Source of the DNA: a phage | Strand: one strand, 5' to 3' | Sequence record: PQ724392.1 | Length of the DNA stretch: 64,000 bases | Part shown: piece by piece, positions 1 to 64,000 of the stretch | How the letters are laid out: the number at the start of each line of letters is the position of its first letter | How positions within the stretch are numbered: the stretch's first letter is position 1 | Made by a program: the position numbers and the translations under genes | Notes under the pieces: generated by a model | What the model saw: the letters and a program-made list of their open reading frames with translations, nothing else | Databases searched by the model: none | Told to the model about the DNA's origin: nothing

Positions 1-479
1 GCCGTCCTGATATCTCGTTGGTTCCAGAATACAACCGGCTCCAGGCCATAGGTATTCAATTCACGCTCGGGAATACCCTCATTGCGCTGTAGGTCACGGA
101 TAAGGTCAACAAACAACGGGAAGTCAAAAGACATTCCACGACACCACATAAGGCTTTCATATTTGTTAATTCCATTACCATTCAGATAGTCAATCGCCTG
201 TTGGATACCAGTCAAAGTATCAACATCTTGCGCAGAAGGAGCCAAGTTAACACGGGCTTCTGCTGATTGCTTTTTCCACCAACCCATGGTTGTTGTATCG
301 AACAGACGCTTACCTTTTTGGTATTCAAGGCTAAACTTGATACGTTTGCCGCGATTAACCAGGGTTTCGAATGATTCCACAATAGCAGGGTCAGATTCGA
401 ATGTAATCAGAGCCAGGTCAATAACGGCTCCCTTCGAGCCGTTTCCTAGAGTTTCAAAGTCAATAATAGCATCAATCAT
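1..479 (-). CDS. dexA: exonuclease A (DexA), N-terminal part; gene runs off the window start
   Basis: Minus-strand frame starting at ATG 479-477 and open to position 1; N-terminus MIDAIIDFETLGNGSKGAVIDLALI with DnaQ-type DFET motif, matches remembered T4 DexA; lies next to dda as in T4. Confidence 0.75.
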   Translation of the reverse strand, partial: MIDAIIDFETLGNGSKGAVIDLALITFESDPAIVESFETLVNRGKRIKFSLEYQKGKRLFDTTTMGWWKKQSAEARVNLAPSAQDVDTLTGIQQAIDYLNGNGINKYESLMWCRGMSFDFPLFVDLIRDLQRNEGIPERELNTYGLEPVVFWNQRDIRT

Positions 480-556
480 CGCACATCTCTTTTAATTTTT
501 GAATTTCACCAGCAACCATCGCACATCTCTTTTAATTTCTGAATTTCACCAGCAAC
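477..556. repeat. 40-bp tandem duplication, 2 copies, 1 mismatch
   Basis: Copy 1 477-516 and copy 2 517-556 (catcgcacatctcttttaattt[t/c]tgaatttcaccagcaac) read directly; spans dexA start codon and 3' end of upstream ORF. Confidence 0.9.
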
Positions 557-787
557 ATAGTCGGAGATAAAAATCCCTGGCTCTTCATTGTTAAAATATT
601 CAATCGCGGCCATACGTTTCCGAATAAGATTCAGTTCCAGTAAAACATAATTACCCTGCACGACGATAGTCGGATTATCTTCGAAAAATTCAACCGCGTC
701 CTGAATACCATAGATAAGATTATCTAAATCTTCTTTATGTACTTTATACATAATATGCGTCGTACCTCGCTCGTGTGATTCCAACAT
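506..787 (-). CDS. hypothetical protein
   Basis: ORF track; start probably internal Met near 751 because 787 would overlap dda; C-terminal codons lie inside the tandem duplication. Confidence 0.4.
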   Translation of the reverse strand: MLESHERGTTHIMYKVHKEDLDNLIYGIQDAVEFFEDNPTIVVQGNYVLLELNLIRKRMAAIEYFNNEEPGIFISDYVAGEIQKLKEMCDGCW

Positions 788-2072
788 AAGCCAACTGGCT
801 CGCTAATGAAGCTTCGGCCATATGGATGCATGGAGTATAGATGAATGCTTTGTCCACTGAAACGCCTTGGGCCTTGTGGATTGTACTGACCGGAAGAGCA
901 CGAACTTTCAAGAAGGTCCTGCGCGCTTTCCAGAAGTCTTTCCACTCTGGACGTTTACCAGCGGCTTTCATCTGTTTGTATGTGTCAGCAACTTTCGCCA
1001 GATATGCCTGGAATTTTGGTTGCTGGTCTTCTGGTAAAACTTTAATGCGGTCAACCTGATATTCTTCATCTTCATCAATTGACTCAACTTCCAGGTCCCA
1101 GTAATTAATCACTAACTGGTGCGATTCGCCTTTACAACGGAGAATGGTGGAAGTGTATTTACAATCCTTGATACGAACCAACTGACCATTATTAAAAATG
1201 GTTTCGCTGAATTTCTTACCTTCAAATTCCAGCTCTTTCATGTGCGGCTCTTGCATAACCAGGACTTCATACGGTAAAAATGCTTTATCCGTTTCATATA
1301 GCTTGCGACGAATAATATTGTTCAGTTTTTCAACTGATTTATTCGTGTATGCATACATCCTGTTTTCCATCAACATATCAGCATCTTTTACAATACTGAA
1401 ATAGTTTACCATGAAATCCTTTAAAGCAGTTTGTGAGGTGAAACCTTGCACACCATGACCTTCATACATACAGTCACGGAACCAACCCCCATTACGAATT
1501 TCTGTCGCCACTTCAATGATAGGAGCATTACTTCGCATAACCTCAGTCAGATGAATCTGTTTGAACTTAGGATGCGTAAAGAATGGACTTATCTTTTGTT
1601 GTGTACTTCCTGGGTCAACCGGCTGCAGCTGGTGCATATCACCAATCCCAAGAATAGTACACCATTCAGGAACAGAGTTAAGAATAATCTTAAACAGAGA
1701 CCCGTCATACATACTTGCTTCATCGCAAACCAGAACATTACATTTTGACATGTCAGGCATTTCGCGCTGTTCAAAAACGTTTTGGTCTTCATATGTGGTC
1801 GGGTTAATCTTCAAGATACTATGGATTGTATTCGCTGTTTGACCAGACAATTTAGATAAAACTTTTTTCGCCTGGTGAGTTGGTGCAGCGAGCACAATTC
1901 CCATAACTCCATTACGCACTAAGTGGTCAATGACAAATTTTGTCAGAGTGGTCTTACCTGTGCCAGCTGGACCATTCAGAGTGATACATTCCCCTGAACG
2001 CCGCTGAATAGCTTCAGTGATATAATCAAAAGCTTCTTTTTGTCCTGTGTTCAAGTCTTCAAATTTAATCAT
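744..2072 (-). CDS. dda: Dda DNA helicase (SF1)
   Basis: 442 aa; Walker A GPAGTGKTT; near full-length match to remembered T4 Dda including C-terminal YV; ATG confirmed at 2072. Confidence 0.9.
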   Translation of the reverse strand: MIKFEDLNTGQKEAFDYITEAIQRRSGECITLNGPAGTGKTTLTKFVIDHLVRNGVMGIVLAAPTHQAKKVLSKLSGQTANTIHSILKINPTTYEDQNVFEQREMPDMSKCNVLVCDEASMYDGSLFKIILNSVPEWCTILGIGDMHQLQPVDPGSTQQKISPFFTHPKFKQIHLTEVMRSNAPIIEVATEIRNGGWFRDCMYEGHGVQGFTSQTALKDFMVNYFSIVKDADMLMENRMYAYTNKSVEKLNNIIRRKLYETDKAFLPYEVLVMQEPHMKELEFEGKKFSETIFNNGQLVRIKDCKYTSTILRCKGESHQLVINYWDLEVESIDEDEEYQVDRIKVLPEDQQPKFQAYLAKVADTYKQMKAAGKRPEWKDFWKARRTFLKVRALPVSTIHKAQGVSVDKAFIYTPCIHMAEASLASQLAYVGITRARYDAYYV

Positions 2073-2368
2073 GCCAATTTTACTCGCTTAACATATAAAG
2101 TATCTAAAATTAATTTCAATTCTCGTGCGTGTTCTTCAGTAGGAAAAACAGTTTTTGTTTCACGCTTATCAAACCACCACTTCCTGGGAATATACCGTGT
2201 TTCAATACGTCCCATGCGTAAATAGCGGTTTGTAGTATATGAATAGTTGGCAAGTTCATAATCTGCACCCGCTTTTGTGGCGTATAAGGTAACCTTTCCA
2301 TCATACTCCAATGGGTGTTCAAAACCATCTTTATCTTTATGGACCAGCACATATGCGTAGTACATCAC
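2069..2368 (-). CDS. hypothetical protein
   Basis: 99-aa ORF whose stop overlaps dda start; no motif recognised. Confidence 0.4.
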   Translation of the reverse strand: MMYYAYVLVHKDKDGFEHPLEYDGKVTLYATKAGADYELANYSYTTNRYLRMGRIETRYIPRKWWFDKRETKTVFPTEEHARELKLILDTLYVKRVKLA

Positions 2369-2369
2369 A

Positions 2370-3113
2370 TTAACCTCTAATCAGTTTAAAAATTGACGCG
2401 TTCAAAGGCAGACCACGTTTCAGTTTAAGGCGGTCAATGAATGACAACTTATCTAAACGCTCCAGACCTTGAATAATTTTATCATACATATCGTAACGCG
2501 TTTCAGCGTCAGATGATTTCATTTTCAGACGCCAGTCAGGACCACCCATAACCATTTTCAGCCCACGTTGACTAGTTCCGATGGAAGCCATTTGTCCATG
2601 GATACGAGCCTTGACTGCAATCACAGAAGGGGTAGTATCTTTAGCGCCACTTTTATAAAGCTCTTTTAAATGTTTTTGACGCTTCTTGATTCCACGTTCA
2701 GTATCTTTAATATTTTTAACAATTTTGCGAATTTTATAATAGTCAGCAGGAGTTACTTTAAAACTATTGGGCATCTTAGAACCGCCATTAATACGCACCG
2801 CCAAACGAGTCTGTGCACGTTTAAGTTCATCAAGAGATAAATCAGCACGTAAACCGTTGTACTTAGTTTTGACAGGGATAACATTGCCTTCAATATAACC
2901 TATATCATTGTTAAAGCGTTCAAAGGAAACTTTATCTTGAGTTGAATTTTCATCAAAACGTTCACCAGAATACGCACAGAATTCCTGTTTCAAAAGATTG
3001 GCGATATACTTACTAGACAGATTGAAATCCTTGTTACGACGTTTTGCAGACGTTTTGGTATGCTCGCGACGTTTGTAAACTTTTAATTCAAACTCTTCTT
3101 TTGACATATTCAT
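2370..3113 (-). CDS. HNH-family homing endonuclease-like protein
   Basis: 247 aa; CAYSGERF ... FERFNNDIGYIEGNV resembles HNH nuclease core; basic DNA-binding-like C-terminus; inserted between mod-like genes and dda. Confidence 0.5.
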   Translation of the reverse strand: MNMSKEEFELKVYKRREHTKTSAKRRNKDFNLSSKYIANLLKQEFCAYSGERFDENSTQDKVSFERFNNDIGYIEGNVIPVKTKYNGLRADLSLDELKRAQTRLAVRINGGSKMPNSFKVTPADYYKIRKIVKNIKDTERGIKKRQKHLKELYKSGAKDTTPSVIAVKARIHGQMASIGTSQRGLKMVMGGPDWRLKMKSSDAETRYDMYDKIIQGLERLDKLSFIDRLKLKRGLPLNASIFKLIRG

Positions 3114-3248
3114 GATATTTTTCTCATCTTACGGACGATTGAATAACTCAGTACGGAATCATTATATACTATTCATCTTTTATGTACACTACTTTTTCAC
3201 CTTTAACGCTTTTATTTTTACTGTGTATAATGGTTCTAAGGTCTTTGG

Positions 3249-3863
3249 TTAGTTCAAAACAGTTAAATGCCAAACAGTATACAGGTTATTCAATGGGTGT
3301 GTTTCAATCAAGTCTACGCGGAGCGTAGTCCCAGCGGGAAACATAAACTCATCTTCATCATTAACCAGGTGCAAGTTTGACTTCCTGGTTGCTTCTGGAT
3401 ATGCACCATTGAACTCTTCAGGAGGAGCACCGCAAATCATTTTGAAGATTGCTTCCTGATAGTTATACGCATATGGTGCATTGTTTATACAGAAAATGTT
3501 CCTTGTGCCATAGAAACTGTATGATGCAAAATTTCTTGCAACCTGCCAGTCCCTGGAAAAACTCATTACACGATTGAATTCAATTGTTGCGCCAACATAT
3601 CTTAAATCTTCCAGGTATTCCATGGTTTTCTTTGATATACCACGGAACAATGCTGCCGGCGGCGCAGTATTCAGATTGTTGCGGATAATCCTGGACAAGT
3701 CTTCTTGAATCAGGTCGGGTTTATTTTCCATACACTGCCAGAGTACTGATTGCTCATTATCTGTATAAAGAGCATCAATCTCCGCTTGACATTGGTTACG
3801 AAAAGACTCACTAGAAGCGGCAGTGTCAATAATTCCATTCAAAACGTCATCAGTGTACAGCAT
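3249..3863 (-). CDS. ADP-ribosyltransferase, ModA/ModB-like
   Basis: R-S-E pattern (LFRGIS, SFS, EDEF); paralog of next gene; start moved to ATG 3863 because the promoter/leader repeat lies inside the longer ORF-track frame. Confidence 0.6.
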   Translation of the reverse strand: MLYTDDVLNGIIDTAASSESFRNQCQAEIDALYTDNEQSVLWQCMENKPDLIQEDLSRIIRNNLNTAPPAALFRGISKKTMEYLEDLRYVGATIEFNRVMSFSRDWQVARNFASYSFYGTRNIFCINNAPYAYNYQEAIFKMICGAPPEEFNGAYPEATRKSNLHLVNDEDEFMFPAGTTLRVDLIETHPLNNLYTVWHLTVLN

Positions 3864-3925
3864 TTTATTATCCTCATCAGTAGTTGATAGGAACATCTTA
3901 ACGTGTCTTATTGCTCTTGTACACA
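3864..3925 (-). promoter_or_regulatory. early promoter cassette (-35 GTGTAC, N18, -10 TAAGAT, conserved leader)
   Basis: Gene-sense reads GTGTAC-N18-TAAGAT then leader CCTATCAACTACTGATGAGGA before ATG; member of repeated cassette family. Confidence 0.45.
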
Positions 3926-4468
3926 GTCAAGAACATAATAATCACCAACAAATCCAGCATCAACTACCACGAATTTCTGGTCAACTGGAACAAACCATTC
4001 AAGCTCAGAATCAATCATGTCCATGTATTCTTCGCGCCTTAATGTAGCTGCCCGGACGGAACCAGAAGCTGTATTGAAGAATTCCAGTGGAACGTCAAGC
4101 GCGATTTTGCGCATCGCATCATGGTAACAAAAAGCTTTGGTCTGATTCAATCTGACGATAGTCCTTGTCACATATTCCATTGCAGCAAAATCCCTGGCAA
4201 TACCATAGTCTTCTGTAAAGGAGGTTACCCGTCCAAATTCAAAAGGTTGCATTGATTCTTTTGCTTCATCTAACAAATCAATCTCTTGCTGGGTTACTCC
4301 GCGCCACAAGACTGTATCGGGTATAGACAACCTTGACTTGATGATTGAGTTGACATTTGAATGCAAGGTCTTATCAACCTTTGATGTGCGGCATTCAAAT
4401 AATGAAGCTATCTCCATTTCACTAAATTTTAACTGGTTGGGTTCGGTATCAGATTTGATGATGTTCAT
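3908..4468 (-). CDS. ADP-ribosyltransferase, ModA/ModB-like
   Basis: 186 aa; R-S-E pattern (LWRGVT, SFT, ELEW); paralogous to 3249..3863. Confidence 0.6.
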   Translation of the reverse strand: MNIIKSDTEPNQLKFSEMEIASLFECRTSKVDKTLHSNVNSIIKSRLSIPDTVLWRGVTQQEIDLLDEAKESMQPFEFGRVTSFTEDYGIARDFAAMEYVTRTIVRLNQTKAFCYHDAMRKIALDVPLEFFNTASGSVRAATLRREEYMDMIDSELEWFVPVDQKFVVVDAGFVGDYYVLDCVQEQ

Positions 4469-4524
4469 AATGGTCTCTCTGTTGTAAGAAAGACCATTAT
4501 GTCATTAGGAGGGGAGTAAGTAAA

Positions 4525-4794
4525 CTACTTAAACACTCCAAGTGGAACGCCAAAGACTGCAATGTCTACGGCCATACCAATCGGAGATTGGTATGATGGA
4601 GATTGATATGATGAGTAAGAACTTTTCGATTTTATCGGGGTTTCGACTTTAATTGTCTCGGATTCAGTCTTAAGCCTTTGTAAACGATTAATTTTTTGTT
4701 GCTCGATTTCCTTATGAGCATGTTTACGGTCGATATCCAGCGCCGATGTGGGAATATTTGTTAACCAGTTCATTGTTTCACCCATGGTGCCCAT
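4525..4794 (-). CDS. hypothetical protein with Ser/Tyr-rich tail
   Basis: 89-aa ORF; KSSYSSYQSPSYQSP low-complexity segment. Confidence 0.3.
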   Translation of the reverse strand: MGTMGETMNWLTNIPTSALDIDRKHAHKEIEQQKINRLQRLKTESETIKVETPIKSKSSYSSYQSPSYQSPIGMAVDIAVFGVPLGVFK

Positions 4795-4948
4795 GGAGGT
4801 GGGTCGTCGTAATATGAGGCCAGGTCGCGTAGAACTTCCATTGGGAGGCTAAAACCGTGCTTCTGTATAATCGCATCAAGTTCGTCAACTAGGTCCACAC
4901 GGGCTTCCGTAGGAGCTTTAGGCTCTTCAAAAAGTTCAAATAAATCCA

Positions 4949-5431
4949 TTAGTAACCACCGATAGGGCCGTAACCATACATACGAGCTCGGACTTTAGTA
5001 TCGTGCATAGCTTCTTCTGTTAAAGTAAAGCGCAGACCAATATCAAAGTGTTTCCAAATCTGACGTTCGACTTCAGCAAGGTCGTCGGTAGTGGAAATCA
5101 GATATGTGCGACCTTGAAGACGTTCAGTGGCCATTTTATCTCTATCTTTATAGAAAATGGTATCTTCGCCATAAAGGTCTGGGTGACGATAGCCTTTGAT
5201 GTGCAGAGCTTCGGAAACAGTAAACGGACACCCTTCGGCAACATTAACGTTTTTTCTATGAAATACCTTCAGCATAACGTTTTCTGGCATCGTCAAGTTC
5301 ATTAATTTTGTTTCCAATGCAGTGACCGAATCCATGCCATTGTAAACCATGATAAGACATGCGGTAGCATCGTAAGGTCGTGTTTGACCTGCCGAATCAC
5401 GGACATAGAATTCTAATTCGTATACTTTCAT
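4949..5431 (-). CDS. hypothetical protein
   Basis: 160-aa ORF co-oriented with neighbours; no motif recognised. Confidence 0.4.
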
Positions 5432-5573
5432 AATGTTTTCCTCTTACCGACTAATGGACCATCAGGAACTTTATTTTCCTTGATGTACTTTTCGTTTTCT
5501 TCCATCATTTTACTGCCAATTTTCAAAAGCAAATCCAGTGCTTCTTTTGCTCGGCGTTCAGCATCTTCTTGTG

Positions 5574-5768
5574 TCATGATTTATCTCCGTAGATATCACG
5601 CATCAGTTTAAGCGCTGCTCGTTCAGTCTTCTTTTCCTGCATGGCTTTAAGCCCGTTAACGGCCCATTCTTCGGCTTCACGTTGCATTTCTTCCTCGGCC
5701 CTGGCTACCCAGGAATCATCAATCCCTGGAGTAACCAACCAATCTTTAAGCCAACTTGTAATTCTCAT
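5574..5768 (-). CDS. hypothetical protein
   Basis: 64-aa ORF; N-terminus (SWLKDWL) resembles that of next ORF. Confidence 0.3.
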
Positions 5769-6122
5769 TTAATCACACGAGCTGGAAGACGAATCACAGC
5801 TTCCCGAATCATAGGAGGAATAAGACGAATCACCGGTCCACGAACTAACTGCGGCGGCGGTGACCACAATCGAAGTAGTATCGATACTGCTTCGCGCTTG
5901 GGCTTGGGCTTGGGCTCTTTGTTCTTGCAGTCGAGTTAAACGTTTTTGTAGGTCTTCTTCTGACATTGTAGAATATAGGTCTTTTGATTTCGATTTGACC
6001 ACTTCTTCCATCATGCCGTCACCCATGTAAACATATTCTCTTAGCTTAACATCCGGCAGGCTAACCGGAACCACACCTTCACCAGGTTTAGTCTTGAATA
6101 AATTCTTGAGCCAACTAATCAT
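5769..6122 (-). CDS. hypothetical protein with Ser-rich C-terminal tail
   Basis: 117-aa ORF ending DSSYSSYDSGSCDSSSSSCD. Confidence 0.35.
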   Translation of the reverse strand: MISWLKNLFKTKPGEGVVPVSLPDVKLREYVYMGDGMMEEVVKSKSKDLYSTMSEEDLQKRLTRLQEQRAQAQAQARSSIDTTSIVVTAAAVSSWTGDSSYSSYDSGSCDSSSSSCD

Positions 6123-6316
6123 AGGAAACCTCGTTTAAATTCAACTTGACCATCATCATAACGGATTTCAATATTGAATTCTAAAGAGTCATCGTCATGC
6201 ATCATGAATGAATGTACGATAACTTCATCAAACACACCCAGACCATACTTAAAATGGACATCATGAGCAATAATTTCATCTAAAGCTTTGTTTGGTTTAA
6301 TCCAACGGTTTAACAT
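6119..6316 (-). CDS. hypothetical protein
   Basis: 65-aa ORF, stop overlaps next start. Confidence 0.35.
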   Translation of the reverse strand: MLNRWIKPNKALDEIIAHDVHFKYGLGVFDEVIVHSFMMHDDDSLEFNIEIRYDDGQVEFKRGFL

Positions 6317-6392
6317 AGTATTCTCCTCTGTAATTGAAATAATTATACCGCTTCTATTAAAAGCAAAAAGGGAACCCGAAGGTTCCCTATAA

Positions 6393-6626
6393 TTAAACTA
6401 CTGGGGTAGGCGTAAACATCGCCGCGTTCTTAGTTCGCCAATCAGCTGCACTAGACGCTACGGTGACATAAGCGGCCTTTTCGGAAGGAAAAGTCTGATA
6501 GTGTGCATTCGCAATACGATGCTCATTTGAATAGATTTCAAACGGAACAGATACTTCAACACCTTTAACTTCTTTACCTTCACCAGCTGGATGCGTAAAG
6601 GTTTTGATATTAACGAAACCACCCAT
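6393..6626 (-). CDS. soc: small outer capsid protein Soc
   Basis: 77 aa; VNIKTF ... AHYQTFPSEKAAY matches remembered T4 Soc; TATAAATA late promoter upstream. Confidence 0.8.
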   Translation of the reverse strand: MGGFVNIKTFTHPAGEGKEVKGVEVSVPFEIYSNEHRIANAHYQTFPSEKAAYVTVASSAADWRTKNAAMFTPTPVV

Positions 6627-6657
6627 AATTAACTCCTTTGTTGTTTAATTACGGGTG

Positions 6658-6665
6658 TATTTATA
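6658..6665 (-). promoter_or_regulatory. late promoter -10 element TATAAATA
   Basis: Exact TATAAATA on gene-sense strand about 30 nt upstream of soc ATG. Confidence 0.5.
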
Positions 6666-6667
6666 AC

Positions 6668-7186
6668 TTAATAACCCCGGTCCTGACGAGCAAAGTTCTC
6701 AGCGTTTTTCAGGTAATACAATTTAAAGATTTCTTCTGCAGTCAGTCCAAGGCCATGGAACATGTTCAGAACAAAGTGCAGGATATCAATCATCTCAAAT
6801 TTAATTTCGAGCTGGTCTTCGGGAGACAACTCATCAATACGACGATTACGGAATTCAGCATGTTGGACTTTCCATGGTTTCCATACACTAGATGCAGCTT
6901 TCTCGCCATTAGACATACCACCGAGAGAAGTCAGAAGTTCACGGAATTCGTCGTCGACATAATCTTTCTGGTTACGAAGCCATGCAACAACATCACCTGC
7001 AGTAGTCAATTCATCTGGATGTGAGTTATATTCTGGTTTTTCAGTAGCCAGACGAACTTGCAATGATTTCTGCATATCAAGCATAATCTGCAGCGGGTCA
7101 GTACCTTTTGTAATCGCATTGTCATAAGCTTCTTCAGCTTTATCAACACCAGCAATCAGTTGGGAACACTCGTTAAAATGAGCCAT
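6668..7186 (-). CDS. 56: dCTP pyrophosphatase gp56 (MazG-like)
   Basis: Start set at ATG 7186 (MAHFNEC...); matches remembered T4 gp56 through the C-terminal KNAENFARQDRGY. Confidence 0.75.
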   Translation of the reverse strand: MAHFNECSQLIAGVDKAEEAYDNAITKGTDPLQIMLDMQKSLQVRLATEKPEYNSHPDELTTAGDVVAWLRNQKDYVDDEFRELLTSLGGMSNGEKAASSVWKPWKVQHAEFRNRRIDELSPEDQLEIKFEMIDILHFVLNMFHGLGLTAEEIFKLYYLKNAENFARQDRGY

Positions 7187-7251
7187 TATATTTTTCCTTA
7201 TCAATTCATGTTATTTTGTATGTTAATTATATCATATTGGGTTGAAGCATA

Positions 7252-7469
7252 AATACACGGAAGGAGGATATATGCTCAAACTATCTAGTCTAATTCAAGC
7301 CATCAAAGGCAGTCGTAAGCGAACGATTCTGGTCCTTTCGATACTCTGTTTAGTTCTACTCTGGAACTTCGTTGTTGCCCCTGTTGCATTGACACATGGT
7401 GTTATATTACCAGTCATTGCACTCGAATCGGTTGTAGATGTTTCACTGGCATTAATCGGCCTTATATAG
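7252..7469 (+). CDS. small hydrophobic protein, plus-strand
   Basis: ATG 7252 preceded by AAGGAGGA; hydrophobic 72-aa product; followed by hairpin with T-tract; CATAAATA upstream. Confidence 0.45.
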
Positions 7470-7529
7470 GTGGAACTATGTGAACATTATTCTATCAGAT
7501 TTGGAAATTAACCAGTAAGAAAGACAAGA

Positions 7530-7563
7530 AACATCATGGGCTAAAAAGTCCATGATGTTTTTC
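7530..7563. terminator. bidirectional stem-loop terminator
   Basis: 10-bp stem aacatcatgg/ccatgatgtt with T-rich flanks on both strands, between convergent plus ORF and gene 61. Confidence 0.5.
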
Positions 7564-7587
7564 TGTGGAACTTACCGGAATCCCTTC

Positions 7588-8616
7588 CTAAACTTTTGCG
7601 TACTTCGAAAGTCGCATTCTCGCCATCAACCCTTGAGCAACGTTATCGGCCATATATGATTCGATTTGTTCAGGGGTTGCGCCCTCCGATTTAACCATCT
7701 CATTTATGTCTTTCGTATGCCATGGTGCATTGTCCCAGAACATAACGGCTTCACCCGCTTCAACGAGCTTCTTCATACGTTTAATCGTATCCGGATGTCT
7801 TGGCTCGTTGTCCATTACCCATACTCGGGTTTCAGCATAAGGAACGGCTTCCAATGCTAATGTTCCACCAGTTATCGCAATGCTGTTAGGGATAAACAAA
7901 CTATCAATCGGACCTTCCATTACCCACACGCGCTTGCGCTCATCAATCTTGTCTACGCCATAGACTTTGGAAGCTTCTGGGTGAGCTTTGATTGTGATAT
8001 ATTTTTGTGGTGCATCTTTGCGAAGAGCTCGTCCTTGGAAAGATTCGATTTCTTTTTTGCCGTTGAAGATAGGAATAACCAAGCGTGGTTCATTCGTTTC
8101 ATTCTTATACGTCCCAGGATTAACGGAGTTAACTAATGCAGGCCATTTGTTTGTAAACCATAACCGGTTCCAAACATTGCTCGGAATACACCGACTTTTT
8201 ACATACTTAACTATCGGATGCGCTTCTGGTAAAGTATCGATTCTTTCGCAAAAAGCAAGCTCTTCAATAACCGGAGTTTTTTCTTGTTCTTTCGGAGCTT
8301 CTGCAACTTCATTACGTTGTCGACCGAAGGCGTTTTCCTTGTACTTCTCAACCATATATTCCCGGTGCAAATCCGGCTCAAACTCTTTTATGTATTTGCT
8401 TATATGCGTGGAGTAGTCACAGTTAAAACATTTCACGTAAACCGCACCATCAGATGGATTGGTATACGCCCAGAATCGAGCCTTGTGTGAATCTTTCTGG
8501 GAGTCACCACAAACCTTACAACGACAGTTTGCCTTAAATGTGCTCCCGGTGACTTCTCTGTAACGTGGTTGATACGATAAAGCTTTGACTGCAAATTCTC
8601 TATCAATATATGACAT
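7588..8616 (-). CDS. 61: DNA primase gp61
   Basis: 342 aa (T4 gp61 size); zinc-ribbon CRCKVCGD...CFNCDY; position between 56 and 41. Confidence 0.85.
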   Translation of the reverse strand: MSYIDREFAVKALSYQPRYREVTGSTFKANCRCKVCGDSQKDSHKARFWAYTNPSDGAVYVKCFNCDYSTHISKYIKEFEPDLHREYMVEKYKENAFGRQRNEVAEAPKEQEKTPVIEELAFCERIDTLPEAHPIVKYVKSRCIPSNVWNRLWFTNKWPALVNSVNPGTYKNETNEPRLVIPIFNGKKEIESFQGRALRKDAPQKYITIKAHPEASKVYGVDKIDERKRVWVMEGPIDSLFIPNSIAITGGTLALEAVPYAETRVWVMDNEPRHPDTIKRMKKLVEAGEAVMFWDNAPWHTKDINEMVKSEGATPEQIESYMADNVAQGLMARMRLSKYAKV

Positions 8617-8646
8617 AGTTTCCTCATTTCAATGGCCTCGGAGGAC

Positions 8647-8814
8647 CATTATACTGTAGGTTTATCGTCTTTATTCTTACGCTTTTTTGATGGGATTTGT
8701 TCAGGGCCTTTATTGACAACTGCCCCGGAAGTGGTACCTGTTGCGATATTAGTTGGGTTTCCACCTGCATCACCGGCAACCATATCTTCATTGATAAAAT
8801 CTTTGAATGTTTTC
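8647..8814 (-). CDS. small Gly-rich protein with CTS-like N-terminus
   Basis: 55-aa frame translated by hand: MKTFKDFINEDMVAGDAGGNP...; below ORF-track size cut-off. Confidence 0.3.
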
Positions 8815-8835
8815 ATAACACCCCCTTTCCGCTAT

Positions 8836-9027
8836 TTATACAATGAAGATAGCTTTATTGCCATTTGCATCAGTCACTTCATAGGTGTCTTCATGATACA
8901 ACGGAATAATCCAGGTAACACCATCATCAGCGATAACATGGATTGCTTCTTGGTCTTGCGACACGATTTCATATTCTTCAAAAATCTGGAAGACCGAAAT
9001 CTTAGAGCCCGTACACATTGCAGTCAT
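8836..9027 (-). CDS. hypothetical protein
   Basis: 63-aa ORF co-oriented. Confidence 0.35.
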   Translation of the reverse strand: MTAMCTGSKISVFQIFEEYEIVSQDQEAIHVIADDGVTWIIPLYHEDTYEVTDANGNKAIFIV

Positions 9028-9028
9028 A

Positions 9029-9388
9029 TTAACCTCGCTTCATGAAGGCATTAAAAATCTGGTCATCAATATCAGTAGGCAGTTCTTGAGCTTTAACCCA
9101 AGCCCCTTCCAGAATGTCATTTGCTTCAGTAGATATCATGACCCCAATTTCAGGGTTTCCGGTTATCCATGCTGCACAATCGCGTACATTCTTTTTATCA
9201 AATGGATAGCCACGAGTATCTTCATAAGGTCCACTCATTACCATAAATGAGCGAGCCTTTATAATAACATCATCTTTAACGATAATATAACCAATCGCCT
9301 GATTAAACCGAGGCTCACGAAATTCATAACGGGCATTACCATTATTATTGCTCACCAGTTCAAAATTCAGAAAATTATAATAACTCAT
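9029..9388 (-). CDS. hypothetical protein
   Basis: 119-aa ORF; C-terminus DDQIFNAFMKRG shared with next ORF. Confidence 0.4.
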   Translation of the reverse strand: MSYYNFLNFELVSNNNGNARYEFREPRFNQAIGYIIVKDDVIIKARSFMVMSGPYEDTRGYPFDKKNVRDCAAWITGNPEIGVMISTEANDILEGAWVKAQELPTDIDDQIFNAFMKRG

Positions 9389-9389
9389 A

Positions 9390-9830
9390 TTAATCTCGCT
9401 TCATGAAGGCATTAAAAATTTGGTCGTCAACTGAATATACAGGGGTTTCCAGAAGTTTCAAAAGACTGTTTTTAATGTACTTACCCGGGATACCCATATT
9501 AACAATACTGTCATTCAATTCATTATCAGGGTTGATGTCTTTAAATTCAAACCCATCAAATTCAACCTTGTCAGGAATACCATCAGCGAAAAAATAAACC
9601 AATTGGTGCATTGTATTGCGCGAAAATAATTTAGACTTGACCGCAATAAGTTCTTGCCAATGGTTTAATTCTTTGTTAAGAAGTTTATGAGCAAACGTAA
9701 TTCTATTATCACTATCAACAAGAAAATAACCCAGGTATTGAATGGGGTCGTCGCTCCAAAACATCCTGTATGCTTGTGCATTTTGATTTTTACAACGAAG
9801 TTTTTTGATAACTAAATTTCTGTTAATCAT
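9390..9830 (-). CDS. hypothetical protein
   Basis: Start moved to internal Met (MINRNL...) to avoid overlap with sp-like gene; C-terminus DDQIFNAFMKRD. Confidence 0.4.
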   Translation of the reverse strand: MINRNLVIKKLRCKNQNAQAYRMFWSDDPIQYLGYFLVDSDNRITFAHKLLNKELNHWQELIAVKSKLFSRNTMHQLVYFFADGIPDKVEFDGFEFKDINPDNELNDSIVNMGIPGKYIKNSLLKLLETPVYSVDDQIFNAFMKRD

Positions 9831-9831
9831 T

Positions 9832-10125
9832 TTATTCACCTGTAACCCATTGAACAATTTTGCTATTGTCAAATGAAGCATCGCAATACAGAACATAGTT
9901 ATACTGCATAACGCCACCAGAAGTCAATTGGTCAGATACTTCTTTAACCATATCAGGGCGGTCACGTTTAGTTATGTTCATGATATCAGCATAAATCTGG
10001 TGTTCAACATCAGTCTGGTCAGCAGTCATAGACCACTCACAAAGGTCTTTATCAAGTCCAGCGGTGACAGGTGCTGTGCCACAAGATGCTACGGCAAAAA
10101 TTGCTGCGATAATTAACTTTTTCAT
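9832..10125 (-). CDS. sp: Spackle-like secreted protein
   Basis: 97 aa (T4 Sp size) with N-terminal signal peptide and VASC lipobox-like motif; position between 61 and 41. Confidence 0.45.
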   Translation of the reverse strand: MKKLIIAAIFAVASCGTAPVTAGLDKDLCEWSMTADQTDVEHQIYADIMNITKRDRPDMVKEVSDQLTSGGVMQYNYVLYCDASFDNSKIVQWVTGE

Positions 10126-10184
10126 AATGTTCTCCTCAGTAGTTGATAAGGATAATATACTGCATTATTCCCTTATTGTACACT
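10126..10184 (-). promoter_or_regulatory. early promoter cassette (-35 GTGTAC, -10 TATATT, conserved leader)
   Basis: GTGTAC-N18-TATATT then ATCCTTATCAACTACTGAGGAGAA before ATG. Confidence 0.45.
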
Positions 10185-10525
10185 TATTTTTCACCTTCAA
10201 CTGAAAAACCGGTCAAGTTGTAATATTCAGCACGTGCAATATGAAGAGCTGCTTCAATATCAGTAAGGCAGATTTCTTCATTTAACAGTTGCGCTTCAAC
10301 GGTCAAAATCAGATTACGCAATGCGGTACCCTTACGCATGTCTACTTTATGAATTAGCTTGTCATCAACAAAAGCTTCAACCAGCGCATTATAGTTATCA
10401 GCAGTCTTCTGGACATACCAGTGAATACCTGCGGGGTGGAACATGCTAGAACGTTCAAAAGATGGTACACCAACAGCACTCACTTTGATTGTTACTTTTA
10501 CGCGGTCTTCTGGATTAAAATCCAT
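10184..10525 (-). CDS. Dmd-like domain protein with C-terminal extension
   Basis: 113 aa; shares NALVEAFVDD block with adjacent Dmd-like ORF. Confidence 0.4.
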   Translation of the reverse strand: MDFNPEDRVKVTIKVSAVGVPSFERSSMFHPAGIHWYVQKTADNYNALVEAFVDDKLIHKVDMRKGTALRNLILTVEAQLLNEEICLTDIEAALHIARAEYYNLTGFSVEGEK

Positions 10526-10738
10526 TTAGATTTCCTCAGATAAGTGGATGCGATAATCATATTCAAAAACTTTATTGTCATTAACAAAGGCTTTCACCAG
10601 CGCATTATTCACTTCCGCATACTGCACTGTAACCCATTCAATCATATTTTGGTCACTAACATCCAACATGGTTTCTTTGGTAAACATATTACCATTTTCA
10701 AACCAACCAATAAATACTACGTTCTCTAATTTATACAT
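10526..10738 (-). CDS. dmd: Dmd-like antitoxin (discriminator of mRNA degradation)
   Basis: 70 aa; VVFIGWFENGNMFTKE ... YAEVNNALVKAFVND resembles remembered T4 Dmd; position next to gene 41. Confidence 0.5.
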   Translation of the reverse strand: MYKLENVVFIGWFENGNMFTKETMLDVSDQNMIEWVTVQYAEVNNALVKAFVNDNKVFEYDYRIHLSEEI

Positions 10739-11056
10739 TTAGATTTCCTCGCAGAAGGCCCAGGCAGCGTGATAAACTGTTGCGCCTTTAGTATCATTTA
10801 AACAAACCACGTCAACCGGTGCAATCACACGATAAAGACGGGGTTCTCCTCCATATGAGCGAGCTGCTCTTCCTGCATAGATACGCGCCAAACCAATATC
10901 TTCAGTAAAAAACACACGCCCTAAATTTTTCTTACGTCCAACTTCTGACAGAACACCAGTTGCATCAGGAGGACAAAGCATATTTTGGATTCCAGCATTA
11001 GAGCTTGACCCATGATAATAAACTTTGTATTCTGCCTTGCAATCAATGGTTTTCAT
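10739..11056 (-). CDS. hypothetical protein (HGS motif)
   Basis: 105-aa ORF with YYHGSSS motif; function unknown. Confidence 0.4.
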   Translation of the reverse strand: MKTIDCKAEYKVYYHGSSSNAGIQNMLCPPDATGVLSEVGRKKNLGRVFFTEDIGLARIYAGRAARSYGGEPRLYRVIAPVDVVCLNDTKGATVYHAAWAFCEEI

Positions 11057-11095
11057 TTTATTCTCCAGTAGTTGATAGGGTCATTATAACATAAG
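11057..11095 (-). promoter_or_regulatory. early promoter (-10 TATAAT, conserved leader)
   Basis: CTTACA-N17-TATAAT then GACCCTATCAACTACTGGAGAATAAA before ATG. Confidence 0.45.
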
Positions 11096-11120
11096 AAAAA
11101 GGGGCTGTAAGCCCCTTTTA
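11096..11120 (-). terminator. stem-loop terminator after gene 41
   Basis: GGGGCTTACAGCCCC hairpin followed by TTTTT on gene-sense strand. Confidence 0.5.
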
Positions 11121-11127
11121 AAATATT

Positions 11128-12567
11128 TTAAAATTTCATTTGAGCAGCAAGGTCGTCCAGGTCGCTCCTGTTGACCCTGGTTTGTCGATTCATTTCAGCC
11201 TGGCGATTCATCTCACCGGTGGCTTCTTTAACCGTAGGACCTTGTTTAGGAGCTGAATCATCATCAACCTCATACCAGCGCTGATTACCTTTCTTAACAC
11301 CCATCTTGAATTTATTATAGTAGTTCTTATCACCATAACGAGACTTAAGCTGTTTGATTAACTGCAGCCCCATTTGAGCGAATTCTTCGGTCTCAACAAC
11401 ACCCAACATAAAGTCAGCTGTATGAGCAATACCAAAGGATTCTGCGATATCAGCCATATCAATCTCAGCTGCAACGTTCGCGCCCCTGGTTGTCTGCGCT
11501 GCAGTCCACAGGACCACATTTTTCTCGACTGCCAGACCACGAAGTTCTTCTGCAACCATCTTAATCAGACCGTAACTATTTTCGGTAAACGTTTTCAGTC
11601 TTGAGCTCGCACAGATTGCCAGGTAGTCAACAATAATCACATCCGGCACAAACCCTTGCTTCAGCTTGTACTCGTTCAGTAATGCACGGAAGGTGTCCGC
11701 ATGAGCACCGCCAGTTGGATATTGTTTTATTTTCAGAGTCCCAAGAGTCCCGGAAGCACGCCATTTTTCCATCTTAGCTTTATATTCTGCCCATGATATA
11801 TGACCTTCATCAATATCATCCAGAGACACATCCAGCAAGTTGGCATCAATACGTTTGGCACATACTTCTTCGGCCATTTCCATGCTTATATAAAGCACGT
11901 TATGACCAGTCTGAAGATAGTCAGCGGCTAACGAACAAAGTCCTAGAGATTTCCCGACGTTGGTCCCAGCCAGTAAAACGTTTTCTGTACCATACTCAAC
12001 TCCACCCTTCGTGATTTTATTCAGGATGTTAATGCGGAACGGAACCTTTTTCGATTTGTTCAGATAAGTCTGGAATCGAGCTTCGTAATCGTTTAACCAG
12101 TCATGGCCCAGTGCAGAGTCAAAACAGATGGACAATGCATCACGCATGATGTCAGGGATAGCACCGATATCCGGGATTCGTTTATCACGTTTATCTTTCG
12201 GAAGTTCGGCATTACTCTGGATTTCGATAATCCTGGATGTGGCATTGAACATCGCAGACTTCTGTACATACTTCTCGGTTTCTCTGACCAACCATTCCTG
12301 GTCTTCTGGAGTATCGGCCAGGACTCCTAAGAGTTTCTTTGTGCCTTCGTATTCAACTTCAGAAAGGTCAGAACTGTCGAGCGCGATATCAAGTGCAGTC
12401 TTAGTTGGCACCGCCTGATATTCTTTTACGTGTTCGTTAATCGTATTAAAAAGGGTCTTCGCTGGACCCTTTTCAAAATATGTGCTATTCAGATATGGCC
12501 AGACTTTAACAAAATATTCCTTGTTAAAGAGTAGCTGGGATAAAATAGTTTCTACCACTTCCACCAC
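11128..12567 (-). CDS. 41: replicative DNA helicase gp41 (DnaB-like)
   Basis: 479 aa; Walker A GTNVGKS; T4 synteny between 61 and uvsX. Confidence 0.9.
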   Translation of the reverse strand: MVEVVETILSQLLFNKEYFVKVWPYLNSTYFEKGPAKTLFNTINEHVKEYQAVPTKTALDIALDSSDLSEVEYEGTKKLLGVLADTPEDQEWLVRETEKYVQKSAMFNATSRIIEIQSNAELPKDKRDKRIPDIGAIPDIMRDALSICFDSALGHDWLNDYEARFQTYLNKSKKVPFRINILNKITKGGVEYGTENVLLAGTNVGKSLGLCSLAADYLQTGHNVLYISMEMAEEVCAKRIDANLLDVSLDDIDEGHISWAEYKAKMEKWRASGTLGTLKIKQYPTGGAHADTFRALLNEYKLKQGFVPDVIIVDYLAICASSRLKTFTENSYGLIKMVAEELRGLAVEKNVVLWTAAQTTRGANVAAEIDMADIAESFGIAHTADFMLGVVETEEFAQMGLQLIKQLKSRYGDKNYYNKFKMGVKKGNQRWYEVDDDSAPKQGPTVKEATGEMNRQAEMNRQTRVNRSDLDDLAAQMKF

Positions 12568-12896
12568 CTCTTTTTCATTTTAATCTTATCAATTTCATCT
12601 TGTATTTGCATTGTAACACACTTTTCTACATGCACTGCAAGCTCCGCTTTGCGGTCTTCAGAAGGGGTGCCGAAATCAACTGAAACTTTTCCCGATGGTT
12701 CAATTTTAATTCCGGTTACGTACACAATGTGATTGGACCCATCAGGGAGTGATAACAGAATTTCCTGCCGTACAGTTCCCATGGATTGCCGGATAATCTC
12801 CAAACTTTTTTCGTAGTAAGGTACAGAAGGAGCCTTAGCTCCCTCCGCATCTTTCTCGAAATTATCTAAATCAGATAAATCGATATCATTCATCAA
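12552..12896 (-). CDS. 40: gp40-like protein
   Basis: 114-aa ORF between uvsX and 41, the position of T4 gene 40. Confidence 0.45.
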   Translation of the reverse strand: MMNDIDLSDLDNFEKDAEGAKAPSVPYYEKSLEIIRQSMGTVRQEILLSLPDGSNHIVYVTGIKIEPSGKVSVDFGTPSEDRKAELAVHVEKCVTMQIQDEIDKIKMKKRWWKW

Positions 12897-14064
12897 GGTC
12901 TTCCATCATATCTAAATCGTTTTCGATATCTGCCGCAGATGGTTTTGCCTTACCTTCAGGGGCAGAGTATTTTTCAACCTTGGAGGCAATAAGCGCATCA
13001 ACTTCGGCGTCAACAACAGCATTGCTATCGATTGCACCCAGCTGGTAATGGCGTTTGATTGCATCACGGAAAGGTTCGTGCTTAAACAATGGGCCCCAGA
13101 ATTCGGTGCAGTTAGTATCTTTTGCACGCCATGATTTTTCTTCGCGGACCATTTCACCGGTCTCAACATCAAGATATTCACGGTTATACCAACCAACTTT
13201 CGGTTTCACCACAAATCCGATTTCCATTGCCATATCAAGCAGGCCAGAATACGGGTCAATACCCCCATCGAATTTTACATCAATGAAGAATTTACTTTTC
13301 TCTTTGACCATACGAGATTTTTCGGCGTTCAGAACAAATTGGAAACCTTCAAGTTCTTTACCAGTTTCTTTAATCTGGCGTTTGCCGATAATGAATACGG
13401 TGTCCGCAGAATACATAACACCTGTACCACCGGTCATAACGGTTTTGCTATACATCTCAATCGTCTCGATTGTATGGTTAACCGCGACACAAGGAATATC
13501 CTTGATACTAAAATATGGGGTAACAATACGGAACAGAGATTTCAGGGATTTAGCACGAGTCATATCGCCAACGACTTTTTCGTTCATCGCATCTTCTGTT
13601 TCTTTTTTCGACGCCATGTTACCGATTGAGTCAATAAAGATAATGACTTTTTCACCGCGCTCAATTGCTTCAAGCTGGTTAACCATATCAACTTTCAATT
13701 GTTCAACCGACTGGATTGGTGTGTGGATAACACGCTCCGGGTCTACTTTCATTGCACGCAGATAGGCTTCTGTGATACCAAATTCTGAATCATAGAACAA
13801 ACAGATTGCTTCGGGGTATTTGTTCATATATGCAGAGACCATCGTTAAACCCATATTGGATTTAAAGTGTTTTGACGGACCAGCAAAAATAGTCAAACCT
13901 GACTGCATACCACCATCTAGTGCACCGCTGATTGCAATGTTCAGCATCGGGATTTTTGTACGAACTACATCTTTATCATTAAAAAACTTGGACTTAGTAA
14001 GAGTCGCAGTCATTTTGGATGTAGAAGCTTTAATCAAACGGGATTTCAAATCTGCAATAGACAT
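12886..14064 (-). CDS. uvsX: UvsX recombinase (RecA-like)
   Basis: 392 aa; Walker A GPSKHFKS; T4 synteny. Confidence 0.9.
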   Translation of the reverse strand: MSIADLKSRLIKASTSKMTATLTKSKFFNDKDVVRTKIPMLNIAISGALDGGMQSGLTIFAGPSKHFKSNMGLTMVSAYMNKYPEAICLFYDSEFGITEAYLRAMKVDPERVIHTPIQSVEQLKVDMVNQLEAIERGEKVIIFIDSIGNMASKKETEDAMNEKVVGDMTRAKSLKSLFRIVTPYFSIKDIPCVAVNHTIETIEMYSKTVMTGGTGVMYSADTVFIIGKRQIKETGKELEGFQFVLNAEKSRMVKEKSKFFIDVKFDGGIDPYSGLLDMAMEIGFVVKPKVGWYNREYLDVETGEMVREEKSWRAKDTNCTEFWGPLFKHEPFRDAIKRHYQLGAIDSNAVVDAEVDALIASKVEKYSAPEGKAKPSAADIENDLDMMEDLDE

Positions 14065-14143
14065 TCATTTTTTCCATAGGCACCATTATATTTTTCTCAC
14101 AGGTTTAAGATAGGATAATTATATCACTGTATTTTTAGAGCAA

Positions 14144-14272
14144 TTAACGATTGAATCCACGATTAATTGCACGTTCAACAATCTTCCGGGTCTGACGTTT
14201 GTCCCACCAGTACATAAAACCAATACCAAATGCAGACAACAACCACAGACTAATCAATAGCATACCAATCAT
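14144..14272 (-). CDS. small single-TM peptide
   Basis: 42-aa frame translated by hand (MIGMLLISLWLLSAFGIGFMYWW...); below ORF-track cut-off. Confidence 0.3.
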   Translation of the reverse strand: MIGMLLISLWLLSAFGIGFMYWWDKRQTRKIVERAINRGFNR

Positions 14273-14298
14273 AATATTTTTCTCGCAGTTCAGAGTAA

Positions 14299-14406
14299 TT
14301 TAGTAAACGTTTCCACGTTTCCAGTTTTCTTCAGCCAAATGCTTATTACGCTTTTCTAATAGCAGCAAACCAATTACTGTTCCAACAATCAGAAGTAATA
14401 ATAGCA
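14299..14406 (-). CDS. small single-TM peptide
   Basis: 35-aa frame (MLLLLLIVGTVIGLLLLEKRNKH...) starting right after the lipoprotein stop. Confidence 0.3.
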
Positions 14407-14910
14407 TCAGTTAATACCTTGGCGTGCTTTCTCTTTAGCTACACATTTATTAATATAGCTCAGACGGTTTTGAGCAGAACGCTGATACATATCGCGATAC
14501 TCATTGGCTTTTGGAGAACCCGTCTCCGCTGCCTGATAAGCTTCTGCACGCATGATGTTTATCTGCATATTGATATATGACATGCAGACCTGTGAAATCT
14601 GGTTAACAGTATCCAGGTCATTTTGGCGCTTGGTTTCTGCTTCCAGTTTAGCAATGATTTCGTCATGCTTCGCAGCTTGTTCGCGTTTGTACTCAATTTC
14701 ACGTTGAGCATATTTCGCGCAGTTATTTCCACATTGATTGTTGTCGCGTTTGTAGATAAGTCCAGTACCACCTTTGAAATCAAAGGAACCATTATGCACC
14801 TGACGGTCTGCAGCAATTCGCGCTTTACCAATCTCATTGGCATTAACAACATCACCCTGGTAAGCACAACCAGATAGCAGCATAACAGCTGCGATAGCTA
14901 ACTTTTTCAT
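14407..14910 (-). CDS. putative lipoprotein
   Basis: Start at MKKLAIAAVMLLSGCAY (signal peptide plus LSGC lipobox); sits where T4 has beta-gt/42. Confidence 0.5.
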   Translation of the reverse strand: MKKLAIAAVMLLSGCAYQGDVVNANEIGKARIAADRQVHNGSFDFKGGTGLIYKRDNNQCGNNCAKYAQREIEYKREQAAKHDEIIAKLEAETKRQNDLDTVNQISQVCMSYINMQINIMRAEAYQAAETGSPKANEYRDMYQRSAQNRLSYINKCVAKEKARQGIN

Positions 14911-15060
14911 TGTATTTTCCTCAATTAAAACATTCATAACGGGCTTGGAGTCCCAAAAATATCCAACCCAAAATTAAAGTTGGAATCATATGCGGAGTCA
15001 TTATTGCCCAATAGATTGACATACTAAAAAATGCAATCAGTACAATAATTGTAATTATCT

Positions 15061-15303
15061 TCATTTGGTTTCCTTGATGATAATTAACTGTGCGTTTGAT
15101 TTACGTTCAGCAACGAGTGCCCAAATAAACGCAATAAACCACCCAACCATTGTCCAACCTAACAGAAGGTTAACAAAGAAGATTCCGCAATTACTTTTGG
15201 TTCCACGCAGTAGCGCGATAATCCACGGTAGAAAATAGGTCAGTGCAGCCAGGAAGAAAGAACCAGCACCAAGAACAACAGTACCTGCAATTAATGTTTC
15301 CAT
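15061..15303 (-). CDS. imm: Imm-like small membrane protein
   Basis: 80 aa, two hydrophobic helices, immediately downstream-adjacent to gene 43 as T4 imm. Confidence 0.5.
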   Translation of the reverse strand: METLIAGTVVLGAGSFFLAALTYFLPWIIALLRGTKSNCGIFFVNLLLGWTMVGWFIAFIWALVAERKSNAQLIIIKETK

Positions 15304-15375
15304 TTTAATATCCTTAAGTTAATCATCAGTAATTGATGGAGTAATCATACGGCAATCCTTTGCCGTTGTAAACAC

Positions 15376-18090
15376 TTAAAAGTCAAACATATCAAAAAGA
15401 GATGCTTTTTTCTCGTAATCAACCTTAGCTGCTTCAGAGAACCCTGTCAATGGCTTAACAAAAGTCTTCTGGAACAGCGTGTTGTAGTCCATCCACTGCA
15501 AGACTTGGTCACGAATTTCAATCGGGAGTTCAATCCCTGATGGCCATGCAATCACGGTTTCGCCAAACGGGTTACCAACTTTAAGAGGAAGCACATACAC
15601 CTTTTCCCCTTCCATGATTTGTGGAACAGTCTTCAGCCCTTTAGTTGCACGCATATATGCAAGCACACCTTTGATATGAGCCGGGCACTTAAATCCAGGG
15701 AAACCGCCCTCATTATATTTCTGGATGTTGTTAACCGATGATACACCCGCGATGGTCATGTAGTTAAGCTCATTAAATTCCTTATTGAATTCCTTGAAGT
15801 ATGTCTGCAGAGATTCTTCACCTTCTTGCAGCATACGGCGGATACATTCTTTCAGAGCTTTCTGACATGCTTTTGGTGTACTCGACTTTTGAGTTTCCAG
15901 GCCCATGATTTTCAGTTTCGGAACAGCATATCGTGTGCCTTCCATATCGTACACGTTCAGAGCATAACGCTTCTTCGCCGTCCAGAATCCACCAACACCT
16001 TTAGAACCAAGTGGAGGACATGCAATCGCTTCACGGTCCATAAACATAAGGTGCTGTTTGTTGTTCATGTATTCAGCCAGCTCACGGAAAGCTTTATCGA
16101 TTGCTGGTTCCAGACGGTCTTTCGCGAACTTGTCCATGAAGTCAACCAGGTGGTTTGTATCGCGGAATTTAGATTCACCACCAACCTTTTTAATCAGGTT
16201 ATCGCACTGGATATAAATGGAGTCAGTATCACCATAGAATACATATGTTTCACCACTTGTACCGCAAACACTATCAAAATATTCGTTAACTTTACGCTCA
16301 ATCCACTGCAATGCAAGTTGTCCGAAAGATGTAATCGCGGTTGCATTTCGCAGGTCAAAGTAACGGAACCAGATATTACCCAGAGCGCCATAACAACTGT
16401 TGATAAGCAGTTTACGGTTAATCTGTGCGGTCATGCCTGCAACTTCTTCCATTTGTGCTTTGTACAACATACCATTCAGAACTGTTTGATTCAGACCATG
16501 CAAGGTTGTTTTCATATTGTCATCAAAGTCATAACGATAATCAACTTCAGGCTCGGTTGTACCAGTTCCTGGATTACGCAGGGCTTCCTTAATCAGTTCA
16601 CCATTACGTTGAGCCGCAAGCATATAACCTTTATGCTCTTTACGCTGATTAAACACCTTGGTGACTTCTGTCGGAATAATACCCGCAACATCTTTAAAAT
16701 ACATCATACCGTTTGGAGCACAACTAAATGTATCAGATGGACGGTCAGCAGTTCCTGCAATGTATTCATACATCGGCGCTGGTGTAAATGACCCGGCAAT
16801 CGTTTCTGGACTAATGTTAATCTGTCGGATGATGCTCGGATACAGAGATGTTAAATCACAGCTCATAACATATTTGTATGCGTTCGGAATCGGTTCCTTA
16901 ACAAATGCACCCGGGAACGATTGACGAACATGCGATTTGGTTTCCGGAATGACTTTATTTTGAGTCTTCAGGCTGTTAAAGATAATCGCATCCCAAGTTT
17001 TGATTGGGCTGAATACAGACTGAATCTGCATTTTTGCGTAATAACCCATTGACTGGCTAAGGTTAATAAACTGACGCTTACGGTCAATCTGTACAACACG
17101 ATAAACATCGATGATGTTATAAGAAATATACCGTTGGTGATTTGATTCGCGCAGTTTAGAAATCGGGCCATCATACGGGAGTTTACCAACACCCAGCTCA
17201 GATTCCGCAACATAATCCAACGAATAAGATGGCTGGTTTGTGAAGCTGAACTTTTTATACAGGTCCAGATAATCCAGAACAGAGATACCCAGAATCTGAA
17301 TGATTTCTTGTTCTTCACCGAATCCGTTGTTAATGACCTTAACTTTTGTACGACGATGTGGACTCAGACGTTTTGCCGTAGCTTCACCAAACACATTTTT
17401 AAGGCGGTTGTAGATATATGGAATATCAAACTTCTCGATGTTCCAACCAGTTAACATAACCGGAGTTTTCTCGTTCCAGAATACCAAATACTGCTGGAGC
17501 ATTTCTTCTTCTGAATCGAAAGCCATATAAACAATTTTTTCCAGGATTTCTTCAGGGACTTCATCGCCGCCATCTTCTTGCAGCTTAGCAGCAATATCAA
17601 TAGACCATTGCTCCACAGTGGCGTATGGTGAGCTCAAAAGGTCAAAGACATAGAATTTATCGTCTACCGAATCATAGTGCGTCAGGGCATCAATAGGGTG
17701 ACGTGCTTCAGACGGCTCAGGGAACCCATCAGGAGATGTCACCTCGATATCGAAGTTAGCCACACGGATTTTACTTGAATCGTATTTGATTTCGTGCGGG
17801 TAACGGTCGGACAAGTATGCGAGTTTAAAGTCATCCATACCCATAGCTTCGAGACCCATTTCATTCATTCGCTTCATCCACTGGGATGCATCACGCATGG
17901 AATCGAATTCTTTTTTCACACAACCTTTATTATAGATGTCTGTATACTTTGCGGCCTGGTCTTCGCGGGCGTGCATAAACAAGCATGGAGCATAAGGGAT
18001 TTCACGAACACGTTCATGACCGTTCTTGTCAATGTATCGTTCGAGCAGATTGTCACCGATTTGTTCGATAGTTAAATAAAATTCTTGCAT
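15376..18090 (-). CDS. 43: DNA polymerase gp43 (family B)
   Basis: 904 aa; YGDTDS polymerase motif; exonuclease FDIE motif; T4 synteny. Confidence 0.95.
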   Translation of the reverse strand: MQEFYLTIEQIGDNLLERYIDKNGHERVREIPYAPCLFMHAREDQAAKYTDIYNKGCVKKEFDSMRDASQWMKRMNEMGLEAMGMDDFKLAYLSDRYPHEIKYDSSKIRVANFDIEVTSPDGFPEPSEARHPIDALTHYDSVDDKFYVFDLLSSPYATVEQWSIDIAAKLQEDGGDEVPEEILEKIVYMAFDSEEEMLQQYLVFWNEKTPVMLTGWNIEKFDIPYIYNRLKNVFGEATAKRLSPHRRTKVKVINNGFGEEQEIIQILGISVLDYLDLYKKFSFTNQPSYSLDYVAESELGVGKLPYDGPISKLRESNHQRYISYNIIDVYRVVQIDRKRQFINLSQSMGYYAKMQIQSVFSPIKTWDAIIFNSLKTQNKVIPETKSHVRQSFPGAFVKEPIPNAYKYVMSCDLTSLYPSIIRQINISPETIAGSFTPAPMYEYIAGTADRPSDTFSCAPNGMMYFKDVAGIIPTEVTKVFNQRKEHKGYMLAAQRNGELIKEALRNPGTGTTEPEVDYRYDFDDNMKTTLHGLNQTVLNGMLYKAQMEEVAGMTAQINRKLLINSCYGALGNIWFRYFDLRNATAITSFGQLALQWIERKVNEYFDSVCGTSGETYVFYGDTDSIYIQCDNLIKKVGGESKFRDTNHLVDFMDKFAKDRLEPAIDKAFRELAEYMNNKQHLMFMDREAIACPPLGSKGVGGFWTAKKRYALNVYDMEGTRYAVPKLKIMGLETQKSSTPKACQKALKECIRRMLQEGEESLQTYFKEFNKEFNELNYMTIAGVSSVNNIQKYNEGGFPGFKCPAHIKGVLAYMRATKGLKTVPQIMEGEKVYVLPLKVGNPFGETVIAWPSGIELPIEIRDQVLQWMDYNTLFQKTFVKPLTGFSEAAKVDYEKKASLFDMFDF

Positions 18091-18151
18091 TTGGTTTCCT
18101 TTATAGTCGAGTGATTGACTTTTGTTTTATGACTTGACGCTATTATACTAC

Positions 18152-18173
18152 AAAAGGGACCGAAGTCCCTTTG
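18152..18173 (-). terminator. stem-loop (GGGAC-CGAA-GTCCC) between regA and 43
   Basis: Hairpin read directly; followed on gene-sense by TATAAT and the gene 43 leader. Confidence 0.4.
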
Positions 18174-18180
18174 CTTTAAA

Positions 18181-18549
18181 TTAATTACCAATTGTATATT
18201 TGGCCACGAGCTTCCAGTCGTCTTTTTGTTTAAAGGAGATAACACGGAAGTTGTTTGTTACTGCGAACAATTCATTATGCTCTTCTTCTTTGATAGTAAT
18301 TAAGCCCCAGTCTTCGAGCAGTTGAGCGATGGAATCACGGCGCTGATAGTCTTCACCATCAATATCCACCTGGCGGCCATCCATGCGCAGCATTTCTTTG
18401 AAGTGAACAATATAGTAACGGCCTTGCTTTTGGAGGATGTGGCAGCTCTGGTACAGTACACGGTCTTTATTATTTGCGATGCCCATACGGGTCAGAGTTT
18501 CTTTAACTTTCAGGAAGTCTTCAGGTTGCTTTAATGTAATTTCAATCAT
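18181..18549 (-). CDS. regA: translational repressor RegA
   Basis: 122 aa (T4 RegA size); position directly downstream of 62. Confidence 0.8.
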   Translation of the reverse strand: MIEITLKQPEDFLKVKETLTRMGIANNKDRVLYQSCHILQKQGRYYIVHFKEMLRMDGRQVDIDGEDYQRRDSIAQLLEDWGLITIKEEEHNELFAVTNNFRVISFKQKDDWKLVAKYTIGN

Positions 18550-18550
18550 T

Positions 18551-19129
18551 TTACCATTCCAATATTTGTTTTTTAATTTCTTTTTGTTCTTTCACATTAC
18601 TGGTAACGGTCTTTAAGAATTCATCCGTTACCAGACCTTTTGTCTTTTTCAAAACATCTTTAAGACTACCTTTGACTTTCAATGTTTCCATATACATCAA
18701 AGCATCATCTGCATTAATTGTATAATATTTCATTAAAAGCTTTAACACAAGCTGGACGTTGACCGTATCTGGCTCAGCCTTCGCCCATTTACCATAACGC
18801 TTGCCTTGCGGAACCGCATGCAGCAAATAATTATAATGCTGTTGGTCTGTTAACCCGGAACCAATTAAGTTCATCACGTTCACCTGCATAATGCAATCGA
18901 CATGTTGGCTCAATGCGTTTTCCAACCAGAATTTATTGTAGTTTTCCGATTGAATCAGGTTCCGTGGTTTTTTACTAACGGTTATGTCATTAAGAATCGC
19001 GAACAATTCATTTTCTGCTTTCTCTTTGTATGAATCGGACAATTCCTGAATTTTGTTAAAGTCGCGTGATTTCCACACAACCTCATGTTCGTTTAATTGA
19101 ACGTCATCATCAAAGAGACTTACAGCCAT
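18551..19129 (-). CDS. 62: clamp loader small subunit gp62
   Basis: 192 aa; overlaps end of 44 as in T4. Confidence 0.75.
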   Translation of the reverse strand: MAVSLFDDDVQLNEHEVVWKSRDFNKIQELSDSYKEKAENELFAILNDITVSKKPRNLIQSENYNKFWLENALSQHVDCIMQVNVMNLIGSGLTDQQHYNYLLHAVPQGKRYGKWAKAEPDTVNVQLVLKLLMKYYTINADDALMYMETLKVKGSLKDVLKKTKGLVTDEFLKTVTSNVKEQKEIKKQILEW

Positions 19130-20079
19130 TTCATTTCCCCAGCCAGTTGAGCAAACAGATAAGTCAAGTGAACTTCGGTATTGGCTGCAATGCCATGGTA
19201 CTGATTATTCTCACCCACAATCTCATACATACGGATGATGCTTGCACCAGTCAGTTTGCCATACATTTCATCAGCCAGCTTTGCAATGAAGCTTGAATAA
19301 TCATTTGCATGCTTAGGAGCCAGCCCACGGAGAACTTTAAAGTTACGGTCCTTAAGGGCATCAATCACATCATCAATTGGTGTGCGATTGTTTGTCACGA
19401 TGCTCAGAATACCGGAATCAATAACACCCTTTGCAGAGTAACGGTCAAGCTCATTAATTGTCTTACGCAGGTCCGGGAAGTTATGCTTAACCAGAGCAGC
19501 AACAACTTTCAGGTCTTCGATTTCAACGCCTTCGTTTTTACATATCGCGACTGCACGATGAATCATTTCTTTCATCATAGTGGTCTGGTCAGCTGGAGTT
19601 GCTTCACCAAACTTAATTACGCGACAACGAGACTGCAGCGGAGTGATGATGCCATCGATATTGTTCGCGGTCATAATGATTGAACAGTTGCTCGAATAAG
19701 CTTCCATAAAGCTACGAAGGTGTCGTTGTGATTCAGCCAGACCCGCGCGGTCGAACTCATCGATAACAATTACCTTGCGGCGACCTTCGATTGATTTAGA
19801 TGATGCAAAGCGAGTCAATTCATTACGCACAAAGTCAATTCGGCAATCGGAGCCGTTAACAAACAGCATATCAGAATTCGTATCTGCGCACATAGCTTTT
19901 GCAACTGTTGTCTTACCAGTACCAGGGGAACTACTGACCAGAATCAAGTTAGGAATTAAACCTTTTTTAACAATCGCCTCTAATGTTTCTTTATCATGAG
20001 CCGGGAGAATACACTCTGATAATGTACCTGGGCGGTATTTTTGTTCCCACATGAATTCTTTGTCATTAACCGTTAACAT
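19120..20079 (-). CDS. 44: clamp loader ATPase gp44
   Basis: 319 aa; Walker A SPGTGKTT; Walker B VIVIDEFD. Confidence 0.9.
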   Translation of the reverse strand: MLTVNDKEFMWEQKYRPGTLSECILPAHDKETLEAIVKKGLIPNLILVSSSPGTGKTTVAKAMCADTNSDMLFVNGSDCRIDFVRNELTRFASSKSIEGRRKVIVIDEFDRAGLAESQRHLRSFMEAYSSNCSIIMTANNIDGIITPLQSRCRVIKFGEATPADQTTMMKEMIHRAVAICKNEGVEIEDLKVVAALVKHNFPDLRKTINELDRYSAKGVIDSGILSIVTNNRTPIDDVIDALKDRNFKVLRGLAPKHANDYSSFIAKLADEMYGKLTGASIIRMYEIVGENNQYHGIAANTEVHLTYLFAQLAGEMKWL

Positions 20080-20116
20080 ATATTTTCCTCATATTAGTTT
20101 CTACTTTGTACTCCAT

Positions 20117-20130
20117 GGGGCCGAAGCCCC
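20117..20130. terminator. stem-loop GGGGC-CGAA-GCCCC between 45 and 44
   Basis: Hairpin read directly in 56-nt intergenic gap. Confidence 0.4.
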
Positions 20131-20135
20131 ATTTA

Positions 20136-20831
20136 TTAATCTTGGAATTCGTGGCTAGAGCCTTGTTCCATTGCAATCACATAGCTTGCTTGTGTGCCTT
20201 CAAACTTCGTAGCAAATTTATCATCTTTCGCCCAAAGCATAACACGGTAATCAGCCGGAATCATTTTCATGTTCAGTTTGTTAATGATAAATTTAAACGC
20301 TGCATCGCCTTCGTAATCACCACACACTAGGGAATACAATGGACGCGCTAACTCTTTATCTTCGAGCTGATTATAACCATGGATAACAATCTTACCGTCT
20401 TTGTTGGTGATTGCAAAAGTATCCAGAGACAAACCACCAGCCACACGCAGAAGCTGTTGCAGGTCACTACCTTTCAGGTCGAAAATAACCTTAGCTACCG
20501 GGAAAGGAATCTTCTTAGCAGGGAACACGATAGTGCTCGGGTCTGCTGCAGGCCAGTGAATCGTTGAACGTTGGTCTTTGATAATGATGTTTGATGCGTC
20601 TTCAGCCAGAGATACTTCAGCTTGGTCAGTTACCAGGCCCAGGATACTTAAGAAGCCGTTCAGGTCATAAATTGCAGCTTCAAAGTCAATTGTATCATTG
20701 ATTTCGGCTTCGCCATATGACGCTCCAGTTACGGAACGAGTCAGGATGGTATTACCTGGCTTAAGCATAATGCCAGAGTAAATGGAAGTGAAGTTTTTCA
20801 GAACTGCGATAGTGTCTTTAGAGAATTTCAT
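20136..20831 (-). CDS. 45: sliding clamp gp45
   Basis: 231 aa; extended match to remembered T4 gp45 (MKFSKDT ... LLLWAK). Confidence 0.9.
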   Translation of the reverse strand: MKFSKDTIAVLKNFTSIYSGIMLKPGNTILTRSVTGASYGEAEINDTIDFEAAIYDLNGFLSILGLVTDQAEVSLAEDASNIIIKDQRSTIHWPAADPSTIVFPAKKIPFPVAKVIFDLKGSDLQQLLRVAGGLSLDTFAITNKDGKIVIHGYNQLEDKELARPLYSLVCGDYEGDAAFKFIINKLNMKMIPADYRVMLWAKDDKFATKFEGTQASYVIAMEQGSSHEFQD

Positions 20832-20858
20832 TTAATTACCTTTTATTCAAATCAAAAA

Positions 20859-21290
20859 TTAAGCAACAACTGCCATTTGTTTGCGGATAGCTTCCGGAAG
20901 AGATTCAATATACTCTGGAAGTTGTGCAGCAATAATAGAACCAGCTTGCACCAGATGGTCATCAGAGTTAACGCAATAATCATCTTCAAGACGTTCGGAA
21001 CCGTCACGGTCGATAACCAGTTTAGCACCAGCAGCCAGTGAATCGTTATAGTGATTACGCATCAGTTCAATCCACTTATCAGATACATCAGTATCAATCA
21101 CACCATACAGCATGAATTTAATTTCTTGCGGCAGAGACTGCAGACGGGTAGCAGATGCTTCATCACAGGCCAGAACCCAGGATTTACGAACACGGTTTTG
21201 GTTATGCGGGTTAGCGTCGGTGCGGATGGTTTTAACTTGGATATCTTTAGCAGTTACGTTGTTCATAATATTCTCTCTATTCATTATCAA
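20859..21290 (-). CDS. rpbA: RpbA-like RNA polymerase-binding protein
   Basis: ORF at the T4 rpbA position between 46 and 45; start uncertain. Confidence 0.4.
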   Translation of the reverse strand: MIMNRENIMNNVTAKDIQVKTIRTDANPHNQNRVRKSWVLACDEASATRLQSLPQEIKFMLYGVIDTDVSDKWIELMRNHYNDSLAAGAKLVIDRDGSERLEDDYCVNSDDHLVQAGSIIAAQLPEYIESLPEAIRKQMAVVA

Positions 21291-21542
21291 TTAATCAAAG
21301 TATTCATATGCGAACCAGGCATTGTGTCTGTTCGCGATTATTTTAACATATTCTTCACCGAAAGCGTTTTGCAAGTCACGTTCAGTGACAAGGTGTTCAT
21401 CTTTCGAAAAGGTATTAACTAACACATACCGTTTAATTTCAGGGACAGCCAGTAAATGCTGCCCGGTTAAGAAGTCAGCCATAATAGCCTCTATTATAAC
21501 ATCCTTGTTTAAAGCATTATTCCATAACAGTGAATCGACCAA
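21291..21542 (-). CDS. hypothetical protein
   Basis: 83-aa ORF between 46 and rpbA. Confidence 0.4.
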   Translation of the reverse strand: MVDSLLWNNALNKDVIIEAIMADFLTGQHLLAVPEIKRYVLVNTFSKDEHLVTERDLQNAFGEEYVKIIANRHNAWFAYEYFD

Positions 21543-23199
21543 CTTTTTTCATCTGGAGATGTTGCCCGTATGCTTCCGGGTCATGGTCTCGGTGACTGAT
21601 AATAAAGATGTTGGTGTCTTCCAATTTGTTCAGGATGGTAGCAATTGCTTTAACACCCTCTACATCAGTGGCCGAGTCAAAAACTTCATCCAGAATCAAT
21701 GTGTTAATATTAACACCAGATACTTTCGCAGCAATATCGCGCCATGTAAACAGCAATGCAATATCTATACGAGCTTTTTCACCCTGGCTAAATGATGCAT
21801 AACTAAAGTCTTCACGTCCACGAGATTTAATCGTTTCGTTGAACTCTTCATCTAACGTAAAGCTATAATCAGCTTCCATAACTTTAAGATAAGCGTTTAT
21901 CTGCTTATTAAAGATAGGAATATATTTCTTAATAATCGCGCCCTTGATACCAGAATCTTTCAACATATCCGTTAGGATACCACGTTGATATTTTTCCATC
22001 ACAAGGTCAGATTTCTGTTTGACTATTTTATCAAGCTGGTCTTGAAGCATTTTAATGTCTGCTGCATGGTCAATGAATTCTGACTTGGCCTGCTCGATTA
22101 ATGCTTTAACCCTTTTAGCTTTTTCGACAGTCTGGACTAAGGTTTGTTTCTTAGTTTGAATGTCTTGTGCTATTGTACGCTGGTTTTGTCTTGCCTTGGT
22201 ATACGCATCAAATTGCTCCTGAACAGCATTCTGGCGAGCTTTATGCTTATCAGCCGATGCATTACATTCTTCAATCTTTGACTCAATCCTGGCGACAATA
22301 GGGTCTCCTGGATGCAACTGACTAGCACAGGTCTGACAACAACCACCTTTCTCGTACAGACCAACAACCTTTCGATAATCGTCAATCTTCGATTTAATCA
22401 GGAATGATTCCTGCTTTAACTTTGTGAGTTCGTGCTCAGGGTCTTCTCCCAAGATTATCTCGGTCAGTCTTGTCGTTGCTTCTTCGATAGTTGCCTTGAT
22501 TCCACGTGCTTCTGTGGCAAGTTCATCATACATCGTTTGCAGTCGCAACAGATTATCGCCTGACAATTTTCTTTGACGGTCTTCGTTGTCCTGATAGATT
22601 TTAATCTGTTGAACGATACCGTCATGCTGTACATCCATCACCTGGATTTGGCTATTGACTTCGCGGATAAGAGATTTGTTCAGCTTATCCATATCGGCCA
22701 GTACAGAAACCTCTAACAGGTCTTCGACGAGTTTTCTTCTTGCAGGAGTGGATAGGCCCATAAAAGGGGTATATCCAGCTGTGCCGAGTACGACAATTTG
22801 TTTGAAACTGGCGTATGACATTCCGATAAGCTGTTCAAATTCCGCTTGGAAGTCTTTACTGCTGGCAGATTCATCAAGACGTTTACCGCCACAAGAGATT
22901 TCAAAAACATTGGGTTTTTGCCCGCGTTTGATATAGTATTCTTTTCCATCATATTCCATCCACAATTCAACGAGCATATCTTTTTTGTTGCTCGAGTTAA
23001 TCAACTGGCCTTTCTTTACATCACGGAAAGGCTTACCGAACATAGCAAAGGTAACCGCTTCAAGGAACGTAGATTTACCCGCGCCATTCTTGCCGGTGAC
23101 CAGAGTTTTCTGGACTTTATCCAGTTCAACAGTAATCGGTTTAGCACCAACCGACATAATATTTTTATAGATAACTTTCTTAAGCTTAAACGTTTTCAT
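21517..23199 (-). CDS. 46: recombination nuclease subunit gp46 (Rad50/SbcC-like)
   Basis: 560 aa; Walker A GKNGAGKST; coiled-coil middle with CxxC zinc hook; C-terminal LDEVFD. Confidence 0.9.
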   Translation of the reverse strand: MKTFKLKKVIYKNIMSVGAKPITVELDKVQKTLVTGKNGAGKSTFLEAVTFAMFGKPFRDVKKGQLINSSNKKDMLVELWMEYDGKEYYIKRGQKPNVFEISCGGKRLDESASSKDFQAEFEQLIGMSYASFKQIVVLGTAGYTPFMGLSTPARRKLVEDLLEVSVLADMDKLNKSLIREVNSQIQVMDVQHDGIVQQIKIYQDNEDRQRKLSGDNLLRLQTMYDELATEARGIKATIEEATTRLTEIILGEDPEHELTKLKQESFLIKSKIDDYRKVVGLYEKGGCCQTCASQLHPGDPIVARIESKIEECNASADKHKARQNAVQEQFDAYTKARQNQRTIAQDIQTKKQTLVQTVEKAKRVKALIEQAKSEFIDHAADIKMLQDQLDKIVKQKSDLVMEKYQRGILTDMLKDSGIKGAIIKKYIPIFNKQINAYLKVMEADYSFTLDEEFNETIKSRGREDFSYASFSQGEKARIDIALLFTWRDIAAKVSGVNINTLILDEVFDSATDVEGVKAIATILNKLEDTNIFIISHRDHDPEAYGQHLQMKKVGRFTVME

Positions 23200-23420
23200 G
23201 TATTGTTCTCACGAATTGTTTGTTCAGCATATTCTAGCATTTCTTCGGAAGAAGCAAACACGTCGTCAAGTTCCATGGCCCATGAAACACCTTCAGAATA
23301 TTCAGAAGTGACATACATAGTTCCGGTATACCAAGAACCATCCACGTCCCATTCTACATTACCGAACCGGCCATCGCCAATATGAAAATCATGTTTATAC
23401 ATTTTCATCATTATAAGCAT
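23196..23420 (-). CDS. hypothetical protein
   Basis: 74-aa ORF, stop overlaps 46 start. Confidence 0.4.
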   Translation of the reverse strand: MLIMMKMYKHDFHIGDGRFGNVEWDVDGSWYTGTMYVTSEYSEGVSWAMELDDVFASSEEMLEYAEQTIRENNT

Positions 23421-23658
23421 CCTTGATGCATGATTCAGCCATATGAATTAATGTTTCTGGAGTATCATCTACCATTACATTAAAGCTAAATTCCACAGCC
23501 CAATCGGTGACTACATAGACTTTGATAAGTTGACCGGTTTCCCGGTCAGTGATAGCTTCAAACCAATACTTAATAGTATTCGGTTGATTATCGTCGTCAA
23601 CAACATCACATTCGCGGATATGCTCAAGTCCCGCTTCATTAAAATCATAAAGTCTCAT
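23395..23658 (-). CDS. hypothetical protein
   Basis: 87-aa ORF between 47 and 46. Confidence 0.4.
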   Translation of the reverse strand: MRLYDFNEAGLEHIRECDVVDDDNQPNTIKYWFEAITDRETGQLIKVYVVTDWAVEFSFNVMVDDTPETLIHMAESCIKDAYNDENV

Positions 23659-24674
23659 GGTTGTACCTCAAGATATAATTTGTTGGCCAATGCTTTAAGA
23701 GCTTTTGATTCTTTCTCATTGGTGTCAGGTAATGCATCAATATATTCTGCCATCATATCAGTTAAGCGTTTTATGTCTAACTCTTCTTCGGAGTCAGTCG
23801 TATCAACACTGTTATCAACCTTATTGACAACACGCAATTCATGTACACGCTTTTCTAATTCAGATTCGAACTTGGTCAGGTCTTTATCGACTTTTTCTAC
23901 AATAACACGGACTGATAGGTCTTTGAAGTCGTCGTAGTTAATAGTTTCGTTTGGATAGAAAATCTTCCGATGCCAGGTGGTTTCATTCGGAATAAATTTC
24001 ATCTCTTCGGTTTCTGTATCAAATTCCCAGAATCCGCGCGGGTCATTCTCATCACCTGCTGTTAATGTCCATGGTGTCCCGATGTACTTAACGTTTGCAG
24101 CTTCTGAAATGGTATGGAAGTGCCCAGACCAAACTTGCTTGTACTTCTTAAGGAAATCGGGCTCAAGCCCGTGGGATTTCAATCCTTTATAGAAATAAAA
24201 CCCGGTTAATTCCCAGTGACCAATGCAATATTCAGCACCAGAAGTTTTGATGTGTTGATGAATGTCAGTCGCGTTCTCGTCACACATCCATGGAATCATA
24301 TCAATCTGACAGCCGTCAAAATCAACAGTCGTTGGCTTGTCGTAGATTTTAACATGGTCATACTTATTCAGGAGTTCGGTGATAGCATTAGGATGAATCT
24401 TATTCTTCAGATTCATGTCATGGTTCCCGACTATCGTGTGCATAGTAATTCCTGCTTCACGAAGGAGTTCCATAATCTCGCGGCTGAATTCCATTGTCTT
24501 ATGCGTTACAGCCTTACGGACGTCAAAAATATCACCATATTGAATCCAGACTTTAATTCCATTTGCTTTGGAATATGCAATCGCCTGTAAAATACCATCC
24601 CGTTGAATGTTTTGAGCCCATGGGTCGTCAGCTTTGACACCCAAGTGCCAATCACCTAAATTTAAAATTTTCAT
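23655..24674 (-). CDS. 47: recombination nuclease gp47 (Mre11/SbcD-like)
   Basis: Start set at ATG 24674 (MKILNLGDWHLG); ORF-track start at 24701 is a TTG; phosphoesterase motifs GDWH, GNHD. Confidence 0.9.
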   Translation of the reverse strand: MKILNLGDWHLGVKADDPWAQNIQRDGILQAIAYSKANGIKVWIQYGDIFDVRKAVTHKTMEFSREIMELLREAGITMHTIVGNHDMNLKNKIHPNAITELLNKYDHVKIYDKPTTVDFDGCQIDMIPWMCDENATDIHQHIKTSGAEYCIGHWELTGFYFYKGLKSHGLEPDFLKKYKQVWSGHFHTISEAANVKYIGTPWTLTAGDENDPRGFWEFDTETEEMKFIPNETTWHRKIFYPNETINYDDFKDLSVRVIVEKVDKDLTKFESELEKRVHELRVVNKVDNSVDTTDSEEELDIKRLTDMMAEYIDALPDTNEKESKALKALANKLYLEVQP

Positions 24675-24814
24675 AAGCCAAGCGCCGTTATCGCAGTGCA
24701 AAATAAAATTATTGAAATGAACCCGTCAGGAGTAGAAAAGAATCCTATCCAACAAGCTCGTGTGAATGTGTAGAATGCCATGAATAACACAACATATCCT
24801 AAAAATAATTCCAT
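24671..24814 (-). CDS. small hydrophobic peptide
   Basis: 47-aa frame translated by hand; GAGGAG SD; TGA stop overlaps gp47 ATG. Confidence 0.35.
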   Translation of the reverse strand: MELFLGYVVLFMAFYTFTRACWIGFFSTPDGFISIILFCTAITALGL

Positions 24815-24831
24815 ATAATCTCCTCAGTTGG

Positions 24832-24862
24832 TTCATTTTATCATCCCGAATATAAAGCAAAA
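24832..24862 (-). promoter_or_regulatory. MotA-type middle promoter candidate
   Basis: Gene-sense tttTGCTTTA-N12-TAAAAT, immediately after a hairpin+T-tract terminator. Confidence 0.4.
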
Positions 24863-24883
24863 AAGGAAGCACTAGGCTTCCTT
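24863..24883 (-). terminator. stem-loop terminator
   Basis: AAGGAAGC-acta-GCTTCCTT hairpin followed by TTTTTT on gene-sense strand. Confidence 0.5.
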
Positions 24884-25200
24884 TCCAATTAATACACCAT
24901 ACAGAGGTTCATGAGAAGACCTGAACTTGATAGGCTTATATTTAATAGTACCTTCATTTTCTGCTTTAATACGAGCGGCTTCAAATTGAAGTATCATCTC
25001 ATTTTTGTCAGATTTAATCTTATCAAAATCCGTCGAATTCGTCATTCATATGACCTCTTAAAAATCAGGATGTTCGTCTTGAAATATATTACCCAATCGT
25101 TTTAATTCGTCGGAAGTAAGAATATCTACATCATCAATAGTCATAATACACCTCTTAAACTTTTTCGTATTCGTCATTCATTAACCGGCAGTCCATGTTA

Positions 25201-25401
25201 TCATCGTTGCCACCACTTCTTAAGTTGATGTGAATCCACCCAAACCTTGGCTACAGGCTCAATCCGAAAAATTTCATCGGAATACTGCCCAACCATTTTA
25301 TATTCGGTTTCAGTCTGCTTGATACAGATATTACCATATGAGCGAAGTCTGAAAGCGGCTCCAATAAGAAGCCGTTTAAAAGGTTTATTTACTAATGCCA
25401 T
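25201..25401 (-). CDS. hypothetical protein
   Basis: 66-aa ORF co-oriented. Confidence 0.3.
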   Translation of the reverse strand: MALVNKPFKRLLIGAAFRLRSYGNICIKQTETEYKMVGQYSDEIFRIEPVAKVWVDSHQLKKWWQR

Positions 25402-25696
25402 TTACGATTTCCCAAATTTGTTTGCGAGTAGTTTCCCACATCAACTTAATCAGGTCTTCCGTAACTGGTTGGCGGTAAATTCCACGCAGTTTAACTAAAG
25501 CATATTTGTATGCTTCAAAATTGTTTTCCAGCACTGCCCCTTGAGCATGCTTATTCAGTCGTGCAATTTCACGAGCATTCTTTTTCAGAATCTTTGCTGC
25601 TTGACTCTGTGCTTCGAGCGCGTTCGCTTCTTCGAGACGTTCCTGTGCTTCTTCAATCTGCTTATCGGTCAGTTGAGAAATATCTGGAGCTTGCAT
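25385..25696 (-). CDS. hypothetical protein
   Basis: 103-aa ORF co-oriented. Confidence 0.4.
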   Translation of the reverse strand: MQAPDISQLTDKQIEEAQERLEEANALEAQSQAAKILKKNAREIARLNKHAQGAVLENNFEAYKYALVKLRGIYRQPVTEDLIKLMWETTRKQIWEIVNGISK

Positions 25697-25697
25697 A

Positions 25698-25949
25698 TTA
25701 ATCCTTGGGAGTTAACTCAATTGTAAAATATAGATTAGCATTATCCACATGATAACGGTAATCAACGTTATTATCCGGCGAAGTAAATTCCAGATTCCGG
25801 ACGTTTAAAGGGTCGATATCAATTGGAAGACCTTTTATGTCTCGCAGATAAAGTTTAATGAAATATGGGAGCGCAGTAAAGTCTTCCTCGATTTTATCTA
25901 AAAAATCGGTAATATCAAATTGATGTTCCATATAAAAAATCCAAATCAC
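25698..25949 (-). CDS. hypothetical protein
   Basis: 83-aa ORF co-oriented. Confidence 0.35.
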
Positions 25950-26472
25950 CTTCTTTATCTTTGGCGCTCTTATCAGACCCTGGCGCTTTAACTAAAGAGG
26001 ATTCGTACTGTGTCATTTTGTCATAGATGTCCTGGATAAATGTTTCATCAGCCAGAGCCACCATATCGTCGTCACGTGAATCATACACGTTATGAACGAA
26101 GTAGCTATATTTCTTTGCCATTTCTTTACGTTCTTTTTTGATACGCTGAACGAAAGCATTGAAGCAAGCCATTGTTATGTAAGCATGTGGATTATCGTAT
26201 TTTGTTTCGTCGAAGTTATGAAGACCTTTTATTGCGGCCTCAATTCCGTCTGCAATCATTTCTTGCTTCCAGGATTGGGTATATCCGGAGAAGTTGAAAC
26301 GTTTGCTAAGACCTTCGGCTATAAGCATAATTGCCAGACCAATAACATCGTTCTGGCGAATAATTTTATTCGGGTCGGTGTTCGCATTCAGCTTCTGTTT
26401 CCACTCCGAAATAGCTTTCAGAAGCTCTTTATTATTTACATAGTTATTCTTGGTTAATTTAATTTCGTTCAT
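25915..26472 (-). CDS. 55: late transcription sigma factor gp55
   Basis: 185 aa, the size of T4 gp55; position between 47 and nrd genes. Confidence 0.8.
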
Positions 26473-26522
26473 ATCGCCTCGCTTAGTATATGAATATTAT
26501 ATCATCCTTAATACAAAGCATT
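26473..26522 (-). promoter_or_regulatory. MotA-type middle promoter candidate for gene 55
   Basis: Gene-sense aaTGCTTTG-N12-TATAAT upstream of gp55 ATG. Confidence 0.4.
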
Positions 26523-26787
26523 AGCGAAGTAAACAGTAAGCCTGAAAGACCTTCTCCATAATTGCCTTAAATTCATGAATGTCAATATAAGGAATAACCT
26601 CGGCATCGCTAATGAATTCCATCAGGCGGTCATGTTCGTTGCGGTATTGCCCTTCATTCAGCATACCGATATGGGACTCCCAAGAGCCATACCCTTCTGC
26701 GTGCGGGAAGAATGTTATTTTCATAAATTCATCCACCCAAAACGTTCCCAGGTCCTGGACGGATATCATTGTATGATTGATGTGCAT
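26521..26787 (-). CDS. hypothetical protein
   Basis: 88-aa ORF co-oriented. Confidence 0.35.
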   Translation of the reverse strand: MHINHTMISVQDLGTFWVDEFMKITFFPHAEGYGSWESHIGMLNEGQYRNEHDRLMEFISDAEVIPYIDIHEFKAIMEKVFQAYCLLR

Positions 26788-27053
26788 CAGTACACCATCT
26801 GAGCAGCTTCTAAAACATCGTCAAGCTTATCAAACTGGTCAACATAATCAATCCCACCTACTTCATCTTTAGCATACAACCAATACTGATGGAATTCATA
26901 TTCAATAATAAAGTGGTCACCTTCAATCTGGAGAACACCAACATCATTAAATTGAACTGCATAACCCGCCAGACGTACATCATTCAGGAGTTCTTCTTTC
27001 ATAGTAATCATTTCCAGGTTTTTCTCATAATGAGAGAGTTTAATTTTAATCAT
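26787..27053 (-). CDS. hypothetical protein
   Basis: 88-aa ORF co-oriented. Confidence 0.35.
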   Translation of the reverse strand: MIKIKLSHYEKNLEMITMKEELLNDVRLAGYAVQFNDVGVLQIEGDHFIIEYEFHQYWLYAKDEVGGIDYVDQFDKLDDVLEAAQMVY

Positions 27054-27294
27054 TTAAGTAGTCCAGGAATTCGTCTAATGTCATGCCTTCCGCCCAAGCT
27101 ATTTTAGGGTCAGGCATTTTCATATAAGTGGTCTTAGAGCTTATAGGAAGTATCCTGAAATCATAATGACTTCCACGTAGCCTCTTAGCCTCTTTTATAA
27201 TAGTTTCACTATTAACCATCATAGATGTACGTTGGAAACCAGATAAAGCTTTAAGGACGATTATGGCTGATACACCTTCTGGTAAATTATTCAT
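27046..27294 (-). CDS. hypothetical protein
   Basis: 82-aa ORF co-oriented. Confidence 0.35.
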   Translation of the reverse strand: MNNLPEGVSAIIVLKALSGFQRTSMMVNSETIIKEAKRLRGSHYDFRILPISSKTTYMKMPDPKIAWAEGMTLDEFLDYLND

Positions 27295-27617
27295 TTCGCA
27301 CCCTTAACAATTTTTAGGTCAACAAAACCTTTCTTGCGCTGGGAATTCATGCGCTTGATGGCTTTATCAGAAACTTCTTTGTTTTCGCGCAGAAGCGGCA
27401 GACCAAACGCTACTACATCAAATTCGTGCAGGATATACTGGACAAGGCTTTCACGAATACGCGCTTTACCCATTGTCTGACCTTCTGCAATAATCAGTTT
27501 CTGTACATCGCCTTCCCACTGGTCCAGAATCTCAGGGGTAACAAAACCAGATTTCATCAGAGTGTTAACTTTAGCAAATGCGAAATTAGCGATGATGTTA
27601 GTGATAGATGCAGTCAT
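27291..27617 (-). CDS. hypothetical protein
   Basis: 108-aa ORF co-oriented. Confidence 0.4.
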   Translation of the reverse strand: MTASITNIIANFAFAKVNTLMKSGFVTPEILDQWEGDVQKLIIAEGQTMGKARIRESLVQYILHEFDVVAFGLPLLRENKEVSDKAIKRMNSQRKKGFVDLKIVKGAK

Positions 27618-27689
27618 GATATATTCCTCAGTCTCATTAAATTAAAATTTTATTATCCTGGGGCCATTATACCATGACCCCGTTGATTT

Positions 27690-27887
27690 TTATTGCGCTT
27701 TAGCCGCTTTCCAGCCTTCATACATCATTGCGGCTGATATCAATATTGCTCCTGAGCAACTTGAATATTTGTGATTCCAAAACCAGTTCAGAAAAACTTC
27801 GTCATCGATACCTTGAGCTATCATATTTTCAAAAAACTGGCGACGAGCTTCAGCAATTCGCTGTGATAATTTAGATTCAGGGTTCAT
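27690..27887 (-). CDS. hypothetical protein
   Basis: 65-aa ORF co-oriented. Confidence 0.35.
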   Translation of the reverse strand: MNPESKLSQRIAEARRQFFENMIAQGIDDEVFLNWFWNHKYSSCSGAILISAAMMYEGWKAAKAQ

Positions 27888-28019
27888 TTAAATTTTCCAG
27901 TTACCGTTTTCATCAATAAATTCAATCCAGTCATTTACTGACCACTTAGTTGTATCGCCTTTGGGGGCAGAATTTAAAGTGTATAACCCCTGCTTAAAAA
28001 GCATTCGTTTGATATTCAT
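27888..28019 (-). CDS. hypothetical protein
   Basis: Start moved to internal Met to avoid overlap with next ORF. Confidence 0.3.
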   Translation of the reverse strand: MNIKRMLFKQGLYTLNSAPKGDTTKWSVNDWIEFIDENGNWKI

Positions 28020-28026
28020 ATTTTCC

Positions 28027-28320
28027 TCAACTGTAGCGATAACATTCGTTTGATTTACGTTTTGCAACACGATGAGAAGTATTGTAATCCAAATCATCCT
28101 CAACGTATACATCTTTTTTCAACTGACGAACTTCTTTACGCAGTTGACGATTCATCTCATTCTTGACTTCTGAATCAACGCCACAAAAACGTTTCCATTT
28201 GTCCGAACGGAAGATATTTTTATTCAAAGTTTCTTCTGATACACCGTCAGGTGCTTTACGTCTAGCTATGCAATTAAAATCTTTAGAAGACAATTCTTTA
28301 CGACGGATAGTTTTACCCAT
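28027..28320 (-). CDS. hypothetical basic protein
   Basis: 97-aa ORF, Lys/Arg-rich. Confidence 0.35.
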   Translation of the reverse strand: MGKTIRRKELSSKDFNCIARRKAPDGVSEETLNKNIFRSDKWKRFCGVDSEVKNEMNRQLRKEVRQLKKDVYVEDDLDYNTSHRVAKRKSNECYRYS

Positions 28321-28322
28321 AG

Positions 28323-28577
28323 TTACCTCAACAGTTTGTATCCAATAAGATTTTTAATGTACTGGATATCTTTGACATCCAAATCCAACTTAAGGTCTTT
28401 CAGACGGTCGCACAGGGTCAAAAAGGTTACATGCTTCCAATTCTTCACTGGGCAGCAATAAGTCTTAGGACCATTTGCAATTTCAATATTCTTATCAGTG
28501 ACGGTGAGAAAAATTAGGCGCTCATCATCCAGATTAAGGGTAATGATATTTTTCATTGAGTGTAATTTCAGGCTCAT
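28323..28577 (-). CDS. hypothetical protein
   Basis: 84-aa ORF co-oriented. Confidence 0.35.
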   Translation of the reverse strand: MSLKLHSMKNIITLNLDDERLIFLTVTDKNIEIANGPKTYCCPVKNWKHVTFLTLCDRLKDLKLDLDVKDIQYIKNLIGYKLLR

Positions 28578-28750
28578 AATTTAATTTCCTTAGCTATCGA
28601 ACAAAACACTCCACGGTCACAAATCATTTTAATACCAAGGTCAATTATGGTATACCACACATCCAGGCTAGATATTTCAGTTACTAAAACAGCTTTGCCG
28701 TTGATTGAATAATACTGGTTGACTTTAATTTCTTTATCTTCAATAACCAT
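28574..28750 (-). CDS. hypothetical protein
   Basis: 58-aa frame translated by hand (MVIEDKEIKVNQYYSINGK...); stop overlaps next start; preceded by promoter cassette. Confidence 0.35.
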   Translation of the reverse strand: MVIEDKEIKVNQYYSINGKAVLVTEISSLDVWYTIIDLGIKMICDRGVFCSIAKEIKL

Positions 28751-28820
28751 TTTGTTTTCCTCATCAGTAGTTGATGGGATAATGATACACCGTTCAAAGG
28801 GGCTTGTACACCCCTTTTTT
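28751..28820 (-). promoter_or_regulatory. stem-loop + early promoter cassette (PeSL-like)
   Basis: GGGGTGTACAAGCCCC hairpin containing -35 GTGTAC, N18, TATCAT, leader TATCCCATCAACTACTGATGAGGAA. Confidence 0.5.
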
Positions 28821-29136
28821 AATCTTCAATTAAGTCCTGGTCGTACCCCAGGGATATCAGTTTTGTTTTAAAGGCAGGAATATTGGTCATTTTTTCATCA
28901 TTGACAAAAATCACCGGGTAACGAATGTTAAGAGTAGGATATCCAGCACGCTTAGCCAAAGACACGATTAAAGGCCTGTCATAAGCGATTTCAGAGCCTT
29001 GTTTGTTAAGGACTGAATAGAATGTATAAGGAAGGTTTAAGGAGCCCAGAAGCCCCCTGACGTGCATACAACCAGGGCATCGACCGACTTCTTCGGGGAT
29101 ACCATAGATTTCAATCTTAGTCGAGTTTTGGTCCAC
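28819..29136 (-). CDS. nrdH: NrdH-like glutaredoxin
   Basis: 105 aa with CPGC redox motif; adjacent to nrdG/nrdD. Confidence 0.6.
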   Translation of the reverse strand: MDQNSTKIEIYGIPEEVGRCPGCMHVRGLLGSLNLPYTFYSVLNKQGSEIAYDRPLIVSLAKRAGYPTLNIRYPVIFVNDEKMTNIPAFKTKLISLGYDQDLIED

Positions 29137-29416
29137 AGGAAATCACTCCTTGGTAGTTCCAGGTTTTAATAACTTCTTCATCGCTGGCGGTTGCATACGG
29201 GACATAAATCTGAATAAGGAAACCTGTGTCATCGAAAGAGAAATAAACCGTCGGTTTGATTCCATGAATCTCAGATAGAGCATAGATATCTTTAAGGTCT
29301 TCTTCTTTATCAGCAAAGAATTTCGGGTCCAGGTCACAGTCGTGGAAGTACCATTCATCACCGAACTTGTCCCACGCGGTCCAATTAGTAGCTACATATT
29401 CTTCAAAACGTTTCAT
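29117..29416 (-). CDS. hypothetical protein
   Basis: 99-aa ORF co-oriented. Confidence 0.4.
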   Translation of the reverse strand: MKRFEEYVATNWTAWDKFGDEWYFHDCDLDPKFFADKEEDLKDIYALSEIHGIKPTVYFSFDDTGFLIQIYVPYATASDEEVIKTWNYQGVISCGPKLD

Positions 29417-29652
29417 TCTTTCACCTTCATCATTTTAGCAATAACACTATGCACAGCCTGGATTCGTTTGTCGAACTCAGACCCTTCGAGGCCCTTTTCA
29501 GTACTCAGGGCACCAATCATCACAAACAGCAATCCAAATGGGATAACCAGGATTAAAAGGCACACAATAAACAGAACAAATGTAATATTGGCCAGGATAT
29601 CAGAAACAGCATTACGAAATTTATTCATATTTACCCTTAATTGATTAACCAA
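29413..29652 (-). CDS. small membrane protein
   Basis: 79-aa ORF with one long hydrophobic helix. Confidence 0.4.
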   Translation of the reverse strand: MVNQLRVNMNKFRNAVSDILANITFVLFIVCLLILVIPFGLLFVMIGALSTEKGLEGSEFDKRIQAVHSVIAKMMKVKE

Positions 29653-29742
29653 GCATTGATAAGCACTAAACTATACTGCGAATAAAATTCTGGACCAAAA
29701 TGAAAAATCATATCATTTATAGTATCCATAATATAATTAAAT

Positions 29743-30213
29743 TTAATCATGTTTCCACACCCCATCGGTATTTGACCAAAGTCGCTGATTATCTGACCCT
29801 CGCCACAGTTTTTTGGTCGGAAGATTTTTCTCATACTTCCCATCAATAATAACATCAACATATTTAAGCATTTCTAGTTGTTTAATATCTTCAAACTTAT
29901 ATCCTGTCCACATCCAAATGCTTTTATTTGGATAAAGATTTTTAACAGTTTGAACCACAGATTGAATAACATCTCGGTTATCAGGATAGAGAGGGTCTCC
30001 TCCAGTTATAGTTAATCCTTCTATATAATCATTATTCAAACATTCAATTAATTGTTCTAGTGTTTTACCAGTGAATGGAACACCATTTCTAGCATTCCAT
30101 GTTGATTTATTATAACACCCTTCGCATTTATGCAAACAACCTGTGACGAAAAGAACGACCCTGCATCCAGGGCCATTAATAAAATCACAAGGATAAATTC
30201 TATCATAATTCAT
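29743..30213 (-). CDS. nrdG: anaerobic ribonucleotide reductase activating protein NrdG (radical SAM)
   Basis: 156 aa; CxxxCxxC radical-SAM motif (CLHKCEGC); stop overlaps nrdD. Confidence 0.9.
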   Translation of the reverse strand: MNYDRIYPCDFINGPGCRVVLFVTGCLHKCEGCYNKSTWNARNGVPFTGKTLEQLIECLNNDYIEGLTITGGDPLYPDNRDVIQSVVQTVKNLYPNKSIWMWTGYKFEDIKQLEMLKYVDVIIDGKYEKNLPTKKLWRGSDNQRLWSNTDGVWKHD

Positions 30214-32027
30214 TGGTGTTTAACCCTATGCATGATTTCTTTATTTTTGCCGAGATTAAATCCGCGTTCGTTCGGATTTCCCAAATAACCACAAGTTCTT
30301 CTTATTGTGTTCATCTTTTTAGGGTCAGTTTCTCCACAAATAGAACAAACAAATCCGTTTTCAGTAGGAGTCATTTCATGGGTACTTCCACACGTAAAAC
30401 ATTTATCTACTGGCATGTTAACACCAAAATAATCTAAATGTTGCGCAGCATAATCCCATACAGCCTCAAGACCTTTTAAGTTATTTTTCATATCAGGAAG
30501 TTCAACATAAGAAATGTGACCACCTGTCGCAATGAAATGATATGGAGCTTCGCGGGAAATCTTTTCAAACGGGGTGATATTTTCTTCTACTGAAACATGG
30601 AAACTATTAGTGTACCAGCCTTTATCAGTAACATCCTTTACACTTCCATATTTTTCAGTATCAAGTTTACAGAAGCGATAACAAAGGTTTTCAGCAGGTG
30701 TAGAATACAAACTAAAAGCAAAACCGGTTCTTTCAGTCCACTGCTTAAGACGAGCATTCATTTTAGTTAAAATTTCTTGCCCAATATCACGACCGGCAAG
30801 AATATTCAATTCGTGAATACCAATGTATCCCAAAGACACTGAACTTCTACCGTTTTTAAATAACTCAATTATATCATCATCAGGTTTAAGACGAACCCCG
30901 AATGCACCTTCTTGGTAAAGAATAGGAGCAACAGTCGCTTTAACTCCTTTTAAGGAATTAATTCTACACATCAAAGCTTCAAAACACAAATCCATTCGCT
31001 CATTGAACAATTCGATAAATTTCTGTTCATTGAACTGTGTTCCAATATAAGAATCTAACGCAATGCGAGGAAGATTCAGTGTTACAACACCAAGATTATT
31101 ACGTCCATCAAGAATTTCATTACCAGTCGAATCTTTCCATACGCCCAAGAAACTACGGCAACCCATTGGAGAAACAGGAATAGATGAACCAGTGATAGCT
31201 TTATTATTCTTAGCTGAAATAATATCAGGATACATCCTTTTGCTTGCACACTCTAGAGCAAGCTGCTTAATATCATAGTTCGGGTCGTCTTTATAAAGAT
31301 TAACACCTTCTTCAACGAACATAACAAGTTTAGGGAAAATAGGAGTTATCCCATCGCGACCAAGACCTTTGATACGATTTTTCAGAATTGCTTTCTGAAT
31401 CATTCGTTCAGTCCAGTCAGTTCCCGTACCAAATGTAATGGTTACAAAAGGCGTTTGTCCGTTTGAACTAAAGAGAGTATTTACTTCATATTCATAAGCT
31501 TGGAATGCATCGTATACGTCTTTTTCTGTTTTAGATTGGGCATAATTCAATGCATCAGTGATTTGCCATTTTTCTGCATCTTCAATATGTTTTGCGTATG
31601 TACGTTTAACATAAGGAGAAAATACTTTGTCTACATTAGCAAAAGTCGTTCCGCCATATTGGTGAGAAGCAACCTGTGCAGTAATTTGTGCCATAATTGC
31701 AGTAGCAACACCGATTGATTTAGGAGTTTCAATCTGTGCATTACCAAGCTTAAATCCGTTCTCAAGCATTCCTTTTAAATCTACTAAACAGCAATTAGTA
31801 AATGGAAGAGCAGGGGAATAATCAATATCATGGAAATGAATAATTCCACTTTCATGGGCTTTCATAATAAAAGACGCGACCATATTTTTGGCAATATGTT
31901 TAGATACAATACCAGCCATAAGGTCCCGTTGAGTTGGAAAAACACGAGAATCTTTATTAGCATTCTCGTTTAAAAGGTCTTTATTAGTTTTATGAATCAA
32001 TCCTTCAATTTCGTTTTCAATTGTCAT
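30210..32027 (-). CDS. nrdD: anaerobic ribonucleoside-triphosphate reductase NrdD
   Basis: 605 aa, the size of T4 NrdD; C-terminal glycyl-radical region RTCGYLG and Cys cluster; contiguous, no intron. Confidence 0.95.
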   Translation of the reverse strand: MTIENEIEGLIHKTNKDLLNENANKDSRVFPTQRDLMAGIVSKHIAKNMVASFIMKAHESGIIHFHDIDYSPALPFTNCCLVDLKGMLENGFKLGNAQIETPKSIGVATAIMAQITAQVASHQYGGTTFANVDKVFSPYVKRTYAKHIEDAEKWQITDALNYAQSKTEKDVYDAFQAYEYEVNTLFSSNGQTPFVTITFGTGTDWTERMIQKAILKNRIKGLGRDGITPIFPKLVMFVEEGVNLYKDDPNYDIKQLALECASKRMYPDIISAKNNKAITGSSIPVSPMGCRSFLGVWKDSTGNEILDGRNNLGVVTLNLPRIALDSYIGTQFNEQKFIELFNERMDLCFEALMCRINSLKGVKATVAPILYQEGAFGVRLKPDDDIIELFKNGRSSVSLGYIGIHELNILAGRDIGQEILTKMNARLKQWTERTGFAFSLYSTPAENLCYRFCKLDTEKYGSVKDVTDKGWYTNSFHVSVEENITPFEKISREAPYHFIATGGHISYVELPDMKNNLKGLEAVWDYAAQHLDYFGVNMPVDKCFTCGSTHEMTPTENGFVCSICGETDPKKMNTIRRTCGYLGNPNERGFNLGKNKEIMHRVKHQ

Positions 32028-32497
32028 TTTAAACTCTTTCTAAGCTGCTTCTTAAATGAAGTCATTAATTGTGTTTTGGTGTCAGATTCATTATAAGTCA
32101 TACCATTCAAAAGCATTTCCCGAATCATTTCTTCTTTCCCCAGACGACCGAACTCTTTGGCTTTGTCTGTTACAAAATTGGGGTGAATATTGTTTTCGGT
32201 ATAATCAGATTTCAGATAGACAAGCAAACTCTCTAACCATTCCAGGTAGTCAACATCGCGACTTTTCAGACCCGAACGGCTGAACTTATGCTTCATTTGT
32301 CCTTCTGTCCCATTGCACAGATTGCATAGTAACCCGCGAACCTTACCAGCTTTTGGCCCGTTCAATTCGTGGTCATGGTCAAGATGGTTGGCCTGAACAT
32401 CGGAGTCCAAATCACGGTGGCAAATTGGACACTTACCAGCTTGTGCATCATAAAGTTTTTGTTTTTCTTCTTTGTATAATTTGCCAGTCAACAACAT
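32024..32497 (-). CDS. 49: endonuclease VII gp49 (Holliday junction resolvase)
   Basis: 157 aa; CPICHRDLD ... HLDHDHE ... CNLCN zinc/His motifs typical of Endo VII. Confidence 0.85.
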   Translation of the reverse strand: MLLTGKLYKEEKQKLYDAQAGKCPICHRDLDSDVQANHLDHDHELNGPKAGKVRGLLCNLCNGTEGQMKHKFSRSGLKSRDVDYLEWLESLLVYLKSDYTENNIHPNFVTDKAKEFGRLGKEEMIREMLLNGMTYNESDTKTQLMTSFKKQLRKSLK

Positions 32498-32532
32498 AAT
32501 AAACCCTTACCATTATTAGATAAGGGTATTTA

Positions 32533-32709
32533 TTAAATCTTATAAAACGCGCGGTGTAACCGTTTAAATTGACGAATCATCTTTTTAGTAGGACGAGTAT
32601 ACAATCCTACACAGGTAGCCATAAACTGGTCAGTTGGACTTCCTTTAATAAGAAGTTTCCAGACCTTGACACCATTTAACTTTTCGGTATAGACTAATGC
32701 AGTTTTCAT
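32533..32709 (-). CDS. small basic protein
   Basis: 58-aa frame translated by hand (MKTALVYTEKLNGVKVWKLL...); TAATG overlap with upstream ORF. Confidence 0.35.
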   Translation of the reverse strand: MKTALVYTEKLNGVKVWKLLIKGSPTDQFMATCVGLYTRPTKKMIRQFKRLHRAFYKI

Positions 32710-32981
32710 TAAACAATCCTAAAACAAGGATAATGACATTCAACGTTACCATTATCAATTATCATATACTCAGTGATACAGGTCCATGACCCTTCAATTT
32801 CTATGGTATCAAAAAGGTATTCATCTGTTTCAACAACGTCCCAAACATTACATTCAACATCAGGGTCAAAACGTTGTCTTAACGCCTGGATAACATCGCC
32901 ATTTTTAAATCCTGCGTCTTGAAGCTCTTTCATAAATCCTGATTGAGCAGCCGCATGAATATTAACAATTTCTAAAAACAT
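32709..32981 (-). CDS. hypothetical protein
   Basis: 90-aa ORF co-oriented. Confidence 0.35.
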   Translation of the reverse strand: MFLEIVNIHAAAQSGFMKELQDAGFKNGDVIQALRQRFDPDVECNVWDVVETDEYLFDTIEIEGSWTCITEYMIIDNGNVECHYPCFRIV

Positions 32982-33271
32982 TAAAAGGCCTCATCAGAAA
33001 AGCGGAGTTGAGCTTCAAGCCAATGGATATAATCCGCCGCGGCAAAAATTAAAGCAGATTCTTCATCAGGTAACTTACGGGAATCCGACAGTTCATAAAG
33101 TGATTTTTCAATCAGGCGGCCTTTATGACGGCCAATTTCAATTTTGGTACTCATATCCAAACTCCATATCGATTAAATCATTGTTTGAAGGTTCATTATA
33201 ATCTATTTCGGAATCGTTGTAAACAGGTTCCTCTGGCTCGACGGTTTCCCATCGAGCGGTGTACCATGGTT

Positions 33272-33592
33272 TTATAGCGTAATCCATTCTCTGATAGTTT
33301 GGGTTACGACACGTTCTTGGAGCTTGACCAGTTCAACAGTCGGGACCATATGGTCCCAGTCGGTATGATAAGAGCCGGTACGAGTTTCGTTTACAGCCAC
33401 ATGTACATTATGTTTTTTGCTGAAATAAATTGCCTGGCGATATTGGTATTTGCCAGATTGTGTCCATTCGCCTAATTCAACCGGAACCAGGTAGTCCGAA
33501 AATTCAAACTCGTATGATTCAGTAAACGCATCATGGTCTTCAATGATTTCGCTTAAAACAGCATCAACATCTAATTCATTTTCAATAGTCAT
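33272..33592 (-). CDS. hypothetical protein
   Basis: 106-aa ORF co-oriented. Confidence 0.35.
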   Translation of the reverse strand: MTIENELDVDAVLSEIIEDHDAFTESYEFEFSDYLVPVELGEWTQSGKYQYRQAIYFSKKHNVHVAVNETRTGSYHTDWDHMVPTVELVKLQERVVTQTIREWITL

Positions 33593-33897
33593 TGGTCACT
33601 CCAATAGCTTGATACTTCAAAATCAGGCTCGCCGTCGTCCCAGTACCAGGGACCCACCGGATGCCAATCGCCATGCTTATCTTCTTCATATTCTATAGAT
33701 TCAAGCCCAACGTATTGCCATTGGACTTCATAAGCAGTACCGCCGATTACAACAGTGTTCTCACCATACGGGTTAGCCACAGCAAAGTCAATACCTTCTT
33801 CCTTTGCCAGGGCGACCATGTATTCGTATAGTTTATATTCCAGGTCGTCTTCGTTGCCATCGCCCAGATAAATTGTTTGTCCGTCTAATTCACTCAT
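33589..33897 (-). CDS. hypothetical acidic protein
   Basis: 102-aa ORF, stop overlaps next start. Confidence 0.35.
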   Translation of the reverse strand: MSELDGQTIYLGDGNEDDLEYKLYEYMVALAKEEGIDFAVANPYGENTVVIGGTAYEVQWQYVGLESIEYEEDKHGDWHPVGPWYWDDGEPDFEVSSYWSDQ

Positions 33898-34230
33898 AAT
33901 TCCACCATAAATTCAAATAACTGGTCGCGTACACAAGTATCAGTCCAACCCCATTCGTTGGCTTCTTCTTTTAACCAATCCGGGAGATTTGCCAATACGG
34001 TTTCTTTACTAGGCGCAGGAGTATCAAACTCTCTTGCGCAGGTTTTATAGGCCATATCAAATTCGGTCATTTAAAGTTCCAGAATGAAGCACCAACCAGA
34101 AATAAAGGCCAACAAATCATAGACGTCAGCCACCAGCAAAAGTCACCTGCACCGAAATCATCTAATTTAGCTAGGGTCTTAGCATAACCAATACCGATGA
34201 TAAGATACAAAATACCCAACAATAATTCAA

Positions 34231-34494
34231 TCATTTAAAATATTCTCGCAGTTCAGTGAATCCGCCAATATGACTTCCGTCAGGAGCAAATACTTGCGGC
34301 ATGGTCAAACCAATTTGAGATTCGCGACCAAGTGCAGCCAGGAGTTGGGCAATCTTCTCATCATCAAACACACCTTTTTCTGGCATAACGTTGATGAACT
34401 CGTAAGGTTGTTTTTTAACATCCAAAAAACGTTTTGCATTATCGCAGAATACACAGCGATGAATAGATGAATCATAACCATATACTTTAAACAT
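34231..34494 (-). CDS. nrdC: thioredoxin/glutaredoxin NrdC
   Basis: 87 aa; CVFC redox motif; size and position as T4 NrdC. Confidence 0.8.
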   Translation of the reverse strand: MFKVYGYDSSIHRCVFCDNAKRFLDVKKQPYEFINVMPEKGVFDDEKIAQLLAALGRESQIGLTMPQVFAPDGSHIGGFTELREYFK

Positions 34495-34495
34495 A

Positions 34496-34738
34496 TTATT
34501 CCTTAATTCCTAATACTTGTTTGAAGGTCTCAGTATAATCGGGGTATTGACCGGTTTGTTCTTTATGTTTGACCATAATACCATAAACTTCTGAACGCAT
34601 ATTATTATATGAACGAGTTAAAGCAGATTTCAATACTGAATAACTATCCGGAAGTTTACCGTGTTCTTTATAATAGGCCAGAGTTAATTCACGGACCGCC
34701 TTATCAGCAGTCTCAAGATATTCTTTACGCTTTGCCAT
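34496..34738 (-). CDS. hypothetical protein
   Basis: 80-aa ORF co-oriented. Confidence 0.4.
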
Positions 34739-35036
34739 TATCTACAATCTCATTATAAGCTGTATAGGCCGCTATTGCAATACACTCTTCTAACGGTAAA
34801 TTTGTATTTGGTTGGTTTATTAAAGCCGAATTAGCCCGGATTTTAAAAACAGTAATGGCATAATCAATTGAAGATTGAATATTACGATGGATGGAATCTA
34901 TACTAACTGTTGCACCGCAATCTTCAACGTATTGGAGACATATTCGGGTCGTTAATTCCTGAAGTTCTTTAAACAAGCCTTTCATCTCATCAGTCTCAAT
35001 GATATTTTGACTTTTAAATGGGTTTAAATTATTCAT
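34725..35036 (-). CDS. hypothetical protein
   Basis: Start moved to internal Met (MNNLNPF...) to resolve overlap. Confidence 0.35.
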
Positions 35037-35316
35037 TTTCTTCTCGCTCAAATTTGTGTTTGCAATGTCTGCATTTATAACGAAGATTACTAGTCTGCCA
35101 ATGGACCAACTGGACCTGCTCAGTTCCACATTCTGGACAGTTTGGAACACGCTTAGAGGCGCGTTCACGGCGACGAACCATAGCCATTACCATATCCCAG
35201 TCAGTAACCTGGTTATAATCATCAGTCCAGTTTAAAAGACCTTTATTAACCCCCGCTGCGGGGGTCCATTCTGGAAATGCAGTTTCTGCAATATCTTCAG
35301 CTAAACGTTGTTTCAT
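35029..35316 (-). CDS. zinc-ribbon protein
   Basis: 95 aa with CPEC ... CRHC pairs. Confidence 0.4.
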   Translation of the reverse strand: MKQRLAEDIAETAFPEWTPAAGVNKGLLNWTDDYNQVTDWDMVMAMVRRRERASKRVPNCPECGTEQVQLVHWQTSNLRYKCRHCKHKFEREENE

Positions 35317-36302
35317 TTCAGCAGCTCCAGAGCTTGTTCCAGTTTATCCAGACGATTAGTTGATTCTTCCCAAAGTCGCTTGGCTTTGGTATAGTCTTCA
35401 GTTGCCTTTTTATTAACAGCAAGAGCTTTATTATACGCCATTTCCAGAGCAACAATTTCAGGCGCTTTTTGTTCCACTGGCTCATTATTCAGATTATCAA
35501 TCAGGTCTTCAAGGGTGGTTTCTTGCGGAGCATTCATAATTTCCTCACTTTTCTTTTTATAAATTTCTGCATCAGTTGGTTGTTTTGCGCATTTAACTTC
35601 ACGCAATGTCACCACAATTTTCCAACCTTTCCAACCATGAGCACTGGTGATAGGGTCTACTTTAATTTTTTCAACAGTGCGCATATAATTAAGGGCACAT
35701 TGCAGCTGTGAAGTAAGCGTGCTCGCGGCATCAAGATACTTTTTGACATTTTCTGGAGTAGCCACTGGCGTAAAGAATCCATACTTAACTGTAATAATTA
35801 CCTGGTTTTCACCAGACTCTTTAACCTTTATCATGTGCTCAGCCAAATGGGAGATAGTGCGATAATCGCTACCCATCAATTTTGTCGCTGATTTGATGAT
35901 AGACATTTTGTTATCTCTGAATTCACGAGCCCAGCAATTTGCGAATTCAGAAACAGTATAGCCTTGTTTATCAAGGTAGTATTTTTCAACATCACCAAAC
36001 CAATGATATCCAATTGTACCTTTACCATGTCTGGATTCAACGCCAAACTTATTAAGAAGGTCTTTATTAACTAGGTATGCCAGGACTCGGGAACCTTTAA
36101 AAGTTTTCTTGATATCATCTTTACCGGCACGGCTCGCAATAGTCGCAATGTCTTTCTTGAAGCGCCCGGATGCAACAATCGTCGAGTCAATCTGATTTAA
36201 CCAGTAATTGATAATTAAAAGGATAGCCGATTCACCTATTAATGGTTTTACTTTTGCATCGATAGTGGTGTTAAAGGCCTGGATATATTCGTTACGTGTC
36301 AT
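35313..36302 (-). CDS. hypothetical protein with C-terminal coiled coil
   Basis: 329-aa ORF; C-terminal heptad-like tail (RLDKLEQALELLK). Confidence 0.45.
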   Translation of the reverse strand: MTRNEYIQAFNTTIDAKVKPLIGESAILLIINYWLNQIDSTIVASGRFKKDIATIASRAGKDDIKKTFKGSRVLAYLVNKDLLNKFGVESRHGKGTIGYHWFGDVEKYYLDKQGYTVSEFANCWAREFRDNKMSIIKSATKLMGSDYRTISHLAEHMIKVKESGENQVIITVKYGFFTPVATPENVKKYLDAASTLTSQLQCALNYMRTVEKIKVDPITSAHGWKGWKIVVTLREVKCAKQPTDAEIYKKKSEEIMNAPQETTLEDLIDNLNNEPVEQKAPEIVALEMAYNKALAVNKKATEDYTKAKRLWEESTNRLDKLEQALELLK

Positions 36303-36360
36303 AGTGTTCTCCTCATAAAGTAGGAATTCATTATACTCCCTCCATCCTTGGAAGTAAACA

Positions 36361-37272
36361 TTATTTTAATGCTAAAATCGCCGCCTGCAATTTATTGCGT
36401 TGTGTTTCCATATTCTTGATGCGATTCAGAACATCCTGAATACCCTTTTTCTCATCTTCAATCAGACCGTTTAAGCGGTTGACTGATTCCTGGATAGCAT
36501 CAGCATGATAGCTCTCAATAGGCTTCATTGGTGGGTTAAAGATTTCAAGAGAGCTGTTTGGCTGGATTTTCCATTGATACATATTTTTAACTTCCAGTGG
36601 TGAAATTTTAGCCTGGTCGTAAGATTTAAACTGACCTGTAACTGCTGGGTTATATGCTGCAGTAGGGGTTTCCATTTCTGGTTCCTTTTTCTCTTGATAA
36701 GGAGCATAAGACAAAAGATATTCTTTAGTTAATTTAATATCAATGACTATAGTTTTAAGGAATTTTTCTGTTTGATGGATATAATTTGTATCTTCTTCAA
36801 ACGTGTATGCTTCAACGGCATGACGCATATAAAACAGAGCAATACCCATAACCTCTTTAAAGGTATCACAAAGAGCAACATCACCCTTAGTAGTTGGCTT
36901 GAACTTAATCTGCACGCCATCGTTCTTGATATTAATAATCAAGTTATCGGAGTTAAAATTATAGTTCTTGATGTTAACCGGAGCCTTGCGAATACGAAGC
37001 CCCGCAGCCAGGATTTCCTTAATGCTCTTACGAACTGTGGCACCAAACAAAAACGCAGGGCGGCGGCAGTAATCATTCAGAGAGTTAATTCTTACAATAC
37101 GTTGCCCATACCCCTGGGTGGCAGAACCTGATTTGATTTTACCAAAGTTAACCAGAGAATTCATCGCGATAAGACGGGTTGCACGACCTTCACGCTGTTC
37201 AAATCGAGAATATTCTTTACGTGTTTTAATTTTCATATCATAATCCAAATAATTTTTCATAGAGTTTAGCAA
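36361..37272 (-). CDS. hypothetical protein with C-terminal coiled coil
   Basis: 303-aa ORF; C-terminal tail (IKNMETQRNKLQAAILALK). Confidence 0.45.
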   Translation of the reverse strand: MLNSMKNYLDYDMKIKTRKEYSRFEQREGRATRLIAMNSLVNFGKIKSGSATQGYGQRIVRINSLNDYCRRPAFLFGATVRKSIKEILAAGLRIRKAPVNIKNYNFNSDNLIINIKNDGVQIKFKPTTKGDVALCDTFKEVMGIALFYMRHAVEAYTFEEDTNYIHQTEKFLKTIVIDIKLTKEYLLSYAPYQEKKEPEMETPTAAYNPAVTGQFKSYDQAKISPLEVKNMYQWKIQPNSSLEIFNPPMKPIESYHADAIQESVNRLNGLIEDEKKGIQDVLNRIKNMETQRNKLQAAILALK

Positions 37273-37474
37273 AAGGCCAGGTCACACACATTATAACAGC
37301 GACTACCCAGAATATAGGCCAGCAAAATGTTGTGAACGCCGCATCATACTCGTCCCCACTTTCGTAGGGACTATCAAACTTGTGGAGCAACAGGGTAGTA
37401 ATAAAACCTATCACAAGATAACCAAAAATAATGCTGATAATCAAAATAGTCATATTAATCCTTAAGCAATTCAA
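37238..37474 (-). CDS. small membrane protein
   Basis: 78 aa, two hydrophobic helices. Confidence 0.4.
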   Translation of the reverse strand: MNCLRINMTILIISIIFGYLVIGFITTLLLHKFDSPYESGDEYDAAFTTFCWPIFWVVAVIMCVTWPFAKLYEKLFGL

Positions 37475-38300
37475 TAACGTTCATCAGTTTCTGACGTTCG
37501 GCTTTCGCCGCGTTATTCAGTCCCGACAGACGGAAAATTTCATCATCTTGCTGCTGGATGGTGATGTTAAGCTCTTCAATCTGTTTAGTGAAAAGCTCAA
37601 TTTGCTCTGAATATTTTTCATTGCTTCGCACTGGAACAGGTTCCATTTTAGGAGCTTGTTCTGAAGGGCTGACTTCAAATTGGTCTTTAATTTGGCATAA
37701 TTTAATACGCTGGACGCCTCCAGTTTTAACATCATAAAAGGTAAGAATACCGTGACATTCCAGTACAGACAATGCCAAACGAAGATGGAATTTCCAATTA
37801 TCATATTGACATCCACTAAAAGAAGAAATACTGTATTCACCTTCTTTTTGACCTTTAATAACATTAAATAGTTTATAATCTAAAGAATTATTGGTTTTAA
37901 AGGTCATTTGTTTATCTTGACCGCTTGCTAAACGAGCGCCTAATGCCAATAAACGGCGCTGGTTTTTCCAAAGGTCTTTAACCACTTCATCAAACGTCAT
38001 GGTGTTAATCGCACGACCATAAAGGTCATAACCTTTATTATAATTTTTAAGTAAAATTTTGGCATTAGCACGAGACAACATACCTGAACGATGAAGAGAT
38101 TTCATGACTCGGTCTTCTAATGTAAGAAGACCAGTGGTCTTTTCAAAGATTTTAGTGAATTCAGCGGAATTAGTACAAACATTGAACTTATTCCACATCA
38201 TATATAGAACATTTAAAACCACATCTTTGGTGCTTGGTATACGACCAAATTTAACAACTTTTTTAACTTCAGAACGAATTTCATTAATTGCTTGCGACAT
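37455..38300 (-). CDS. hypothetical protein with C-terminal coiled coil
   Basis: 281-aa ORF; C-terminal tail (KAERQKLMNVIELLKD). Confidence 0.45.
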   Translation of the reverse strand: MSQAINEIRSEVKKVVKFGRIPSTKDVVLNVLYMMWNKFNVCTNSAEFTKIFEKTTGLLTLEDRVMKSLHRSGMLSRANAKILLKNYNKGYDLYGRAINTMTFDEVVKDLWKNQRRLLALGARLASGQDKQMTFKTNNSLDYKLFNVIKGQKEGEYSISSFSGCQYDNWKFHLRLALSVLECHGILTFYDVKTGGVQRIKLCQIKDQFEVSPSEQAPKMEPVPVRSNEKYSEQIELFTKQIEELNITIQQQDDEIFRLSGLNNAAKAERQKLMNVIELLKD

Positions 38301-38363
38301 AATAATTTCCTCAATAGATTAATCAAAGGTCAGAACCATTATACCATCCTTGGTATAAAGCGT

Positions 38364-38888
38364 TTATGCGAGAACCGTCTTTAAACGCTCTTCAAACTTC
38401 TGAAGGAGTACCTGGCGCTCTGCTCTTTGTTTGGTATAGGTTTCAATACGCTCTGAAGTGAGATTGTATTGTTCATTAACTGATTCCCTCATGAATTCAG
38501 GAATCTCTTTACATGCTTTGATTTCATTGAACTTATCAAGCACCGCTTGTTGTTCAGCAATCAGACCATCATAATATTGGATATCTGATTTGATGTTTTG
38601 TACATCAGATTCAGTAGGCATATTTTTCTTTGCTCTTGTCGCCTGATACTCAGCATTAGTCTCTCTTGACCAGAACAAAGAGCGGTTTTTATTGGTGTTT
38701 TTATACACATCAACAATACCAACTGAATCAACAGTCACAATCCAGTTCCAGGCGTTTTTATAAGTTTGACCGCCTGATACTGTAATCTCACCCGCACAAG
38801 CAACATCATTAAAGAACTTGCTTTGTGCTTCTGATTTAAAATTACCATTATTGTAATTAATCAGATTAAAGATTGATTTCGCTTCCAT
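38364..38888 (-). CDS. hypothetical protein with C-terminal coiled coil
   Basis: 174-aa ORF; preceded by promoter cassette. Confidence 0.45.
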   Translation of the reverse strand: MEAKSIFNLINYNNGNFKSEAQSKFFNDVACAGEITVSGGQTYKNAWNWIVTVDSVGIVDVYKNTNKNRSLFWSRETNAEYQATRAKKNMPTESDVQNIKSDIQYYDGLIAEQQAVLDKFNEIKACKEIPEFMRESVNEQYNLTSERIETYTKQRAERQVLLQKFEERLKTVLA

Positions 38889-38954
38889 TTTATTCTCCAG
38901 TATTTGGTAACTCAGTATGGGAACATTATACGTCTATCCCCATACCATGTACAC
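38889..38954 (-). promoter_or_regulatory. early promoter cassette (-35 GTGTAC, -10 TATAAT, long conserved leader)
   Basis: GTGTAC-N18-TATAAT then GTTCCCATACTGAGTTACCAAATACTGGAGAATAAA before ATG. Confidence 0.5.
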
Positions 38955-38956
38955 AT

Positions 38957-39259
38957 TTAATTAAAAGTTCTTTCAGTATTTTCACCGCTGAACCAGACGC
39001 TCTTAACGGCTTGCTGGGCGCGGTAGAGCTGCTCCGCCATATAAACACCAAGGGCCTCAGCTTTACGCGTTCTGTGAGCTTCTGCGGCGACCATTTGCAG
39101 CTTATCCATCATGATAAGAGCTTTACATTTCTCCTTCAGAGCATATCGCTTCTTCTCTTCTGGAGTTTTGACCATTCCTCTTAACTTGTGCATTTTCAAC
39201 TTAAAATGGTCAGCAGATTTCAGACATGCATCAATCATGTCAATTTCATACTTTTTCAT
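38957..39259 (-). CDS. hypothetical protein
   Basis: 100-aa ORF co-oriented. Confidence 0.4.
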   Translation of the reverse strand: MKKYEIDMIDACLKSADHFKLKMHKLRGMVKTPEEKKRYALKEKCKALIMMDKLQMVAAEAHRTRKAEALGVYMAEQLYRAQQAVKSVWFSGENTERTFN

Positions 39260-39265
39260 AATTCC

Positions 39266-39472
39266 TCACTTGCGACGACGTTTTGGTAATGGTTTAGGGA
39301 AGAACATTGCTTTACCTGCAGGGGTTAAAGTCACACGCAAAGCATTACCAATACCAAGGGATGCTTTAACCAGACCTTTGGCTTTTAACTCACCAAATGC
39401 TTGACGTTGTTCAGGGTCACGAGTGTTAACCATCAGACCTTTTTCACCAGCAGCTTTGATTAATTCTAACAT
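39266..39472 (-). CDS. hypothetical small basic protein
   Basis: 68-aa ORF ending KRRRK; preceded by promoter cassette. Confidence 0.4.
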   Translation of the reverse strand: MLELIKAAGEKGLMVNTRDPEQRQAFGELKAKGLVKASLGIGNALRVTLTPAGKAMFFPKPLPKRRRK

Positions 39473-39543
39473 TTTATTCTCCGTTTGTTTATTTGGTAAC
39501 TCAGTATGGAATCATTATGCCTCATGACCATCTGGTTGTACAC
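39473..39543 (-). promoter_or_regulatory. early promoter cassette (-35 GTGTAC, -10 CATAAT, long conserved leader)
   Basis: GTGTAC-N18-CATAAT then GATTCCATACTGAGTTACCAAATAAACAAACGGAGAATAAA before ATG. Confidence 0.5.
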
Positions 39544-39589
39544 ATATACTAAATAAAAATACTTAATAAAACCATAAAGGAGAAAGTTT

Positions 39590-40336
39590 ATGATTTTATC
39601 CGGAAGAACTGTTGATGAACTCAATGAAAAAGTCCAGGCTGCCTTGGCTAATAATTGGTATTTGTTTGGTTCTACTATGGTGTTGCCGAATACTCCTACG
39701 GATAGCAAAGAGCGTTTTTTCCAAACTATGTCCAGCTCGGAAACTCAGATACCGGGCCCGCCTGGTCCAAAAGGAGACCCGGGTGTACCAGGACCAAAAG
39801 GAGACCCAGGCGGGGATGGAAAGTCTTCTTATCAGATATGGCTTGACTTGGGAAATACAGGAACTGTTGATGATTTTTTAACTGATACAGCAGGAAAGAG
39901 GGAAAAATCCGAGGTGTTTTGGAGTGGTATAAACGTTCTATTAACTAATGGTGTGACTTCAAACATAATTAGTATTTTAAAGGGGATTCCGCCGACTGCA
40001 GGGACTCTATCTCCGTTTTTTAGAACCACTGATGATAAGTTGTGGCCATATAACCAAGACAGAAGCCTAATGTTTAAACTCAACCTTATTGGTAATTTTA
40101 CAGGAGCCTCGCAAGCTCGAAGTATAACATTAAATTTCGTTGGAACCAACGGAAACACTTATATACAGAATCGTCCGGAAAATGCTACAGATATTTTGTC
40201 TTTTACAACGTTCTTTAGCATTGATAAAGATGGGGCAATGGCAACCAATGGTACAGCTATAACTGTTATGCCAAATGGCGGCAACTTTACAATAACCTCT
40301 GCATTGTTAGTAGCCGAACAAACAGTGACTTCATAA
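39590..40336 (+). CDS. collagen-like repeat protein with C-terminal globular domain, plus-strand
   Basis: ATG 39590 preceded by AAGGAGAAAG; eight G-X-Y triplets (GPPGPKGDPGVPGPKGDPGGDGKS); followed by hairpin + T-tract; only sizeable gene antisense to its neighbours. Confidence 0.6.
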   Translation: MILSGRTVDELNEKVQAALANNWYLFGSTMVLPNTPTDSKERFFQTMSSSETQIPGPPGPKGDPGVPGPKGDPGGDGKSSYQIWLDLGNTGTVDDFLTDTAGKREKSEVFWSGINVLLTNGVTSNIISILKGIPPTAGTLSPFFRTTDDKLWPYNQDRSLMFKLNLIGNFTGASQARSITLNFVGTNGNTYIQNRPENATDILSFTTFFSIDKDGAMATNGTAITVMPNGGNFTITSALLVAEQTVTS

Positions 40337-40345
40337 ACAAAAAAA

Positions 40346-40365
40346 GGGCCAGATGGCCCTTAGAT
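40346..40365 (+). terminator. stem-loop terminator of the collagen-like gene
   Basis: GGGCC-agat-GGCCC followed by TTAGATT, 10 nt after stop codon. Confidence 0.5.
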
Positions 40366-40602
40366 TGCACTCCAAAAATTATGGAATCTTATAGTATTGA
40401 TAGCCCAGTTAACAAACCTGCGAGTTTGCTTGGGAGTTGGTTTGCATGTGTACTTGATATTGACCCGACGACCAGTTTCCCGACAGACTGCTTCGAGATA
40501 CCAGCGTCGACCTTTATTAGGTCTTCCGTATGATAAGAAGACCTTCATTTCTTCATTAACGATAATAGGAATTGTGGTTGTCAAGATATACCTCTTCAAC
40601 AA
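40360..40602 (-). CDS. small basic protein (start uncertain)
   Basis: 80-aa ORF overlapping the nucleotidyltransferase 3' end; internal Met would remove the overlap. Confidence 0.3.
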   Translation of the reverse strand: MLKRYILTTTIPIIVNEEMKVFLSYGRPNKGRRWYLEAVCRETGRRVNIKYTCKPTPKQTRRFVNWAINTIRFHNFWSAI

Positions 40603-41566
40603 ACTTGTCCCAGAACTTCATGTCCACCTTCGCAGGCATACCGTTCTTAGCAGCCTGGATGGCCAGGACTTCAACTTCATCAACAGTATTTTCCAACAGG
40701 CCTTGAACTACTTTGAAAGGCATATCACCAGCTTTTATTGCTTTAATAATAGAAGCGTTTTTGAGCGGATAAACCAGGTCACCAGTTTGATAGATTTCCT
40801 TCAGCTGATATCCAGCTCGATAAGCATGGCTCAGAGCTTTCCAGTCAATACCTTCATTCGCTTCAGCCTTACGAGCACGTTCACCATATTCGGCATCAAG
40901 TTTATTCAGAGATTGCTTGAGCTCGATTAATGACAAAGTAGTTTGGTATTTACGACCGAGAATAGTATAGAACGTTTGAGGACCTGTTTTCTCATGGTTA
41001 TGAAATATCCATTCACAGAACTCGTTTTCAGGGAGTCTGTGTTTGATATCTTCTACCTTAGTACGTCGTTGCTTAGTAGAACCATCTTCTTGATAATCGA
41101 CCCATTGTTCAGGAATCTGGTTAACAATTTCCAATACACCACGCAGTGCAGCCAATCGAGAACCTTTAACACCATATTTGGAAGCTTGCTTACGGACGTA
41201 CCCCAAATAGGCTTTCATGTTAGTTGTATAGAACCGTGAACGGTTGTCCTGAATAAACTTCCATACATCTGGTAAATCGGATTTGACTACCAGGTCAGCC
41301 GGGGTGTGAATCATATCCAGAGCAACGGTTTCGCCATCGGCCGCCAGTTTAAAGAAATATTTCAGACTATAAAGTTCATGGTCAACATCATCTTTTGTAT
41401 TTTTGGTAGCCGTGTTATTCGTGTTCAGGTTTGTATGATTCATCGCGGTTCCGAGCAGGATATCTCGCGGATGTGGAACAAAGATTTCTTTAAAATCGAC
41501 ATCAGATTCTGGGGTACTTGTTCCATAAAGATGGCTACCGAAGTAGCCTTTCATAACTGTTCTCAT
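40556..41566 (-). CDS. Pol-beta superfamily nucleotidyltransferase-like protein
   Basis: 336 aa; N-terminal GSHLYGTSTPESDVDF fits GS-x9-SD-x-D NTase signature, followed by DDVDH; ATG overlaps stop of upstream membrane ORF. Confidence 0.5.
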   Translation of the reverse strand: MRTVMKGYFGSHLYGTSTPESDVDFKEIFVPHPRDILLGTAMNHTNLNTNNTATKNTKDDVDHELYSLKYFFKLAADGETVALDMIHTPADLVVKSDLPDVWKFIQDNRSRFYTTNMKAYLGYVRKQASKYGVKGSRLAALRGVLEIVNQIPEQWVDYQEDGSTKQRRTKVEDIKHRLPENEFCEWIFHNHEKTGPQTFYTILGRKYQTTLSLIELKQSLNKLDAEYGERARKAEANEGIDWKALSHAYRAGYQLKEIYQTGDLVYPLKNASIIKAIKAGDMPFKVVQGLLENTVDEVEVLAIQAAKNGMPAKVDMKFWDKFVEEVYLDNHNSYYR

Positions 41567-42015
41567 TTCTTCGCCTCAAAATGGATTACTGGGCACATCT
41601 TAGATTTACGAGCTTTGATATATTGAATGAAAACATTTTCTTTAATTTCCTTTCCTTCACGTTTAGCTTTAATGCGTTCCCATTCTTTTTCTTCTTTACG
41701 TAAATCGTACCAGGCCCATAAATTCATTAGACCATACATTAGACCAAATGCTACCGTCAGAATAAGAGCCAGTGTAGCTAGTCCTAAAATAAACCCTAAA
41801 CCTAAACCGACCGGGGTGCTTAATACAAAGAAATGCTCTAATACACCTGCGCCCGCGACAGTTAATCCAAAAACCATACTACCGATAAAAACGGCACAAA
41901 CAAAACAAGCCCAAACCATTTTCCAGAAATAAGCACACAAAGAGTGTGGACGAGAATGACGGTCATAAAAACGGTCGTGGAAACGAGCGTGCCATGAGTT
42001 TGTATTGATAATCAT
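41563..42015 (-). CDS. multi-pass membrane protein, translationally coupled to NTase
   Basis: 150 aa; 3-4 hydrophobic helices; Lys/Glu-rich C-terminal tail; ATGA overlap with downstream gene. Confidence 0.45.
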   Translation of the reverse strand: MIINTNSWHARFHDRFYDRHSRPHSLCAYFWKMVWACFVCAVFIGSMVFGLTVAGAGVLEHFFVLSTPVGLGLGFILGLATLALILTVAFGLMYGLMNLWAWYDLRKEEKEWERIKAKREGKEIKENVFIQYIKARKSKMCPVIHFEAKK

Positions 42016-42026
42016 AATAATTTTCC

Positions 42027-42587
42027 TTAAGAGTTCATAGTTGGGATAACAGAGTTCAGATAAGAGACTAAAACTTTTAGCTCGTCCTTAGTAAATACCA
42101 CTTCACTTTCGCCGTCATGTCTTTGGACAATAGATAACAGGTCACGGCCGTTATGTTGATGCACAGTTAATTCAGTATTATAATCTAGTTCTTCTTCATC
42201 GCCTTCAAACGTTTCACTAGAGCGAATCAGTGCATCTTGTCCCGGAACTTTCCATTCAACTTCCGGTTTACATTCTTCCTGGAAGAGTTTGAAAATACAA
42301 TCAAAGAATTTATCAGAATCGCTAATGCTCAGGCATTCTATACCATTTTCCAGATTAAACCCATTTTCATTTTTATAGATATAAGCGTATAGCTCATCGT
42401 TAATATCGACAGGAGCACTGTTACGTCCATTGAGATAGTCAGCTCTATCCAAAACCATTAAATCATAAAGTGGTTTAATATCTTGGATAGTCAGTACGAT
42501 TTTATCGTCTTCTTGACAAAGCTCAATTGCGTTATTAACCACTTCAGCAGTCAGTTCGCCAAACAATTCAGTTGTTTCAATAATCAT
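42027..42587 (-). CDS. strongly acidic hypothetical protein
   Basis: 186-aa ORF with large excess of Asp/Glu over Lys/Arg. Confidence 0.45.
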   Translation of the reverse strand: MIIETTELFGELTAEVVNNAIELCQEDDKIVLTIQDIKPLYDLMVLDRADYLNGRNSAPVDINDELYAYIYKNENGFNLENGIECLSISDSDKFFDCIFKLFQEECKPEVEWKVPGQDALIRSSETFEGDEEELDYNTELTVHQHNGRDLLSIVQRHDGESEVVFTKDELKVLVSYLNSVIPTMNS

Positions 42588-42597
42588 TTTCTGTTCC

Positions 42598-42882
42598 TCA
42601 ACGGTTATGTTTTAAAATACTATAAAGCGCTTCTACTTGGCTTGCATCCAGGTAAATAACATCATCATCTTGCTCAATGGAAATCCCACCGGTATTACCT
42701 TTAACAAAATTACATTCGCATACTTCAACTGGGCGGTATACGTCACCAACTGGATGCTCAGGCTCCAGAACAATCACACCATTTTCAGAATTACCGCTTG
42801 GGTCATATAACATTACATTTTCCTCACTAACCACGAAAAGAATAAACCGATTAAAATAGGACCTATAATCATTGTTGACCAA
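42598..42882 (-). CDS. hypothetical protein
   Basis: 94-aa ORF co-oriented. Confidence 0.35.
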   Translation of the reverse strand: MVNNDYRSYFNRFILFVVSEENVMLYDPSGNSENGVIVLEPEHPVGDVYRPVEVCECNFVKGNTGGISIEQDDDVIYLDASQVEALYSILKHNR

Positions 42883-42904
42883 GCCCAGGGTTCTAAGTAA
42901 TAAA

Positions 42905-43162
42905 TCATCTCATGCTCCTGTGCCAACAATTTCTTGGTTCACGTTTAAAAATTTCATCATGCATTGATTGACAACCAACACAATATATCACACCTTTAAT
43001 CGCTTGTCTCCGCGCTTCAGGAATTTTTTCGTCGCAGTCAAAACAGAATTCAGCAGACTCCCTTTCAACTGCAACTTGTGCTCGTGCGTGAACGATAGCG
43101 GCTTGGACAACCGCTTCCATCTCTAACTGTTCAGCACCATCTTTTGTAAATCCAACAGCCAT
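42905..43162 (-). CDS. zinc-ribbon protein
   Basis: 85 aa with CFDC ... CVGC pairs. Confidence 0.4.
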   Translation of the reverse strand: MAVGFTKDGAEQLEMEAVVQAAIVHARAQVAVERESAEFCFDCDEKIPEARRQAIKGVIYCVGCQSMHDEIFKREPRNCWHRSMR

Positions 43163-43344
43163 TATGCTTTCAACTCATTCAGATACTCAACCATGGCTGC
43201 TTTAGAGTTAGCCAAATCTCGTTTACACTGCTCTATTCCGGAATATGAATAGCCTTCACAATGTTCGACTGCAATATCATAAGAATCGCGTTCAATAGCA
43301 GTAGCAAGTTTAAGGATTTTTTCAATCTGTTCAGTAGTTAACAT
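43162..43344 (-). CDS. hypothetical protein
   Basis: 60-aa ORF co-oriented. Confidence 0.35.
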   Translation of the reverse strand: MLTTEQIEKILKLATAIERDSYDIAVEHCEGYSYSGIEQCKRDLANSKAAMVEYLNELKA

Positions 43345-43348
43345 AATA

Positions 43349-43585
43349 TCACCAGTATTTTTTGATGGTAGAAATTAATTCTTGAGCTTGAGTGGTCTTC
43401 AGCTTACACCCACAACCCTTTAAGGTATCTTTAAGGAGCCATGGCTCCTTGAGCTCGTCCTTTTCCAGTCGGATTCTATATCCGCGGTAATCAGCAAATA
43501 TGCTTCCGTCATCAAATATCTTAATTTCAAGAATATGATTATTGGTTTCATATTCTAATGAAACCATGGTATTTGTAAGTTTCAT
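43349..43585 (-). CDS. hypothetical protein
   Basis: Start moved to internal Met (MKLTNTMVSL...) adjoining upstream stop. Confidence 0.35.
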   Translation of the reverse strand: MKLTNTMVSLEYETNNHILEIKIFDDGSIFADYRGYRIRLEKDELKEPWLLKDTLKGCGCKLKTTQAQELISTIKKYW

Positions 43586-43791
43586 TATTCCACCACATAT
43601 GATAATGAGAAAATTGCCGATGAAAGATGAGTAGCATCTTCTTCGCACAGTTCAAATGGAGCTTTCTGTAAGAGTTCAACCACTTCTTCATCAGTGGCAC
43701 TGTCCATAAAGATTGCATAATCATTAAGATAGATAACAACCTCATCACCAGTATTAACTGCATCAATCTTGATATTTTTAATTCTCATCAT
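43585..43791 (-). CDS. hypothetical protein
   Basis: 68-aa ORF directly downstream of promoter cassette. Confidence 0.4.
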   Translation of the reverse strand: MMRIKNIKIDAVNTGDEVVIYLNDYAIFMDSATDEEVVELLQKAPFELCEEDATHLSSAIFSLSYVVE

Positions 43792-43850
43792 GTTCTCCTC
43801 AGTAGTTGATGGGATAATAGTACACCCTTTTTATGAGGATGTAAACCCCC
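43792..43850 (-). promoter_or_regulatory. early promoter cassette (-35 GTTTAC, -10 TACTAT, conserved leader)
   Basis: GTTTAC-N18-TACTAT then TATCCCATCAACTACTGAGGAGAAC before ATG. Confidence 0.5.
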
Positions 43851-43889
43851 TAAATGAAAAAAGGTCCACCCGAAGGCAGACCTTTTGAA

Positions 43890-44273
43890 TTACTCTAGTG
43901 TTAACAGATACTTAGTCTGAAAGAAAACTCCAACGATATCGTCCAGAGTCGATTGAATAGCCTTAGGTACAACTTTATAGACTCTTTCCGAGCTTTTAAT
44001 CATTTCATCTAAAAACAAAATTGTATCTTTCGGCAAGTCCGAGGCGGACGGTAATGCAGCTTTGTATTGTTTCCCGCTGTAACCTAACCATTGCTCACTG
44101 AACTGGTCGAGTGGACCTTGGATTTCTGTGAAGTAGAAATCATAAGCTTTATGGCGGGCGTAACTTTTGGTTTCAAGATGGGCAGATTTAAAATAAGCCA
44201 AAGAGACTAACAACCACCCAATATATGAATCCACCTCAGACCCACGACCCGTTACGAAATCATCAAATTTCAT
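43890..44273 (-). CDS. hypothetical protein (rI.-1 position)
   Basis: 127-aa ORF immediately downstream of rI. Confidence 0.4.
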   Translation of the reverse strand: MKFDDFVTGRGSEVDSYIGWLLVSLAYFKSAHLETKSYARHKAYDFYFTEIQGPLDQFSEQWLGYSGKQYKAALPSASDLPKDTILFLDEMIKSSERVYKVVPKAIQSTLDDIVGVFFQTKYLLTLE

Positions 44274-44604
44274 CTTCCAATTTTACCTTCATTAATTTAG
44301 CGTATTCGACTGCAGCAGCACGGCCATCAATTTGACATGTGATTTCATTTACACATTGGCTCTTATTGTTCCATTCAGTTTTAATAAAAGCCCAAAATTG
44401 TTCGGACTGCTCGACGCTTGGTTCTTTGAATTGCGAATAGATTTGCATCGCACTATCTGCATACTGGGTAAATTTACCATCTGTCGCAGAGGACATATTT
44501 GGGCCTAAACAGCCCATTAGTAATAGACTTAGAGAAAGTCCTCGAATAAGGTCCATAAAGGACTCCTTATTGTTGGTCATGATTACGCTTTGCAGCCTTA
44601 ACAT
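44263..44604 (-). CDS. rI: lysis inhibition regulator RI
   Basis: Signal-anchor then SVEQSEQFWAFIKTEW ... EYAKLMKVKLEDE, matching remembered T4 RI C-terminal half; start likely internal Met. Confidence 0.7.
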   Translation of the reverse strand: MLRLQSVIMTNNKESFMDLIRGLSLSLLLMGCLGPNMSSATDGKFTQYADSAMQIYSQFKEPSVEQSEQFWAFIKTEWNNKSQCVNEITCQIDGRAAAVEYAKLMKVKLEDEI

Positions 44605-44630
44605 AGCGGAATACTAGTTAGTAACTGTAT

Positions 44631-44906
44631 TTATAATCTTTTAAATTTGAAACAATACATTGCAAATAAATCAGAAAAATGTCTATCAACCCATATTCTT
44701 TGCACTGGACTAGTCACAGTCAGCATATAATGTGATTTTTGTAAATTTATTCCATTTTTATTCGGGCATTCTTTATTAACAGAATGGTACGTGCTTGCTA
44801 CTATTTCAATTTCCCTTTCATATCTCTCGCTATCTGTTTGTGTGGGAATAAATGCAATTCCAGCAATAACAAAAATAGAGATATACGTCCAAACCTTGTA
44901 TACCAT
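44631..44906 (-). CDS. small membrane protein
   Basis: 91 aa with N-terminal hydrophobic helix; between tk and rI. Confidence 0.4.
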   Translation of the reverse strand: MVYKVWTYISIFVIAGIAFIPTQTDSERYEREIEIVASTYHSVNKECPNKNGINLQKSHYMLTVTSPVQRIWVDRHFSDLFAMYCFKFKRL

Positions 44907-44913
44907 GCGAACC

Positions 44914-45486
44914 TCAGCTTGTTAATTCGAGCCAATGTTTTCTGCATAAAGATACGTACGATTCATTCCCACCGACTAACACTTGCTCGCCGTCCTTTAC
45001 AGCAGCACCGTCGATTACTCTCGCGGTCATGGTTGCTTTCCGGCCGCAATGACAGACGCCCTTTAATTCAACCAGTTTATCCGAAATAGCCAGAAGTCTG
45101 GCTGAACCGGGAAATAATTGACCCCGAAAATCTGTTCTTAACCCGTAACACATAACGGGGATATTGTAATTATCAACCACTTGAGCTAACTGGTCAATTT
45201 GCTCTGGTAACAAAAATTGAGCTTCATCGACCAGGACGCAATGGATATCCTTTTGAGACTCGGCCCATTTATAGAATTCAAACAGGTTCATGTCGGCCGT
45301 TACCAGGTTTGCTTCCTGGCTAATACCAATACGTGATTTAATTTCAGATTCCGAGTCCCGATTATCAATAACAGGTTTTAGCAAAAGCACACTCATTCCA
45401 CGCTCTTTATAGGAATAAGCTGCAGTCAGCAATGAAGCTGTTTTGCCTGCATTCATTGCTGCGTAATGATAAATTAAACTCGCCAT
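44914..45486 (-). CDS. tk: thymidine kinase
   Basis: 190 aa; MASLIYHYAAMNAGKTASLL P-loop; extended match to remembered T4 Tk. Confidence 0.9.
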   Translation of the reverse strand: MASLIYHYAAMNAGKTASLLTAAYSYKERGMSVLLLKPVIDNRDSESEIKSRIGISQEANLVTADMNLFEFYKWAESQKDIHCVLVDEAQFLLPEQIDQLAQVVDNYNIPVMCYGLRTDFRGQLFPGSARLLAISDKLVELKGVCHCGRKATMTARVIDGAAVKDGEQVLVGGNESYVSLCRKHWLELTS

Positions 45487-45495
45487 ATCACCTTC

Positions 45496-45681
45496 TTAAA
45501 GCGTATTCACATAAGCTATTAATTCGTTTTCTTTCGCATCAAATCGATTAGCAAATTCTTCCTGATGTTCGGCATCTATCGGACCATATTCATCGTAAAA
45601 AGCGTTTGCTTCTGTATGCTCATCCAAAAGCTCATGGATAAGCTCAAACAATCTACTTTTCTGACTAATACTTAAACTCAT
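45496..45681 (-). CDS. hypothetical protein
   Basis: 61-aa ORF co-oriented. Confidence 0.35.
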   Translation of the reverse strand: MSLSISQKSRLFELIHELLDEHTEANAFYDEYGPIDAEHQEEFANRFDAKENELIAYVNTL

Positions 45682-45884
45682 TTCGGTTCACCATATCGCA
45701 CAAATTTAGGATGTTCGCAATAACCAGAATGAAAACCTTCACCCTTATGATTAGAACATCCTTTATTAGAACAGTACCACCAGTAATCAAATTCACATTC
45801 CATTTCGTCGTTGCATAAAGCTGCGATTACTGGCCATTCGCATTTTTCACATTTGGCCGTTTTAAGAATTCGGGCTTGGCTCAT
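45678..45884 (-). CDS. Cys-rich small protein
   Basis: 68 aa with multiple CxxC pairs. Confidence 0.4.
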   Translation of the reverse strand: MSQARILKTAKCEKCEWPVIAALCNDEMECEFDYWWYCSNKGCSNHKGEGFHSGYCEHPKFVRYGEPK

Positions 45885-46078
45885 AATTCAATTCCGTCCA
45901 TAGCCAAAATTCTTTTTCGTTGGGCCTTGAGAGCTTCATTAGCCCGGTCATAATCTTCTTGACTACCGCTAGGCTGTAAAGCCGCTACTTTTTTGGCCAA
46001 GTGAATAAGCTTATCCAAGTTTTCAACAATACGTTCTTGTTCTTCATTCAGGCTCATAACCATTGCACCTTTAAGCAA
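45881..46078 (-). CDS. hypothetical protein
   Basis: 65-aa ORF co-oriented. Confidence 0.35.
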   Translation of the reverse strand: MLKGAMVMSLNEEQERIVENLDKLIHLAKKVAALQPSGSQEDYDRANEALKAQRKRILAMDGIEL

Positions 46079-46266
46079 TATTCTTCTACATGCTGTTTAC
46101 GTTTATTTTTATCTATAAAAGTATATTCAACAAATGTTCCAATATAGTCTTTATCTACATCATGTGGACTATTAATTGGGCATTTAGTACGGCAAATGCG
46201 TTCCCATTGACGAATAATTTCCACCTTGTTTTTAGGGTCAAACGGATGCGGGTAATGTGCTTTCAT
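46054..46266 (-). CDS. hypothetical protein
   Basis: 70-aa ORF co-oriented. Confidence 0.35.
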   Translation of the reverse strand: MKAHYPHPFDPKNKVEIIRQWERICRTKCPINSPHDVDKDYIGTFVEYTFIDKNKRKQHVEEYCLKVQWL

Positions 46267-46717
46267 AATCCACCACTATTAAATCAATATCAGGAGTAAA
46301 CATGTCGATTAATTTAGAAACCTTTTCCCAATCTCCACCTGCAATACCACAACCAATGCGAGGAATGTAAATTACCGGTTTAAACAAAAGGGTTTCTGCT
46401 TGTAGATTTAATTCTATCATACAATTTACTAAAGCACCATAATCAAGATTAGGGCCCGGTTCATATTGGGTGTACAAATTATAACACATACCAAACCCAG
46501 TAGGTTTATGTTTAAAAACAATAGACATATCGCCTAATTTATCACGAGAACCATATTCAGTGGTGGTTTTATCTATTTCTAAAACTTTTGGATAGGCCTT
46601 CGCCAACTGTCCAGCTACACCAGAACCCATTGTGTGAAAGCAGTTGCAACCATGAGCAATAATATTGCCTTGAAGAAAGAGGGCGACGATATCGCCCTTA
46701 ATATACTGGGTAATCAT
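46238..46717 (-). CDS. macro-domain protein (ADP-ribose binding/processing fold)
   Basis: 159 aa; HGCNCFHTMGSGVAGQ and PRIGCGIAGG match the two glycine-rich macro-domain loops; ATGA overlap with upstream gene. Confidence 0.6.
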   Translation of the reverse strand: MITQYIKGDIVALFLQGNIIAHGCNCFHTMGSGVAGQLAKAYPKVLEIDKTTTEYGSRDKLGDMSIVFKHKPTGFGMCYNLYTQYEPGPNLDYGALVNCMIELNLQAETLLFKPVIYIPRIGCGIAGGDWEKVSKLIDMFTPDIDLIVVDYESTLPASV

Positions 46718-47073
46718 TTAGAGTTCAATCCTCTATTATATGAATCCACTAACCTGTCAACCATACTGGTGCAGGCCGCCTTATATTTTGCACTTGAAAG
46801 AATGCAATCCATTTCAAATAATTTCTTTTCATATTTGTTGGATAATACATTCTTTTTCAAAAGTGTATGTTCAACATCATTTTGGCCATCTTTATATGCC
46901 GCGGTGAGCTTGGCACTGAACTGGATTATACAATCCACATTGCTTGCTGCGCAATAATCTTTGGCCGTCCTCGTTGCATATTCTATGATGCTGTTGTTGT
47001 CGTCGCTCTGTACTGAAGCTATTCCTCCCGTGCTGAATACTAACCCTATGGCTAAAGTGATAACTCTTACCAT
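46714..47073 (-). CDS. secreted/periplasmic protein
   Basis: 119 aa with N-terminal signal peptide. Confidence 0.4.
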   Translation of the reverse strand: MVRVITLAIGLVFSTGGIASVQSDDNNSIIEYATRTAKDYCAASNVDCIIQFSAKLTAAYKDGQNDVEHTLLKKNVLSNKYEKKLFEMDCILSSAKYKAACTSMVDRLVDSYNRGLNSK

Positions 47074-47075
47074 TT

Positions 47076-47618
47076 TTAATCCACCGTTTTTAATAGGCCT
47101 CGTGATTTTAAGTAGTTAGCTTTTTCTAGGACCTGTGAAGCATACGTATTACCAGCTTTCACATTCCATCCTGCGTTATATGATGATAGTGTTTTCCTTA
47201 TATCCCCCTTATGAATATTCAACCAGTATGAAAGCTCAATGTAAGCCCAGCGTGCACTGTTCTCTCTCTTGCTTATCATCTTGATTATTTCTTTATCTGT
47301 CATTGTCCACCCAACCTGTTTCACGCGTTCGCGCACGGTTGGAAGATAATTTTGGAATATACCATATGCATGATGCTTATCTTTATTTAATCCAGTATTA
47401 ATCCCAGCAGAACTCTCCTGCCAGGTTAAACCAGCCATGATATATCCCAAACCATTATGTTGGTGCGGATTTTCTTTGTACTTACCATTTTTCTGGAACT
47501 GTTCTCCAAACGCATAAGCATATTGGAGGTTTTCCATTTGTTCATTACTGAAAGTAGGCTCTACGCTATGGGCAGACATACTAACTGTCAATAGTAAGGT
47601 GGCGATTACTTTTTTCAT
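47076..47618 (-). CDS. secreted lytic transglycosylase-like protein
   Basis: 180 aa; signal peptide; TWQESSAG ... AYGIFQ resembles SLT catalytic Glu-Ser and GLMQ-like motifs. Confidence 0.4.
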   Translation of the reverse strand: MKKVIATLLLTVSMSAHSVEPTFSNEQMENLQYAYAFGEQFQKNGKYKENPHQHNGLGYIMAGLTWQESSAGINTGLNKDKHHAYGIFQNYLPTVRERVKQVGWTMTDKEIIKMISKRENSARWAYIELSYWLNIHKGDIRKTLSSYNAGWNVKAGNTYASQVLEKANYLKSRGLLKTVD

Positions 47619-47628
47619 GAATTCCCCA

Positions 47629-48087
47629 TTAGATATAAATCACTTTTGTGCTAATTTTTCCTTCCAGACGATTAGAGTTAACAAACGCCATACGACAACA
47701 CATGGTCGGAGACTTCCCAGGAATAGCGGGGTTAACTGTCATTCCTAACCACAGGTTCTTGTCTGTAATTTCCAGACGAAGTGGACGGTAGTTCACATTC
47801 GGGTCAATTTGTGCTTCAACTTCCGGGAGTGGTTTCATCTCCAAGAATTCAACGATTTCTTTTACATGTGGTGTGATTTTTCCAAACAAGTCAAAAACAT
47901 ATTGTTCATCAATTTCACGTTGGATTGCACGGTCCAACAGATGTGGACTGTACTTAATGAAGAATGCCTCAAGGCCTGCTTCTTTACAAGCCTTGTTGAT
48001 AGCATTATTAATTTTGAGGAACTCCGTTTCAAAAATGCGACGAAGTTTATTGCGGCGAATGTAAACACTTGAATCGATAGTAGTCAT
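47629..48087 (-). CDS. regB: endoribonuclease RegB
   Basis: Start set at ATG 48087 (MTTIDSSVYIRRNKLRRIFETEF...), 152 aa; matches remembered T4 RegB; promoter cassette lies inside the longer ORF-track frame. Confidence 0.7.
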   Translation of the reverse strand: MTTIDSSVYIRRNKLRRIFETEFLKINNAINKACKEAGLEAFFIKYSPHLLDRAIQREIDEQYVFDLFGKITPHVKEIVEFLEMKPLPEVEAQIDPNVNYRPLRLEITDKNLWLGMTVNPAIPGKSPTMCCRMAFVNSNRLEGKISTKVIYI

Positions 48088-48143
48088 AATTATCTCCTTT
48101 TGTTTGATGGGATAATCATAACTCATTTCAATCTGCTTGTACA

Positions 48144-48144
<1 letters not shown>
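48088..48144 (-). promoter_or_regulatory. early promoter cassette (-35 GTGTAC, -10 TATGAT)
   Basis: GTGTAC-N18-TATGAT then TATCCCATCAAACAAAAGGAGATAATT before regB ATG. Confidence 0.5.
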
Positions 48145-48723
<579 letters not shown>

Positions 48724-48727
<4 letters not shown>

Positions 48728-48942
48728 TTCACTTCCTCATCAGATGCATTATCATATTCTACCAAACGAAGGCCATCATATCCGCCACGAACAGAGATAT
48801 ATGTACTCGGATAAACAATTTCTTTACCATTCCATTGGCCACCGTCCCAACATTCCATAAAGCCTTGTTCGCCCTGTTCGTGGAACCAGTCAACAAACAT
48901 CTTCAGAGCTTCTTCAGAACCTTCAATAGTCAATTTAGACAT
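48724..48942 (-). CDS. hypothetical protein
   Basis: 72-aa ORF co-oriented. Confidence 0.35.
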
Positions 48943-49231
48943 ATTTTTTCCAGTCAGAAATCATATGAATCTCTTGGTCATACGTCAAGAGACTACGAGT
49001 TATAATGCCCTTACAAGGCCCTGAGATGAACTCGAGGGTGAAGTAAGGAACCTGTTTCATTAATCGGATACTAGGAGCGTGGCATCTAAAACGAGAGCCC
49101 TTAAAGGGCCCTGACATGAATACATATTCTAATGGATAGAAATAAGCATATTCAAAATTTGTAGTAAGGTCCTCTCTTCGGACCTTACGTGAGAAATAGC
49201 AGAACTCAAAAAGTTCTTCATCAGTCATCAT
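48935..49231 (-). CDS. hypothetical protein
   Basis: 98-aa ORF co-oriented. Confidence 0.35.
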   Translation of the reverse strand: MMTDEELFEFCYFSRKVRREDLTTNFEYAYFYPLEYVFMSGPFKGSRFRCHAPSIRLMKQVPYFTLEFISGPCKGIITRSLLTYDQEIHMISDWKKYV

Positions 49232-49755
49232 TGCATTCCTATCACAAAGAACAGTGGCAGAGGTTTAGAACCTTGGCACATAAATTTATTCATCATTGTC
49301 TGATAAGCTTCATAGAACTTATCCATCGCTGGTAGGCGAATAGGCTCTTCAATAATAATCAATAATCGGGTAACAGACAGTCCACGATATTTGTGAAAAT
49401 GATCTTCATCTAAAAATGAACGAACAGTATCATATACAACAAAACCAGGTCGTTCAACATTAAGATGTGGCTGTGCTTTAGAAACCCGCTTTATTATATC
49501 ACAGATTTCTCGTGAGCGATGCGAAGAACTCGACATAACAATTACATCATTACCCTTAGAAACCCAATCCGCAGCGAACTGCGCAATGGCACTTGTTTTA
49601 CCTGTTTGTCTTCCGCCGTCAAGTCTAAGAGTACCAAACTCTTGCATTCTTGAAGCGGGTTCATACCAGGTGTATTGGTCTGAATCTAAGCGTTCAATGG
49701 CGCGTTCAGCGAAGGCGTGCATTAAGGTTAGATAAATTGGAGTTAAAAATTTCAT
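49228..49755 (-). CDS. small P-loop NTPase
   Basis: 175 aa; Walker A GGRQTGKTS and Walker B-like LLIIIEEP. Confidence 0.45.
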   Translation of the reverse strand: MKFLTPIYLTLMHAFAERAIERLDSDQYTWYEPASRMQEFGTLRLDGGRQTGKTSAIAQFAADWVSKGNDVIVMSSSSHRSREICDIIKRVSKAQPHLNVERPGFVVYDTVRSFLDEDHFHKYRGLSVTRLLIIIEEPIRLPAMDKFYEAYQTMMNKFMCQGSKPLPLFFVIGMQ

Positions 49756-49915
49756 AGTTGCCTCTTAGTTGTGGGGCCGTTCCTTGGCACATAATTCATC
49801 CGTGTATCCGTATGTAAACCCCTTACCGCACTTGGGCTCGACCTTATTACAGGTAGGGAAAGGTCCATCACTCAGAGGACGCGACGTTCATGAGGAGAGG
49901 GCCGGCTTGCCTTTA

Positions 49916-50215
49916 TTAGAAAGAACCAGAGCCTTTAATTGTGTTCTGGCGACCTTTATTTTCTAATTCAGAATGGTCGATTTCATATGCTTGTGCTACG
50001 CCAAAGGCCTTTTTAACTTTAGCTAAAGAGCCTTTAGATGTGACAATATTAAAAGTATTGCCTTTAGTAAAATCAACCAAATCCACTTGTACACCCTGTT
50101 TACCGAGGCTTGCTACAATAGCATCAACATATTGTTGGTCTAAATTGCCCTGGACTCCGATTTGAAATGCTTTGGGAGCTTTGGCTTCAGTAATAAATTC
50201 TTGATACGTTTTCAT
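49916..50215 (-). CDS. internal-protein-like gene with capsid targeting sequence
   Basis: Internal start MKTYQEFITEAK matches T4 IP CTS pattern (MKTYQEFIAE); ORF-track frame extends 13 codons upstream. Confidence 0.5.
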   Translation of the reverse strand: MKTYQEFITEAKAPKAFQIGVQGNLDQQYVDAIVASLGKQGVQVDLVDFTKGNTFNIVTSKGSLAKVKKAFGVAQAYEIDHSELENKGRQNTIKGSGSF

Positions 50216-50263
50216 TTTATATTCCATTGTTTGGTTGATAAAATCATTATACAACCTTTTTAG

Positions 50264-50680
50264 TTAAGCGTACACAGCTTTCCCATAGTATTTGTACCAA
50301 GCAGGCTTTTGAGAAATTTTCTCATTCAGTCTAGCTTGACTGATTTCAATTGACCAGATTGATGGTTGATAATCATTCTTCCATTCATCAGGAATATCAG
50401 TTAAATCTTGGGTAGAAATATCTTTTATGTTAAACCCTCGCTTTAAACATTCCGCAATAAGTTCTTGATGCCGGTTTTTAAGGAACAAAAGCTTATCATA
50501 AAAGAAGGTGACATGACCAGTCCCTAAAAGGAAAGATGATGGGATTTTAAAGTCAGAAACCTTTTTACCATTTTGTACATGCTTACGAACAGCACCAAAC
50601 ACGCGAGGAAGTTCACGATATTCAGCCATAAGATGTTGGTCAGCGAGTTCAGATACCAGGGTTAAATTAATGCGAGTCAT
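50264..50680 (-). CDS. denV: endonuclease V (pyrimidine dimer DNA glycosylase)
   Basis: 138 aa; [35 protein letters not shown] ... [11 protein letters not shown] matches remembered T4 DenV nearly throughout. Confidence 0.9.
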
Positions 50681-50735
50681 GTTTGTTCTCCGTAGTTGAT
50701 AGGGTCATTATAACCCTATCATTTGGAGATGTACA
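50681..50735 (-). promoter_or_regulatory. early promoter (-35 ATGTAC, -10 TATAAT)
   Basis: TGTACA-N17-TATAAT then GACCCTATCAACTACGGAGAACAAAC before denV ATG. Confidence 0.45.
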
Positions 50736-51005
50736 TCATTTCTTAGAGTATTGACCCATAAGTTTAGCGATATCACCCAATTTCTGATTAAACAAATAAT
50801 CCACTTCTTTGCCAGATTTATCTACAATTTGCCACTGACCATTTCCTTTGTTGCCAAAGGTCCAATCACCAACTTTAAATGAAGTTCCATTAACTTTTTT
50901 AATAGAAGTAAACTCAAAGCCTTCTTTCTTAGCTAAAAATGCCATGCGGCTTTCATCTGATTCATTTAATACAGATTCAGCCAAAAATTCTTGATACGTT
51001 TTCAT
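50736..51005 (-). CDS. internal-protein-like gene with capsid targeting sequence
   Basis: 89 aa starting MKTYQEFLAESV. Confidence 0.5.
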   Translation of the reverse strand: MKTYQEFLAESVLNESDESRMAFLAKKEGFEFTSIKKVNGTSFKVGDWTFGNKGNGQWQIVDKSGKEVDYLFNQKLGDIAKLMGQYSKK

Positions 51006-51013
51006 ATTTTACC

Positions 51014-51505
51014 TTATTTGTATGCGTCAAAAGTTCCGGTACGGAACGTTTCTATAACTCGTTTGGCTCGGTTCGGAGTCTGGACTTTATACCATCTTGA
51101 GTCCGCCAGTTCCTTGGCAGCCGCTTCCCATGATTTAGCCTTCAGCAATCGCATACCCTTAGGAAAACCAGCAACACCAGCAACACCCATCTGGAATACC
51201 ATATTAATGAGTGCACAACGACGAACTTCATCCAGTACATCATAAACAGGTTTTAAGACAGGATGTCTCAAGATTCCGGCTTTAGCCTTTTCGACCGAAC
51301 GGTTAAACAGTGTTTCGGCTTCGTGCTGGGTTATACGACCATTACAGACACGACCCATGAGCTTATCGAGCTCGGCGCGAGCAACATCTTTAGATGGGTT
51401 CTTAGTTATCAGTTGTCCGATGCCAATGGTCCAATAGCCTTCAGTATCTTTATACAAATCCAACTTACAACCTTCATCTATACGTAACATTTCGAATATA
51501 TTCAT
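51014..51505 (-). CDS. e: lysozyme (endolysin, T4 e)
   Basis: 163 aa; [12 protein letters not shown] ... TPNRAKRVI ... FRTGT.DAYK matches T4 lysozyme including catalytic Glu11/Asp20. Confidence 0.95.
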
Positions 51506-51531
51506 AATACCCCCTTATATAGGGGTATTTA

Positions 51532-51990
51532 TTATCCGAAAATTTGAGTCATTACCTTGTACATCGATTTGCCCATCACATACTGCCATTGACTCGGTTT
51601 AATCAGAGCAAATGCATCGAACTCTGGAACCGAACTACCATCCGGGAAGGTATGATAGGCAGAGCATTTACTATGTCTGAACTGCTCATGCTCGACCGGA
51701 ACCGTGTACAAAAACAGGTGAAGATTTTTGTTATCTGAATAACGGAATTCACCCAGGTCCTTTAAGAATGCCGGGTCGTATTGGGTAAACCCAGTTTCTT
51801 CTTCGGTTTCACGGATAGCCGCTTCAATCGGGGATTCACCAGCTTCAACATGACCCTTGGGGGTGTCCCATTTGTGTGCAGGCATACCTGGTTTACGAGA
51901 ACCAGTCACACGACCCATGAATAACTCTTTATCTTCGGTCATGAAAATAATGCCAGCAGATAATTCTTTCACCTTGTTTTTCTTACTCAT
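51532..51990 (-). CDS. nudE: Nudix hydrolase NudE
   Basis: Nudix box GHVEAGESPIEAAIRETEEETG; adjacent to e as in T4; start uncertain. Confidence 0.75.
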   Translation of the reverse strand: MSKKNKVKELSAGIIFMTEDKELFMGRVTGSRKPGMPAHKWDTPKGHVEAGESPIEAAIRETEEETGFTQYDPAFLKDLGEFRYSDNKNLHLFLYTVPVEHEQFRHSKCSAYHTFPDGSSVPEFDAFALIKPSQWQYVMGKSMYKVMTQIFG

Positions 51991-52219
51991 CGTCACGTTT
52001 CCATGATTGGTTAAAAATATCACTCATTAAAAATTCAAGTCTATTTTCCAATGAAGGGCTTTCACTACTAGAAACTTGAACCATGTAGTCAGAAATAGGT
52101 CGGAACATATCCAAGTCAGTTTCTAAATCATCTTTGATTTTCTCTTCTGGTGTTCCAGTGTCATAGGAATACAGATAAGAATCACATGACTCGGATTTAA
52201 TATAAATTGCAATACTCAT
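51983..52219 (-). CDS. hypothetical protein
   Basis: 78-aa ORF co-oriented. Confidence 0.35.
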   Translation of the reverse strand: MSIAIYIKSESCDSYLYSYDTGTPEEKIKDDLETDLDMFRPISDYMVQVSSSESPSLENRLEFLMSDIFNQSWKRDDE

Positions 52220-52803
52220 TTACGGCATTCCTCAATAAAGGAGTTCAATGTATTTTTCTTAGTGATATCGTCATATACCTTTTTAACTTTAGAAATACGA
52301 AAAGGTACTTCAATAACCATAGTCCATAAAAATGATGCAATAAGCCCAGCGAGAGCAGTAGAAAAGCACGCACCCATTACAGCTACAGGTGCTTCATTTT
52401 TGCCTGTCAAGAAAAACCACAGGAATGGTAAAAATAAGATTCCAGCCCAGGCATAAAACCTGGAACAAATTAACTTATCAAATTCATCACTCCAGGTACG
52501 AAATCCATATTTCTTGCTATAAGAAATTAATGGGTCGGGTGTCTGTTCTTTGAGCGGTTCTGGTTGATGCCCATTAATGATGTATCCCATTTTATATTCC
52601 TTAATTAAAAGCTCTTTCACATGACGATTGCATCGCGACCAATCAACATTTTCCACCTTGATTCCTTCATCACCATCATCAAGGTTCGCCCAATATTTTT
52701 TGGTAATCATAAATTCATCTCTTGATACAATTATACCTGCATTTTCTGCCCGGCGGATGAAGTTTACATCAACACCCATGCACCCGGGCTCATAAAGGGC
52801 CAT
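52216..52803 (-). CDS. membrane protein, FIxEC C-terminal family
   Basis: 195 aa; two hydrophobic helices; ends FIEECRK. Confidence 0.4.
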   Translation of the reverse strand: MALYEPGCMGVDVNFIRRAENAGIIVSRDEFMITKKYWANLDDGDEGIKVENVDWSRCNRHVKELLIKEYKMGYIINGHQPEPLKEQTPDPLISYSKKYGFRTWSDEFDKLICSRFYAWAGILFLPFLWFFLTGKNEAPVAVMGACFSTALAGLIASFLWTMVIEVPFRISKVKKVYDDITKKNTLNSFIEECRK

Positions 52804-53489
52804 TACCAGCCCTCCATAGGGAATTCCAGATATACTTGAGCATTAACGCGGATTTCATTTGTAATCTTTTTAACACGGTCAGTATTACGAGACACACGAC
52901 CAAACCAGCGCCACCCGTTACTTACTGCGCGAGAACCTGTATGCCATGTCTGCCAATCAAACTGGAGCAATGTGCGGTCAGGAGCATCCCACTTGGTTAA
53001 TTCATTGGACTCAATTTTTTCCAGAACTTCTTTATGCCACTGACGATAGATAAGTTCGCCTTCAGGAATCTGACTAAATTGCGCAGTTCCGGTTGCAAAA
53101 TAAGTAGGACACACATCAGCGTTAACAAGACCAAGAATATGTTCAGAATGGTAACGAGGATTATCATAATCAGGTTGCCCTGCAGTAATAAAGTGTTGAC
53201 CAACCGGAATATCCGGGCGTGGTACATCGTCATGGTGATAACCTGGGATAGCAGGATACCAACCAGGCATCAGCATATGAACCCGAGAATCAAATACAAC
53301 CTGGTCGGTGTTCCAATCATCCGGCAAACTCATGATAAAGCTACGAGTAATAGGACCGCCATTGTCAAAAGCGAAAGCCAATGAGCTGTTGAAGAACATA
53401 GTTTCGTTTTTGATTTTATCATTAGAAATTTTACCAGCGAAACTGCCTACTGCATGAGCTTGAGAATTAAAAGTTTTTGGACCGTTCAT
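52803..53489 (-). CDS. hypothetical protein
   Basis: 228-aa ORF; His-rich patches (YHHDD, YHSEH); function unknown. Confidence 0.4.
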   Translation of the reverse strand: MNGPKTFNSQAHAVGSFAGKISNDKIKNETMFFNSSLAFAFDNGGPITRSFIMSLPDDWNTDQVVFDSRVHMLMPGWYPAIPGYHHDDVPRPDIPVGQHFITAGQPDYDNPRYHSEHILGLVNADVCPTYFATGTAQFSQIPEGELIYRQWHKEVLEKIESNELTKWDAPDRTLLQFDWQTWHTGSRAVSNGWRWFGRVSRNTDRVKKITNEIRVNAQVYLEFPMEGW

Positions 53490-53548
53490 AATATTTTCCT
53501 CATTGATTGTGGGACCATTGTGTCATAGTCCCACTTAGATGTACATAC

Positions 53549-54508
53549 TTATTTTGTGAAAGGACGAATTAAATGCTGGTTAGCTTTGAAACGTTTAACA
53601 TAGTCTTCGTGACCCAGGGTGTTGTACATATTAACCACTTCCTGGTAATGTTCCCAGGCATACTCGCGGAACCATCCAGAAGTAATGGAGGTGCAGACTT
53701 TTTCCAGCGCAATATGGAAGCTCACGGATGGAGAGATATTGAACTCATTGGGAACCTGCGAACGCTCCAGAGCGAGTACACATGCTTCTTCATAAACCCC
53801 TGCCAGTTTAATAATCTCAGGGAGTGCTTCAAATTTTTCACGCGAGGTCATAACTTCTGAATCATCCTTCATATAGAACTTATATGCAGGCTTATCAGCA
53901 AGCGCCACGGCCTCGTGGATGGAGTCATGGTCAAGGGTATAGATTGTATCATTAAAGAAAGTTTTCTTGCCCACGTCTAGTTTAGGGTGGCTATACGACA
54001 ATGTTTCTGCCTGGCGCTGCAGCATGATTTTCTGCAGTTCATCATTAAGAACAACACCCTTATTGCGAAGGTAATTAATATGACTCATGGTCTTCAGGAA
54101 GAATGGATTGTTCTTCAGGTAACGATGAGACAGTTTAATTGCCAGACAAATATCAGGAGTCGCCCAATAGAAACCTGTAAGACGGTCTTTCTTAATATGA
54201 TTTTCAGCGTATTTCAAGAGACGATAACTTGAGGTGAAATCTTCATCTTGAAGCTCACCAGTAATTTCTCGTACGTTAGTCAGGGCACGGACAATATAAG
54301 CTTCAAAATAGGTTTCTTTTCCATTGTACATACATTTAAAAGCTTGGACATCAGGGTTATCCACAGGAACATGAGCACCGAACATACGTGCTTTAAAGTG
54401 GTTCCAGGAGCCCTGGTCAGCGATAAAGTCCCAATCAGAGTTTTCAATTTTCTGACTTTCAATCAGACCAGCGTTATGTAATGCACGAGAACCAATAACT
54501 AACATCAT
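53549..54508 (-). CDS. hypothetical protein
   Basis: 319-aa ORF co-oriented; no motif recognised. Confidence 0.45.
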   Translation of the reverse strand: MMLVIGSRALHNAGLIESQKIENSDWDFIADQGSWNHFKARMFGAHVPVDNPDVQAFKCMYNGKETYFEAYIVRALTNVREITGELQDEDFTSSYRLLKYAENHIKKDRLTGFYWATPDICLAIKLSHRYLKNNPFFLKTMSHINYLRNKGVVLNDELQKIMLQRQAETLSYSHPKLDVGKKTFFNDTIYTLDHDSIHEAVALADKPAYKFYMKDDSEVMTSREKFEALPEIIKLAGVYEEACVLALERSQVPNEFNISPSVSFHIALEKVCTSITSGWFREYAWEHYQEVVNMYNTLGHEDYVKRFKANQHLIRPFTK

Positions 54509-54699
54509 AATATTTTCCTCATTAGTAAAGACGAGTTACTTCATATTTTCCAAGTGCCGATTTTTTCGCTTCAATTCGTGAGGCAGCAAGATTGGCGGCC
54601 TCTAGTGAAGAAAATTGAACCACTTGAGAAGTATTCTGTCTTACTCCACCTTGCGGGTGAGTGACAAAAACAATAAAAACATTATACATAATATTTTCC

Positions 54700-54900
54700 T
54701 CAAATAATACCGTATGCGTAAATATCTCTTTTAATGCAGGAAACTACTTCTTCCAGAGAATCACAAACACGTTCTGTGACGCCTGCGTAATCACCACTGA
54801 TGGTTACTTTAATGCCATCAGAAACTTCCTGGAGATTAACCTCCAGTTGGTTGACTTTGGCTTCGTTCAGAACTTTGATTAATTCGTTTGCGATAGACAT
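54700..54900 (-). CDS. hypothetical protein
   Basis: 66-aa ORF directly downstream of promoter cassette. Confidence 0.4.
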   Translation of the reverse strand: MSIANELIKVLNEAKVNQLEVNLQEVSDGIKVTISGDYAGVTERVCDSLEEVVSCIKRDIYAYGII

Positions 54901-54958
54901 TTTTATTCTCCTGTTCTGATAACGTGATTGTCATCAGTTGATAGGAGTATAGTAACAC
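54901..54958 (-). promoter_or_regulatory. early promoter (-35 GTATAC, -10 TACTAT)
   Basis: GTATAC-N18-TACTAT then ACTCCTATCAACTGATGACAA leader. Confidence 0.45.
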
Positions 54959-54964
54959 AGTTTT

Positions 54965-55309
54965 TTAGACTTGTATACTGCTTCTACAATATTCTAAAAA
55001 TAATTTATCGTTGTCTACCTTATCCCAACGACGCCAAGATGGATTCCAGACCAGAGCGTTGTCACCGCAATCATTGAGCTTAAAGTGGTCGTAGTACATA
55101 GCTATATGTCTGGTTTCGTCACCAGAGAACCCCAGTATATGCTCACCGTGGGTATGATACATATGATGATGCATTGAGAGGTCGCATTTGTAAAACATCT
55201 CACGTTTACCACGAACGAACAAGAAGGCTTGCCCATTCATATAGAATTCTTTATCTGTTTTCAAAAGATATTTGAATACCGAATCTTTATGCATAATTCC
55301 TCCTACCAC
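54965..55309 (-). CDS. His-rich hypothetical protein
   Basis: 114 aa with MHHHMYHTHGEH cluster. Confidence 0.4.
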   Translation of the reverse strand: MVGGIMHKDSVFKYLLKTDKEFYMNGQAFLFVRGKREMFYKCDLSMHHHMYHTHGEHILGFSGDETRHIAMYYDHFKLNDCGDNALVWNPSWRRWDKVDNDKLFLEYCRSSIQV

Positions 55310-55324
55310 ATCCTTGTGATTAAA

Positions 55325-55552
55325 TTATTTTCCTAACGAAATACGAGTAGGTTTTTTACCGAAATATTCTTCATAGGAACCATCTAAACGACCCGCTTTA
55401 GACCGACAATACGAATCATACTTTTTGTAATAAGTCAACTCGTTATTATAACGTGGATGTCTATCAGCCATAATAATACTTAATGGCCAACCTTTGGCAT
55501 AATCACGAAGACCATTTATTTTACGAATATATCTTTTCTTTAATTTTAGCAT
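55325..55552 (-). CDS. hypothetical basic protein
   Basis: 75-aa ORF co-oriented. Confidence 0.35.
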   Translation of the reverse strand: MLKLKKRYIRKINGLRDYAKGWPLSIIMADRHPRYNNELTYYKKYDSYCRSKAGRLDGSYEEYFGKKPTRISLGK

Positions 55553-55770
55553 GAGCTCGGGTGCCAGATTTTACCGTCAGGTTGAGCAACGAAGGTACGA
55601 CCAGCTTCTTCACCATAACAAGAGCTGTTCAGCCAGTCTTCAAGACGAACCTCACCATCATATTCGTCAAGCTCAATACCGAAATCTTGAGCGTTAGCCA
55701 TATCTTTTACTTTCTTATACAATGCAGCCAGTTCAAGTGCTGCTTTTTCTAATTCATTAATATCAGACAT
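55546..55770 (-). CDS. small protein, WxSSSxxC-tail family member
   Basis: 74 aa ending KIWHPSSC. Confidence 0.4.
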   Translation of the reverse strand: MSDINELEKAALELAALYKKVKDMANAQDFGIELDEYDGEVRLEDWLNSSCYGEEAGRTFVAQPDGKIWHPSSC

Positions 55771-55779
55771 TTTTATTCC

Positions 55780-55992
55780 TTAGCATTCGTAAGAGGATGA
55801 TACCCAAGAGGTACCACTAATAGTAATACAACCGTTATAAAGCGTGATATGTCGTTCTAAGTCACGAACACCATCAATGTAGATATCAGCTTCTTCGCGT
55901 TCTTCTTTACAAATCTGGATAACGTTTTCAATAGCTGCCGCGGCAGTACGGATTGCACAATCTAATTCACGAGACATATAATTCCTTAACAT
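55780..55992 (-). CDS. small protein, WxSSSxxC-tail family member
   Basis: 70 aa ending TSWVSSSYEC. Confidence 0.45.
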   Translation of the reverse strand: MLRNYMSRELDCAIRTAAAAIENVIQICKEEREEADIYIDGVRDLERHITLYNGCITISGTSWVSSSYEC

Positions 55993-56267
55993 TCAGAAGA
56001 GGAGGACACCCAACCGCCATTTTCCAGGTCAGTTGTATAGTCATGAGTGTTAACAATAGCCCATTCAGGATGGCCATGTTCTTCCCAATGGGCAAGGTCA
56101 GCTTTCAAGGCACCAGGAGAATAATAGTCACCGCCCATACCGCGAGCAGGGTATATATTAAAATGAGTCTCATATTTGTTTGCAATTTCCTCGGCACGAC
56201 GAATAGCTTTATGGATATCATTTACTGCGTTAGCCAGTTCTTTATTTTTACGGTAATCATTCATCAT
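55986..56267 (-). CDS. small protein, WxSSSxxC-tail family member
   Basis: 93 aa ending GGWVSSSSEC. Confidence 0.45.
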   Translation of the reverse strand: MMNDYRKNKELANAVNDIHKAIRRAEEIANKYETHFNIYPARGMGGDYYSPGALKADLAHWEEHGHPEWAIVNTHDYTTDLENGGWVSSSSEC

Positions 56268-56276
56268 AGCGTTTCC

Positions 56277-56567
56277 TTAGCACATTGCCGAAGAGGAGAC
56301 CCAAGCACCAACTGTAACGACACCGTTTTCAACTTCGCCGCCGTTGTTTTCAATTTCATCTTTAAACCACTGGGAGCACTCATAACCGACAGGATAATAT
56401 GTACGGCCTGAACCATAATCACCGGTACCGAATTGGATACCATATTCATCTGCGATTTCTTCACAGTGTTTTTCAATTTCAGAGGTCTTATTTAGAAGAG
56501 AATAGATAGCTTTTTCTGCAGATTTCTCATCATAATACTTGGGGATAGCAATTTCAATTTTATTCAT
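56277..56567 (-). CDS. small protein, WxSSSxxC-tail family member
   Basis: 96 aa ending GAWVSSSAMC. Confidence 0.45.
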   Translation of the reverse strand: MNKIEIAIPKYYDEKSAEKAIYSLLNKTSEIEKHCEEIADEYGIQFGTGDYGSGRTYYPVGYECSQWFKDEIENNGGEVENGVVTVGAWVSSSAMC

Positions 56568-56917
56568 GATTTACATTCCTTAATAAAGGTTTCAAGGTCA
56601 TTACGTTTTGTTTTGTCTAGGAACTTATTATACTCAGCCATTGCTGAAGCATATCTCTTCCGACTAGGAGCATTCACGGCGTTTGTGTGACAAATATCAT
56701 ACACAACCGGGATAAAATAAGCCACAACAGCCGGAGCGATTATCATAAAGAAACCCATCTCAATGGGCATGACTCCCTCGATTGCAGCCATAACCGTGGT
56801 CATTACCAGACCAACCAAACCACCGAGCATACCGGTGACAATTCCCAATAATAAATTGCCGCCAATATCATATTCAGCCAATTGATAAACATGTGATGCA
56901 AGACTAGGCCGTTCCAT
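56564..56917 (-). CDS. membrane protein, FIxEC C-terminal family
   Basis: Start moved to internal Met; hydrophobic helices; ends FIKECKS. Confidence 0.4.
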   Translation of the reverse strand: MERPSLASHVYQLAEYDIGGNLLLGIVTGMLGGLVGLVMTTVMAAIEGVMPIEMGFFMIIAPAVVAYFIPVVYDICHTNAVNAPSRKRYASAMAEYNKFLDKTKRNDLETFIKECKS

Positions 56918-57299
56918 TACGAACCTCCTTAATAAATTCTTCGGCACATTTAATTTTGTGCTCTTCTTGTAGGGAAACACATTTTTGTTCCCACTCTTTA
57001 ACTCGCCCACGATATCCTTTATTCATATGATTTTGATGCCACACATTTATCAATATCATACTCAGGACCGTAATAAAAGGAGCTGCGATTATTAGCGCCC
57101 AGGCAACTCCAACACTGATGATATCCATATCCCCACAAAGCACCATCATTATAACCCCAACGATGCACATGGACAAAGCTCCAAATGGAGGCATAAGGTC
57201 TTTATCAATCTTGTCTGCGTATACAAATTTTTCTGGTTTACTTGGCAGATATAGCGTTCGCATTTTGAACCCCTTTAGCATATTCACGACATTCAGCAA
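56904..57299 (-). CDS. membrane protein, FIxEC-like C-terminal family
   Basis: 131 aa; two hydrophobic helices; ends EEFIKEVRNGTA. Confidence 0.4.
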   Translation of the reverse strand: MLNVVNMLKGFKMRTLYLPSKPEKFVYADKIDKDLMPPFGALSMCIVGVIMMVLCGDMDIISVGVAWALIIAAPFITVLSMILINVWHQNHMNKGYRGRVKEWEQKCVSLQEEHKIKCAEEFIKEVRNGTA

Positions 57300-57810
57300 T
57301 AAAACGATTAAGCTTACGTTTCCGTTTACGACCCTCTAATGTATACTCAGCCGCCAAATCAAGAAGCTCATCTTTATCATAATTTTTAATATCAGTATAA
57401 GTTGGGCGGCGGTCAACCATTCCAAAGTGGTCACCATTTTCCAACATCAAATAACACACCAAATGGTCATCATCGTCCGCATTAATAAGCTGCTTATAAT
57501 CACTTGGTTCATTTAACGCATACACAGAATAACTCAGCCCAGCGAATTCCACTCGTTGAATACCCAGATTTACGTCAATAATTTCCAAGGCATCTGCAAA
57601 AGAAAGGTCTTCAGCTAAAGCAAAAATAAAAGGCAATTTGGTAGTATCGCCGCGACTTGTTGTTCTTCTTAAGAAATCATTGGAATAGCCCAAGTCGCGT
57701 CGGATTCTATAAAGAACTGTGTTAGTTTCAGTGGCAAGACCACTACCGCCAAACCATTCCACATTTGATAAAAGATTATCATATAAAGTCATAATTTTCT
57801 CCTCTCCCAA
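57238..57810 (-). CDS. hypothetical protein, FIxEC C-terminal family
   Basis: 190 aa; C-terminus NRFIAECREYAKGV. Confidence 0.4.
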   Translation of the reverse strand: MGEEKIMTLYDNLLSNVEWFGGSGLATETNTVLYRIRRDLGYSNDFLRRTTSRGDTTKLPFIFALAEDLSFADALEIIDVNLGIQRVEFAGLSYSVYALNEPSDYKQLINADDDDHLVCYLMLENGDHFGMVDRRPTYTDIKNYDKDELLDLAAEYTLEGRKRKRKLNRFIAECREYAKGVQNANAISAK

Positions 57811-57834
57811 TTAGGGGGCTTTGCCCCCTTTATC

Positions 57835-58428
57835 TTACTTAAGTGAATTGATGTATTCTTCAATGTCAGCGGACGTGGTATCCACACCAACCTGTGGACC
57901 TTTGAAAGTTTCAACACGCATCAAGGTGTCTTCAATATCAATCTTAGTCAATGCAGCGATTTCAACAACATCATCTGCAGTCGCAATACCCAGGGCAGAT
58001 ACCTTACGGGTTTCGCGGATGTATTCCAGTTTAACAGCTAGTTCCTGACGAGAATCATCCAGCTCTTTAACTTTCAATTTAATTTCATTACGCATTTCAA
58101 CATAATCGTCTGCCTTCTTACGAAGTTGTTTAGCAGTGCGACGATACAGGAGACCCAGTTTAGCATGGACCTGGACATCCGCGCCATCAGCAATCAGTTT
58201 GCGGATTTCACGCTCTTTTGAGGCGGCGAGTTGGTCTTTTTCATTCGCTAACTCGCGGATGCGTTTTTCTTCATTAACAGACTTAACGTGGGCGGTCTGG
58301 AGCTCAGTAATCTTGTCAATCAGGGTAGACGCCGCTTGAGTATATTGGTCTTCAATAGACAGGTTTTTTGCCATTGCAGTACCCAGTTTGGAGCGGATGA
58401 ATTCAACAAGTTTCTTTAAAGTATTCAT
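57835..58428 (-). CDS. PspA/IM30-like coiled-coil protein (tentative)
   Basis: 197 aa, predicted all-helical with long heptad-like charged repeats; resemblance to PspA is by eye only. Confidence 0.35.
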
Positions 58429-58500
58429 GGTATTTCCTTCAGTTGGTTAATGTTTTATTATCCAGGGAACATACTATCATGTTCCCATTAAAGCACTAAT

Positions 58501-58806
58501 TTAGATTTTGTTTTCCTGCACACCATAATAAAGTTCATCAGACACAATATCCAGGATGCGGCGAACATATTCATCATGGTATTGGCAGTCAAAATCAAAT
58601 GCAACAGTAGTTTCCGCTTCACGAGTGAATTTAACTTGCACATTCAGGTGATTAACAACGTTAGTTAATTTATCAGTAAAGAACTCTTTTGCTACCGCCT
58701 GTTGGACTTGCACTTTAAACTTGGTGTTACGAATCATATTTTCAGCAGATGCGAAATTACCAGTTTTATCAAAGTCAACAAGCGCCAGGTTGATGATGAA
58801 TTTCAT
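58501..58806 (-). CDS. hypothetical protein
   Basis: 101-aa ORF downstream of promoter cassette. Confidence 0.4.
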   Translation of the reverse strand: MKFIINLALVDFDKTGNFASAENMIRNTKFKVQVQQAVAKEFFTDKLTNVVNHLNVQVKFTREAETTVAFDFDCQYHDEYVRRILDIVSDELYYGVQENKI

Positions 58807-58885
58807 TTTATTCTCCAGTGTTTTATTTGGTAACTCAGTATGGAATCATTATGCCTTAAAGCAGGGGGCTTGTATACCCCCTTTT
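58807..58885 (-). promoter_or_regulatory. stem-loop + early promoter cassette (PeSL-like)
   Basis: GGGGGTATACAAGCCCCC hairpin containing -35 GTATAC, N18, CATAAT, leader GATTCCATACTGAGTTACCAAATAAAACACTGGAGAATAAA. Confidence 0.5.
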
Positions 58886-58889
58886 TGAA

Positions 58890-59333
58890 TTAAATTTCAA
58901 ATTCTTTGCGGAAGTTGGAAGCATAAGACTGAACTGATGCTTTGTTGAATCCAAACTCACGCACAATCATATCAATAACAGCTCTGCGAGCAGCACCATT
59001 AGACATATTAACAGTTTTGAACATATCATAGCATAAATCTTTGTTGCTCATACCGGAGCGTTTAGGTGCCTTACGTTCAGCTTTTGGTTCAGCTTTAGGA
59101 GTAGGTTTAACTTCTGGTTTAACCTGTCCATCATTCAGACCTTTAAAAATTTTACCTGCCAGAGTTGCCAGTTTAGCAGCTTCGCCACGAGTGATACCAA
59201 ATACTGCCGGGTTAAATGAAATACCTTCAGCTGCCAGACGTTTGAAGAACATACGTGCTGCGGATTGTGCTTCAGCTTCAGAAGAGTTGTTTAATGCCAG
59301 CTTAACGTACTTAACCAGTTTTGAAGTTTTCAT
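58890..59333 (-). CDS. hypothetical protein, paralog of 59415..59840
   Basis: 147 aa; shared C-terminal block GAARRA.ID..V ... VQSYASNFRK. Confidence 0.45.
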   Translation of the reverse strand: MKTSKLVKYVKLALNNSSEAEAQSAARMFFKRLAAEGISFNPAVFGITRGEAAKLATLAGKIFKGLNDGQVKPEVKPTPKAEPKAERKAPKRSGMSNKDLCYDMFKTVNMSNGAARRAVIDMIVREFGFNKASVQSYASNFRKEFEI

Positions 59334-59403
59334 TTTATTCTCCAGTGTTTATTTGGTAACTCAGTATGGGATAATTATACACTATCCCACCTGGAAGTAA
59401 AAC
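59334..59403 (-). promoter_or_regulatory. early promoter cassette (-35 GTTTTAC, -10 TATAAT, long conserved leader)
   Basis: GTTTTAC-N17-TATAAT then TATCCCATACTGAGTTACCAAATAAACACTGGAGAATAAA. Confidence 0.5.
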
Positions 59404-59414
59404 ACTTTTCTCAA

Positions 59415-59840
59415 TTATTTTTGAGCTTTGCGGAAGTTGGAAGCATATGACTGAACAACAGTCTTTTTGATATCATGGGTGTTAACCAGAACATCAATCA
59501 GGGCGCGTCGAGCTGCACCATCTGCCATATCAATTTCTGCAAATGCCTGGAAGCAAATGTCACGAGCATTACCAGATTTAGACTGGATTTTTTCTTCTTT
59601 AACTTCTTCAATTGGGAATTCAATCATTTCAGCTTGGATTAATTCAATGATAGATTCTTTTGACTGTTTGGTGTTTACCTTCAGTTCAGAATTAAGGGAC
59701 TTAGCGATGGCAACAATCTGGGTTGAAGTCAGATGAATAAGTGCATCTTCACGAATGCAGATTTCACATACTTCGTCGGCAACCATTTTGTTAGTGATGC
59801 GGGTAACAGAGAATGCAGAAGTCAGGGTCAGGAAGTTCAT
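59415..59840 (-). CDS. hypothetical protein, paralog of 58890..59333
   Basis: Start set at ATG 59840 (MNFLTLTS...) because promoter cassette lies inside the longer ORF-track frame. Confidence 0.45.
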   Translation of the reverse strand: MNFLTLTSAFSVTRITNKMVADEVCEICIREDALIHLTSTQIVAIAKSLNSELKVNTKQSKESIIELIQAEMIEFPIEEVKEEKIQSKSGNARDICFQAFAEIDMADGAARRALIDVLVNTHDIKKTVVQSYASNFRKAQK

Positions 59841-59925
59841 TTTATTTCTCCAAAGTTTTGTTTGATTCAGTGTGTAACTCAGTATGGAATCATTATGCAT
59901 CCAGTCAATTCGGATGTACACTACT
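59841..59925 (-). promoter_or_regulatory. early promoter cassette (-35 GTGTAC, -10 CATAAT, long conserved leader)
   Basis: GTGTAC-N18-CATAAT then GATTCCATACTGAGTTACACACTGAATCAAACAAAACTTTGGAGAAATAAA. Confidence 0.5.
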
Positions 59926-59981
59926 TTTTGAAGAAAATTTCAAATTTATTCGGGGTATAAAAAAGCCCGCAATGCGGGCTG

Positions 59982-60536
59982 TTAGTTCTTATAAAAGCGG
60001 AACGGATTTATATGAAAGGCGAGCATAGCCTTAGGGATTGGTCGGGACAGAAGACTCTTGAGCTTCCAGCCACAATAAACGCGCAGATAAAAGGTGATTC
60101 CACCGACCTTAAGATAAGGAACAGAAGCAAAAACACCCCAGGCATTATCCGTCCACATCCAGAGCCAGCCATGGTGAGCTTTGTCTGGGGAGCCGGATTC
60201 AACATCAGGATTACCTTTATAATGGAATTCTGAATTGCAATCACGACCAAGCTTGTGGTAAGCAAAATTGTATGCTTTATTTCGCCAGAGCCAGGCTACT
60301 CGTTGGAAGTAAACACCTAACGGCCATTTTCGGATTTTTGACCAACGTTCGACATGACCCCGGTCGCCATCAATCGGATTGTCATATGTCATCATCCAAT
60401 CAAATCCGAACGGAAGTTTACCAGTCTTTTTATTATGGAATGGAACTACAAATGGAGCCAGGATAACGGCCAGAATCATGGAGATAAAATCCAGCGGAAC
60501 TAACAGAATCCAACTCAAATATTTTAACAGTTTCAT
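59982..60536 (-). CDS. membrane protein
   Basis: Likely start MKLLKYLSWILLVPLD; N-terminal hydrophobic helices; TATAAATC late-like element upstream. Confidence 0.4.
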   Translation of the reverse strand: MKLLKYLSWILLVPLDFISMILAVILAPFVVPFHNKKTGKLPFGFDWMMTYDNPIDGDRGHVERWSKIRKWPLGVYFQRVAWLWRNKAYNFAYHKLGRDCNSEFHYKGNPDVESGSPDKAHHGWLWMWTDNAWGVFASVPYLKVGGITFYLRVYCGWKLKSLLSRPIPKAMLAFHINPFRFYKN

Positions 60537-60560
60537 ACGTTTCTCTTTAGTTGATTTATA

Positions 60561-60588
60561 AAAAAGCCCCAACCTTTCGGAAGGGGCT
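60561..60588 (-). terminator. stem-loop terminator
   Basis: AGCCCC-loop-GGGGCT followed by TTTTTT on gene-sense strand. Confidence 0.5.
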
Positions 60589-60625
60589 ATACCTTGTCGG
60601 GGTTCCACCTGCAAGGCAAGTGTTC

Positions 60626-61009
60626 TTATCCGCGAGCGAATGCCATTGCAGCGCGTTCGTTGGCACGGTCGGTGATGTTCAAGAATTTATCACGAGCGAT
60701 TTCGATTGGAGCGCCAACCCAGTCAGCAGCTCCATTACCCGGAGACTGTTTAGGGCGAACCATATAAGTTGAAACTTTGGAACCGGCTAGTTTGGCACCT
60801 GGCGCCGCGGCATTTTTAACGTCTTTAGCTTTGATGCCAAACCCAGTTACGATACCCCAAGAAACGCCATTAACTGGTTTCTTGAACATAACACGGTCAC
60901 CAATTGAAACACCGGCTTTTTCTGGAGCCACTAAAGAAAATTTACCAGCTTCAGTCAGTACAGATTCGGTGATGGTATTGCGATTTAAAAATTCTGCATA
61001 TGTAAGCAT
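60626..61009 (-). CDS. hypothetical protein with CTS-like N-terminus
   Basis: 127 aa starting MLTYAEFLNR; exact TATAAATA upstream. Confidence 0.45.
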   Translation of the reverse strand: MLTYAEFLNRNTITESVLTEAGKFSLVAPEKAGVSIGDRVMFKKPVNGVSWGIVTGFGIKAKDVKNAAAPGAKLAGSKVSTYMVRPKQSPGNGAADWVGAPIEIARDKFLNITDRANERAAMAFARG

Positions 61010-61030
61010 TTTGTTTTTCCATTATTAGGG

Positions 61031-61038
61031 TTGTTGTT
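61031..61038 (-). promoter_or_regulatory. late promoter -10 element TATAAATA
   Basis: Exact TATAAATA on gene-sense strand about 25 nt upstream of ATG 61009. Confidence 0.45.
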
Positions 61039-61049
61039 AATATTTATAT

Positions 61050-61240
61050 TCCATAGTACCGGATGCACCATCCGCTCGGATTTCTCATACTACCGGGCGC
61101 ACCGCCCGCTCTGGAAAAACTCCGTAAAAGGGTGCGCCGTTTCAGCTGTGGTAGTAAAGAACCAGAACACAGTAAAACTGTGGGAGGAACTATACTTCAG
61201 GGAACTTCAGTCCGACGACTTACCGGTAGCGACCCGGTTT
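61050..61240 (-). other. structured intergenic element with paired hairpin repeats
   Basis: Two ~24-nt direct repeats each folding into a short hairpin with CAC loop, plus downstream complement of the second; no ORF; adjacent to tRNAs. Strand not determined. Confidence 0.3.
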
Positions 61241-61241
61241 C

Positions 61242-61481
61242 TCATTCAATTGTAATAGCTAATTTGACTTTAACAACCTTATAATTGGAATCAAGGTCAT
61301 TGAATTCCATAAAATTTGTTGCTAATCTGCGAGTCGGGAAACTTAGATATTTATTATGCTCAGGTGGAGCAGTTAATGCAAACCATGGGACTTGTTTATC
61401 ATTTTCATCAAACTCATCAAAGCTATAAACCAGCTCGTTGTTGGTTATATCCATAACTGCATATGATTCACTAATAACCAT
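61242..61481 (-). CDS. hypothetical acidic protein
   Basis: Start moved to MVISESY; the ORF-track N-terminal extension is the reverse complement of tRNA-Arg. Confidence 0.4.
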   Translation of the reverse strand: MVISESYAVMDITNNELVYSFDEFDENDKQVPWFALTAPPEHNKYLSFPTRRLATNFMEFNDLDSNYKVVKVKLAITIE

Positions 61482-61486
61482 AATAT

Positions 61487-61563
61487 CCTCGGTAATTGGT
61501 CGGGGTGGTGGGATTCTAACCCACAACCTACGGTTTAGAAGACCGTTGCTCTATACAATTGAG
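61487..61563 (-). tRNA. tRNA-Arg (anticodon TCT), CCA encoded
   Basis: Folded by hand: acceptor CGGGGTG/CACCCCG, D-arm GCTC/GAGC, anticodon stem ACGGT/ACCGT with loop CTTCTAA, T-arm GTGGG/CCCAC, discriminator A + CCA. Confidence 0.8.
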
Positions 61564-61565
61564 CT

Positions 61566-61639
61566 ACACCCCGGGTGGCCCCATCCGGACTTGAACCGGA
61601 AACCTGCCAGTTATGAGCCGGATGCTCTAACCAATTGAG
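61566..61639 (-). tRNA. tRNA with anticodon CAT (Met or lysidine-type Ile)
   Basis: Folded by hand: acceptor GGCCCTG/TGGGGCC (two G-U), D-loop with GG, anticodon loop CTCATAA, T-arm TCCGG-TTCAAGT-CCGGA; 2-nt spacer to tRNA-Arg. Confidence 0.7.
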
Positions 61640-61654
61640 CTACAGGGCCTAAAA

Positions 61655-61930
61655 TTAAATTACAAATCCAGCGGGAGCATTATCATCTTTAACCATATGC
61701 TGAATTGTATGATAAGTCATTTCTTCTGGAGCAACCAGATAAGCCGCCGTATTAACCAACGGGATTAATTTGACTTTATTAAATGTTGGACAACCAATTG
61801 ACATAAAGGTTTCGCCTGTTGGATGCTGAATTTCGCCAAATTGGCACTCATACGAGATAGAGCAACGTTTGGTAGTGGTTGTCTTTGTTTTAGGGTCATA
61901 AAAAGCTAATTTTAATACTAACATAAACAC
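61655..61930 (-). CDS. hypothetical protein
   Basis: 91-aa ORF co-oriented. Confidence 0.35.
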   Translation of the reverse strand: MFMLVLKLAFYDPKTKTTTTKRCSISYECQFGEIQHPTGETFMSIGCPTFNKVKLIPLVNTAAYLVAPEEMTYHTIQHMVKDDNAPAGFVI

Positions 61931-62045
61931 CTCAAGTAAAATTAAGTAAAGTAAGTTTGATTAATAGCACATGCTATTATGAAAGGTTCTTTGAGGGAAG
62001 AACCTTTGGTAATAGAGGGTACTTATTAATAATAACACATTTTTA

Positions 62046-62528
62046 TTAAAGCATATCAAGCGCTTTAACAGATGGGATTCGGATTTCTTCTTCGATTATA
62101 TATAGCTTAACATAAGAAATTACACGCATGAAATCGCCATCATATTCGCAAGCCATACCAAGGAGCTCAGTAAGGGCTTCATTCAGGTAGTATTCTTCAT
62201 CATCGCCATTTAGCAATGCATCTAAATCTTCTACACCCAAAACCTTACTTAAAAATTCATGGGTTAACTGACCAGATTTTACGCCAGATTCAATGTGGGC
62301 AATAACCAAGTGTTTAACCACATCCCATTTTGAATTACCACATTTGTTGTGGTTGTTGCAATGCGAACCATGGAAAAGTTCCAGGATATATTTGTACTGT
62401 TGGATTTCTTGTTCTTCTACACCAAATACAGTCTGGGTTTTATAATTATCACCATCATTTTCCCAGGTTTCAATTTCAATCACATAACCTTTAGGGATGG
62501 TCTGACCAAATTTGATATTCATTCGCAT
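62046..62528 (-). CDS. hypothetical protein
   Basis: 160-aa ORF co-oriented. Confidence 0.4.
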   Translation of the reverse strand: MRMNIKFGQTIPKGYVIEIETWENDGDNYKTQTVFGVEEQEIQQYKYILELFHGSHCNNHNKCGNSKWDVVKHLVIAHIESGVKSGQLTHEFLSKVLGVEDLDALLNGDDEEYYLNEALTELLGMACEYDGDFMRVISYVKLYIIEEEIRIPSVKALDML

Positions 62529-62908
62529 GTGCCTTCATCAACAATAGTATGTGTATTGGCATTGACAATCTGCCACCAGTCAAAGCGATTGGAACCATAA
62601 CAAGGCTTATTCTCGTTTTCTTTAATGATAACACGCAGTTCATCTTCAGTCGCAGCCTTTGCGATTAAGTCAGCATAACCGCCACGAGGATAATAGCTAT
62701 CACCAGCAAAGAGCAAAAAGTTTGTTTTGATATTCTTGAATTCTTCAAGAGTAATAACTGTTCCACCCGGTTGAACAATATCTACATAACTATATCCTAA
62801 TTTCTGTGCTTCATTTACCGCTTCGAGCAGGGTGTCGTGTGCCCACCCAATTTGACAATCTGGTTTTTCAGATGGGTTTGCCTGATAATCCGCATACACT
62901 TTATACAT
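62519..62908 (-). CDS. hypothetical protein
   Basis: Likely start MYKVYADYQ. Confidence 0.4.
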   Translation of the reverse strand: MYKVYADYQANPSEKPDCQIGWAHDTLLEAVNEAQKLGYSYVDIVQPGGTVITLEEFKNIKTNFLLFAGDSYYPRGGYADLIAKAATEDELRVIIKENENKPCYGSNRFDWWQIVNANTHTIVDEGTCE

Positions 62909-62909
62909 T

Positions 62910-63095
62910 TTACTCACCTTTGGAGATTTTATCCATAACGAAAGAGATTGAACCAATTAAAAATGCAACTACTAAAGAGATTATATTCTCAGAAGTTGAA
63001 AGCATATTCAACATAAAGCCAGCAAACATGCTAAAACCAAAAGCGGTAACAGCAACAAGGGCAGTAACATTTCTAATTAATTCGCAACGTTTCAT
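62910..63095 (-). CDS. small membrane protein
   Basis: 61 aa, hydrophobic; directly downstream of promoter cassette. Confidence 0.4.
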   Translation of the reverse strand: MKRCELIRNVTALVAVTAFGFSMFAGFMLNMLSTSENIISLVVAFLIGSISFVMDKISKGE

Positions 63096-63154
63096 TTTAT
63101 TCTCCTCAGTAGTTGATGGGATAATTATAATGCAGTTATCCCATCGCGTATACT
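63096..63154 (-). promoter_or_regulatory. early promoter cassette (-35 GTATAC, -10 TATAAT, conserved leader)
   Basis: GTATAC-N18-TATAAT then TATCCCATCAACTACTGAGGAGAATAAA. Confidence 0.5.
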
Positions 63155-63397
63155 TTATTTTAAGTCTTCCAGACGTTTTTTCATCTTGGTGCCGTTCTTA
63201 GCAATCTCGCCTGCATCGGAACAAAGAGCAAGGAGAGCTTTAACTTTACCCTGGTCGCCTTTAAAAGATGATGCATCTACTGAATCAGCAAGTTCTTTGA
63301 TACGTGCAAACAGGCGCTCTGCTTCAGCAAGGGCTTGACCAAGTTTAACTTCCATACCATGAGAAGATTCTGTTATAAATGTTTGATAAGTTTTCAT
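63155..63397 (-). CDS. internal-protein-like gene with capsid targeting sequence
   Basis: 80 aa starting MKTYQTFITES. Confidence 0.5.
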   Translation of the reverse strand: MKTYQTFITESSHGMEVKLGQALAEAERLFARIKELADSVDASSFKGDQGKVKALLALCSDAGEIAKNGTKMKKRLEDLK

Positions 63398-63413
63398 GTT
63401 GTCTCCAAGCCAT

Positions 63414-63436
63414 AAAAAGGGGATAATTATCCCCTT
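63414..63436 (-). terminator. palindromic stem-loop terminator
   Basis: GGGGATAATTATCCCC followed by TTTTT on gene-sense strand. Confidence 0.5.
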
Positions 63437-63442
63437 GTATTA

Positions 63443-63742
63443 TTACATCTTACTACCACGGATTACACCATAAGCGGCGAAGTCGTCAGTGATATTTTTA
63501 GGGGTGTTCTTACCAGTTTCAATGAAGGCAATGCTTGATTTCTGACTAAAAGAGGTAATTTTGTTATAGTTAGAGTCAAGGAAGGTATAACCATTTTTAC
63601 GCAACTGGTCAAAGTCTTCAGCGTCGCCTTTACCTTTGAAGTCAACCCATTTGTAGGTGTTTTTCTTCTGAAGGCCAAGAGGCCAGGTTTTTGCTTCCGC
63701 CAGGTAATTGTTTTCTACCAAAAATTCATGAAAAGTTTGCAT
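63443..63742 (-). CDS. internal-protein-like gene with capsid targeting sequence
   Basis: 99 aa starting MQTFHEFLVEN. Confidence 0.45.
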   Translation of the reverse strand: MQTFHEFLVENNYLAEAKTWPLGLQKKNTYKWVDFKGKGDAEDFDQLRKNGYTFLDSNYNKITSFSQKSSIAFIETGKNTPKNITDDFAAYGVIRGSKM

Positions 63743-63750
63743 TTGAAATC

Positions 63751-63948
63751 CTATTTAAGATAAATTGCATATTTTTTATAACCAGCTGTCTCATGACGGA
63801 GACCCTTGTCATTGGCAAAACGCTCAATGTTATTAATTTGGTTCTGGTCAAGTTCTGAAATGTCAAACGCGAAAAAGTTGCGTTTGTTGCCAATTGTTAT
63901 ATGGTCAGTTAAGTCAATGCTATACAGGTGATTGATATTGTCAATCAT
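63751..63948 (-). CDS. hypothetical protein
   Basis: 65-aa ORF co-oriented. Confidence 0.3.
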   Translation of the reverse strand: MIDNINHLYSIDLTDHITIGNKRNFFAFDISELDQNQINNIERFANDKGLRHETAGYKKYAIYLK

Positions 63949-64000
63949 AGCTTTGACTGCTTTACTAATTTTTACTTCTTCATTCAGTTGTGACTCGTTG

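Follow-up and report, generated by a model that had tools for sequence, protein, structure and literature searches.

Among the T4 genes nrdC.3 to nrdC.8, each of which is non-essential on K-12, nrdC.5 restores infection against Dsr1, a SIR2 defence protein carried by E. coli ECOR17 (Srikant et al. 2022, PMC9391042). Plasmid-expressed nrdC.5 by itself rescues infection against cloned dsr1 (PMC9391042). No experimental function of NrdC.3, NrdC.4 or NrdC.6 was found in the literature. The gene bas37_0203 of phage KarlGJung (Bas37) inhibits Druantia type III (HIDEN-SEQ preprint 10.1101/2025.11.20.689424). nrdC.1 is an anti-Septu gene, and gp49.2 is anti-OLD (PMC13096335). DSAD1, a phage inhibitor of DSR2 with structures in the PDB, binds its target directly (PMC10973363, PMC10981675). 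Countering a defence-associated sirtuin by direct binding may, by analogy, be a plausible model for the action of NrdC.5, but DSAD1 has no sequence similarity to NrdC.5 or to the homologue described here (P2), and its target is DSR2, not Dsr1.

The T4 internal proteins IPI, IPII and IPIII combine a short conserved targeting peptide with variable bodies, and IPI* blocks GmrSD. The N-terminal motif that they have in common is mentioned in 10.1101/2025.11.20.689424. They resemble the NrdC family in outline, as a paralogue-like accessory set with a short constant module and bodies diversified for host range or anti-defence. In the internal proteins the constant module sits at the N-terminus, is removed by cleavage and directs packaging into the capsid, whereas that of the NrdC family is a C-terminal helix of ~50 residues behind a disordered linker.

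Gene content of the nrdC.4 to nrdC.8 region

The window analysed here is a stretch of phage DNA of 64,000 nucleotides (PQ724392.1). The source phage is a Gaprivervirus (SP18-like, T-even), and the window DNA is 97.9% identical to that of Escherichia phage pEC-M719-6WT.2. The ORFs at 35313..36302, 36361..37272, 37455..38300 and 38364..38888 are homologues of T4 nrdC.4, nrdC.5, nrdC.6 and nrdC.8, and their products are labelled P1, P2, P3 and P4, respectively. The annotation of SP18 names nrdC.4, nrdC.6 and nrdC.8 for the matching genes. NrdC.3 of T4 is a clear paralogue of NrdC.4 and has the tail motif in common with it; the gene is absent from the window phage. Homologues of nrdC.1 and 49.2 lie 2-3 kb from the four genes.

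The preliminary description had presented the four ORFs as consecutive. All of them are present at these coordinates on the minus strand and are real conserved genes, but a 78-aa ORF (37238..37474, minus strand) sits between nrdC.6 and nrdC.5, so the four are not strictly consecutive. This ORF encodes a predicted membrane protein with two TM segments, is annotated in phage EAWsc9 as "TMhelix containing protein" and is outside the NrdC.3/4/5/6 superfamily. Its stop is 1 nt upstream of the nrdC.5 ATG. P2 was listed as a TTG ORF reaching 37272; its start is most likely the ATG at 37236 (Met13 of the listed ORF), giving a gene at 36361..37236, because the invariant columns of the alignment begin at Met13, which lies 1 base past the stop of the upstream ORF.

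Each of the four proteins has a full-length family match. P1 (329 aa) matches phrog_1435 over residues 1-329 (E=1.6e-138) and is the orthologue of T4 NrdC.4 (phrog_1435; PF26897), with which it is 48% identical; the precomputed Pfam family PF26897 ("Phage_T4_Y04OP") is found on all 62 P1 homologues. P2 matches PF23882 (DUF7235) over model positions 1-307 of 307 (E=4.6e-119, 397.8 bits, gathering cut-off 30). P3 (281 aa) matches phrog_2257 (E=2.3e-119), and PF26899 is precomputed on all P3 homologues. P4 (174 aa) matches phrog_2274 (E=6.6e-99).

P2 agrees with T4 NrdC.5 in Pfam and PHROG family over the full length, in genome position, in architecture and in the terminal motif. It differs in being only 27% identical (E=9e-26), and it falls in a separate subgroup common to Gaprivervirus and Dhakavirus. 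At 27% identity it is unsafe to transfer the anti-Dsr1 function to P2.

Two sigma-70-like promoters were detected on the minus strand. One (TTTACT-17-TATAAT, 36330..36358) lies upstream of nrdC.4, immediately behind the stop codon of nrdC.5, and its GTTTAC box occurs again past the nrdC.8 stop. The other (TGTACA-17-TATAAT, 38925..38953) lies upstream of nrdC.8. Behind the P1 tail comes an overlapping ATGA start, which has no promoter.

Many GenBank records label these genes as thioredoxins, a label that stems from the locus name nrdC.x. The thioredoxin/glutaredoxin label was rejected: CxxC occurs in none of the four proteins (0/4), and there was no thioredoxin Pfam match even at E<=1, which corrects a widespread mis-annotation. 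The GenBank label "replication protein" is also unsupported. For nrdC.8 the DRT1 paper reports no more than a transcript change and takes the gene for a nucleotide reductase, a reading unsupported by the sequence.

Remote homology of P1, P2 and P3

The bodies of the four proteins had been described as unrelated-looking, with the suggestion that the proteins may nevertheless be a diversified family. The first part holds at the BLASTP level, where no pair among the four showed significant similarity. An exhaustive HMMER search of 1.84e9 proteins with a NrdC.4 profile likewise recovered NrdC.4 and NrdC.3 only. At the profile level the description as unrelated does not hold for P1, P2 and P3. Profiles of NrdC.3 to NrdC.6 (c3, c4, c5, c6) and of the single-copy relatives in Kanagawa-, Moon- and Jiaodavirus (cX) were compared with hhalign. 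c4 matched c3 with 98% probability (E=2e-14 to 1.6e-13; bodies alone also 98%) and matched c5 collinearly with 88% (E=2.9e-6; bodies alone 84%, E=7.6e-6). c6 was linked to cX at 87% (E=4.2e-6; bodies alone 63%), c4 to cX at 58% (bodies alone 77%) and c3 to cX at 73%, and with tails alone c5 matched cX at 94% (E=1.6e-7). The direct alignment of NrdC.4 and NrdC.6 was not significant (E about 0.05), and the links of NrdC.6 and NrdC.5 (58-88% probability) come from shallow alignments and are partly transitive. PHROG cross-hits connect phrog_26858, 2351, 2257, 23608 and 1435, and the AlphaFold2 models of P2 and P3 have their elements in the same order. P1, P2 and P3 are therefore diverged paralogues with remote homology, and the family suggestion stands for these three.

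The superfamily is restricted to Straboviridae (T4-like phages), where it comprises NrdC.3, NrdC.4, NrdC.5, NrdC.6 and the single-copy relatives of other genera. Its proteins have a fast-diverging body, made up of a helical N-domain and a beta-beta-alpha-beta-beta domain, and end in a conserved C-terminal amphipathic helix that is joined to the body by 25-60 residues of disordered linker. The distribution is very narrow, with 1 to 4 copies per genus, and truncations, fusions and frameshifts are frequent.

The P3 model (pLDDT 79) matched full-length proteins of 304-335 aa with a probability of 1.00 in T4-like phages of Enterobacter, Pectobacterium, Citrobacter, Acinetobacter and Yersinia. The P2 model as a whole is of low confidence (pLDDT 59), and a BFVD search with it returned little except orthologues. 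Neither the single P2 sequence nor the P2 profile gave a relevant match in the PDB, and an IMG/VR search for related loci with P2 found three near-identical loci and no others.

NrdC.8 showed no detectable relation to this family. hhalign comparisons of whole proteins, bodies and tails gave no link between NrdC.8 and the NrdC.3/4/5/6 superfamily. When the NrdC.8 end was anchored to the family tails, the best of 30 offsets did pair its terminal ...RLK with ...LLK, but the match is weak (+7 vs +17 for the family) and is gone over 28 residues. Membership of NrdC.8 is unsupported on these grounds, together with a heptad order that does not rise above that of shuffled sequences.

The C-terminal tails

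Coiled-coil propensity was scored with our own COILS-type re-implementation, whose reconstructed MTIDK matrix is a caveat on the scores. Scores of P>0.5 cover residues 282-329 of P1, 258-303 of P2 and 224-281 of P3, and each of these three proteins has a predicted helix with heptad periodicity for four heptads or more, with P up to 1.0. The P1 tail (residues 282-329, 35316..35459, minus strand; P up to 1.0) ends ...NRLDKLEQALELLK. The P2 tail (residues 252-303 in TTG numbering, 36364..36519, minus strand; P 1.0) ends ...QRNKLQAAILALK and is modelled by AlphaFold2 as one 51-residue helix (252-302, pLDDT 83-91); it also matches phrog_26858 (E=1.8e-7). The P3 tail (residues 227-281, 37458..37622, minus strand) ends ...ERQKLMNVIELLKD and, in the AlphaFold2 monomer model, forms two helices (227-257 and 263-280) with a break at a conserved RLSGL, in which G260 and L261 are nearly invariant.

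A heptad-like C-terminal helix in all four proteins, as first described, is thus confirmed for P1-P3. In P4 the charged C-terminal segment (residues 142-174, 38367..38465, minus strand) has a weak heptad signal (P 0.5-0.83) and resembles the other tails only superficially. The helical tails of P1-P3 measure 46-58 aa, longer than the 25-40 residues given at first. Among 131 non-overlapping window ORFs, a coiled-coil score that reaches the C-terminus is confined to these four. Composition explains much of this score: residue shuffles reached the observed value in 37/1000 cases for P1, 12/1000 for P2, 7/1000 for P3 and 112/1000 for P4. Heptad order is therefore modestly significant in P1-P3 and not significant in P4. 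In the helix core of P1 the a/d positions hold Ala, Ser, Tyr and Trp, which leaves it uncertain that the coiled coil is a canonical one.

The terminal helices of P1, P2 and P3 all end R.KL..A.ELLK in one heptad register, and not in differing registers, a case that the preliminary description had also considered. With the C-termini anchored, the inter-family BLOSUM62 score of the last 14 residues is +16.9, against ~0 at the heptad-keeping offsets 7, 14, 21 and 28. A regular expression of the terminal motif matched 33 of 1050 ORFs, all 33 of them family members.

Within orthologue groups the tail is far better conserved than the body (73-79% vs 26-27% identity in NrdC.4; 53-55% vs 21-25% in NrdC.6). 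Conservation includes the b, c and f positions, that is, every face of the helix. In view of these two properties an oligomerisation or partner-binding role of the tail, as proposed at the outset, is plausible. In the tail DNA 32-34% of the codons for identical residues differ (the P1 tail included); such synonymous divergence points to selection and not to recent transfer. No DNA repeats or gene conversion between the tails were found. Conservation through overlap with the promoter of the next gene was rejected: the boxes lie past the stop codons, the start behind the P1 tail has no promoter, and the tails have no common DNA similarity. In phage Manna a NrdC.6 body is fused to a NrdC.4 tail. 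Tail-only forms also exist, namely one 83-aa ORF and phrog_19693.

Possible roles in anti-defence and competing explanations

The reading we favour, which we hold to be somewhat probable, is that these genes form a modular anti-defence set in which the paralogues P1-P3 combine variable target-binding bodies with a constant oligomerisation or docking helix, NrdC.8 being separate. The superfamily genes are early genes that the phage can do without on laboratory E. coli. Each body would serve as a specificity module with its own target, a host defence protein or the trigger of one, which it would bind and neutralise. Two modes of action are conceivable for the constant helix: coiled-coil oligomerisation, giving greater avidity for oligomeric defence proteins, or docking of all paralogues on one common partner. 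Since bodies would switch targets, the target of P2 could differ from that of T4 NrdC.5. We infer anti-defence roles for P1 and P3 and, likewise, the targets of the window's own gene copies and the function of the tail. T-even phages are the main model of anti-defence biology. Should nrdC.3, nrdC.4 and nrdC.6 be paralogous to nrdC.5, the anti-Dsr1 gene, and combine a variable body with a constant tail, their products probably inhibit other defence systems.

The family could also be real but not concerned with defence. Its members would then be factors for early host takeover or regulation, all directed by the tail to one and the same host machine, and the effect of NrdC.5 on Dsr1 would be indirect. 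Candidate machines of this kind are transcription, the nucleoid and nucleotide metabolism. The early-promoter-like sites agree with such factors, the conserved tail suggests a single constant partner, and a defence phenotype of NrdC.3, NrdC.4 or NrdC.6 was not found in the literature. We nevertheless regard it as unlikely, as none of the genes is essential on K-12, nrdC.5 alone is sufficient for rescue from cloned dsr1 (PMC9391042), neighbouring genes are anti-defence, and the family shows what is typical of arms-race genes: a very narrow range, a variable copy number and many truncations, fusions and frameshifts.

It seems distinctly improbable that the tail is a common docking module that gathers three to four "warhead" bodies per phage on one hub, making an exchangeable combinatorial anti-defence platform. 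The hub might consist of the paralogues themselves, bundled in a mixed coiled coil, or of one partner from the host or the phage. New specificities would then arise through body divergence and linker recombination while the tail stays fixed, and the free-standing tail-only ORFs might be regulators of the hub or competitors for it.

Convergence of generic charged helices or coiled coils on four unrelated bodies, placed side by side by coincidence in a region rich in accessory genes, would account for the negative BLASTP comparisons, the lack of common DNA repeats in the tails, the largely compositional coiled-coil score and the failure of the NrdC.4 profile to detect NrdC.5 and NrdC.6 with HMMER. 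It is very unlikely in the face of tail conservation that is position-specific and in a single register, a terminal motif that is family-specific among the 1050 ORFs, collinear body-only profile matches, PHROG cross-hits, the same domain order in the P2 and P3 models and C-terminal coiled-coil scores limited to these ORFs in the window. As a description it is a fair one for NrdC.8 only.

That all four proteins, NrdC.8 included, are adjacent because they form one hetero-oligomer through their C-terminal helices is very unlikely: the genes are adjacent, the P1-P3 tails have a common register and the best offset pairs the NrdC.8 end with the family motif, but that match is weak and short, Mosigvirus ESCO47 and phage Manna retain NrdC.8 alongside differing paralogue subsets, a single paralogue occurs without NrdC.8 in Kanagawa-, Moon- and Jiaodavirus, and plasmid-expressed nrdC.5 suffices against Dsr1 (PMC9391042).

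In the favoured modular reading NrdC.8 would be an anti-defence protein of another, smaller kind. P4 shares 69% identity with bas37_0203 (175 aa) from end to end, and both genes have the same location, flanked by nrdC.7/nrdC.6 on one side and nrdC.9 on the other. Judged by coordinates and sequence, bas37_0203 is an NrdC.8 orthologue, although the preprint (10.1101/2025.11.20.689424) does not use the name nrdC.8. The published but unnamed Druantia III inhibitor is in this way tied to the nrdC.8 family.

Genes of the nrdC.4 to nrdC.8 stretch

The 4.3 kb around the four genes match Escherichia phage pEC-M719-6WT.2 with 97.9% identity and Shigella phage SP18 (genus Gaprivervirus, Tevenvirinae) with about 90%. 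The SP18 and T4 counterparts bear the names nrdC.4, nrdC.5, nrdC.6 and nrdC.8, and their homologues here are called P1 to P4. P1 (35313-36302) has 48% identity to T4 NrdC.4 and falls in phrog_1435. P2 (36361-37272) has 27% identity to T4 NrdC.5 (E=9e-26), with phrog_2351 and Pfam DUF7235 (398 bits) as its families. P3 (37455-38300) is 49% identical to T4 NrdC.6 (phrog_2257) and P4 (38364-38888) 67% identical to T4 NrdC.8 (phrog_2274). All four lie on the minus strand, as do 123 of the 131 non-overlapping window ORFs. The GenBank label "thioredoxin" for these genes is unsupported, since they have neither a CxxC motif nor a thioredoxin domain.

The preliminary description had listed four consecutive ORFs; their existence and coordinates hold, except for the start of P2 and their strict adjacency. 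In the NrdC.5 alignment no column before Met13 of P2 is invariant, and the ATG for this Met, at 37236, follows the stop codon of a membrane-protein ORF (78 aa) by one base; the true P2 gene is therefore probably 36361-37236. This small ORF (37238-37474, minus), predicted to encode a two-TM protein, is interposed between nrdC.6 and nrdC.5, and the four genes are thus not strictly consecutive. The position of its TGA stop, one base ahead of the likely nrdC.5 start, suggests translational coupling. Dhakavirus has this small gene too. A 21-nt direct repeat begins in the last stop-codon bases of nrdC.5 and nrdC.8, reading on the minus strand AATGTTTACTTCCAAGGATGG (36342-36362) and AACGCTTTATACCAAGGATGG (38344-38364); the first copy includes GTTTAC, a box characteristic of early promoters in T4.

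Relationship of the bodies

Each body of P1-P3 is predicted to consist of an N-terminal helical domain and a strand-strand-helix-strand-strand domain, followed by a disordered linker and the terminal helix, or tail. The bodies had been described as unrelated-looking, and pairwise BLASTP indeed shows no significant similarity among P1-P4; for P1-P3 profile-profile comparison shows otherwise. When a profile built from 38 NrdC.4 sequences was run with HMMER on 1.84 billion representative proteins, it recovered nothing but NrdC.4 clusters, fragments and, at E=1.7e-7 over residues 2-216, NrdC.3; NrdC.5 and NrdC.6 were not among the hits. The family is therefore very small and confined to T-even-like phages. 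Profile-profile alignments were built from three database searches and the nrdC regions of eleven further phages. hhalign linked NrdC.4 to NrdC.3 (98%, E=1.6e-13) and to NrdC.5 (88%, E=2.9e-6, 229 collinear columns). Further links ran through cX, single-copy relatives of 324-354 aa from Kanagawavirus Entb_45, Moonvirus KM16 and Jiaodavirus JD18, whose genes occupy the same neighbourhood and whose proteins likewise end in coiled-coil tails. cX matched NrdC.6 (87%, E=4.2e-6), NrdC.3 (73%), NrdC.4 (58%) and, in the tail region only, NrdC.5 (58%). With the tails removed NrdC.4 and NrdC.5 still aligned at 84% (E=7.6e-6), NrdC.4 and cX at 77%, and NrdC.6 and cX at 63%.

The independent PHROG library returned the same network of links. 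For example, phrog_1435 includes both NrdC.3 and NrdC.4, the Entb_45 cX protein matches phrog_2257 over 148-336 as well as the phrog_2351 tail, and the JD18 body matches phrog_26858 and phrog_1435. Predicted models of P2 and P3 share their order of elements: N-terminal helices, strand-strand-helix-strand-strand (P2 111-181, P3 145-202) and a low-confidence linker (P2 189-251, P3 203-226) before the terminal helix. The P3 model (pLDDT 79) found full-length matches at probability 1.00 in a viral structure library, all of them uncharacterised proteins (304-335 aa) from T4-like phages that infect Enterobacter, Pectobacterium, Citrobacter, Acinetobacter and Yersinia. P1, P2 and P3 are therefore quite likely members of one superfamily, with NrdC.6 as the weakest link. 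The suggestion of a diversified family is supported for these three by profiles, PHROG and models, but not for P4: NrdC.8 had no link to the other families in any profile comparison.

The conserved terminal helix

Coiled coils were scored with our own re-implementation of a COILS-type routine, using the MTIDK matrix; controls were weighed above absolute probabilities. Scores above P=0.5 covered P1 282-329, P2 258-303 and P3 224-281, whereas P4 142-174 reached only 0.5-0.83. Some coiled-coil score was present in 11 of the 131 window ORFs and extended to the C-terminus in P1-P4 only. Residue shuffles of the tail attained the real score in 37 (P1), 12 (P2), 7 (P3) and 112 (P4) of 1000 trials. Amino-acid composition accounts for much of the score, and heptad order beyond composition is modestly significant in P1-P3 and not significant in P4. 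Heptad-like tails, initially put at 25-40 residues for all four, are predicted for the first three, where they are longer (46-58 residues); the P4 signal is weak. AlphaFold2 modelled the P2 C-terminus as one 51-residue helix (pLDDT 83-91) and that of P3 as two helices with a conserved RLSGL between them.

Within each orthologue group the tail is more conserved than the body. Identity in body and tail is 26-27% and 73-79% for the most diverged NrdC.4 members, 48% and 74% for NrdC.5, 41% and 69% for intermediate NrdC.6 members, and 21-25% and 53-55% for the most diverged ones. Between P1 and a diverged NrdC.4 encoded on a metagenome contig, 79% of tail residues are identical, yet 32% of the codons for identical residues differ. 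Against a Dhakavirus copy, window NrdC.4 has comparable levels of synonymous differences, 34% in the tail and 41% in the body, but residue identities of 79% and 40%. Since codons differ although residues stay identical, the comparison argues for purifying selection acting on the tail and against recent transfer, and there is no DNA similarity between the tails. Conservation is highest at a/d positions; b, c and f still score 0.72-0.76.

The tails of P1-P3 do keep one predicted register, which is equal when counted from the end, with the last Leu at d and the last Lys at e. Twelve representatives of five subfamilies were aligned ungapped from the terminal L-K/N, an anchor picked by eye (a small bias), giving mean inter-family BLOSUM62 scores of +12.4 over 28 residues and +16.9 over 14. 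Displacing one partner by 7, 14, 21 or 28 residues, which keeps the heptad, gave -4.6 to +2.7. A loose regular expression for the consensus R.KL..A.ELLK matched 33 of 1050 six-frame ORFs from all the sequences compared, all 33 family members; though partly circular, the test shows the terminal motif to be specific to the family.

Modularity and putative anti-defence roles

The sequences compared (coordinates follow the records in brackets) show modularity and turnover of bodies and tails. Salmonella phage Manna (L009, 6203-7240) encodes a 345-aa chimera of an NrdC.6 body (1-258, 93% identity to T4 NrdC.6) and an NrdC.4 tail (263-345, 96% to that of T4); its nrdC.5 and nrdC.4 body are deleted. 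NrdC.6 of Shigella phage Sf25 (P0199, 378 aa) carries an in-frame 83-residue internal duplication (residues 176-258), and SP18 nrdC.5 (L001, 5328-6232) is broken into two ORFs. The T4 reference nrdC.6 (L003, NC_000866, 6067-6894) lacks the conserved tail, because its frameshifted end ...EELIFLFNNMMMKFSDYLD is the +1 frame of the Bas37 tail ...NISIQQYDDEIFRLSGL...; the T4D annotation in the HIDEN-SEQ preprint gives nrdC.6 as 891 bp (10.1101/2025.11.20.689424). In Logan contig SRR23924977_88013 (L017, 188-439) an 83-aa ORF after the small membrane-protein gene consists of an NrdC.5-like linker and tail alone (...KLYIQKAKLIAAIESLK), and phrog_19693 (58 aa) is another tail-only family. Tequatrovirus has four copies per phage, Gaprivervirus and Dhakavirus three, Mosigvirus two to three and the other sampled genera one.

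Every T4 gene from nrdC.3 to nrdC.8 is non-essential on K-12. When T4 nrdC.5 was expressed in E. coli with ECOR17 dsr1, a T4 deletion mutant could again infect these cells (PMC9391042). In a 2025 preprint bas37_0203 is reported to inhibit Druantia type III and T4 nrdC.1 to inhibit Septu (10.1101/2025.11.20.689424); another paper reports that T6 gp49.2 inhibits OLD (PMC13096335). According to the preprint's supplementary annotation and the GenBank record, bas37_0203 is 528 bp long and is flanked by the counterparts of nrdC.7 and nrdC.9; P4 is 69% identical to it. In the literature, the coverage of which is incomplete, nothing was found on the function of nrdC.3, nrdC.4 or nrdC.6, nor any account of nrdC paralogy or a common tail. 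Since homologues of gp49.2 (33272-33592, minus, 75% identity to T4) and NrdC.1 (34496-34738, minus, 79% to T4) lie 2-3 kb downstream of the P1-P4 genes, the whole stretch counts as an anti-defence island.

For P1-P3 the best reading is a set of modular anti-defence proteins, in which the diverging two-domain body would carry specificity and the constant helix on its flexible linker may let them oligomerise or dock onto a common partner; what P1 and P3 do, what the window copies target and what the tail is for are all inferred. P4 is best read as a separate, putative anti-defence protein. The feature is real and coherent and consists of known but mostly uncharacterised genes; it does not amount to a system of a new kind, but the relation among the families and the conservation of the tail offer leads that are useful and can be tested.

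Two neighbouring ORFs were also noted. One of about 103 aa (34725-35036, minus), between the nrdC.2 and nrdC.1 homologues, has no equivalent in the set of T4 proteins used for comparison. The other (39590-40336, plus; 248 aa) is on the strand opposite to nearly all its neighbours, occupies the T4 nrdC.10 position and contains a collagen-like repeat GPPGPKGDPGVPGPKGDPGG; its counterpart in phage EAWsc9 is annotated "tail-NK domain-containing protein".

Follow-up and report, generated by a model that had tools for sequence, protein, structure and literature searches.

Recurrent early-promoter cassettes with two conserved leader types in a Gaprivervirus genome probably represent a T-even form of PeSL

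The kind of element that we report here is already described in T4 relatives. PeSL cassettes were defined in phi1 and RB49, where promoter and terminator activity and the formation of mini-circles were proven by experiment (Arbiol 2010, PMC2839356), and a T4/PST form of PeSL reads TTTACW-N17-TAYWAT (Comeau 2014, PMC4122927). T4 early promoters are strong sigma70 promoters of pre-replicative genes (Hinton 2010, PMC2988021), and in T4 e, soc, 49 and I-TevI promoter-embedded hairpins hide the translation start (PMC3014915). The strong site for cleavage by RegB with S1 has the consensus GG*AGRAYARAA (Durand et al. 2006, as related by Uzan & Miller 2010, PMC3014915).

The window, a stretch of 64,000 nt from record PQ724392.1, is DNA of a T4-like Gaprivervirus phage with 97% identity to ECML-359. 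Its genes, almost all of them on the minus strand, include the nrdC.8-tk-regB-denV-e-tRNA-ip early block, and their order is shared with SP18 and the nrdC-tk-regB-denV-e-tRNA-ip region of T4. Its intergenic sites carry a module made up, in order, of an A-tract, a -35 of the form (G)TGTACA/TTTACA, a spacer of 17-18 nt, a TATAAT-like -10, a leader, GGAG and ATG. Each cassette takes up the entire intergenic space, with its 3' end at the ATG of a real ORF, and the genes that follow either encode internal proteins or are small and of unknown function. We called a cassette clear where all of the following were assigned: a -35 and -10 separated by 17-18 nt, a conserved leader, a Shine-Dalgarno (SD) sequence and an ATG opening a real ORF. 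GGAG itself is absent from two in-range cassettes (53546 and 50275). Twelve clear cassettes lie in 38.9-63.2 kb (-35 starts at 63153, 59921, 59402, 58877, 54978, 53546, 50736, 50275, 48144, 43846, 39543 and 38954) and nine outside it (36359, 28811, 28655, 15373, 11112, 10183, 4525, 3924 and 3189). The earlier note had counted at least 14 sites in that range; the figure stands for the window, with 21 clear cassettes, because those outside the range add to those inside, and the range itself holds 12-14, with 1-2 marginal sites (49819, 57176). That the minus-strand promoter module is repeated was borne out by a scan with a matrix trained on the -35 and -10 blocks only, which gave 33 matches on the minus strand and 2 on the plus strand, against 6.5 in shuffles. 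The cassettes also correct the ORFs listed at 3249, 47629 and 59415, rightly suspected of over-extension, to true ATGs at 3863, 48087 and 59840. The features are as follows.

63093..63153, minus: leader A cassette, GTATAC-N18-TATAAT then TATCCCATCAACTACTGAGGAGAATAAA-ATG; 61-aa gene at 62910-63095
63114-63146: helix across the -10 of cassette 63153, arms GATGGGATAA/TTATCCCATC
59964..59980, minus: intrinsic terminator-like hairpin AGCCCGCATTGCGGGCT then T6, with the -35 at 59921 following ~45 nt downstream; coincides with an indel breakpoint (59968)
59838..59921, minus: cassette with a long leader B variant, GTGTAC-N18-CATAAT; 141-aa gene with true ATG at 59840, the listed ORF running too far, to a GTG within the -35
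59331..59402, minus: leader B cassette, TTTTAC-N17-TATAAT, SD GGAGAATAAAA; 147-aa gene; -10-spanning helix at 59362-59393
58804..58881, minus: leader B cassette, -35 GTATAC, -10 CATAAT, SD GGAGAATAAAA
58864-58881: GC-clamped hairpin GGGGGTATACAAGCCCCC of cassette 58877, with the -35 GTATAC within its loop
58429..58500, minus: middle-promoter-like module upstream of e.6, with MotA box (as defined in PMC2988021) TGCTTTA, N12, TAGTAT, and a -10-spanning helix with arms GGGAACAT/ATGTTCCC; TH54 has a 447-nt insertion here
54898..54978, minus: degenerate leader A cassette, GTATAC-N18-TACTAT, then ACTCCTATCAACTGATGAC... and GGAGAATAAAA-ATG; 66-aa gene
53487..53546, minus: cassette, ATGTAC-N18-CACAAT; 228-aa gene (phrog_1843)
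53509-53534: -10-spanning helix of cassette 53546, arms GTGGGACTAT/ATGGTCCCAC
50678..50736, minus: denV cassette with leader A, ATGTAC-N18-TATAAT
50687-50729: two-tier denV helix, outer TCTCC/GGAGA over the SD, inner GATAGGGTTAT/ATGACCCTATC across the -10
50213..50275, minus: cassette, GTGTAC-N18-TATAAT; the gene that follows encodes an internal head protein starting MKTYQEFITEA; breakpoint at 50175-50217
48085..48144, minus: regB cassette, GTGTAC-N18-TATGAT then TATCCCATCAAACAAAAGGAGATAATT-ATG, true ATG at 48087
48086-48119: regB helix, -10 and discriminator paired with SD and AUG
43859..43886, minus: intrinsic terminator-like hairpin with C(UUCG)G loop, then T6, directly upstream of cassette 43846
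43789..43846, minus: leader A cassette, GTTTAC-N18-TACTAT; 68-aa gene
39470..39543, minus: leader B cassette, GTGTAC-N18-CATAAT, SD GGAGAATAAAA; 68-aa gene
38886..38954, minus: nrdC.8 cassette with short leader B, GTGTAC-N18-TATAAT, SD GGAGAATAAAA; -10-spanning helix at 38914-38946
36300-36359, 28748-28811, 28575-28655, 15301-15373 and 11054-11112, minus: out-of-range cassettes of the same family
10123-10183, 4466-4525, 3861-3924 and 3111-3189, minus: further out-of-range cassettes of the same family

We consider it probable, with good confidence, that each cassette joins a T-even early promoter to a standard leader and ribosome-binding site, and that the cassettes constitute the T-even form of PeSL. 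Like the phi1/RB49 elements, they are intergenic composites of an A/T-rich tract, an early promoter, an SD and an ATG, are sited upstream of small genes of unknown function, carry stem-loops whose position relative to the promoter is variable and may overlap the -10 or -35, and can occur as a single chimeric cassette where a close relative has a tandem pair around an extra gene. They differ from phi1/RB49 in having a -35 of T-even type, (G)TGTACA/TTTACA rather than TTGACA, in stems that are mostly not polyG/polyC and in a leader after the -10 that is far more conserved and of two types, and they are known from sequence rather than experiment. The PST and T4 analogues (PMC4122927) are alike in promoter type (TTTACW-N17-TAYWAT) and genome region, and the tie to internal-protein genes recalls the internal-protein loci of Repoila et al. 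1994, as summarized in PMC2839356. With T4 early promoters (PMC2988021) the predicted promoters of the window share a UP-like A-tract, the -35, the -10 and conserved positions beyond the hexamers, although GTTTAC is less frequent as the -35 of Gaprivervirus than GTGTAC or GTATAC. Host sigma70 RNA polymerase would bind the A-tract, -35, spacer and -10 and begin transcription ~7 nt past the -10, on the A of CCCAT; for this phage, where transcription starts and ends, how strong the promoters are and whether RegB cuts are matters of prediction.

Both conserved leader types proposed earlier are real, as shown by the cassette alignment, which contains ~11 A-type and 6 B-type leaders, and by exact repeats. 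Leader A (TATCCCATCAACTACTGAGGAG) recurs at 63102, 43795 and 28760 and leader B at 39487, 58821 and 59347, all on the minus strand with at most 1-2 mismatches and a chance expectation of 0; the B type is the A frame with a 10-nt insert, ACTGAGTTAC, after CCAT. A further likeness to the T-even analogues is that 701 records, among them T2, T6 and the RB15 ip9 locus, share the 3' half of leader A. Leader B is essentially specific to Gaprivervirus: its 321 copies are spread over 45 phage records, nearly all of this genus, with 7-11 in each genome.

Could the cassettes be plain early promoters and ribosome sites, alike through convergent selection and with no special part in shuffling? We regard this as unlikely, though it is the alternative that fares best. 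The comparison of cassettes with gene-content breakpoints, which the earlier note had proposed, gave synteny breaks at 7 of 12 cassette boundaries and 18 of 45 other gene boundaries, an enrichment that was not significant (Fisher p = 0.21), as plain promoters would have it; the cassettes are therefore one shuffling route and not the dominant one. Many indels, moreover, have overlaps of only 3-13 nt at start/stop junctions. Against convergence, the identity covers positions without a known promoter or ribosome-site role, as in 27 nt of leader B that are identical between copies set 19 kb from each other beside unrelated genes. The junctions argue the same way, and it is here that the earlier PeSL-like, gene-shuffling reading finds its direct support. 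ECML-359 has two tandem leader-A cassettes around an internal-protein-like gene where the window has a single cassette (63153) that is a precise chimera of the two, with the crossover within TATAATTATC.CATCAACTACTG, and the region upstream of this cassette is unrelated in 7 of 7 relatives. The same tandem-versus-single pattern is seen in TH54 at 59402, where TH22, TH54 and TH57 have an additional 320-nt gene between two such cassettes, with a 48-nt overlap. Overlaps at cassette-associated indels are 32-55 nt, compared with 3-13 nt at other indels. In 6 of 7 relatives, synteny is lost precisely at the -35 of the denV cassette, and a segment of 784-1012 nt missing from several relatives starts at the first base of the -35 of cassette 39543. 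Homologous recombination between cassettes, shown for several events through these junction sequences, would delete, insert or swap the flanked small genes, since each genome has 7-11 cassettes of 55-85 nt that share near-identical stretches. Judged from the junctions, some genes were gained or lost through crossovers within the cassettes.

The predicted leader is short (19-45 nt) and essentially unstructured, folding at ~0 to -2.7 kcal/mol in most cassettes, and its ending, GGAG(AATAAA)ATG, would give strong translation. The segment GGAGAATAAAA is an exact match to the strong RegB/S1 consensus, which occurs 7 times in the window, always on the minus strand and adjoining an ATG, where 0.48 matches are expected. 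Like the strong sites described (PMC3014915), these consensus-predicted sites belong to the translation initiation regions of early genes, and regB (47629-48087) is encoded in the same genome. Because the leader ending matches such a site, the phage RegB nuclease could inactivate cassette mRNAs minutes later. It is less probable still than convergence that the leaders serve a translational regulator, such as RegA or an S1-dependent enhancer, as cis-regulatory RNA sites, and are neither mere RegB sites nor recombination homology. The lack of leader structure would suit such sites, as would the A/U-rich AAUAAAAUG around the start codon, a context of the kind recognised by T4 RegA; the exact 11-nt match, however, belongs to the RegB/S1 consensus, and the upstream leader blocks CAACTACTG and ACTGAGTTACC have no known binder.

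Stem-loops of the PeSL-like cassettes overlap the promoter, most often across the -10 and sometimes with the -35 in the loop or just upstream. GC-clamped hairpins that hold the -35 in the loop or 3' arm had been described as frequent, but those with it in the loop are rare, with one in range (58877) and two outside (28811, 11112). The commonest type spans the -10 (63153, 59402, 53546, 50736 and 38954, each at -12 kcal/mol or lower), in contrast to the figures for PST (PMC4122927), in which the stem-loop lies just upstream of the promoter. Spacer and leader pair better with each other than in permuted pairs (p = 0.0005), and shuffles fold markedly worse than the native sequence in 7 of 21 cassettes (z < -2); a strong stem-loop is confined to only about one third to one half of cassettes. 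Canonical intrinsic terminators precede only 43846 and 59921. In 10 orthologs of the 53546 promoter, drawn from several lineages, pairing of the helix reaches 84% and falls to 30-55% when the register is slid, with 5 of 10 pairs altered on both sides, and covariation backs a spacer-SD helix at denV, nrdC.8 and regB in several genera. That the -10-spanning inverted repeats are instead operators at which a dimeric DNA-binding protein switches off early promoters is highly improbable: arms in the window do share a TGGGA...TCCCA core overlapping the -10, how T4 early promoters are turned off is unknown (Hinton 2010, PMC2988021), and counts of G.U versus A.C do not tell RNA-level from DNA-level helices apart or favour RNA, but half-site spacing (13 vs 17 nt between cores, 59402 vs 63153) and register vary, orthologous promoters of other genera keep the helix with different arms (GAGGAC/GTCCTC, TGAGGCTAT/ATAGCCTCA, AAGAG/CTCTT), and most cassettes lack the repeat.

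With its 5' arm upstream of the predicted start, a stem-loop of the T-even PeSL form would take its RNA form only in transcripts from upstream genes, and in such read-through RNA these structures, supported by covariation, may act as terminators, attenuators or insulators. There is no general tendency for the transcribed leader to pair with the sequence ahead of the start (mean z of 0 over 21 cassettes), the only outliers being 48144 (z = -3.5) and 4525. The covarying helices of regB and denV do have their 5' arm upstream of the predicted start, and therefore would occlude the ribosome-binding site in read-through RNA only. As in T4 e, soc, 49 and I-TevI, the helices at regB (48086-48119), denV and the gene at 4468 pair the SD and/or AUG; unlike those known cases, which use late promoters (TATAAATA) and switch translation on late, the promoter embedded here is predicted to be of early type.

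Nearly all of the genes between positions 38889 and 63154 of the window lie on the minus strand, and 98% of this range aligns with Escherichia phage ECML-359 at 97% identity; identity to Shigella phage SP18 is 93%, and both phages belong to the genus Gaprivervirus (Tevenvirinae). Annotation transfer gives the gene order nrdC.8 - tk - vs - regB - denV - e - nudE - e.2...e.6 - tRNAs - trna.3/4 - internal proteins, which corresponds to T4 coordinates ∼53 to 74 kb, a pre-replicative region that is highly variable in T4-type genomes. The recurring minus-strand promoter modules that the earlier note described here are real, as both of their conserved leader strings (leaders A and B, the two types found between the -10 and the ATG) repeat on the minus strand where none would be expected by chance, and an unbiased repeat search also recovered leader families D1, D2, D6, and D8. 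A strict scan for GTTTAC(≤1 mismatch)-N16-18-TATAAT(≤1 mismatch) returned 23 minus-strand and 6 plus-strand matches, and a matrix built from nothing but the two hexamer blocks returned 33 on the minus strand, 2 on the plus strand, and 6.5 in shuffles. A generic sigma70 scan (TTGACA/TATAAT) was nondiscriminating (42 versus 36.7 and 44 versus 34.1 expected), so that a T4-type matrix is needed; the T4 RefSeq record carries no promoter features, and thus there were no known T4 promoters to transfer. A cassette was counted as clear if it occupies the whole of an intergenic gap and its closing ATG starts a real open reading frame (ORF).

Promoter cassettes (by the start of the -35) and a related module
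63153, 59921, 59402, 58877, 54978, 53546, 50736, 50275, 48144, 43846, 39543, 38954, minus strand: the 12 clear cassettes in the range
36359, 28811, 28655, 15373, 11112, 10183, 4525, 3924, 3189: nine further cassettes elsewhere in the window
58429-58500, minus strand: MotA-box module in which TGCTTTA-N12-TAGTAT replaces the -35; looks like a middle promoter

An alignment of 19 copies gave the consensus frame TTnAAAAAG - GTGTAC(A) - 17/18 nt - TATAAT - gATyCCAT - [ACTGAGTTAC] - CAAyT - [AAAC] - ACTG(A)GGAG - AATAAA - ATG. Leader B equals leader A plus a 10-nt insert, and the two types are therefore variants of one family. In all 12 modules in the range, (G)TGTACA or TTTACA is followed by a 17- to 18-nt spacer and a TATAAT-like -10, and the -35 can be read as TGTACA/TTTACA with a 17-nt spacer, the T-even early-promoter form (TTTACW-N17-TAYWAT in T4 and PST; PMC4122927). 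The A/T-rich tract TTnAAAAAG lies directly 5′ of the -35 in the alignment, a GGAG/GAGG-type Shine-Dalgarno sequence (SD) precedes the ATG in most of the 21 cassettes, and all 21 close on the ATG of an ORF of 58 to 329 amino acids. Going by general sigma70 behavior, the A of CCCAT, ∼7 nt beyond the -10, would be the first transcribed base, and the leaders of the cassettes' own transcripts would then be 19 to 45 nt long and essentially unstructured (minimum free energy of 0 to -2.7 kcal/mol for most). The proposal that the cassettes mark true start codons where predicted ORFs are overextended proved right for all three ORFs concerned, whose true ATGs are at 3863, 48087, and 59840; two of the three overextended ORFs begin at the GTG of the -35 GTGTAC. 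In Gaprivervirus genomes, the cassettes offer a reliable guide for locating early promoters and for choosing the correct start codon.

These features, together with a position in hyperplastic regions, ahead of internal-protein genes or small genes without known function, are those of the promoter-early stem-loop (PeSL) described for phi1/RB49 (Arbiol et al. 2010, PMC2839356), and the PeSL interpretation of the earlier note is upheld at this level, with a stable stem-loop that is strong in only some cassettes. The window modules have the form of the T-even PeSL analogues built on T4 early promoters (Arbiol et al., PMC2839356) and of the version described for PST and T4 (Comeau et al. 2014, PMC4122927). 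Judged by their sequence, the modules belong to this already known kind of element, and the original observation was both genuine and correctly interpreted; what our analysis adds is a corrected stem-loop anatomy, a predicted built-in RegB site, and predicted helices over the regB and denV ribosome sites that would form only on read-through. Leader B cassettes occur in 45 phage records at 7 to 11 copies per genome, nearly all of them Gaprivervirus. Records with the 3′ half of leader A number 701 and include T2, T6, Klebsiella phages, and the RB15 ip9 locus, which was sequenced for a 1994 study of T-even internal-protein polymorphism. The cassettes serve genes for internal head proteins and genes of small PHROG families without known function.

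The sequence GGAGAATAAAA directly abuts the ATG in seven cassettes, six of them in the range, and matches GG*AGRAYARAA exactly; in the early mRNAs of T4, this is the consensus for strong intergenic sites of RegB/S1 cleavage (Uzan and Miller 2010, PMC3014915). GGAGRAYARAA has seven exact matches in the whole window against 0.48 expected, all on the minus strand and all in cassettes; those in the range are at 38888, 39472, 54901, 58806, 59333, and 63095 (minus strand). With a regB gene encoded by the same phage (47629-48087), each cassette appears to carry both the "on" signals of an early gene, promoter and SD, and a predicted "off" signal, RegB cleavage. One module of 60 to 85 nt would in this way pack strong transcription, strong translation, and a putative RegB site, an arrangement that would account for a shuffled gene bringing along its whole on-then-off program of early expression.

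The stem-loops themselves differ from the anatomy first described. The earlier note described the modules as often having a GC-clamped hairpin with the -35 in its loop or 3′ arm; such hairpins with the -35 in the loop do exist, at 58864-58881, 28811, and 11112, but only one of them lies in the range. The commonest structure is a helix spanning the -10, in which the final bases of the -10 and the 6 to 10 nt beyond it pair back onto the 3′ portion of the spacer (63153, 59402, 53546, 50736, and 38954, each at -12 kcal/mol or below). Canonical terminators with a stem and T-run lie upstream of 43846 and 59921 only. Within the range, stem-loops are strong in five cassettes of the -10-spanning type, one with the -35 in the loop, and two with upstream terminators, and are weak or absent in the rest. 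Seven of the 21 cassettes fold much better than shuffles (z < -2; cassettes versus controls, Mann-Whitney P = 0.012), and the claim that a hairpin is often present is accordingly fair, although "always" would not be. The PeSL subclasses of Arbiol et al. (PMC2839356) describe exactly this, a stem-loop whose position varies with respect to the promoter and may overlap the -10.

Pairing between spacer and leader is more stable within cassettes than in permuted pairs (P = 0.0005). Ten orthologs of the promoter of gene 52803-53489, drawn from several lineages, retain the helix with differing arms (GTGGGAC/GTCCCAC, GAGGAC/GTCCTC, AAGAG/CTCTT, and others); 84% of positions are paired, versus 30 to 55% when the register is slid, and both partners have changed in 5 of the 10 pairs. 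An operator reading of the repeats spanning the -10 was rejected as the main explanation because their spacing and arm sequences vary. Counts of G.U versus A.C pairs (9 versus 9 and 7 versus 10) were uninformative as to whether the helices act at the RNA or DNA level.

At some genes a related helix covers the ribosome site. In ∼30 T4-like genomes, the SD and/or AUG of denV has its complement upstream, either in the bases that immediately follow the -35 or in the -10 together with the discriminator, with many compensatory arm variants (TCTCCTGTAG/CTACAGGAGA, TTCCTCCAAG/CTTGGAGGAA, ATCTCCGTTTG/CAAACGGAGAT, ATAGTAGCCT/AGGCTACTAT) and a mean pairing energy of -13.8 kcal/mol for a genome's own arms versus -8.1 kcal/mol across lineages (permutation P < 0.0002). 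The same SD/AUG-covering design occurs at nrdC.8 in JS98/RB69-like phages and, in four arm versions across genera that include T4, at regB. In other T4-like genera, the leader end plus GGAG has its reverse complement in the 10 to 17 nt that directly follow the -35, and the helix encloses the whole -10 and leader, again with many compensatory changes between lineages (comparison sequences L012, L015, L018, and L021 at denV; L092 to L097 at nrdC.8; L174 to L178 and T4 62740-62800 at regB). A covariation analysis anchored on CTCC/GGAG, in which only flanking pairs were counted, backs the helix: 70.6% of cells pair versus 33 to 49% in slid registers, 8 of 9 pairs changed on both sides, and 0 of 500 shuffles reached the observed score, a result that is supportive rather than unbiased because the sequences were chosen for having the anchors.

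In the window itself, the regB helix is clear (48086-48119; the -10 pairs with SD and AUG, z = -3.5). The design is also clear in the cassette at 4466-4525 (minus strand), where AGAGAGACCATTATG, which covers SD and AUG, pairs with the -10 CATAAT and the 9 nt beyond it (CATAATGGTCTTTCT) in a 15-bp helix (z = -2.1) that could arise only in read-through RNA; the gene downstream encodes 186 amino acids and has no Pfam match. The denV design is weak here, consisting of an outer TCTCC/GGAGA pairing and an inner helix that spans the -10. Pairing of sequence preceding the start site with the leader is not general, with a mean z of 0 over all 21 cassettes, and occlusion of the SD is thus a gene-specific feature and not a property of the family. 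At both regB and denV, the SD and/or AUG lies in a helix whose 5′ strand is upstream of the predicted start of the gene's own transcript, and such a helix could therefore form only in transcripts reading through from farther upstream.

We tentatively suggest, as a possibility rather than the probable case, that the stem-loops are more than terminators: their 5′ arms would always lie upstream of the cassette's own start, making the structure specific to read-through RNA. The SD and/or AUG would form the 3′ arm at regB, at denV, at the gene at 4468, and, in JS98/RB69-like relatives, at nrdC.8, so that both translation and exposure of GGAG to RegB would depend on the promoter from which a transcript originates. 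A review of T4 posttranscriptional control describes promoter-embedded occluding hairpins only for the late promoters of e, soc, 49, and I-TevI and does not mention the arrangement for regB (PMC3014915). The promoters embedded here are of the early type, with -35 and -10, and do not carry the late-promoter sequence TATAAATA that switches translation on late in the T4 hairpin type, so that the resemblance to the T4 genes is one of mechanism and not of membership. Read-through occlusion would give early promoters an equivalent of the T4 lysozyme-type hairpin, with pairing preserved by numerous compensatory changes, and, if true, could insulate the expression of each shuffled gene from its genomic context. 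Occlusion of the regB and denV ribosome sites, if confirmed, would extend classic T4 translational control to early promoters, and these predicted read-through-only helices are the only part of the system that might be new biology.

We next turn to shuffling, for which we compared the window with seven Gaprivervirus genomes, counting indels and replacements of at least 100 nt in the range. The 27 distinct events include several that end inside cassettes with the signature expected of repeat recombination: relatives carry an extra 253 to 272 nt at 63090-63129 (overlap of 40 to 55 nt) and an extra 320 nt at 59331-59378 (overlap of 48 nt), and window-only segments start exactly at the -35 of cassettes 39543 and 50736. 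In ECML-359, two tandem leader A cassettes surround an internal-protein-like gene (MKTYQEFINEA...), where the window has the single cassette 63153, a chimera whose 5′ half matches the first ECML-359 cassette and whose 3′ half matches the second. The same tandem-versus-chimera pattern separates phage TH54 from the window at 59402, and it is the PeSL excision/insertion scheme of Arbiol et al. (PMC2839356). Upstream identity collapses while the downstream gene stays at least 94% identical at 63153 (7 of 7 relatives), 50736 (6 of 7), 50275 (5 of 6), 39543 (4 of 7), and 59402 (3 of 7). Comparing cassette positions with gene-content breakpoints, the check named in the earlier note, gave breaks at 7 of 12 gene boundaries with a cassette versus 18 of 45 without, an excess that is not significant (odds ratio, 2.1; P = 0.21).

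A second repeat marking breakpoints is 36 nt long and comprises the SD and the N-terminal codons MKTYQEF... (the capsid-targeting sequence) of internal head proteins.

Copies of the MKTYQEF repeat
50186-50221: first copy
50976-51011: second copy
63368-63403: third copy
63713-63748: fourth copy

Several of the indels that separate relatives have an end within one of these copies, and this coding repeat is therefore a second recombination substrate besides the promoter cassettes. Because breakpoints are similarly frequent at cassette-free boundaries and the MKTYQEF repeat also contributes, the cassettes are a demonstrated route of shuffling here and not the dominant one. The comparison provides a junction-level record, from a further branch of the T4 family, of cassette recombination adding and removing small genes, those for internal proteins among them.

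One window-only segment (39543-40328/40556), bounded by the -35 of cassette 39543 and a terminator at 40344-40361, is missing from phages TH55, TH22, and TH57 and shorter in SP18. It contains a plus-strand ORF in the otherwise minus-strand early region (39590-40336, 248 amino acids) with collagen-like GXY repeats (in tandem 27-nt units at 39752-39805) and an Sf6-type tail needle knob domain (PF16532, E = 3e-32).

Several other noncoding features were observed. Upstream of the lysozyme gene e (51506-51531, minus strand), TAAATACCCCTATATAAGGGGGTATTATG contains a late-promoter-like AATAAATA followed by a hairpin (ACCCC/GGGGT) over the SD, the known arrangement of the T4 lysozyme translational hairpin. 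An Rfam search over 38 to 64 kb returned two tRNAs only, and no family matched the leaders. Just downstream of two tRNA genes (61500-61573 and 61576-61649), a 232-nt noncoding stretch (61010-61241, minus strand) with repeated GC-rich hairpin-like units (GGTGCGCCCGGTAGTATG/GGTGCATCCGGTACTATG) holds the position of T4 small stable RNAs C and D; no Rfam family matches it at the gathering threshold. The 160-nt intergenic region upstream of the vs.8 homologue (49756-49915, minus strand) is unusually GC rich for the genome and kept in relatives; its folding is on a par with that of shuffles (z = 0.00), Rfam gives no match to it at E ≤ 1, and it includes a weak promoter-like site at 49819 (GTTTAC-N17-AATTAT). 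A GC-clamped hairpin without a promoter, GGGGGCAAAGCCCCC, lies between two genes at 57811-57834, and both there and at 58864-58881 the T-run is on the plus strand and not the coding minus strand; these two hairpins may be terminators for antisense transcription.

Follow-up and report, generated by a model that had tools for sequence, protein, structure and literature searches.

A DUF1737–collagen–knob protein encoded on the plus strand of a T4-like coliphage and its possible role as a virion-surface fibre

A plus-strand gene at positions 39590-40336 encodes a protein of 248 aa in which a putative DUF1737 anchor, a collagen-like stalk, a neck motif and a predicted TNF-like knob follow one another. 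This domain order was not found in the literature searched, and the protein is best read as known modules in a new arrangement. The window, meaning the whole stretch of 64,000 nucleotides of sequence record PQ724392.1 that was analysed, is from a Gaprivervirus, one of the T4-like Straboviridae, and the phage is a coliphage. The gene product may be a dispensable structural accessory protein that is made late and forms a short homotrimeric fibre on the outside of the virion, possibly on the capsid; this reading is given about an even chance of being correct.

Coding sequence and orthologues

The coding sequence (39590-40336, plus strand) runs from an ATG to a TAA and specifies 248 aa and a stop. 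A Shine–Dalgarno sequence, AAGGAG, is present in the sequence itself at 39577-39582 (plus strand), 7 nt ahead of the ATG, and is kept in the orthologues of phages RZ, C6, AnYang and PEi20. A preliminary description, made from the sequence alone, had reported an ORF with its own strong ribosome-binding site, a run of G-X-Y triplets and a globular C-terminus, and this overall observation was confirmed. It had also called the gene the only sizeable one on the plus strand, which is borne out, as all other plus-strand ORFs of at least 130 aa overlap minus-strand ORFs by coordinates. Two of these without long minus-strand cover were inspected and sit over shorter minus-strand ORFs, and the plus-strand ORFs other than this gene were dismissed as shadows of minus-strand genes.

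Values of dN/dS were 0.23 in comparison with RZ and 0.19 with C6. With dN/dS at ~0.2, this is a real coding gene under purifying selection. Its GC content is 41% (window, 39.7%). Read from the sequence, the 248-aa protein has neither a signal peptide nor a transmembrane segment, and defence-system and NCBIfam searches with it gave zero matches. Full-length orthologues were present in 42 phage records, representing five genera of Straboviridae and one siphovirus genus.

Domain architecture

Over its C-terminal 146 aa the protein is clearly a tail-needle knob of the Sf6 type, with a predicted TNF-like jelly roll, the knob being delimited at aa 99-248 (39884-40333, plus strand). The match to Pfam PF16532 (Phage_tail_NK) passed the threshold by a wide margin (E=3.2e-32, 112 bits vs a cutoff of 27) and aligned aa 99-244 with profile positions 30-175 of 175. 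The protein also matched PHROG 1030 (E=2e-67) and, by phmmer, PDB entries 3RWN and 4K6B (E about 1e-31). Identity to Sf6 gp9 was 41% over 143 aa and was confined to Sf6 residues 139-282. All four residues that contact L-Glu in Sf6 (E146, K200, S248 and D250) are identical here (E108, K163, S210 and D212); across the family E108, K163 and S210 are invariant and D212 is nearly so. When the AF2 model was compared with the PDB by Foldseek, 3RWN and 4K6B were again the best matches (E about 3e-13, target-normalised TM 0.81 for a full-length model that is a monomer of moderate confidence, pLDDT 69, with aa 186-221 below 50), followed by PRD1 P5, C1q-like globular domains and TNF-like lectins. Crystal structures of Sf6-type/HS1 knobs are homotrimeric TNF-like jelly rolls, like PRD1 P5 and adenovirus fibre knobs (PMC3741392). 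The knob is expected to be a homotrimer, as 3RWN and 4K6B hold three chains each and a collagen triple helix requires three chains.

The preliminary description had pointed to about 160 aa rich in Thr, Asn and Gly behind the triplets, and the last 160 aa do hold 24 Thr, 15 Asn and 14 Gly. Its comparison with proteins that carry a C1q/TNF-like head on a collagen stalk was right at the level of the fold, given the knob homologues, the TM of 0.81, the conserved stalk and the membership of the knob in a family of homotrimeric TNF-like jelly rolls; the Pfam search of the protein gave no match to C1q or TNF at E <=1. No role in host specificity was found for the HS1 (Sf6-type) knob on a hybrid P22 needle, and mutation of its L-glutamate site had no phenotype (PMC3741392), so that any binding function of the knob is itself putative.

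Ahead of the knob lies a collagen-like tract of eight uninterrupted G-X-Y triplets, GPPGPKGDPGVPGPKGDPGGDGKS, at aa 56-79 (39755-39826, plus strand), just as the preliminary description had counted them. The tract has 8 Pro per 24 residues, together with KGD charge pairs. Its score against Pfam Collagen (PF01391) did not reach the threshold (17.6 bits vs a cutoff of 27.2), which is expected because the tract is shorter than the 60-residue model; longer orthologues, e.g. P0009, carry a precomputed PF01391 match. The number of triplets ranges from 0 in Carvaje and ~1 in RB43 through 8 in the window, 9 in C6 and 16 in fHe-Yen9-01 to ~25 in P0009, and in every orthologue the position of the tract, between conserved flanks, is the same while its length varies. 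The preliminary description had allowed that the repeat might prove to be a low-complexity accident absent from related phages, which the conserved position of the tract in the orthologues contradicts. Homology and collagen chemistry suggest that the eight triplets could wind into a triple helix, which would give a stalk of ~7 nm.

The tract is followed by a neck motif, SSYQIWLDLGNTGTVDDFLTDTA, at aa 79-101 (39824-39892, plus strand), in which the AF2 model places two short helices (aa 80-86 and 93-101). Many unrelated phage fibre proteins, e.g. P0012-P0017, P0023 and P0046, have the same motif behind a G-X-Y tract. In other phages the collagen-plus-neck unit is joined to other N-terminal domains, for instance to BppU_N in P0023, which fits with the N-domain deciding the site of the fibre. 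The motif has no Pfam name: the labels on motif-bearing matches lie outside it or below cutoff, and Mtd_N (P0014) and Rap1_C_Sp (P0013) were rejected as names for these reasons.

The N-terminal domain was absent from the preliminary description. Profile and model comparisons identify aa 1-54 (39590-39751, plus strand) as a divergent DUF1737 domain, a putative virion or capsid anchor with the predicted order strand, helix, strand pair, strand. Pfam DUF1737 (PF08410) did not reach its threshold with either the isolated domain (17.6 bits vs a cutoff of 24, E=0.0034) or the whole protein (13.8 bits). The profile was nevertheless matched, at sub- or near-threshold scores, by 6/6 family members tested (best E 2.7e-6), and a profile of the family N-domain retrieved proteins that pass the Pfam DUF1737 cutoff (P0064, P0065 and P0067-P0071). 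An hhalign comparison of the N-domain family with a DUF1737 alignment that includes the phi24B gp84 N-terminus gave 98.2% (E=6e-14), and an HMM built from bona fide DUF1737 sequences alone matched only this ORF in the window (E=5e-10), most of the bona fide members having been chosen through similarity to this family. In the AF2 model aa 1-55 have a pLDDT of 80.6, with a strand at 2-5, a helix at 8-20, strands at 23-32 and a strand at 42-49. Foldseek against BFVD aligned the N-domain with viral proteins named DUF1737 at TM 0.78-0.89 and rmsd 1.3-2.5 Å. Sequence profile and Foldseek searches of the PDB, which was without the phi24B model, found no meaningful solved structure for the domain.

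In gp84, a decoration protein of phage phi24B, the DUF1737 domain (residues 2-57; one helix and three antiparallel strands) has been located by cryo-EM at the centre of capsid hexons (bioRxiv 10.64898/2026.04.10.717836), a capsid-binding role that is known from one preprint on one podovirus of unrelated capsid geometry. The modelled N-domain has the same order of secondary structure as this domain. The anchoring loop of phi24B (Tyr42) is not conserved in the protein here, in which the loop is 3 residues longer. The phi24B domain binds as a hexamer, a mismatch with a trimeric fibre. Stand-alone DUF1737 proteins of 50-60 aa occur in bacteria, phages and giant viruses, so the domain need not always bind HK97-fold capsids.

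Transcription signals

An octamer resembling a T4 late promoter, TAAAAATA, is located at 39554-39561 (plus strand), 36 nt upstream of the ATG, and matches TATAAATA at 7/8 positions. In this AT-rich window 15 such 7/8 octamers were found vs 9.3 expected, so that TAAAAATA is at background frequency, and exact TATAAATA does not occur on the plus strand of the window. The exact octamer is present at −30 to −33 in C6, AnYang, fHe-Yen9-01 and PEi20, whose leaders are otherwise unalignable and which represent Dhakavirus, Tegunavirus and Kanagawavirus; the RB43 orthologue has CATAAATA at −30. This T4-type late promoter of the orthologues had gone unnoticed in the preliminary description. Late transcription of the gene from a gp55 promoter of the T4 type is probable, a claim that rests on the orthologues because the octamer in the window, with its one mismatch, is at background frequency.

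On the other strand, a promoter scan detected a sigma-70-like early promoter, TGTACA-17-CATAAT (39514-39542, minus strand), which would serve the neighbouring minus-strand gene at 39266-39472. It overlaps a 50-bp cassette (39473-39522) that recurs in the window at 58807, 59334, 59874, 38901 and 3144. This cassette is a repeated early-promoter cassette and is the left border of a variable segment. The earlier statement that the gene is flanked by promoter cassettes thus holds on the left side, where both the 50-bp repeat and the minus-strand sigma-70-like promoter (39542-39514) are found.

The right border of the variable segment is a GC-rich hairpin, AAGGGCC-AGAT-GGCCCTT, at 40344-40361, 8 nt past the stop. 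It has a 7-bp GC stem (ΔG −12.9 kcal/mol on the plus strand and −15.5 on the minus strand) and is flanked by A7 on the left and by no more than TT on the right. Of the hairpin terminator that had been assigned to the gene, the hairpin is therefore present and the U-tract exists on the minus strand only, so that for the gene itself this is a hairpin without a U-run. For the converging early (minus-strand) transcripts it is a canonical intrinsic terminator. That the U-tract lies on the opposite strand had been overlooked. A hairpin follows the stop codon in every orthologue, with a different sequence each time, and is flanked by U-runs left and right in RB43, PEi20 and fHe-Yen9-01.

Genomic setting and evolution

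The gene occupies a presence/absence segment (39519-40354), homology with Gaprivervirus SP18 ending at 39518 and resuming at 40355. In SP18 the segment is replaced by 279 bp with a small minus-strand gene, gp098, that has its own stem-loop and early promoter. Most Gaprivervirus records are without the gene. When the nucleotide sequence was used as a query, nine of the 38 matching phage records contained the whole gene and two only the knob part (at the megablast level), the rest matching in the flanks only.

Among the Straboviridae, the gene directly adjoins an nrdC.11-type nucleotidyltransferase gene in Gaprivervirus and Dhakavirus, is near one in Tegunavirus and lies between nrdC.10 and nrdC.11 in Kanagawavirus PEi20; it is also present in Pseudotevenvirus RB43. 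In all Straboviridae orthologues it is on the strand opposite the early genes. In the siphovirus Carvaje it stands after the large terminase gene, which it overlaps by one base, and before the portal gene.

The preliminary description had proposed a recently acquired module. This was rejected, since the GC content is unremarkable and gives no signal of foreign origin, and the spread over five genera and the saturation of synonymous sites between genera (pS about 0.75) also speak against it. These comparisons indicate that the gene, an accessory gene in a hyperplastic region, is old and has been patchily retained. Sequence evidence of recent exchange was obtained for the knob-coding part only, which between two genera is 93-98% identical while the part coding for anchor and stalk is 64-69% identical. 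This difference fits with an anchor that is tied to its own virion and a distal ligand that is shared.

Discussion

Together, these results are consistent with a virion-surface fibre. Four points were counted for late expression and a structural role: the terminase–portal setting in Carvaje, the late promoters of the orthologues, the constant position of the gene on the strand opposite the early genes and the detection by MS of a knob-only homologue in CsCl-purified virions of a Vi01-like phage (PMC10892097). In the proposed mechanism the gene would be transcribed late from a gp55-type promoter on the strand opposite its early neighbours, the hairpin would stop converging early transcripts and the early promoter would restart them on the far side. 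The TNF-like knob would trimerise like its Sf6 and HS1 homologues and align three chains in register, whose neck motifs and eight-triplet G-X-Y tracts could zip into the ~7 nm triple helix. Three N-terminal DUF1737 domains would then dock the fibre on the particle. Of the possible sites the capsid surface is the likeliest, given that phi24B gp84, the one protein whose DUF1737 domain has been studied, uses it as an anchor on capsid hexons. The knob would be the distal, ligand-facing end and would probably contribute a weak, auxiliary hold on a surface molecule of the host or the environment, as opposed to primary receptor recognition. Virion association, the docking site on the capsid and the adhesion role are all properties that we infer. 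The fibre would be dispensable, since most records of Gaprivervirus lack the gene and SP18 has other DNA in its place. In the literature on the knob, DUF1737, collagen head fibres and carrier phages (including fHe-Yen9-01, GuL6, Carvaje, CfP1 and EkoM5VN), no expression or virion proteomics data on full-length family members were found, and the vB_EcRAM-01 paper has no virion proteomics or transcript data for such a protein.

The same architecture could serve an accessory fibre of the tail, baseplate or neck, with a tail or collar protein as the docking partner of DUF1737 and the knob meeting the envelope at adsorption or DNA delivery, a placement that we regard as unlikely. The distal tip of the P22/Sf6-type tail needle is the only setting in which the knob has been characterised, the role proposed for it at the Sf6 needle tip and the database name 'tail needle knob' agree with a tail position, PHROG 1030 is classed as 'tail', and the collagen-plus-neck unit is found mostly in tail-fibre proteins, one of them with a BppU_N domain. 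Hexon centres, moreover, are perhaps already held by Hoc: Hoc of T4 sits there (PMC7602432) and the close relative RZ encodes a Hoc-like protein, so a site of the phi24B type may be taken. However, the protein has neither the N-terminal plug domain of gp26/gp9 nor a coiled-coil shaft, the sole functional datum on the family of its N-domain is capsid binding, and the Carvaje gene is in a terminase–portal block and not in the tail module. T4-like tails end in the gp5/gp5.4 spike and, to our knowledge, T4-like phages have no P22-type needle, which argues against a tail position and is the reason why the database label 'tail needle knob' probably misleads.

Rather less credible is a product outside the virion altogether, namely a soluble, trimeric, lectin-like factor that is produced in the infected cell, is freed at lysis and might mask receptors on debris or nearby cells or bind, for example, L-glutamate, with a role for DUF1737 that does not involve capsids. 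Such a factor would suit the strict conservation of the L-glutamate-contacting residues, the dispensability of the gene and its place among non-structural genes; DUF1737 is also mostly a stand-alone small protein, in giant viruses and bacteria among others, and capsid binding is perhaps not general. Against this stand the absence of a signal peptide from the sequence, a late-promoter architecture like that of structural genes, the collagen stalk and distal knob, which are a typical design of surface-displayed fibres, and the knob-only homologue that co-purifies with virions. A chance ORF or decaying pseudogene, with the G-X-Y run as a low-complexity accident, could account for the sub-threshold Pfam Collagen score and for the mismatch in the late-promoter octamer of the window's lineage, yet it has hardly any probability left and is refuted by the conservation data: dN/dS is about 0.2, 42 records from five Straboviridae genera and one siphovirus genus hold full-length orthologues, the knob domain match is very strong, and the gene has a strong Shine–Dalgarno sequence and a conserved downstream hairpin.

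The virion-surface fibre remains the preferred reading. A more specific proposal, which is possible rather than probable, is that, in addition to Hoc and Soc, the outer capsid of T4-like phages can bear a third, hitherto unrecognised kind of decoration, namely a DUF1737-anchored trimeric head fibre whose collagen stalk can evolve in length (0 to ~25 triplets) and carries a TNF-like knob. If DUF1737 docks on the head, some T4-like phages carry an extra, dispensable capsid fibre, which would bear on adherence to mucus and surfaces, on immunogenicity and on phage-display engineering. DUF1737 would then be a general and portable capsid-docking module with interchangeable cargo (esterases, knobs), common to podoviruses, siphoviruses and large myoviruses, and the orthologues would form a natural series of stalk lengths on a constant anchor and head, in which the stabilisation of short bacterial collagen helices could be tested. 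Should the product prove to be soluble or an accessory of the tail, the gene would be an ordinary mosaic phage fibre gene.

Comparison with known systems

The knob is homologous to that of Sf6 gp9/HS1 over the C-terminal 146 aa, with the same predicted fold; as in every homologue, the knob closes the chain at the C-terminus (PMC3741392). The protein as a whole does not belong with the P22/Sf6 needles (gp26/gp9), which have a plug domain and a long trimeric coiled-coil shaft, whereas the N-terminal 100 aa here comprise DUF1737, collagen tract and neck. The annotation 'tail needle knob' names a domain and not the role of the protein. Unlike Sf6, the carrier phage here is contractile-tailed and T4-like and, as far as we know, without a P22-type needle. 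'Outside' knob homologues had already been recorded in T4-like phages, including RB43, by Leavitt et al. (2013).

The N-terminus is closest to that of phi24B gp84, a NanS-p-type esterase, the two sharing the same N-terminal family of ~55 aa and the same fold (hhalign 98%). In both proteins DUF1737 is at the extreme N-terminus and the distal domains point away from the particle (as predicted for the protein here), and a late setting, by expression or by location, would be common to the two genes. They differ in distal cargo (esterase and lectin in phi24B gp84, collagen stalk and knob here), in assembly (a proteolytically trimmed hexamer vs an expected trimer) and in capsid (the T=9 head of a podovirus vs a T4-like prolate head with Hoc).

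In phage SPP1, gp12 is a trimer that has a collagen-like core, is not essential and attaches to capsid hexamers at their centre (PMC7602432; PMC6316719). Like the protein here, for which the trimer is predicted, it is non-essential and of trimeric design with a short central collagen-like tract. Its location at hexamer centres on the exterior of the expanded capsid shows that a collagen trimer can occupy a quasi-six-fold site. At 64 aa, and with neither DUF1737 nor a distal globular head, gp12 is comparable with the protein here in function and architecture only.

A C-terminal trimeric jelly-roll head behind a collagen triple helix is also the plan of C1q, C1q-like proteins and Bacillus BclA/ExsFA. 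Foldseek matches of the model to C1ql, ExsFA and TNF-like lectins were distant (E 1e-3 to 1e-2, TM 0.5-0.6, identity 8-15%). The stalk here is far shorter, and the protein is not a member of the C1q/TNF sequence family; the likeness in predicted fold could reflect either very distant ancestry or convergence.

The setting of the gene resembles that of PeSL-flanked genes (Arbiol et al. 2010, PMC2839356; Comeau et al. 2014, PMC4122927), with a stem-loop terminator at one end of the segment and a repeated, sigma-70-like early promoter at the other. By the definition of PMC4122927 it is a PeSL-bounded module, with the hairpin at 40344-40361, the cassette at 39473-39522 and the swap in SP18. As in other such modules, a congeneric phage has an unrelated small gene in its place, and the breakpoints fall inside the border elements. 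PeSL cargo usually consists of small ORFans on the early strand, whereas here it is a larger structural-type gene on the opposite strand, with a late promoter that is exact in orthologues.

Domain architecture of the plus-strand gene product

The ORF at 39590–40336 (+) encodes 248 aa, opens at the first ATG that follows an in-frame stop and has the ribosome-binding site claimed for it in the preliminary description, a Shine–Dalgarno sequence (AAGGAG, + strand) 7 nt 5′ of the ATG. Comparison of coordinates bore out its standing as the sole plus-strand ORF of at least 130 aa with no minus-strand ORFs beneath it, all others in the window overlapping such ORFs; the two of these that are free of cover by a long minus-strand ORF were seen on inspection to lie over shorter ones. 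Public records name the product 'hypothetical protein' or 'tail needle knob'. It is a mosaic phage fibre or decoration protein assembled from known modules, almost certainly four in number: an N-terminal domain, a collagen-like tract, a neck and a C-terminal knob.

Residues 99–244 matched Pfam Phage_tail_NK (PF16532) at 112 bits against a cutoff of 27 (E=3e-32), and the ORF product matched PHROG 1030 ('tail needle knob') at E=2e-67. Among PDB sequences searched with phmmer, the knobs of Sf6 gene 9 (3RWN) and HS1 (4K6B) were matched at E about 1e-31; direct alignment to Sf6 gp9 gave 41 % identity over 143 residues and covered only Sf6 residues 139–282. The Sf6 and HS1 knobs are homotrimeric TNF-like jelly rolls, similar to the PRD1 and adenovirus fibre knobs, and hold three L-glutamate molecules through E146, K200, S248 and D250 (PMC3741392). 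All four glutamate-contact residues are kept in the Sf6 gp9 alignment, as E108, K163, S210 and D212. An AF2 model (pLDDT 69) found its best structural matches in 3RWN and 4K6B (TM 0.81), followed by PRD1 P5, the phi812 central-spike knob, ExsFA, C1q-like domains and TNF-like lectins. The Sf6-type homology and these model matches indicate that the 'C1q/TNF-like head' first proposed was right at the level of fold, but by sequence family the domain is a member of the Sf6 knobs and not of C1q or TNF. The final 160 residues are, as noted earlier, rich in Thr, Asn and Gly. The role of the knob itself is uncertain: an HS1 knob placed on the P22 needle left host specificity unchanged, and mutation of the Sf6 glutamate site had no phenotype (PMC3741392).

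The N-terminal domain had not been noticed. Residues 1–54 gave a weak match to Pfam DUF1737 (PF08410; 17.6 bits, under the cutoff of 24), and this model was matched by six of six tested family members (best E 2.7e-6). When a profile of the family N-domain was searched against 1.8 billion representative proteins, it retrieved small proteins of 50–65 aa that exceed the Pfam DUF1737 threshold by themselves; hhalign of the family profile with these proteins and the N-terminus of phi24B vb_24B_21 gave a probability of 98.2 %. An HMM built from bona fide DUF1737 sequences alone was run over every ORF in the window and in 50 kb of the RZ late region, and had the window ORF as its sole match (E=5e-10). 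The AF2 model of the domain (pLDDT 80.6) has the order strand, helix, strand pair, strand and superposes on viral proteins named DUF1737 with TM 0.78–0.89. These results support the assignment of aa 1–54 to DUF1737. In P0058, a metagenomic protein of 520 aa, two tandem DUF1737-like domains precede 'xIQWR...W..L' repeats and a different C-terminal domain, which suggests that DUF1737 is also put to use at the N-terminus of proteins with other distal cargo.

Residues 56–79 (GPPGPKGDPGVPGPKGDPGGDGKS) form the eight G-X-Y triplets already described, without interruption. Full-length homologues are constant in their N- and C-terminal domains and variable in the number of triplets between them, with none in the Klebsiella siphovirus Carvaje, about one in RB43, eight in the window, nine in C6, 16 in fHe-Yen9-01 and about 25 in the metagenomic protein P0009. 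The tract behaves as a structural spacer rather than an accident, growing and shrinking in register while the domains on either side are conserved. With the rise of ~0.29 nm per residue of a collagen triple helix, the eight triplets of the window protein would span about 7 nm. In C1q and BclA a short collagen helix is nucleated by a trimeric C-terminal head, and by analogy the same principle may operate here. Directly C-terminal to the tract lies a neck motif, SSYQIWLDLGNTGTVDDFL, with two short helices predicted in the AF2 model; the motif is also found after G-X-Y runs in many phage fibre proteins that are otherwise unrelated, one of which has a BppU_N N-terminal domain.

Transcription signals

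In the nrdC–mobD early region, the gene has a small nrdC.10-region gene (39266–39472, −) to its left and an nrdC.11-type nucleotidyltransferase gene (40556–41566, −) to its right. No exact T4 late promoter was found 5′ of the plus-strand gene in the window, and the best late-promoter-like octamer (TAAAAATA, 39554–39561) occurs there at background frequency. An exact TATAAATA is present 30–33 nt 5′ of the ATG in Dhakavirus C6 and AnYang, Tegunavirus fHe-Yen9-01 and Kanagawavirus PEi20, whose leaders are otherwise unalignable between the three genera, and the RB43 orthologue has CATAAATA at −30. The window holds only four copies of TATAAATA in 128 kb, both strands counted. The recurrence of so rare an octamer at a fixed spacing, in three sequence contexts independent of one another, is good evidence for transcription by the late, gp55 system. 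The family is probably transcribed late; in the window's own phage late expression is likely.

A GC-rich hairpin lies within a few bases of the stop codon in every orthologue, with a stem sequence that differs by lineage; those of RB43, PEi20 and fHe-Yen9-01 are flanked on either side by A- and T-runs. In the window it spans 40344–40361 (ΔG −12.9 on the plus strand and −15.5 on the minus strand). The 'hairpin terminator' ascribed to the gene therefore stands as regards the hairpin after the stop but not as regards the U-tract, which in the window is on the minus strand only. A promoter scan placed a sigma-70-like early promoter at 39542–39514 (−). Early transcription from the nrdC.11 side ends at the hairpin, the plus-strand gene fills the gap and the 39542–39514 promoter restarts minus-strand transcription.

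An unannotated, very basic ORF of 62 aa (MKVFLSYGRPNKGRRWYLEAVCRETGRR...) lies at 40360–40548 (−), starting 8 nt past the stop codon of nrdC.11 and ending inside the terminator hairpin. RZ has no gene annotated at this position, and the translations of small hairpin-adjacent ORFs in C6 (46 aa) and PEi20 (69 aa) showed no evident similarity to it on inspection. An early-promoter and leader cassette of about 50 bp is repeated 5′ of minus-strand genes (39473–39522, 58807–58856, 59334–59378, 59874–59921, 38901–38929 and 3144–3165), with copies 83–95 % identical. These repeats look like the PeSL-type (promoter and stem-loop) recombination substrates described for hyperplastic regions of T4-type genomes.

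Distribution and mosaicism

The region is 97–98 % identical to Escherichia phages TH54, TH40, ECML-359, EAWsc9, DK-13, vB_EcoM_RZ and others; RZ is classified in Straboviridae, Tevenvirinae, Gaprivervirus. Two homing endonuclease genes, outside the window and unrelated to the fibre gene, are annotated in the late region of RZ, the closest annotated relative: one between the head-tail adaptor and head closure genes (locus L007, 2618–3253) and one between two ribonucleotide reductase subunit genes (49059–49787).

The whole gene was present in only nine of the 38 phage records that matched the query. In place of 39519–40354, Gaprivervirus SP18 has 279 bp with a small unrelated minus-strand gene and its own stem-loop and early promoter, and the breakpoints fall within the repeated promoter cassette and within the hairpin. 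This swap is modular shuffling of the PeSL type, as reported from the hyperplastic regions of T4-type phages (PMC2839356; PMC4122927).

The suggestion that the gene was recently acquired was not upheld, given its recurrent nrdC.10/nrdC.11 setting in several genera, saturated synonymous sites between genera and ordinary GC content (41 % against 39.7 % for the window); dN/dS is about 0.2. The gene lies between nrdC.10 and nrdC.11 in PEi20, directly adjoins the nrdC.11-type gene in the window, RZ, C6 and AnYang, and sits among minus-strand genes in RB43; in all orthologue contexts compared it is on the strand opposite to its neighbours. The fHe-Yen9-01 orthologue (locus L010, 2501–3319) is on the far side of nrdC.11, beside rI-like and tk genes, with TATAAATA at −33. 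Its position and retained signals indicate that the cassette has moved within the hyperplastic region with orientation and signals kept.

Against C6, the anchor and stalk part (39600–39899) is 64–69 % identical and the knob part with the hairpin (39900–40399) 93–98 % identical, a jump at ~39900 that points to recent exchange with a breakpoint at the neck/knob junction. Within nrdC.11, identity to C6 is 60–74 % at 40600–40799 and then returns to about 90 %. These shifts in identity indicate several patches of recent recombination between genera.

Outside Straboviridae, the full architecture was found only in the lineage of the unrelated siphovirus Carvaje, shared by the related VLCpiS10a and Kpn BU9. 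The Carvaje protein (locus L004, 6092–6796) is a collagen-less DUF1737–neck–knob protein; its gene shares one base with the end of the large terminase gene and is followed by the portal gene.

Proposed role and alternatives

Most likely, the product is a homotrimeric fibre, dispensable and made late, on the outer surface of the virion. The DUF1737 domain would serve as anchor, the collagen helix and neck as stalk and the TNF-like knob as distal head; association with the virion is reasonably probable. An accessory fibre of the tail, baseplate or collar, as the database name suggests, is unlikely, since the gp26-type plug and shaft are absent and T4-like tails are not known to have a P22-type needle. 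A soluble lectin-like protein released at lysis is a yet more improbable reading, and the probability of a chance ORF is negligible, conservation and purifying selection ruling it out. Knob homologues in T4-like phages, RB43 included, had been recorded earlier (Leavitt et al. 2013). The literature searched on the knob, on DUF1737, on collagen head fibres and on the phages that carry the gene held nothing that describes the four modules together, identifies the N-terminus as DUF1737, or reports the variable collagen spacer or the late-promoter context. The finding is of moderate interest, and of greater interest if the surface fibre is borne on the capsid.

The capsid is the most plausible dock for such a fibre, although it can be put forward only tentatively. 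The Hoc-like protein of RZ should fill the hexon centres, the phi24B domain binds as a hexamer whereas a trimer is expected for the window protein, the Tyr42 'tooth' loop of phi24B gp84 is not conserved in the window protein, and bacteria and giant viruses commonly have DUF1737 as a protein by itself. In favour of the capsid, the Carvaje gene stands in a head-gene block and capsid binding is the one functional result available for DUF1737: by cryo-EM in a 2026 preprint, the domain of phi24B gp84 (residues 2–57; one helix, three antiparallel strands) lies on the capsid hexon pore and anchors a decoration protein that loses its distal esterase domains by cleavage (10.64898/2026.04.10.717836). 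A precedent for the window protein on a capsid is SPP1 gp12, a collagen-like trimer that binds at hexamer centres.
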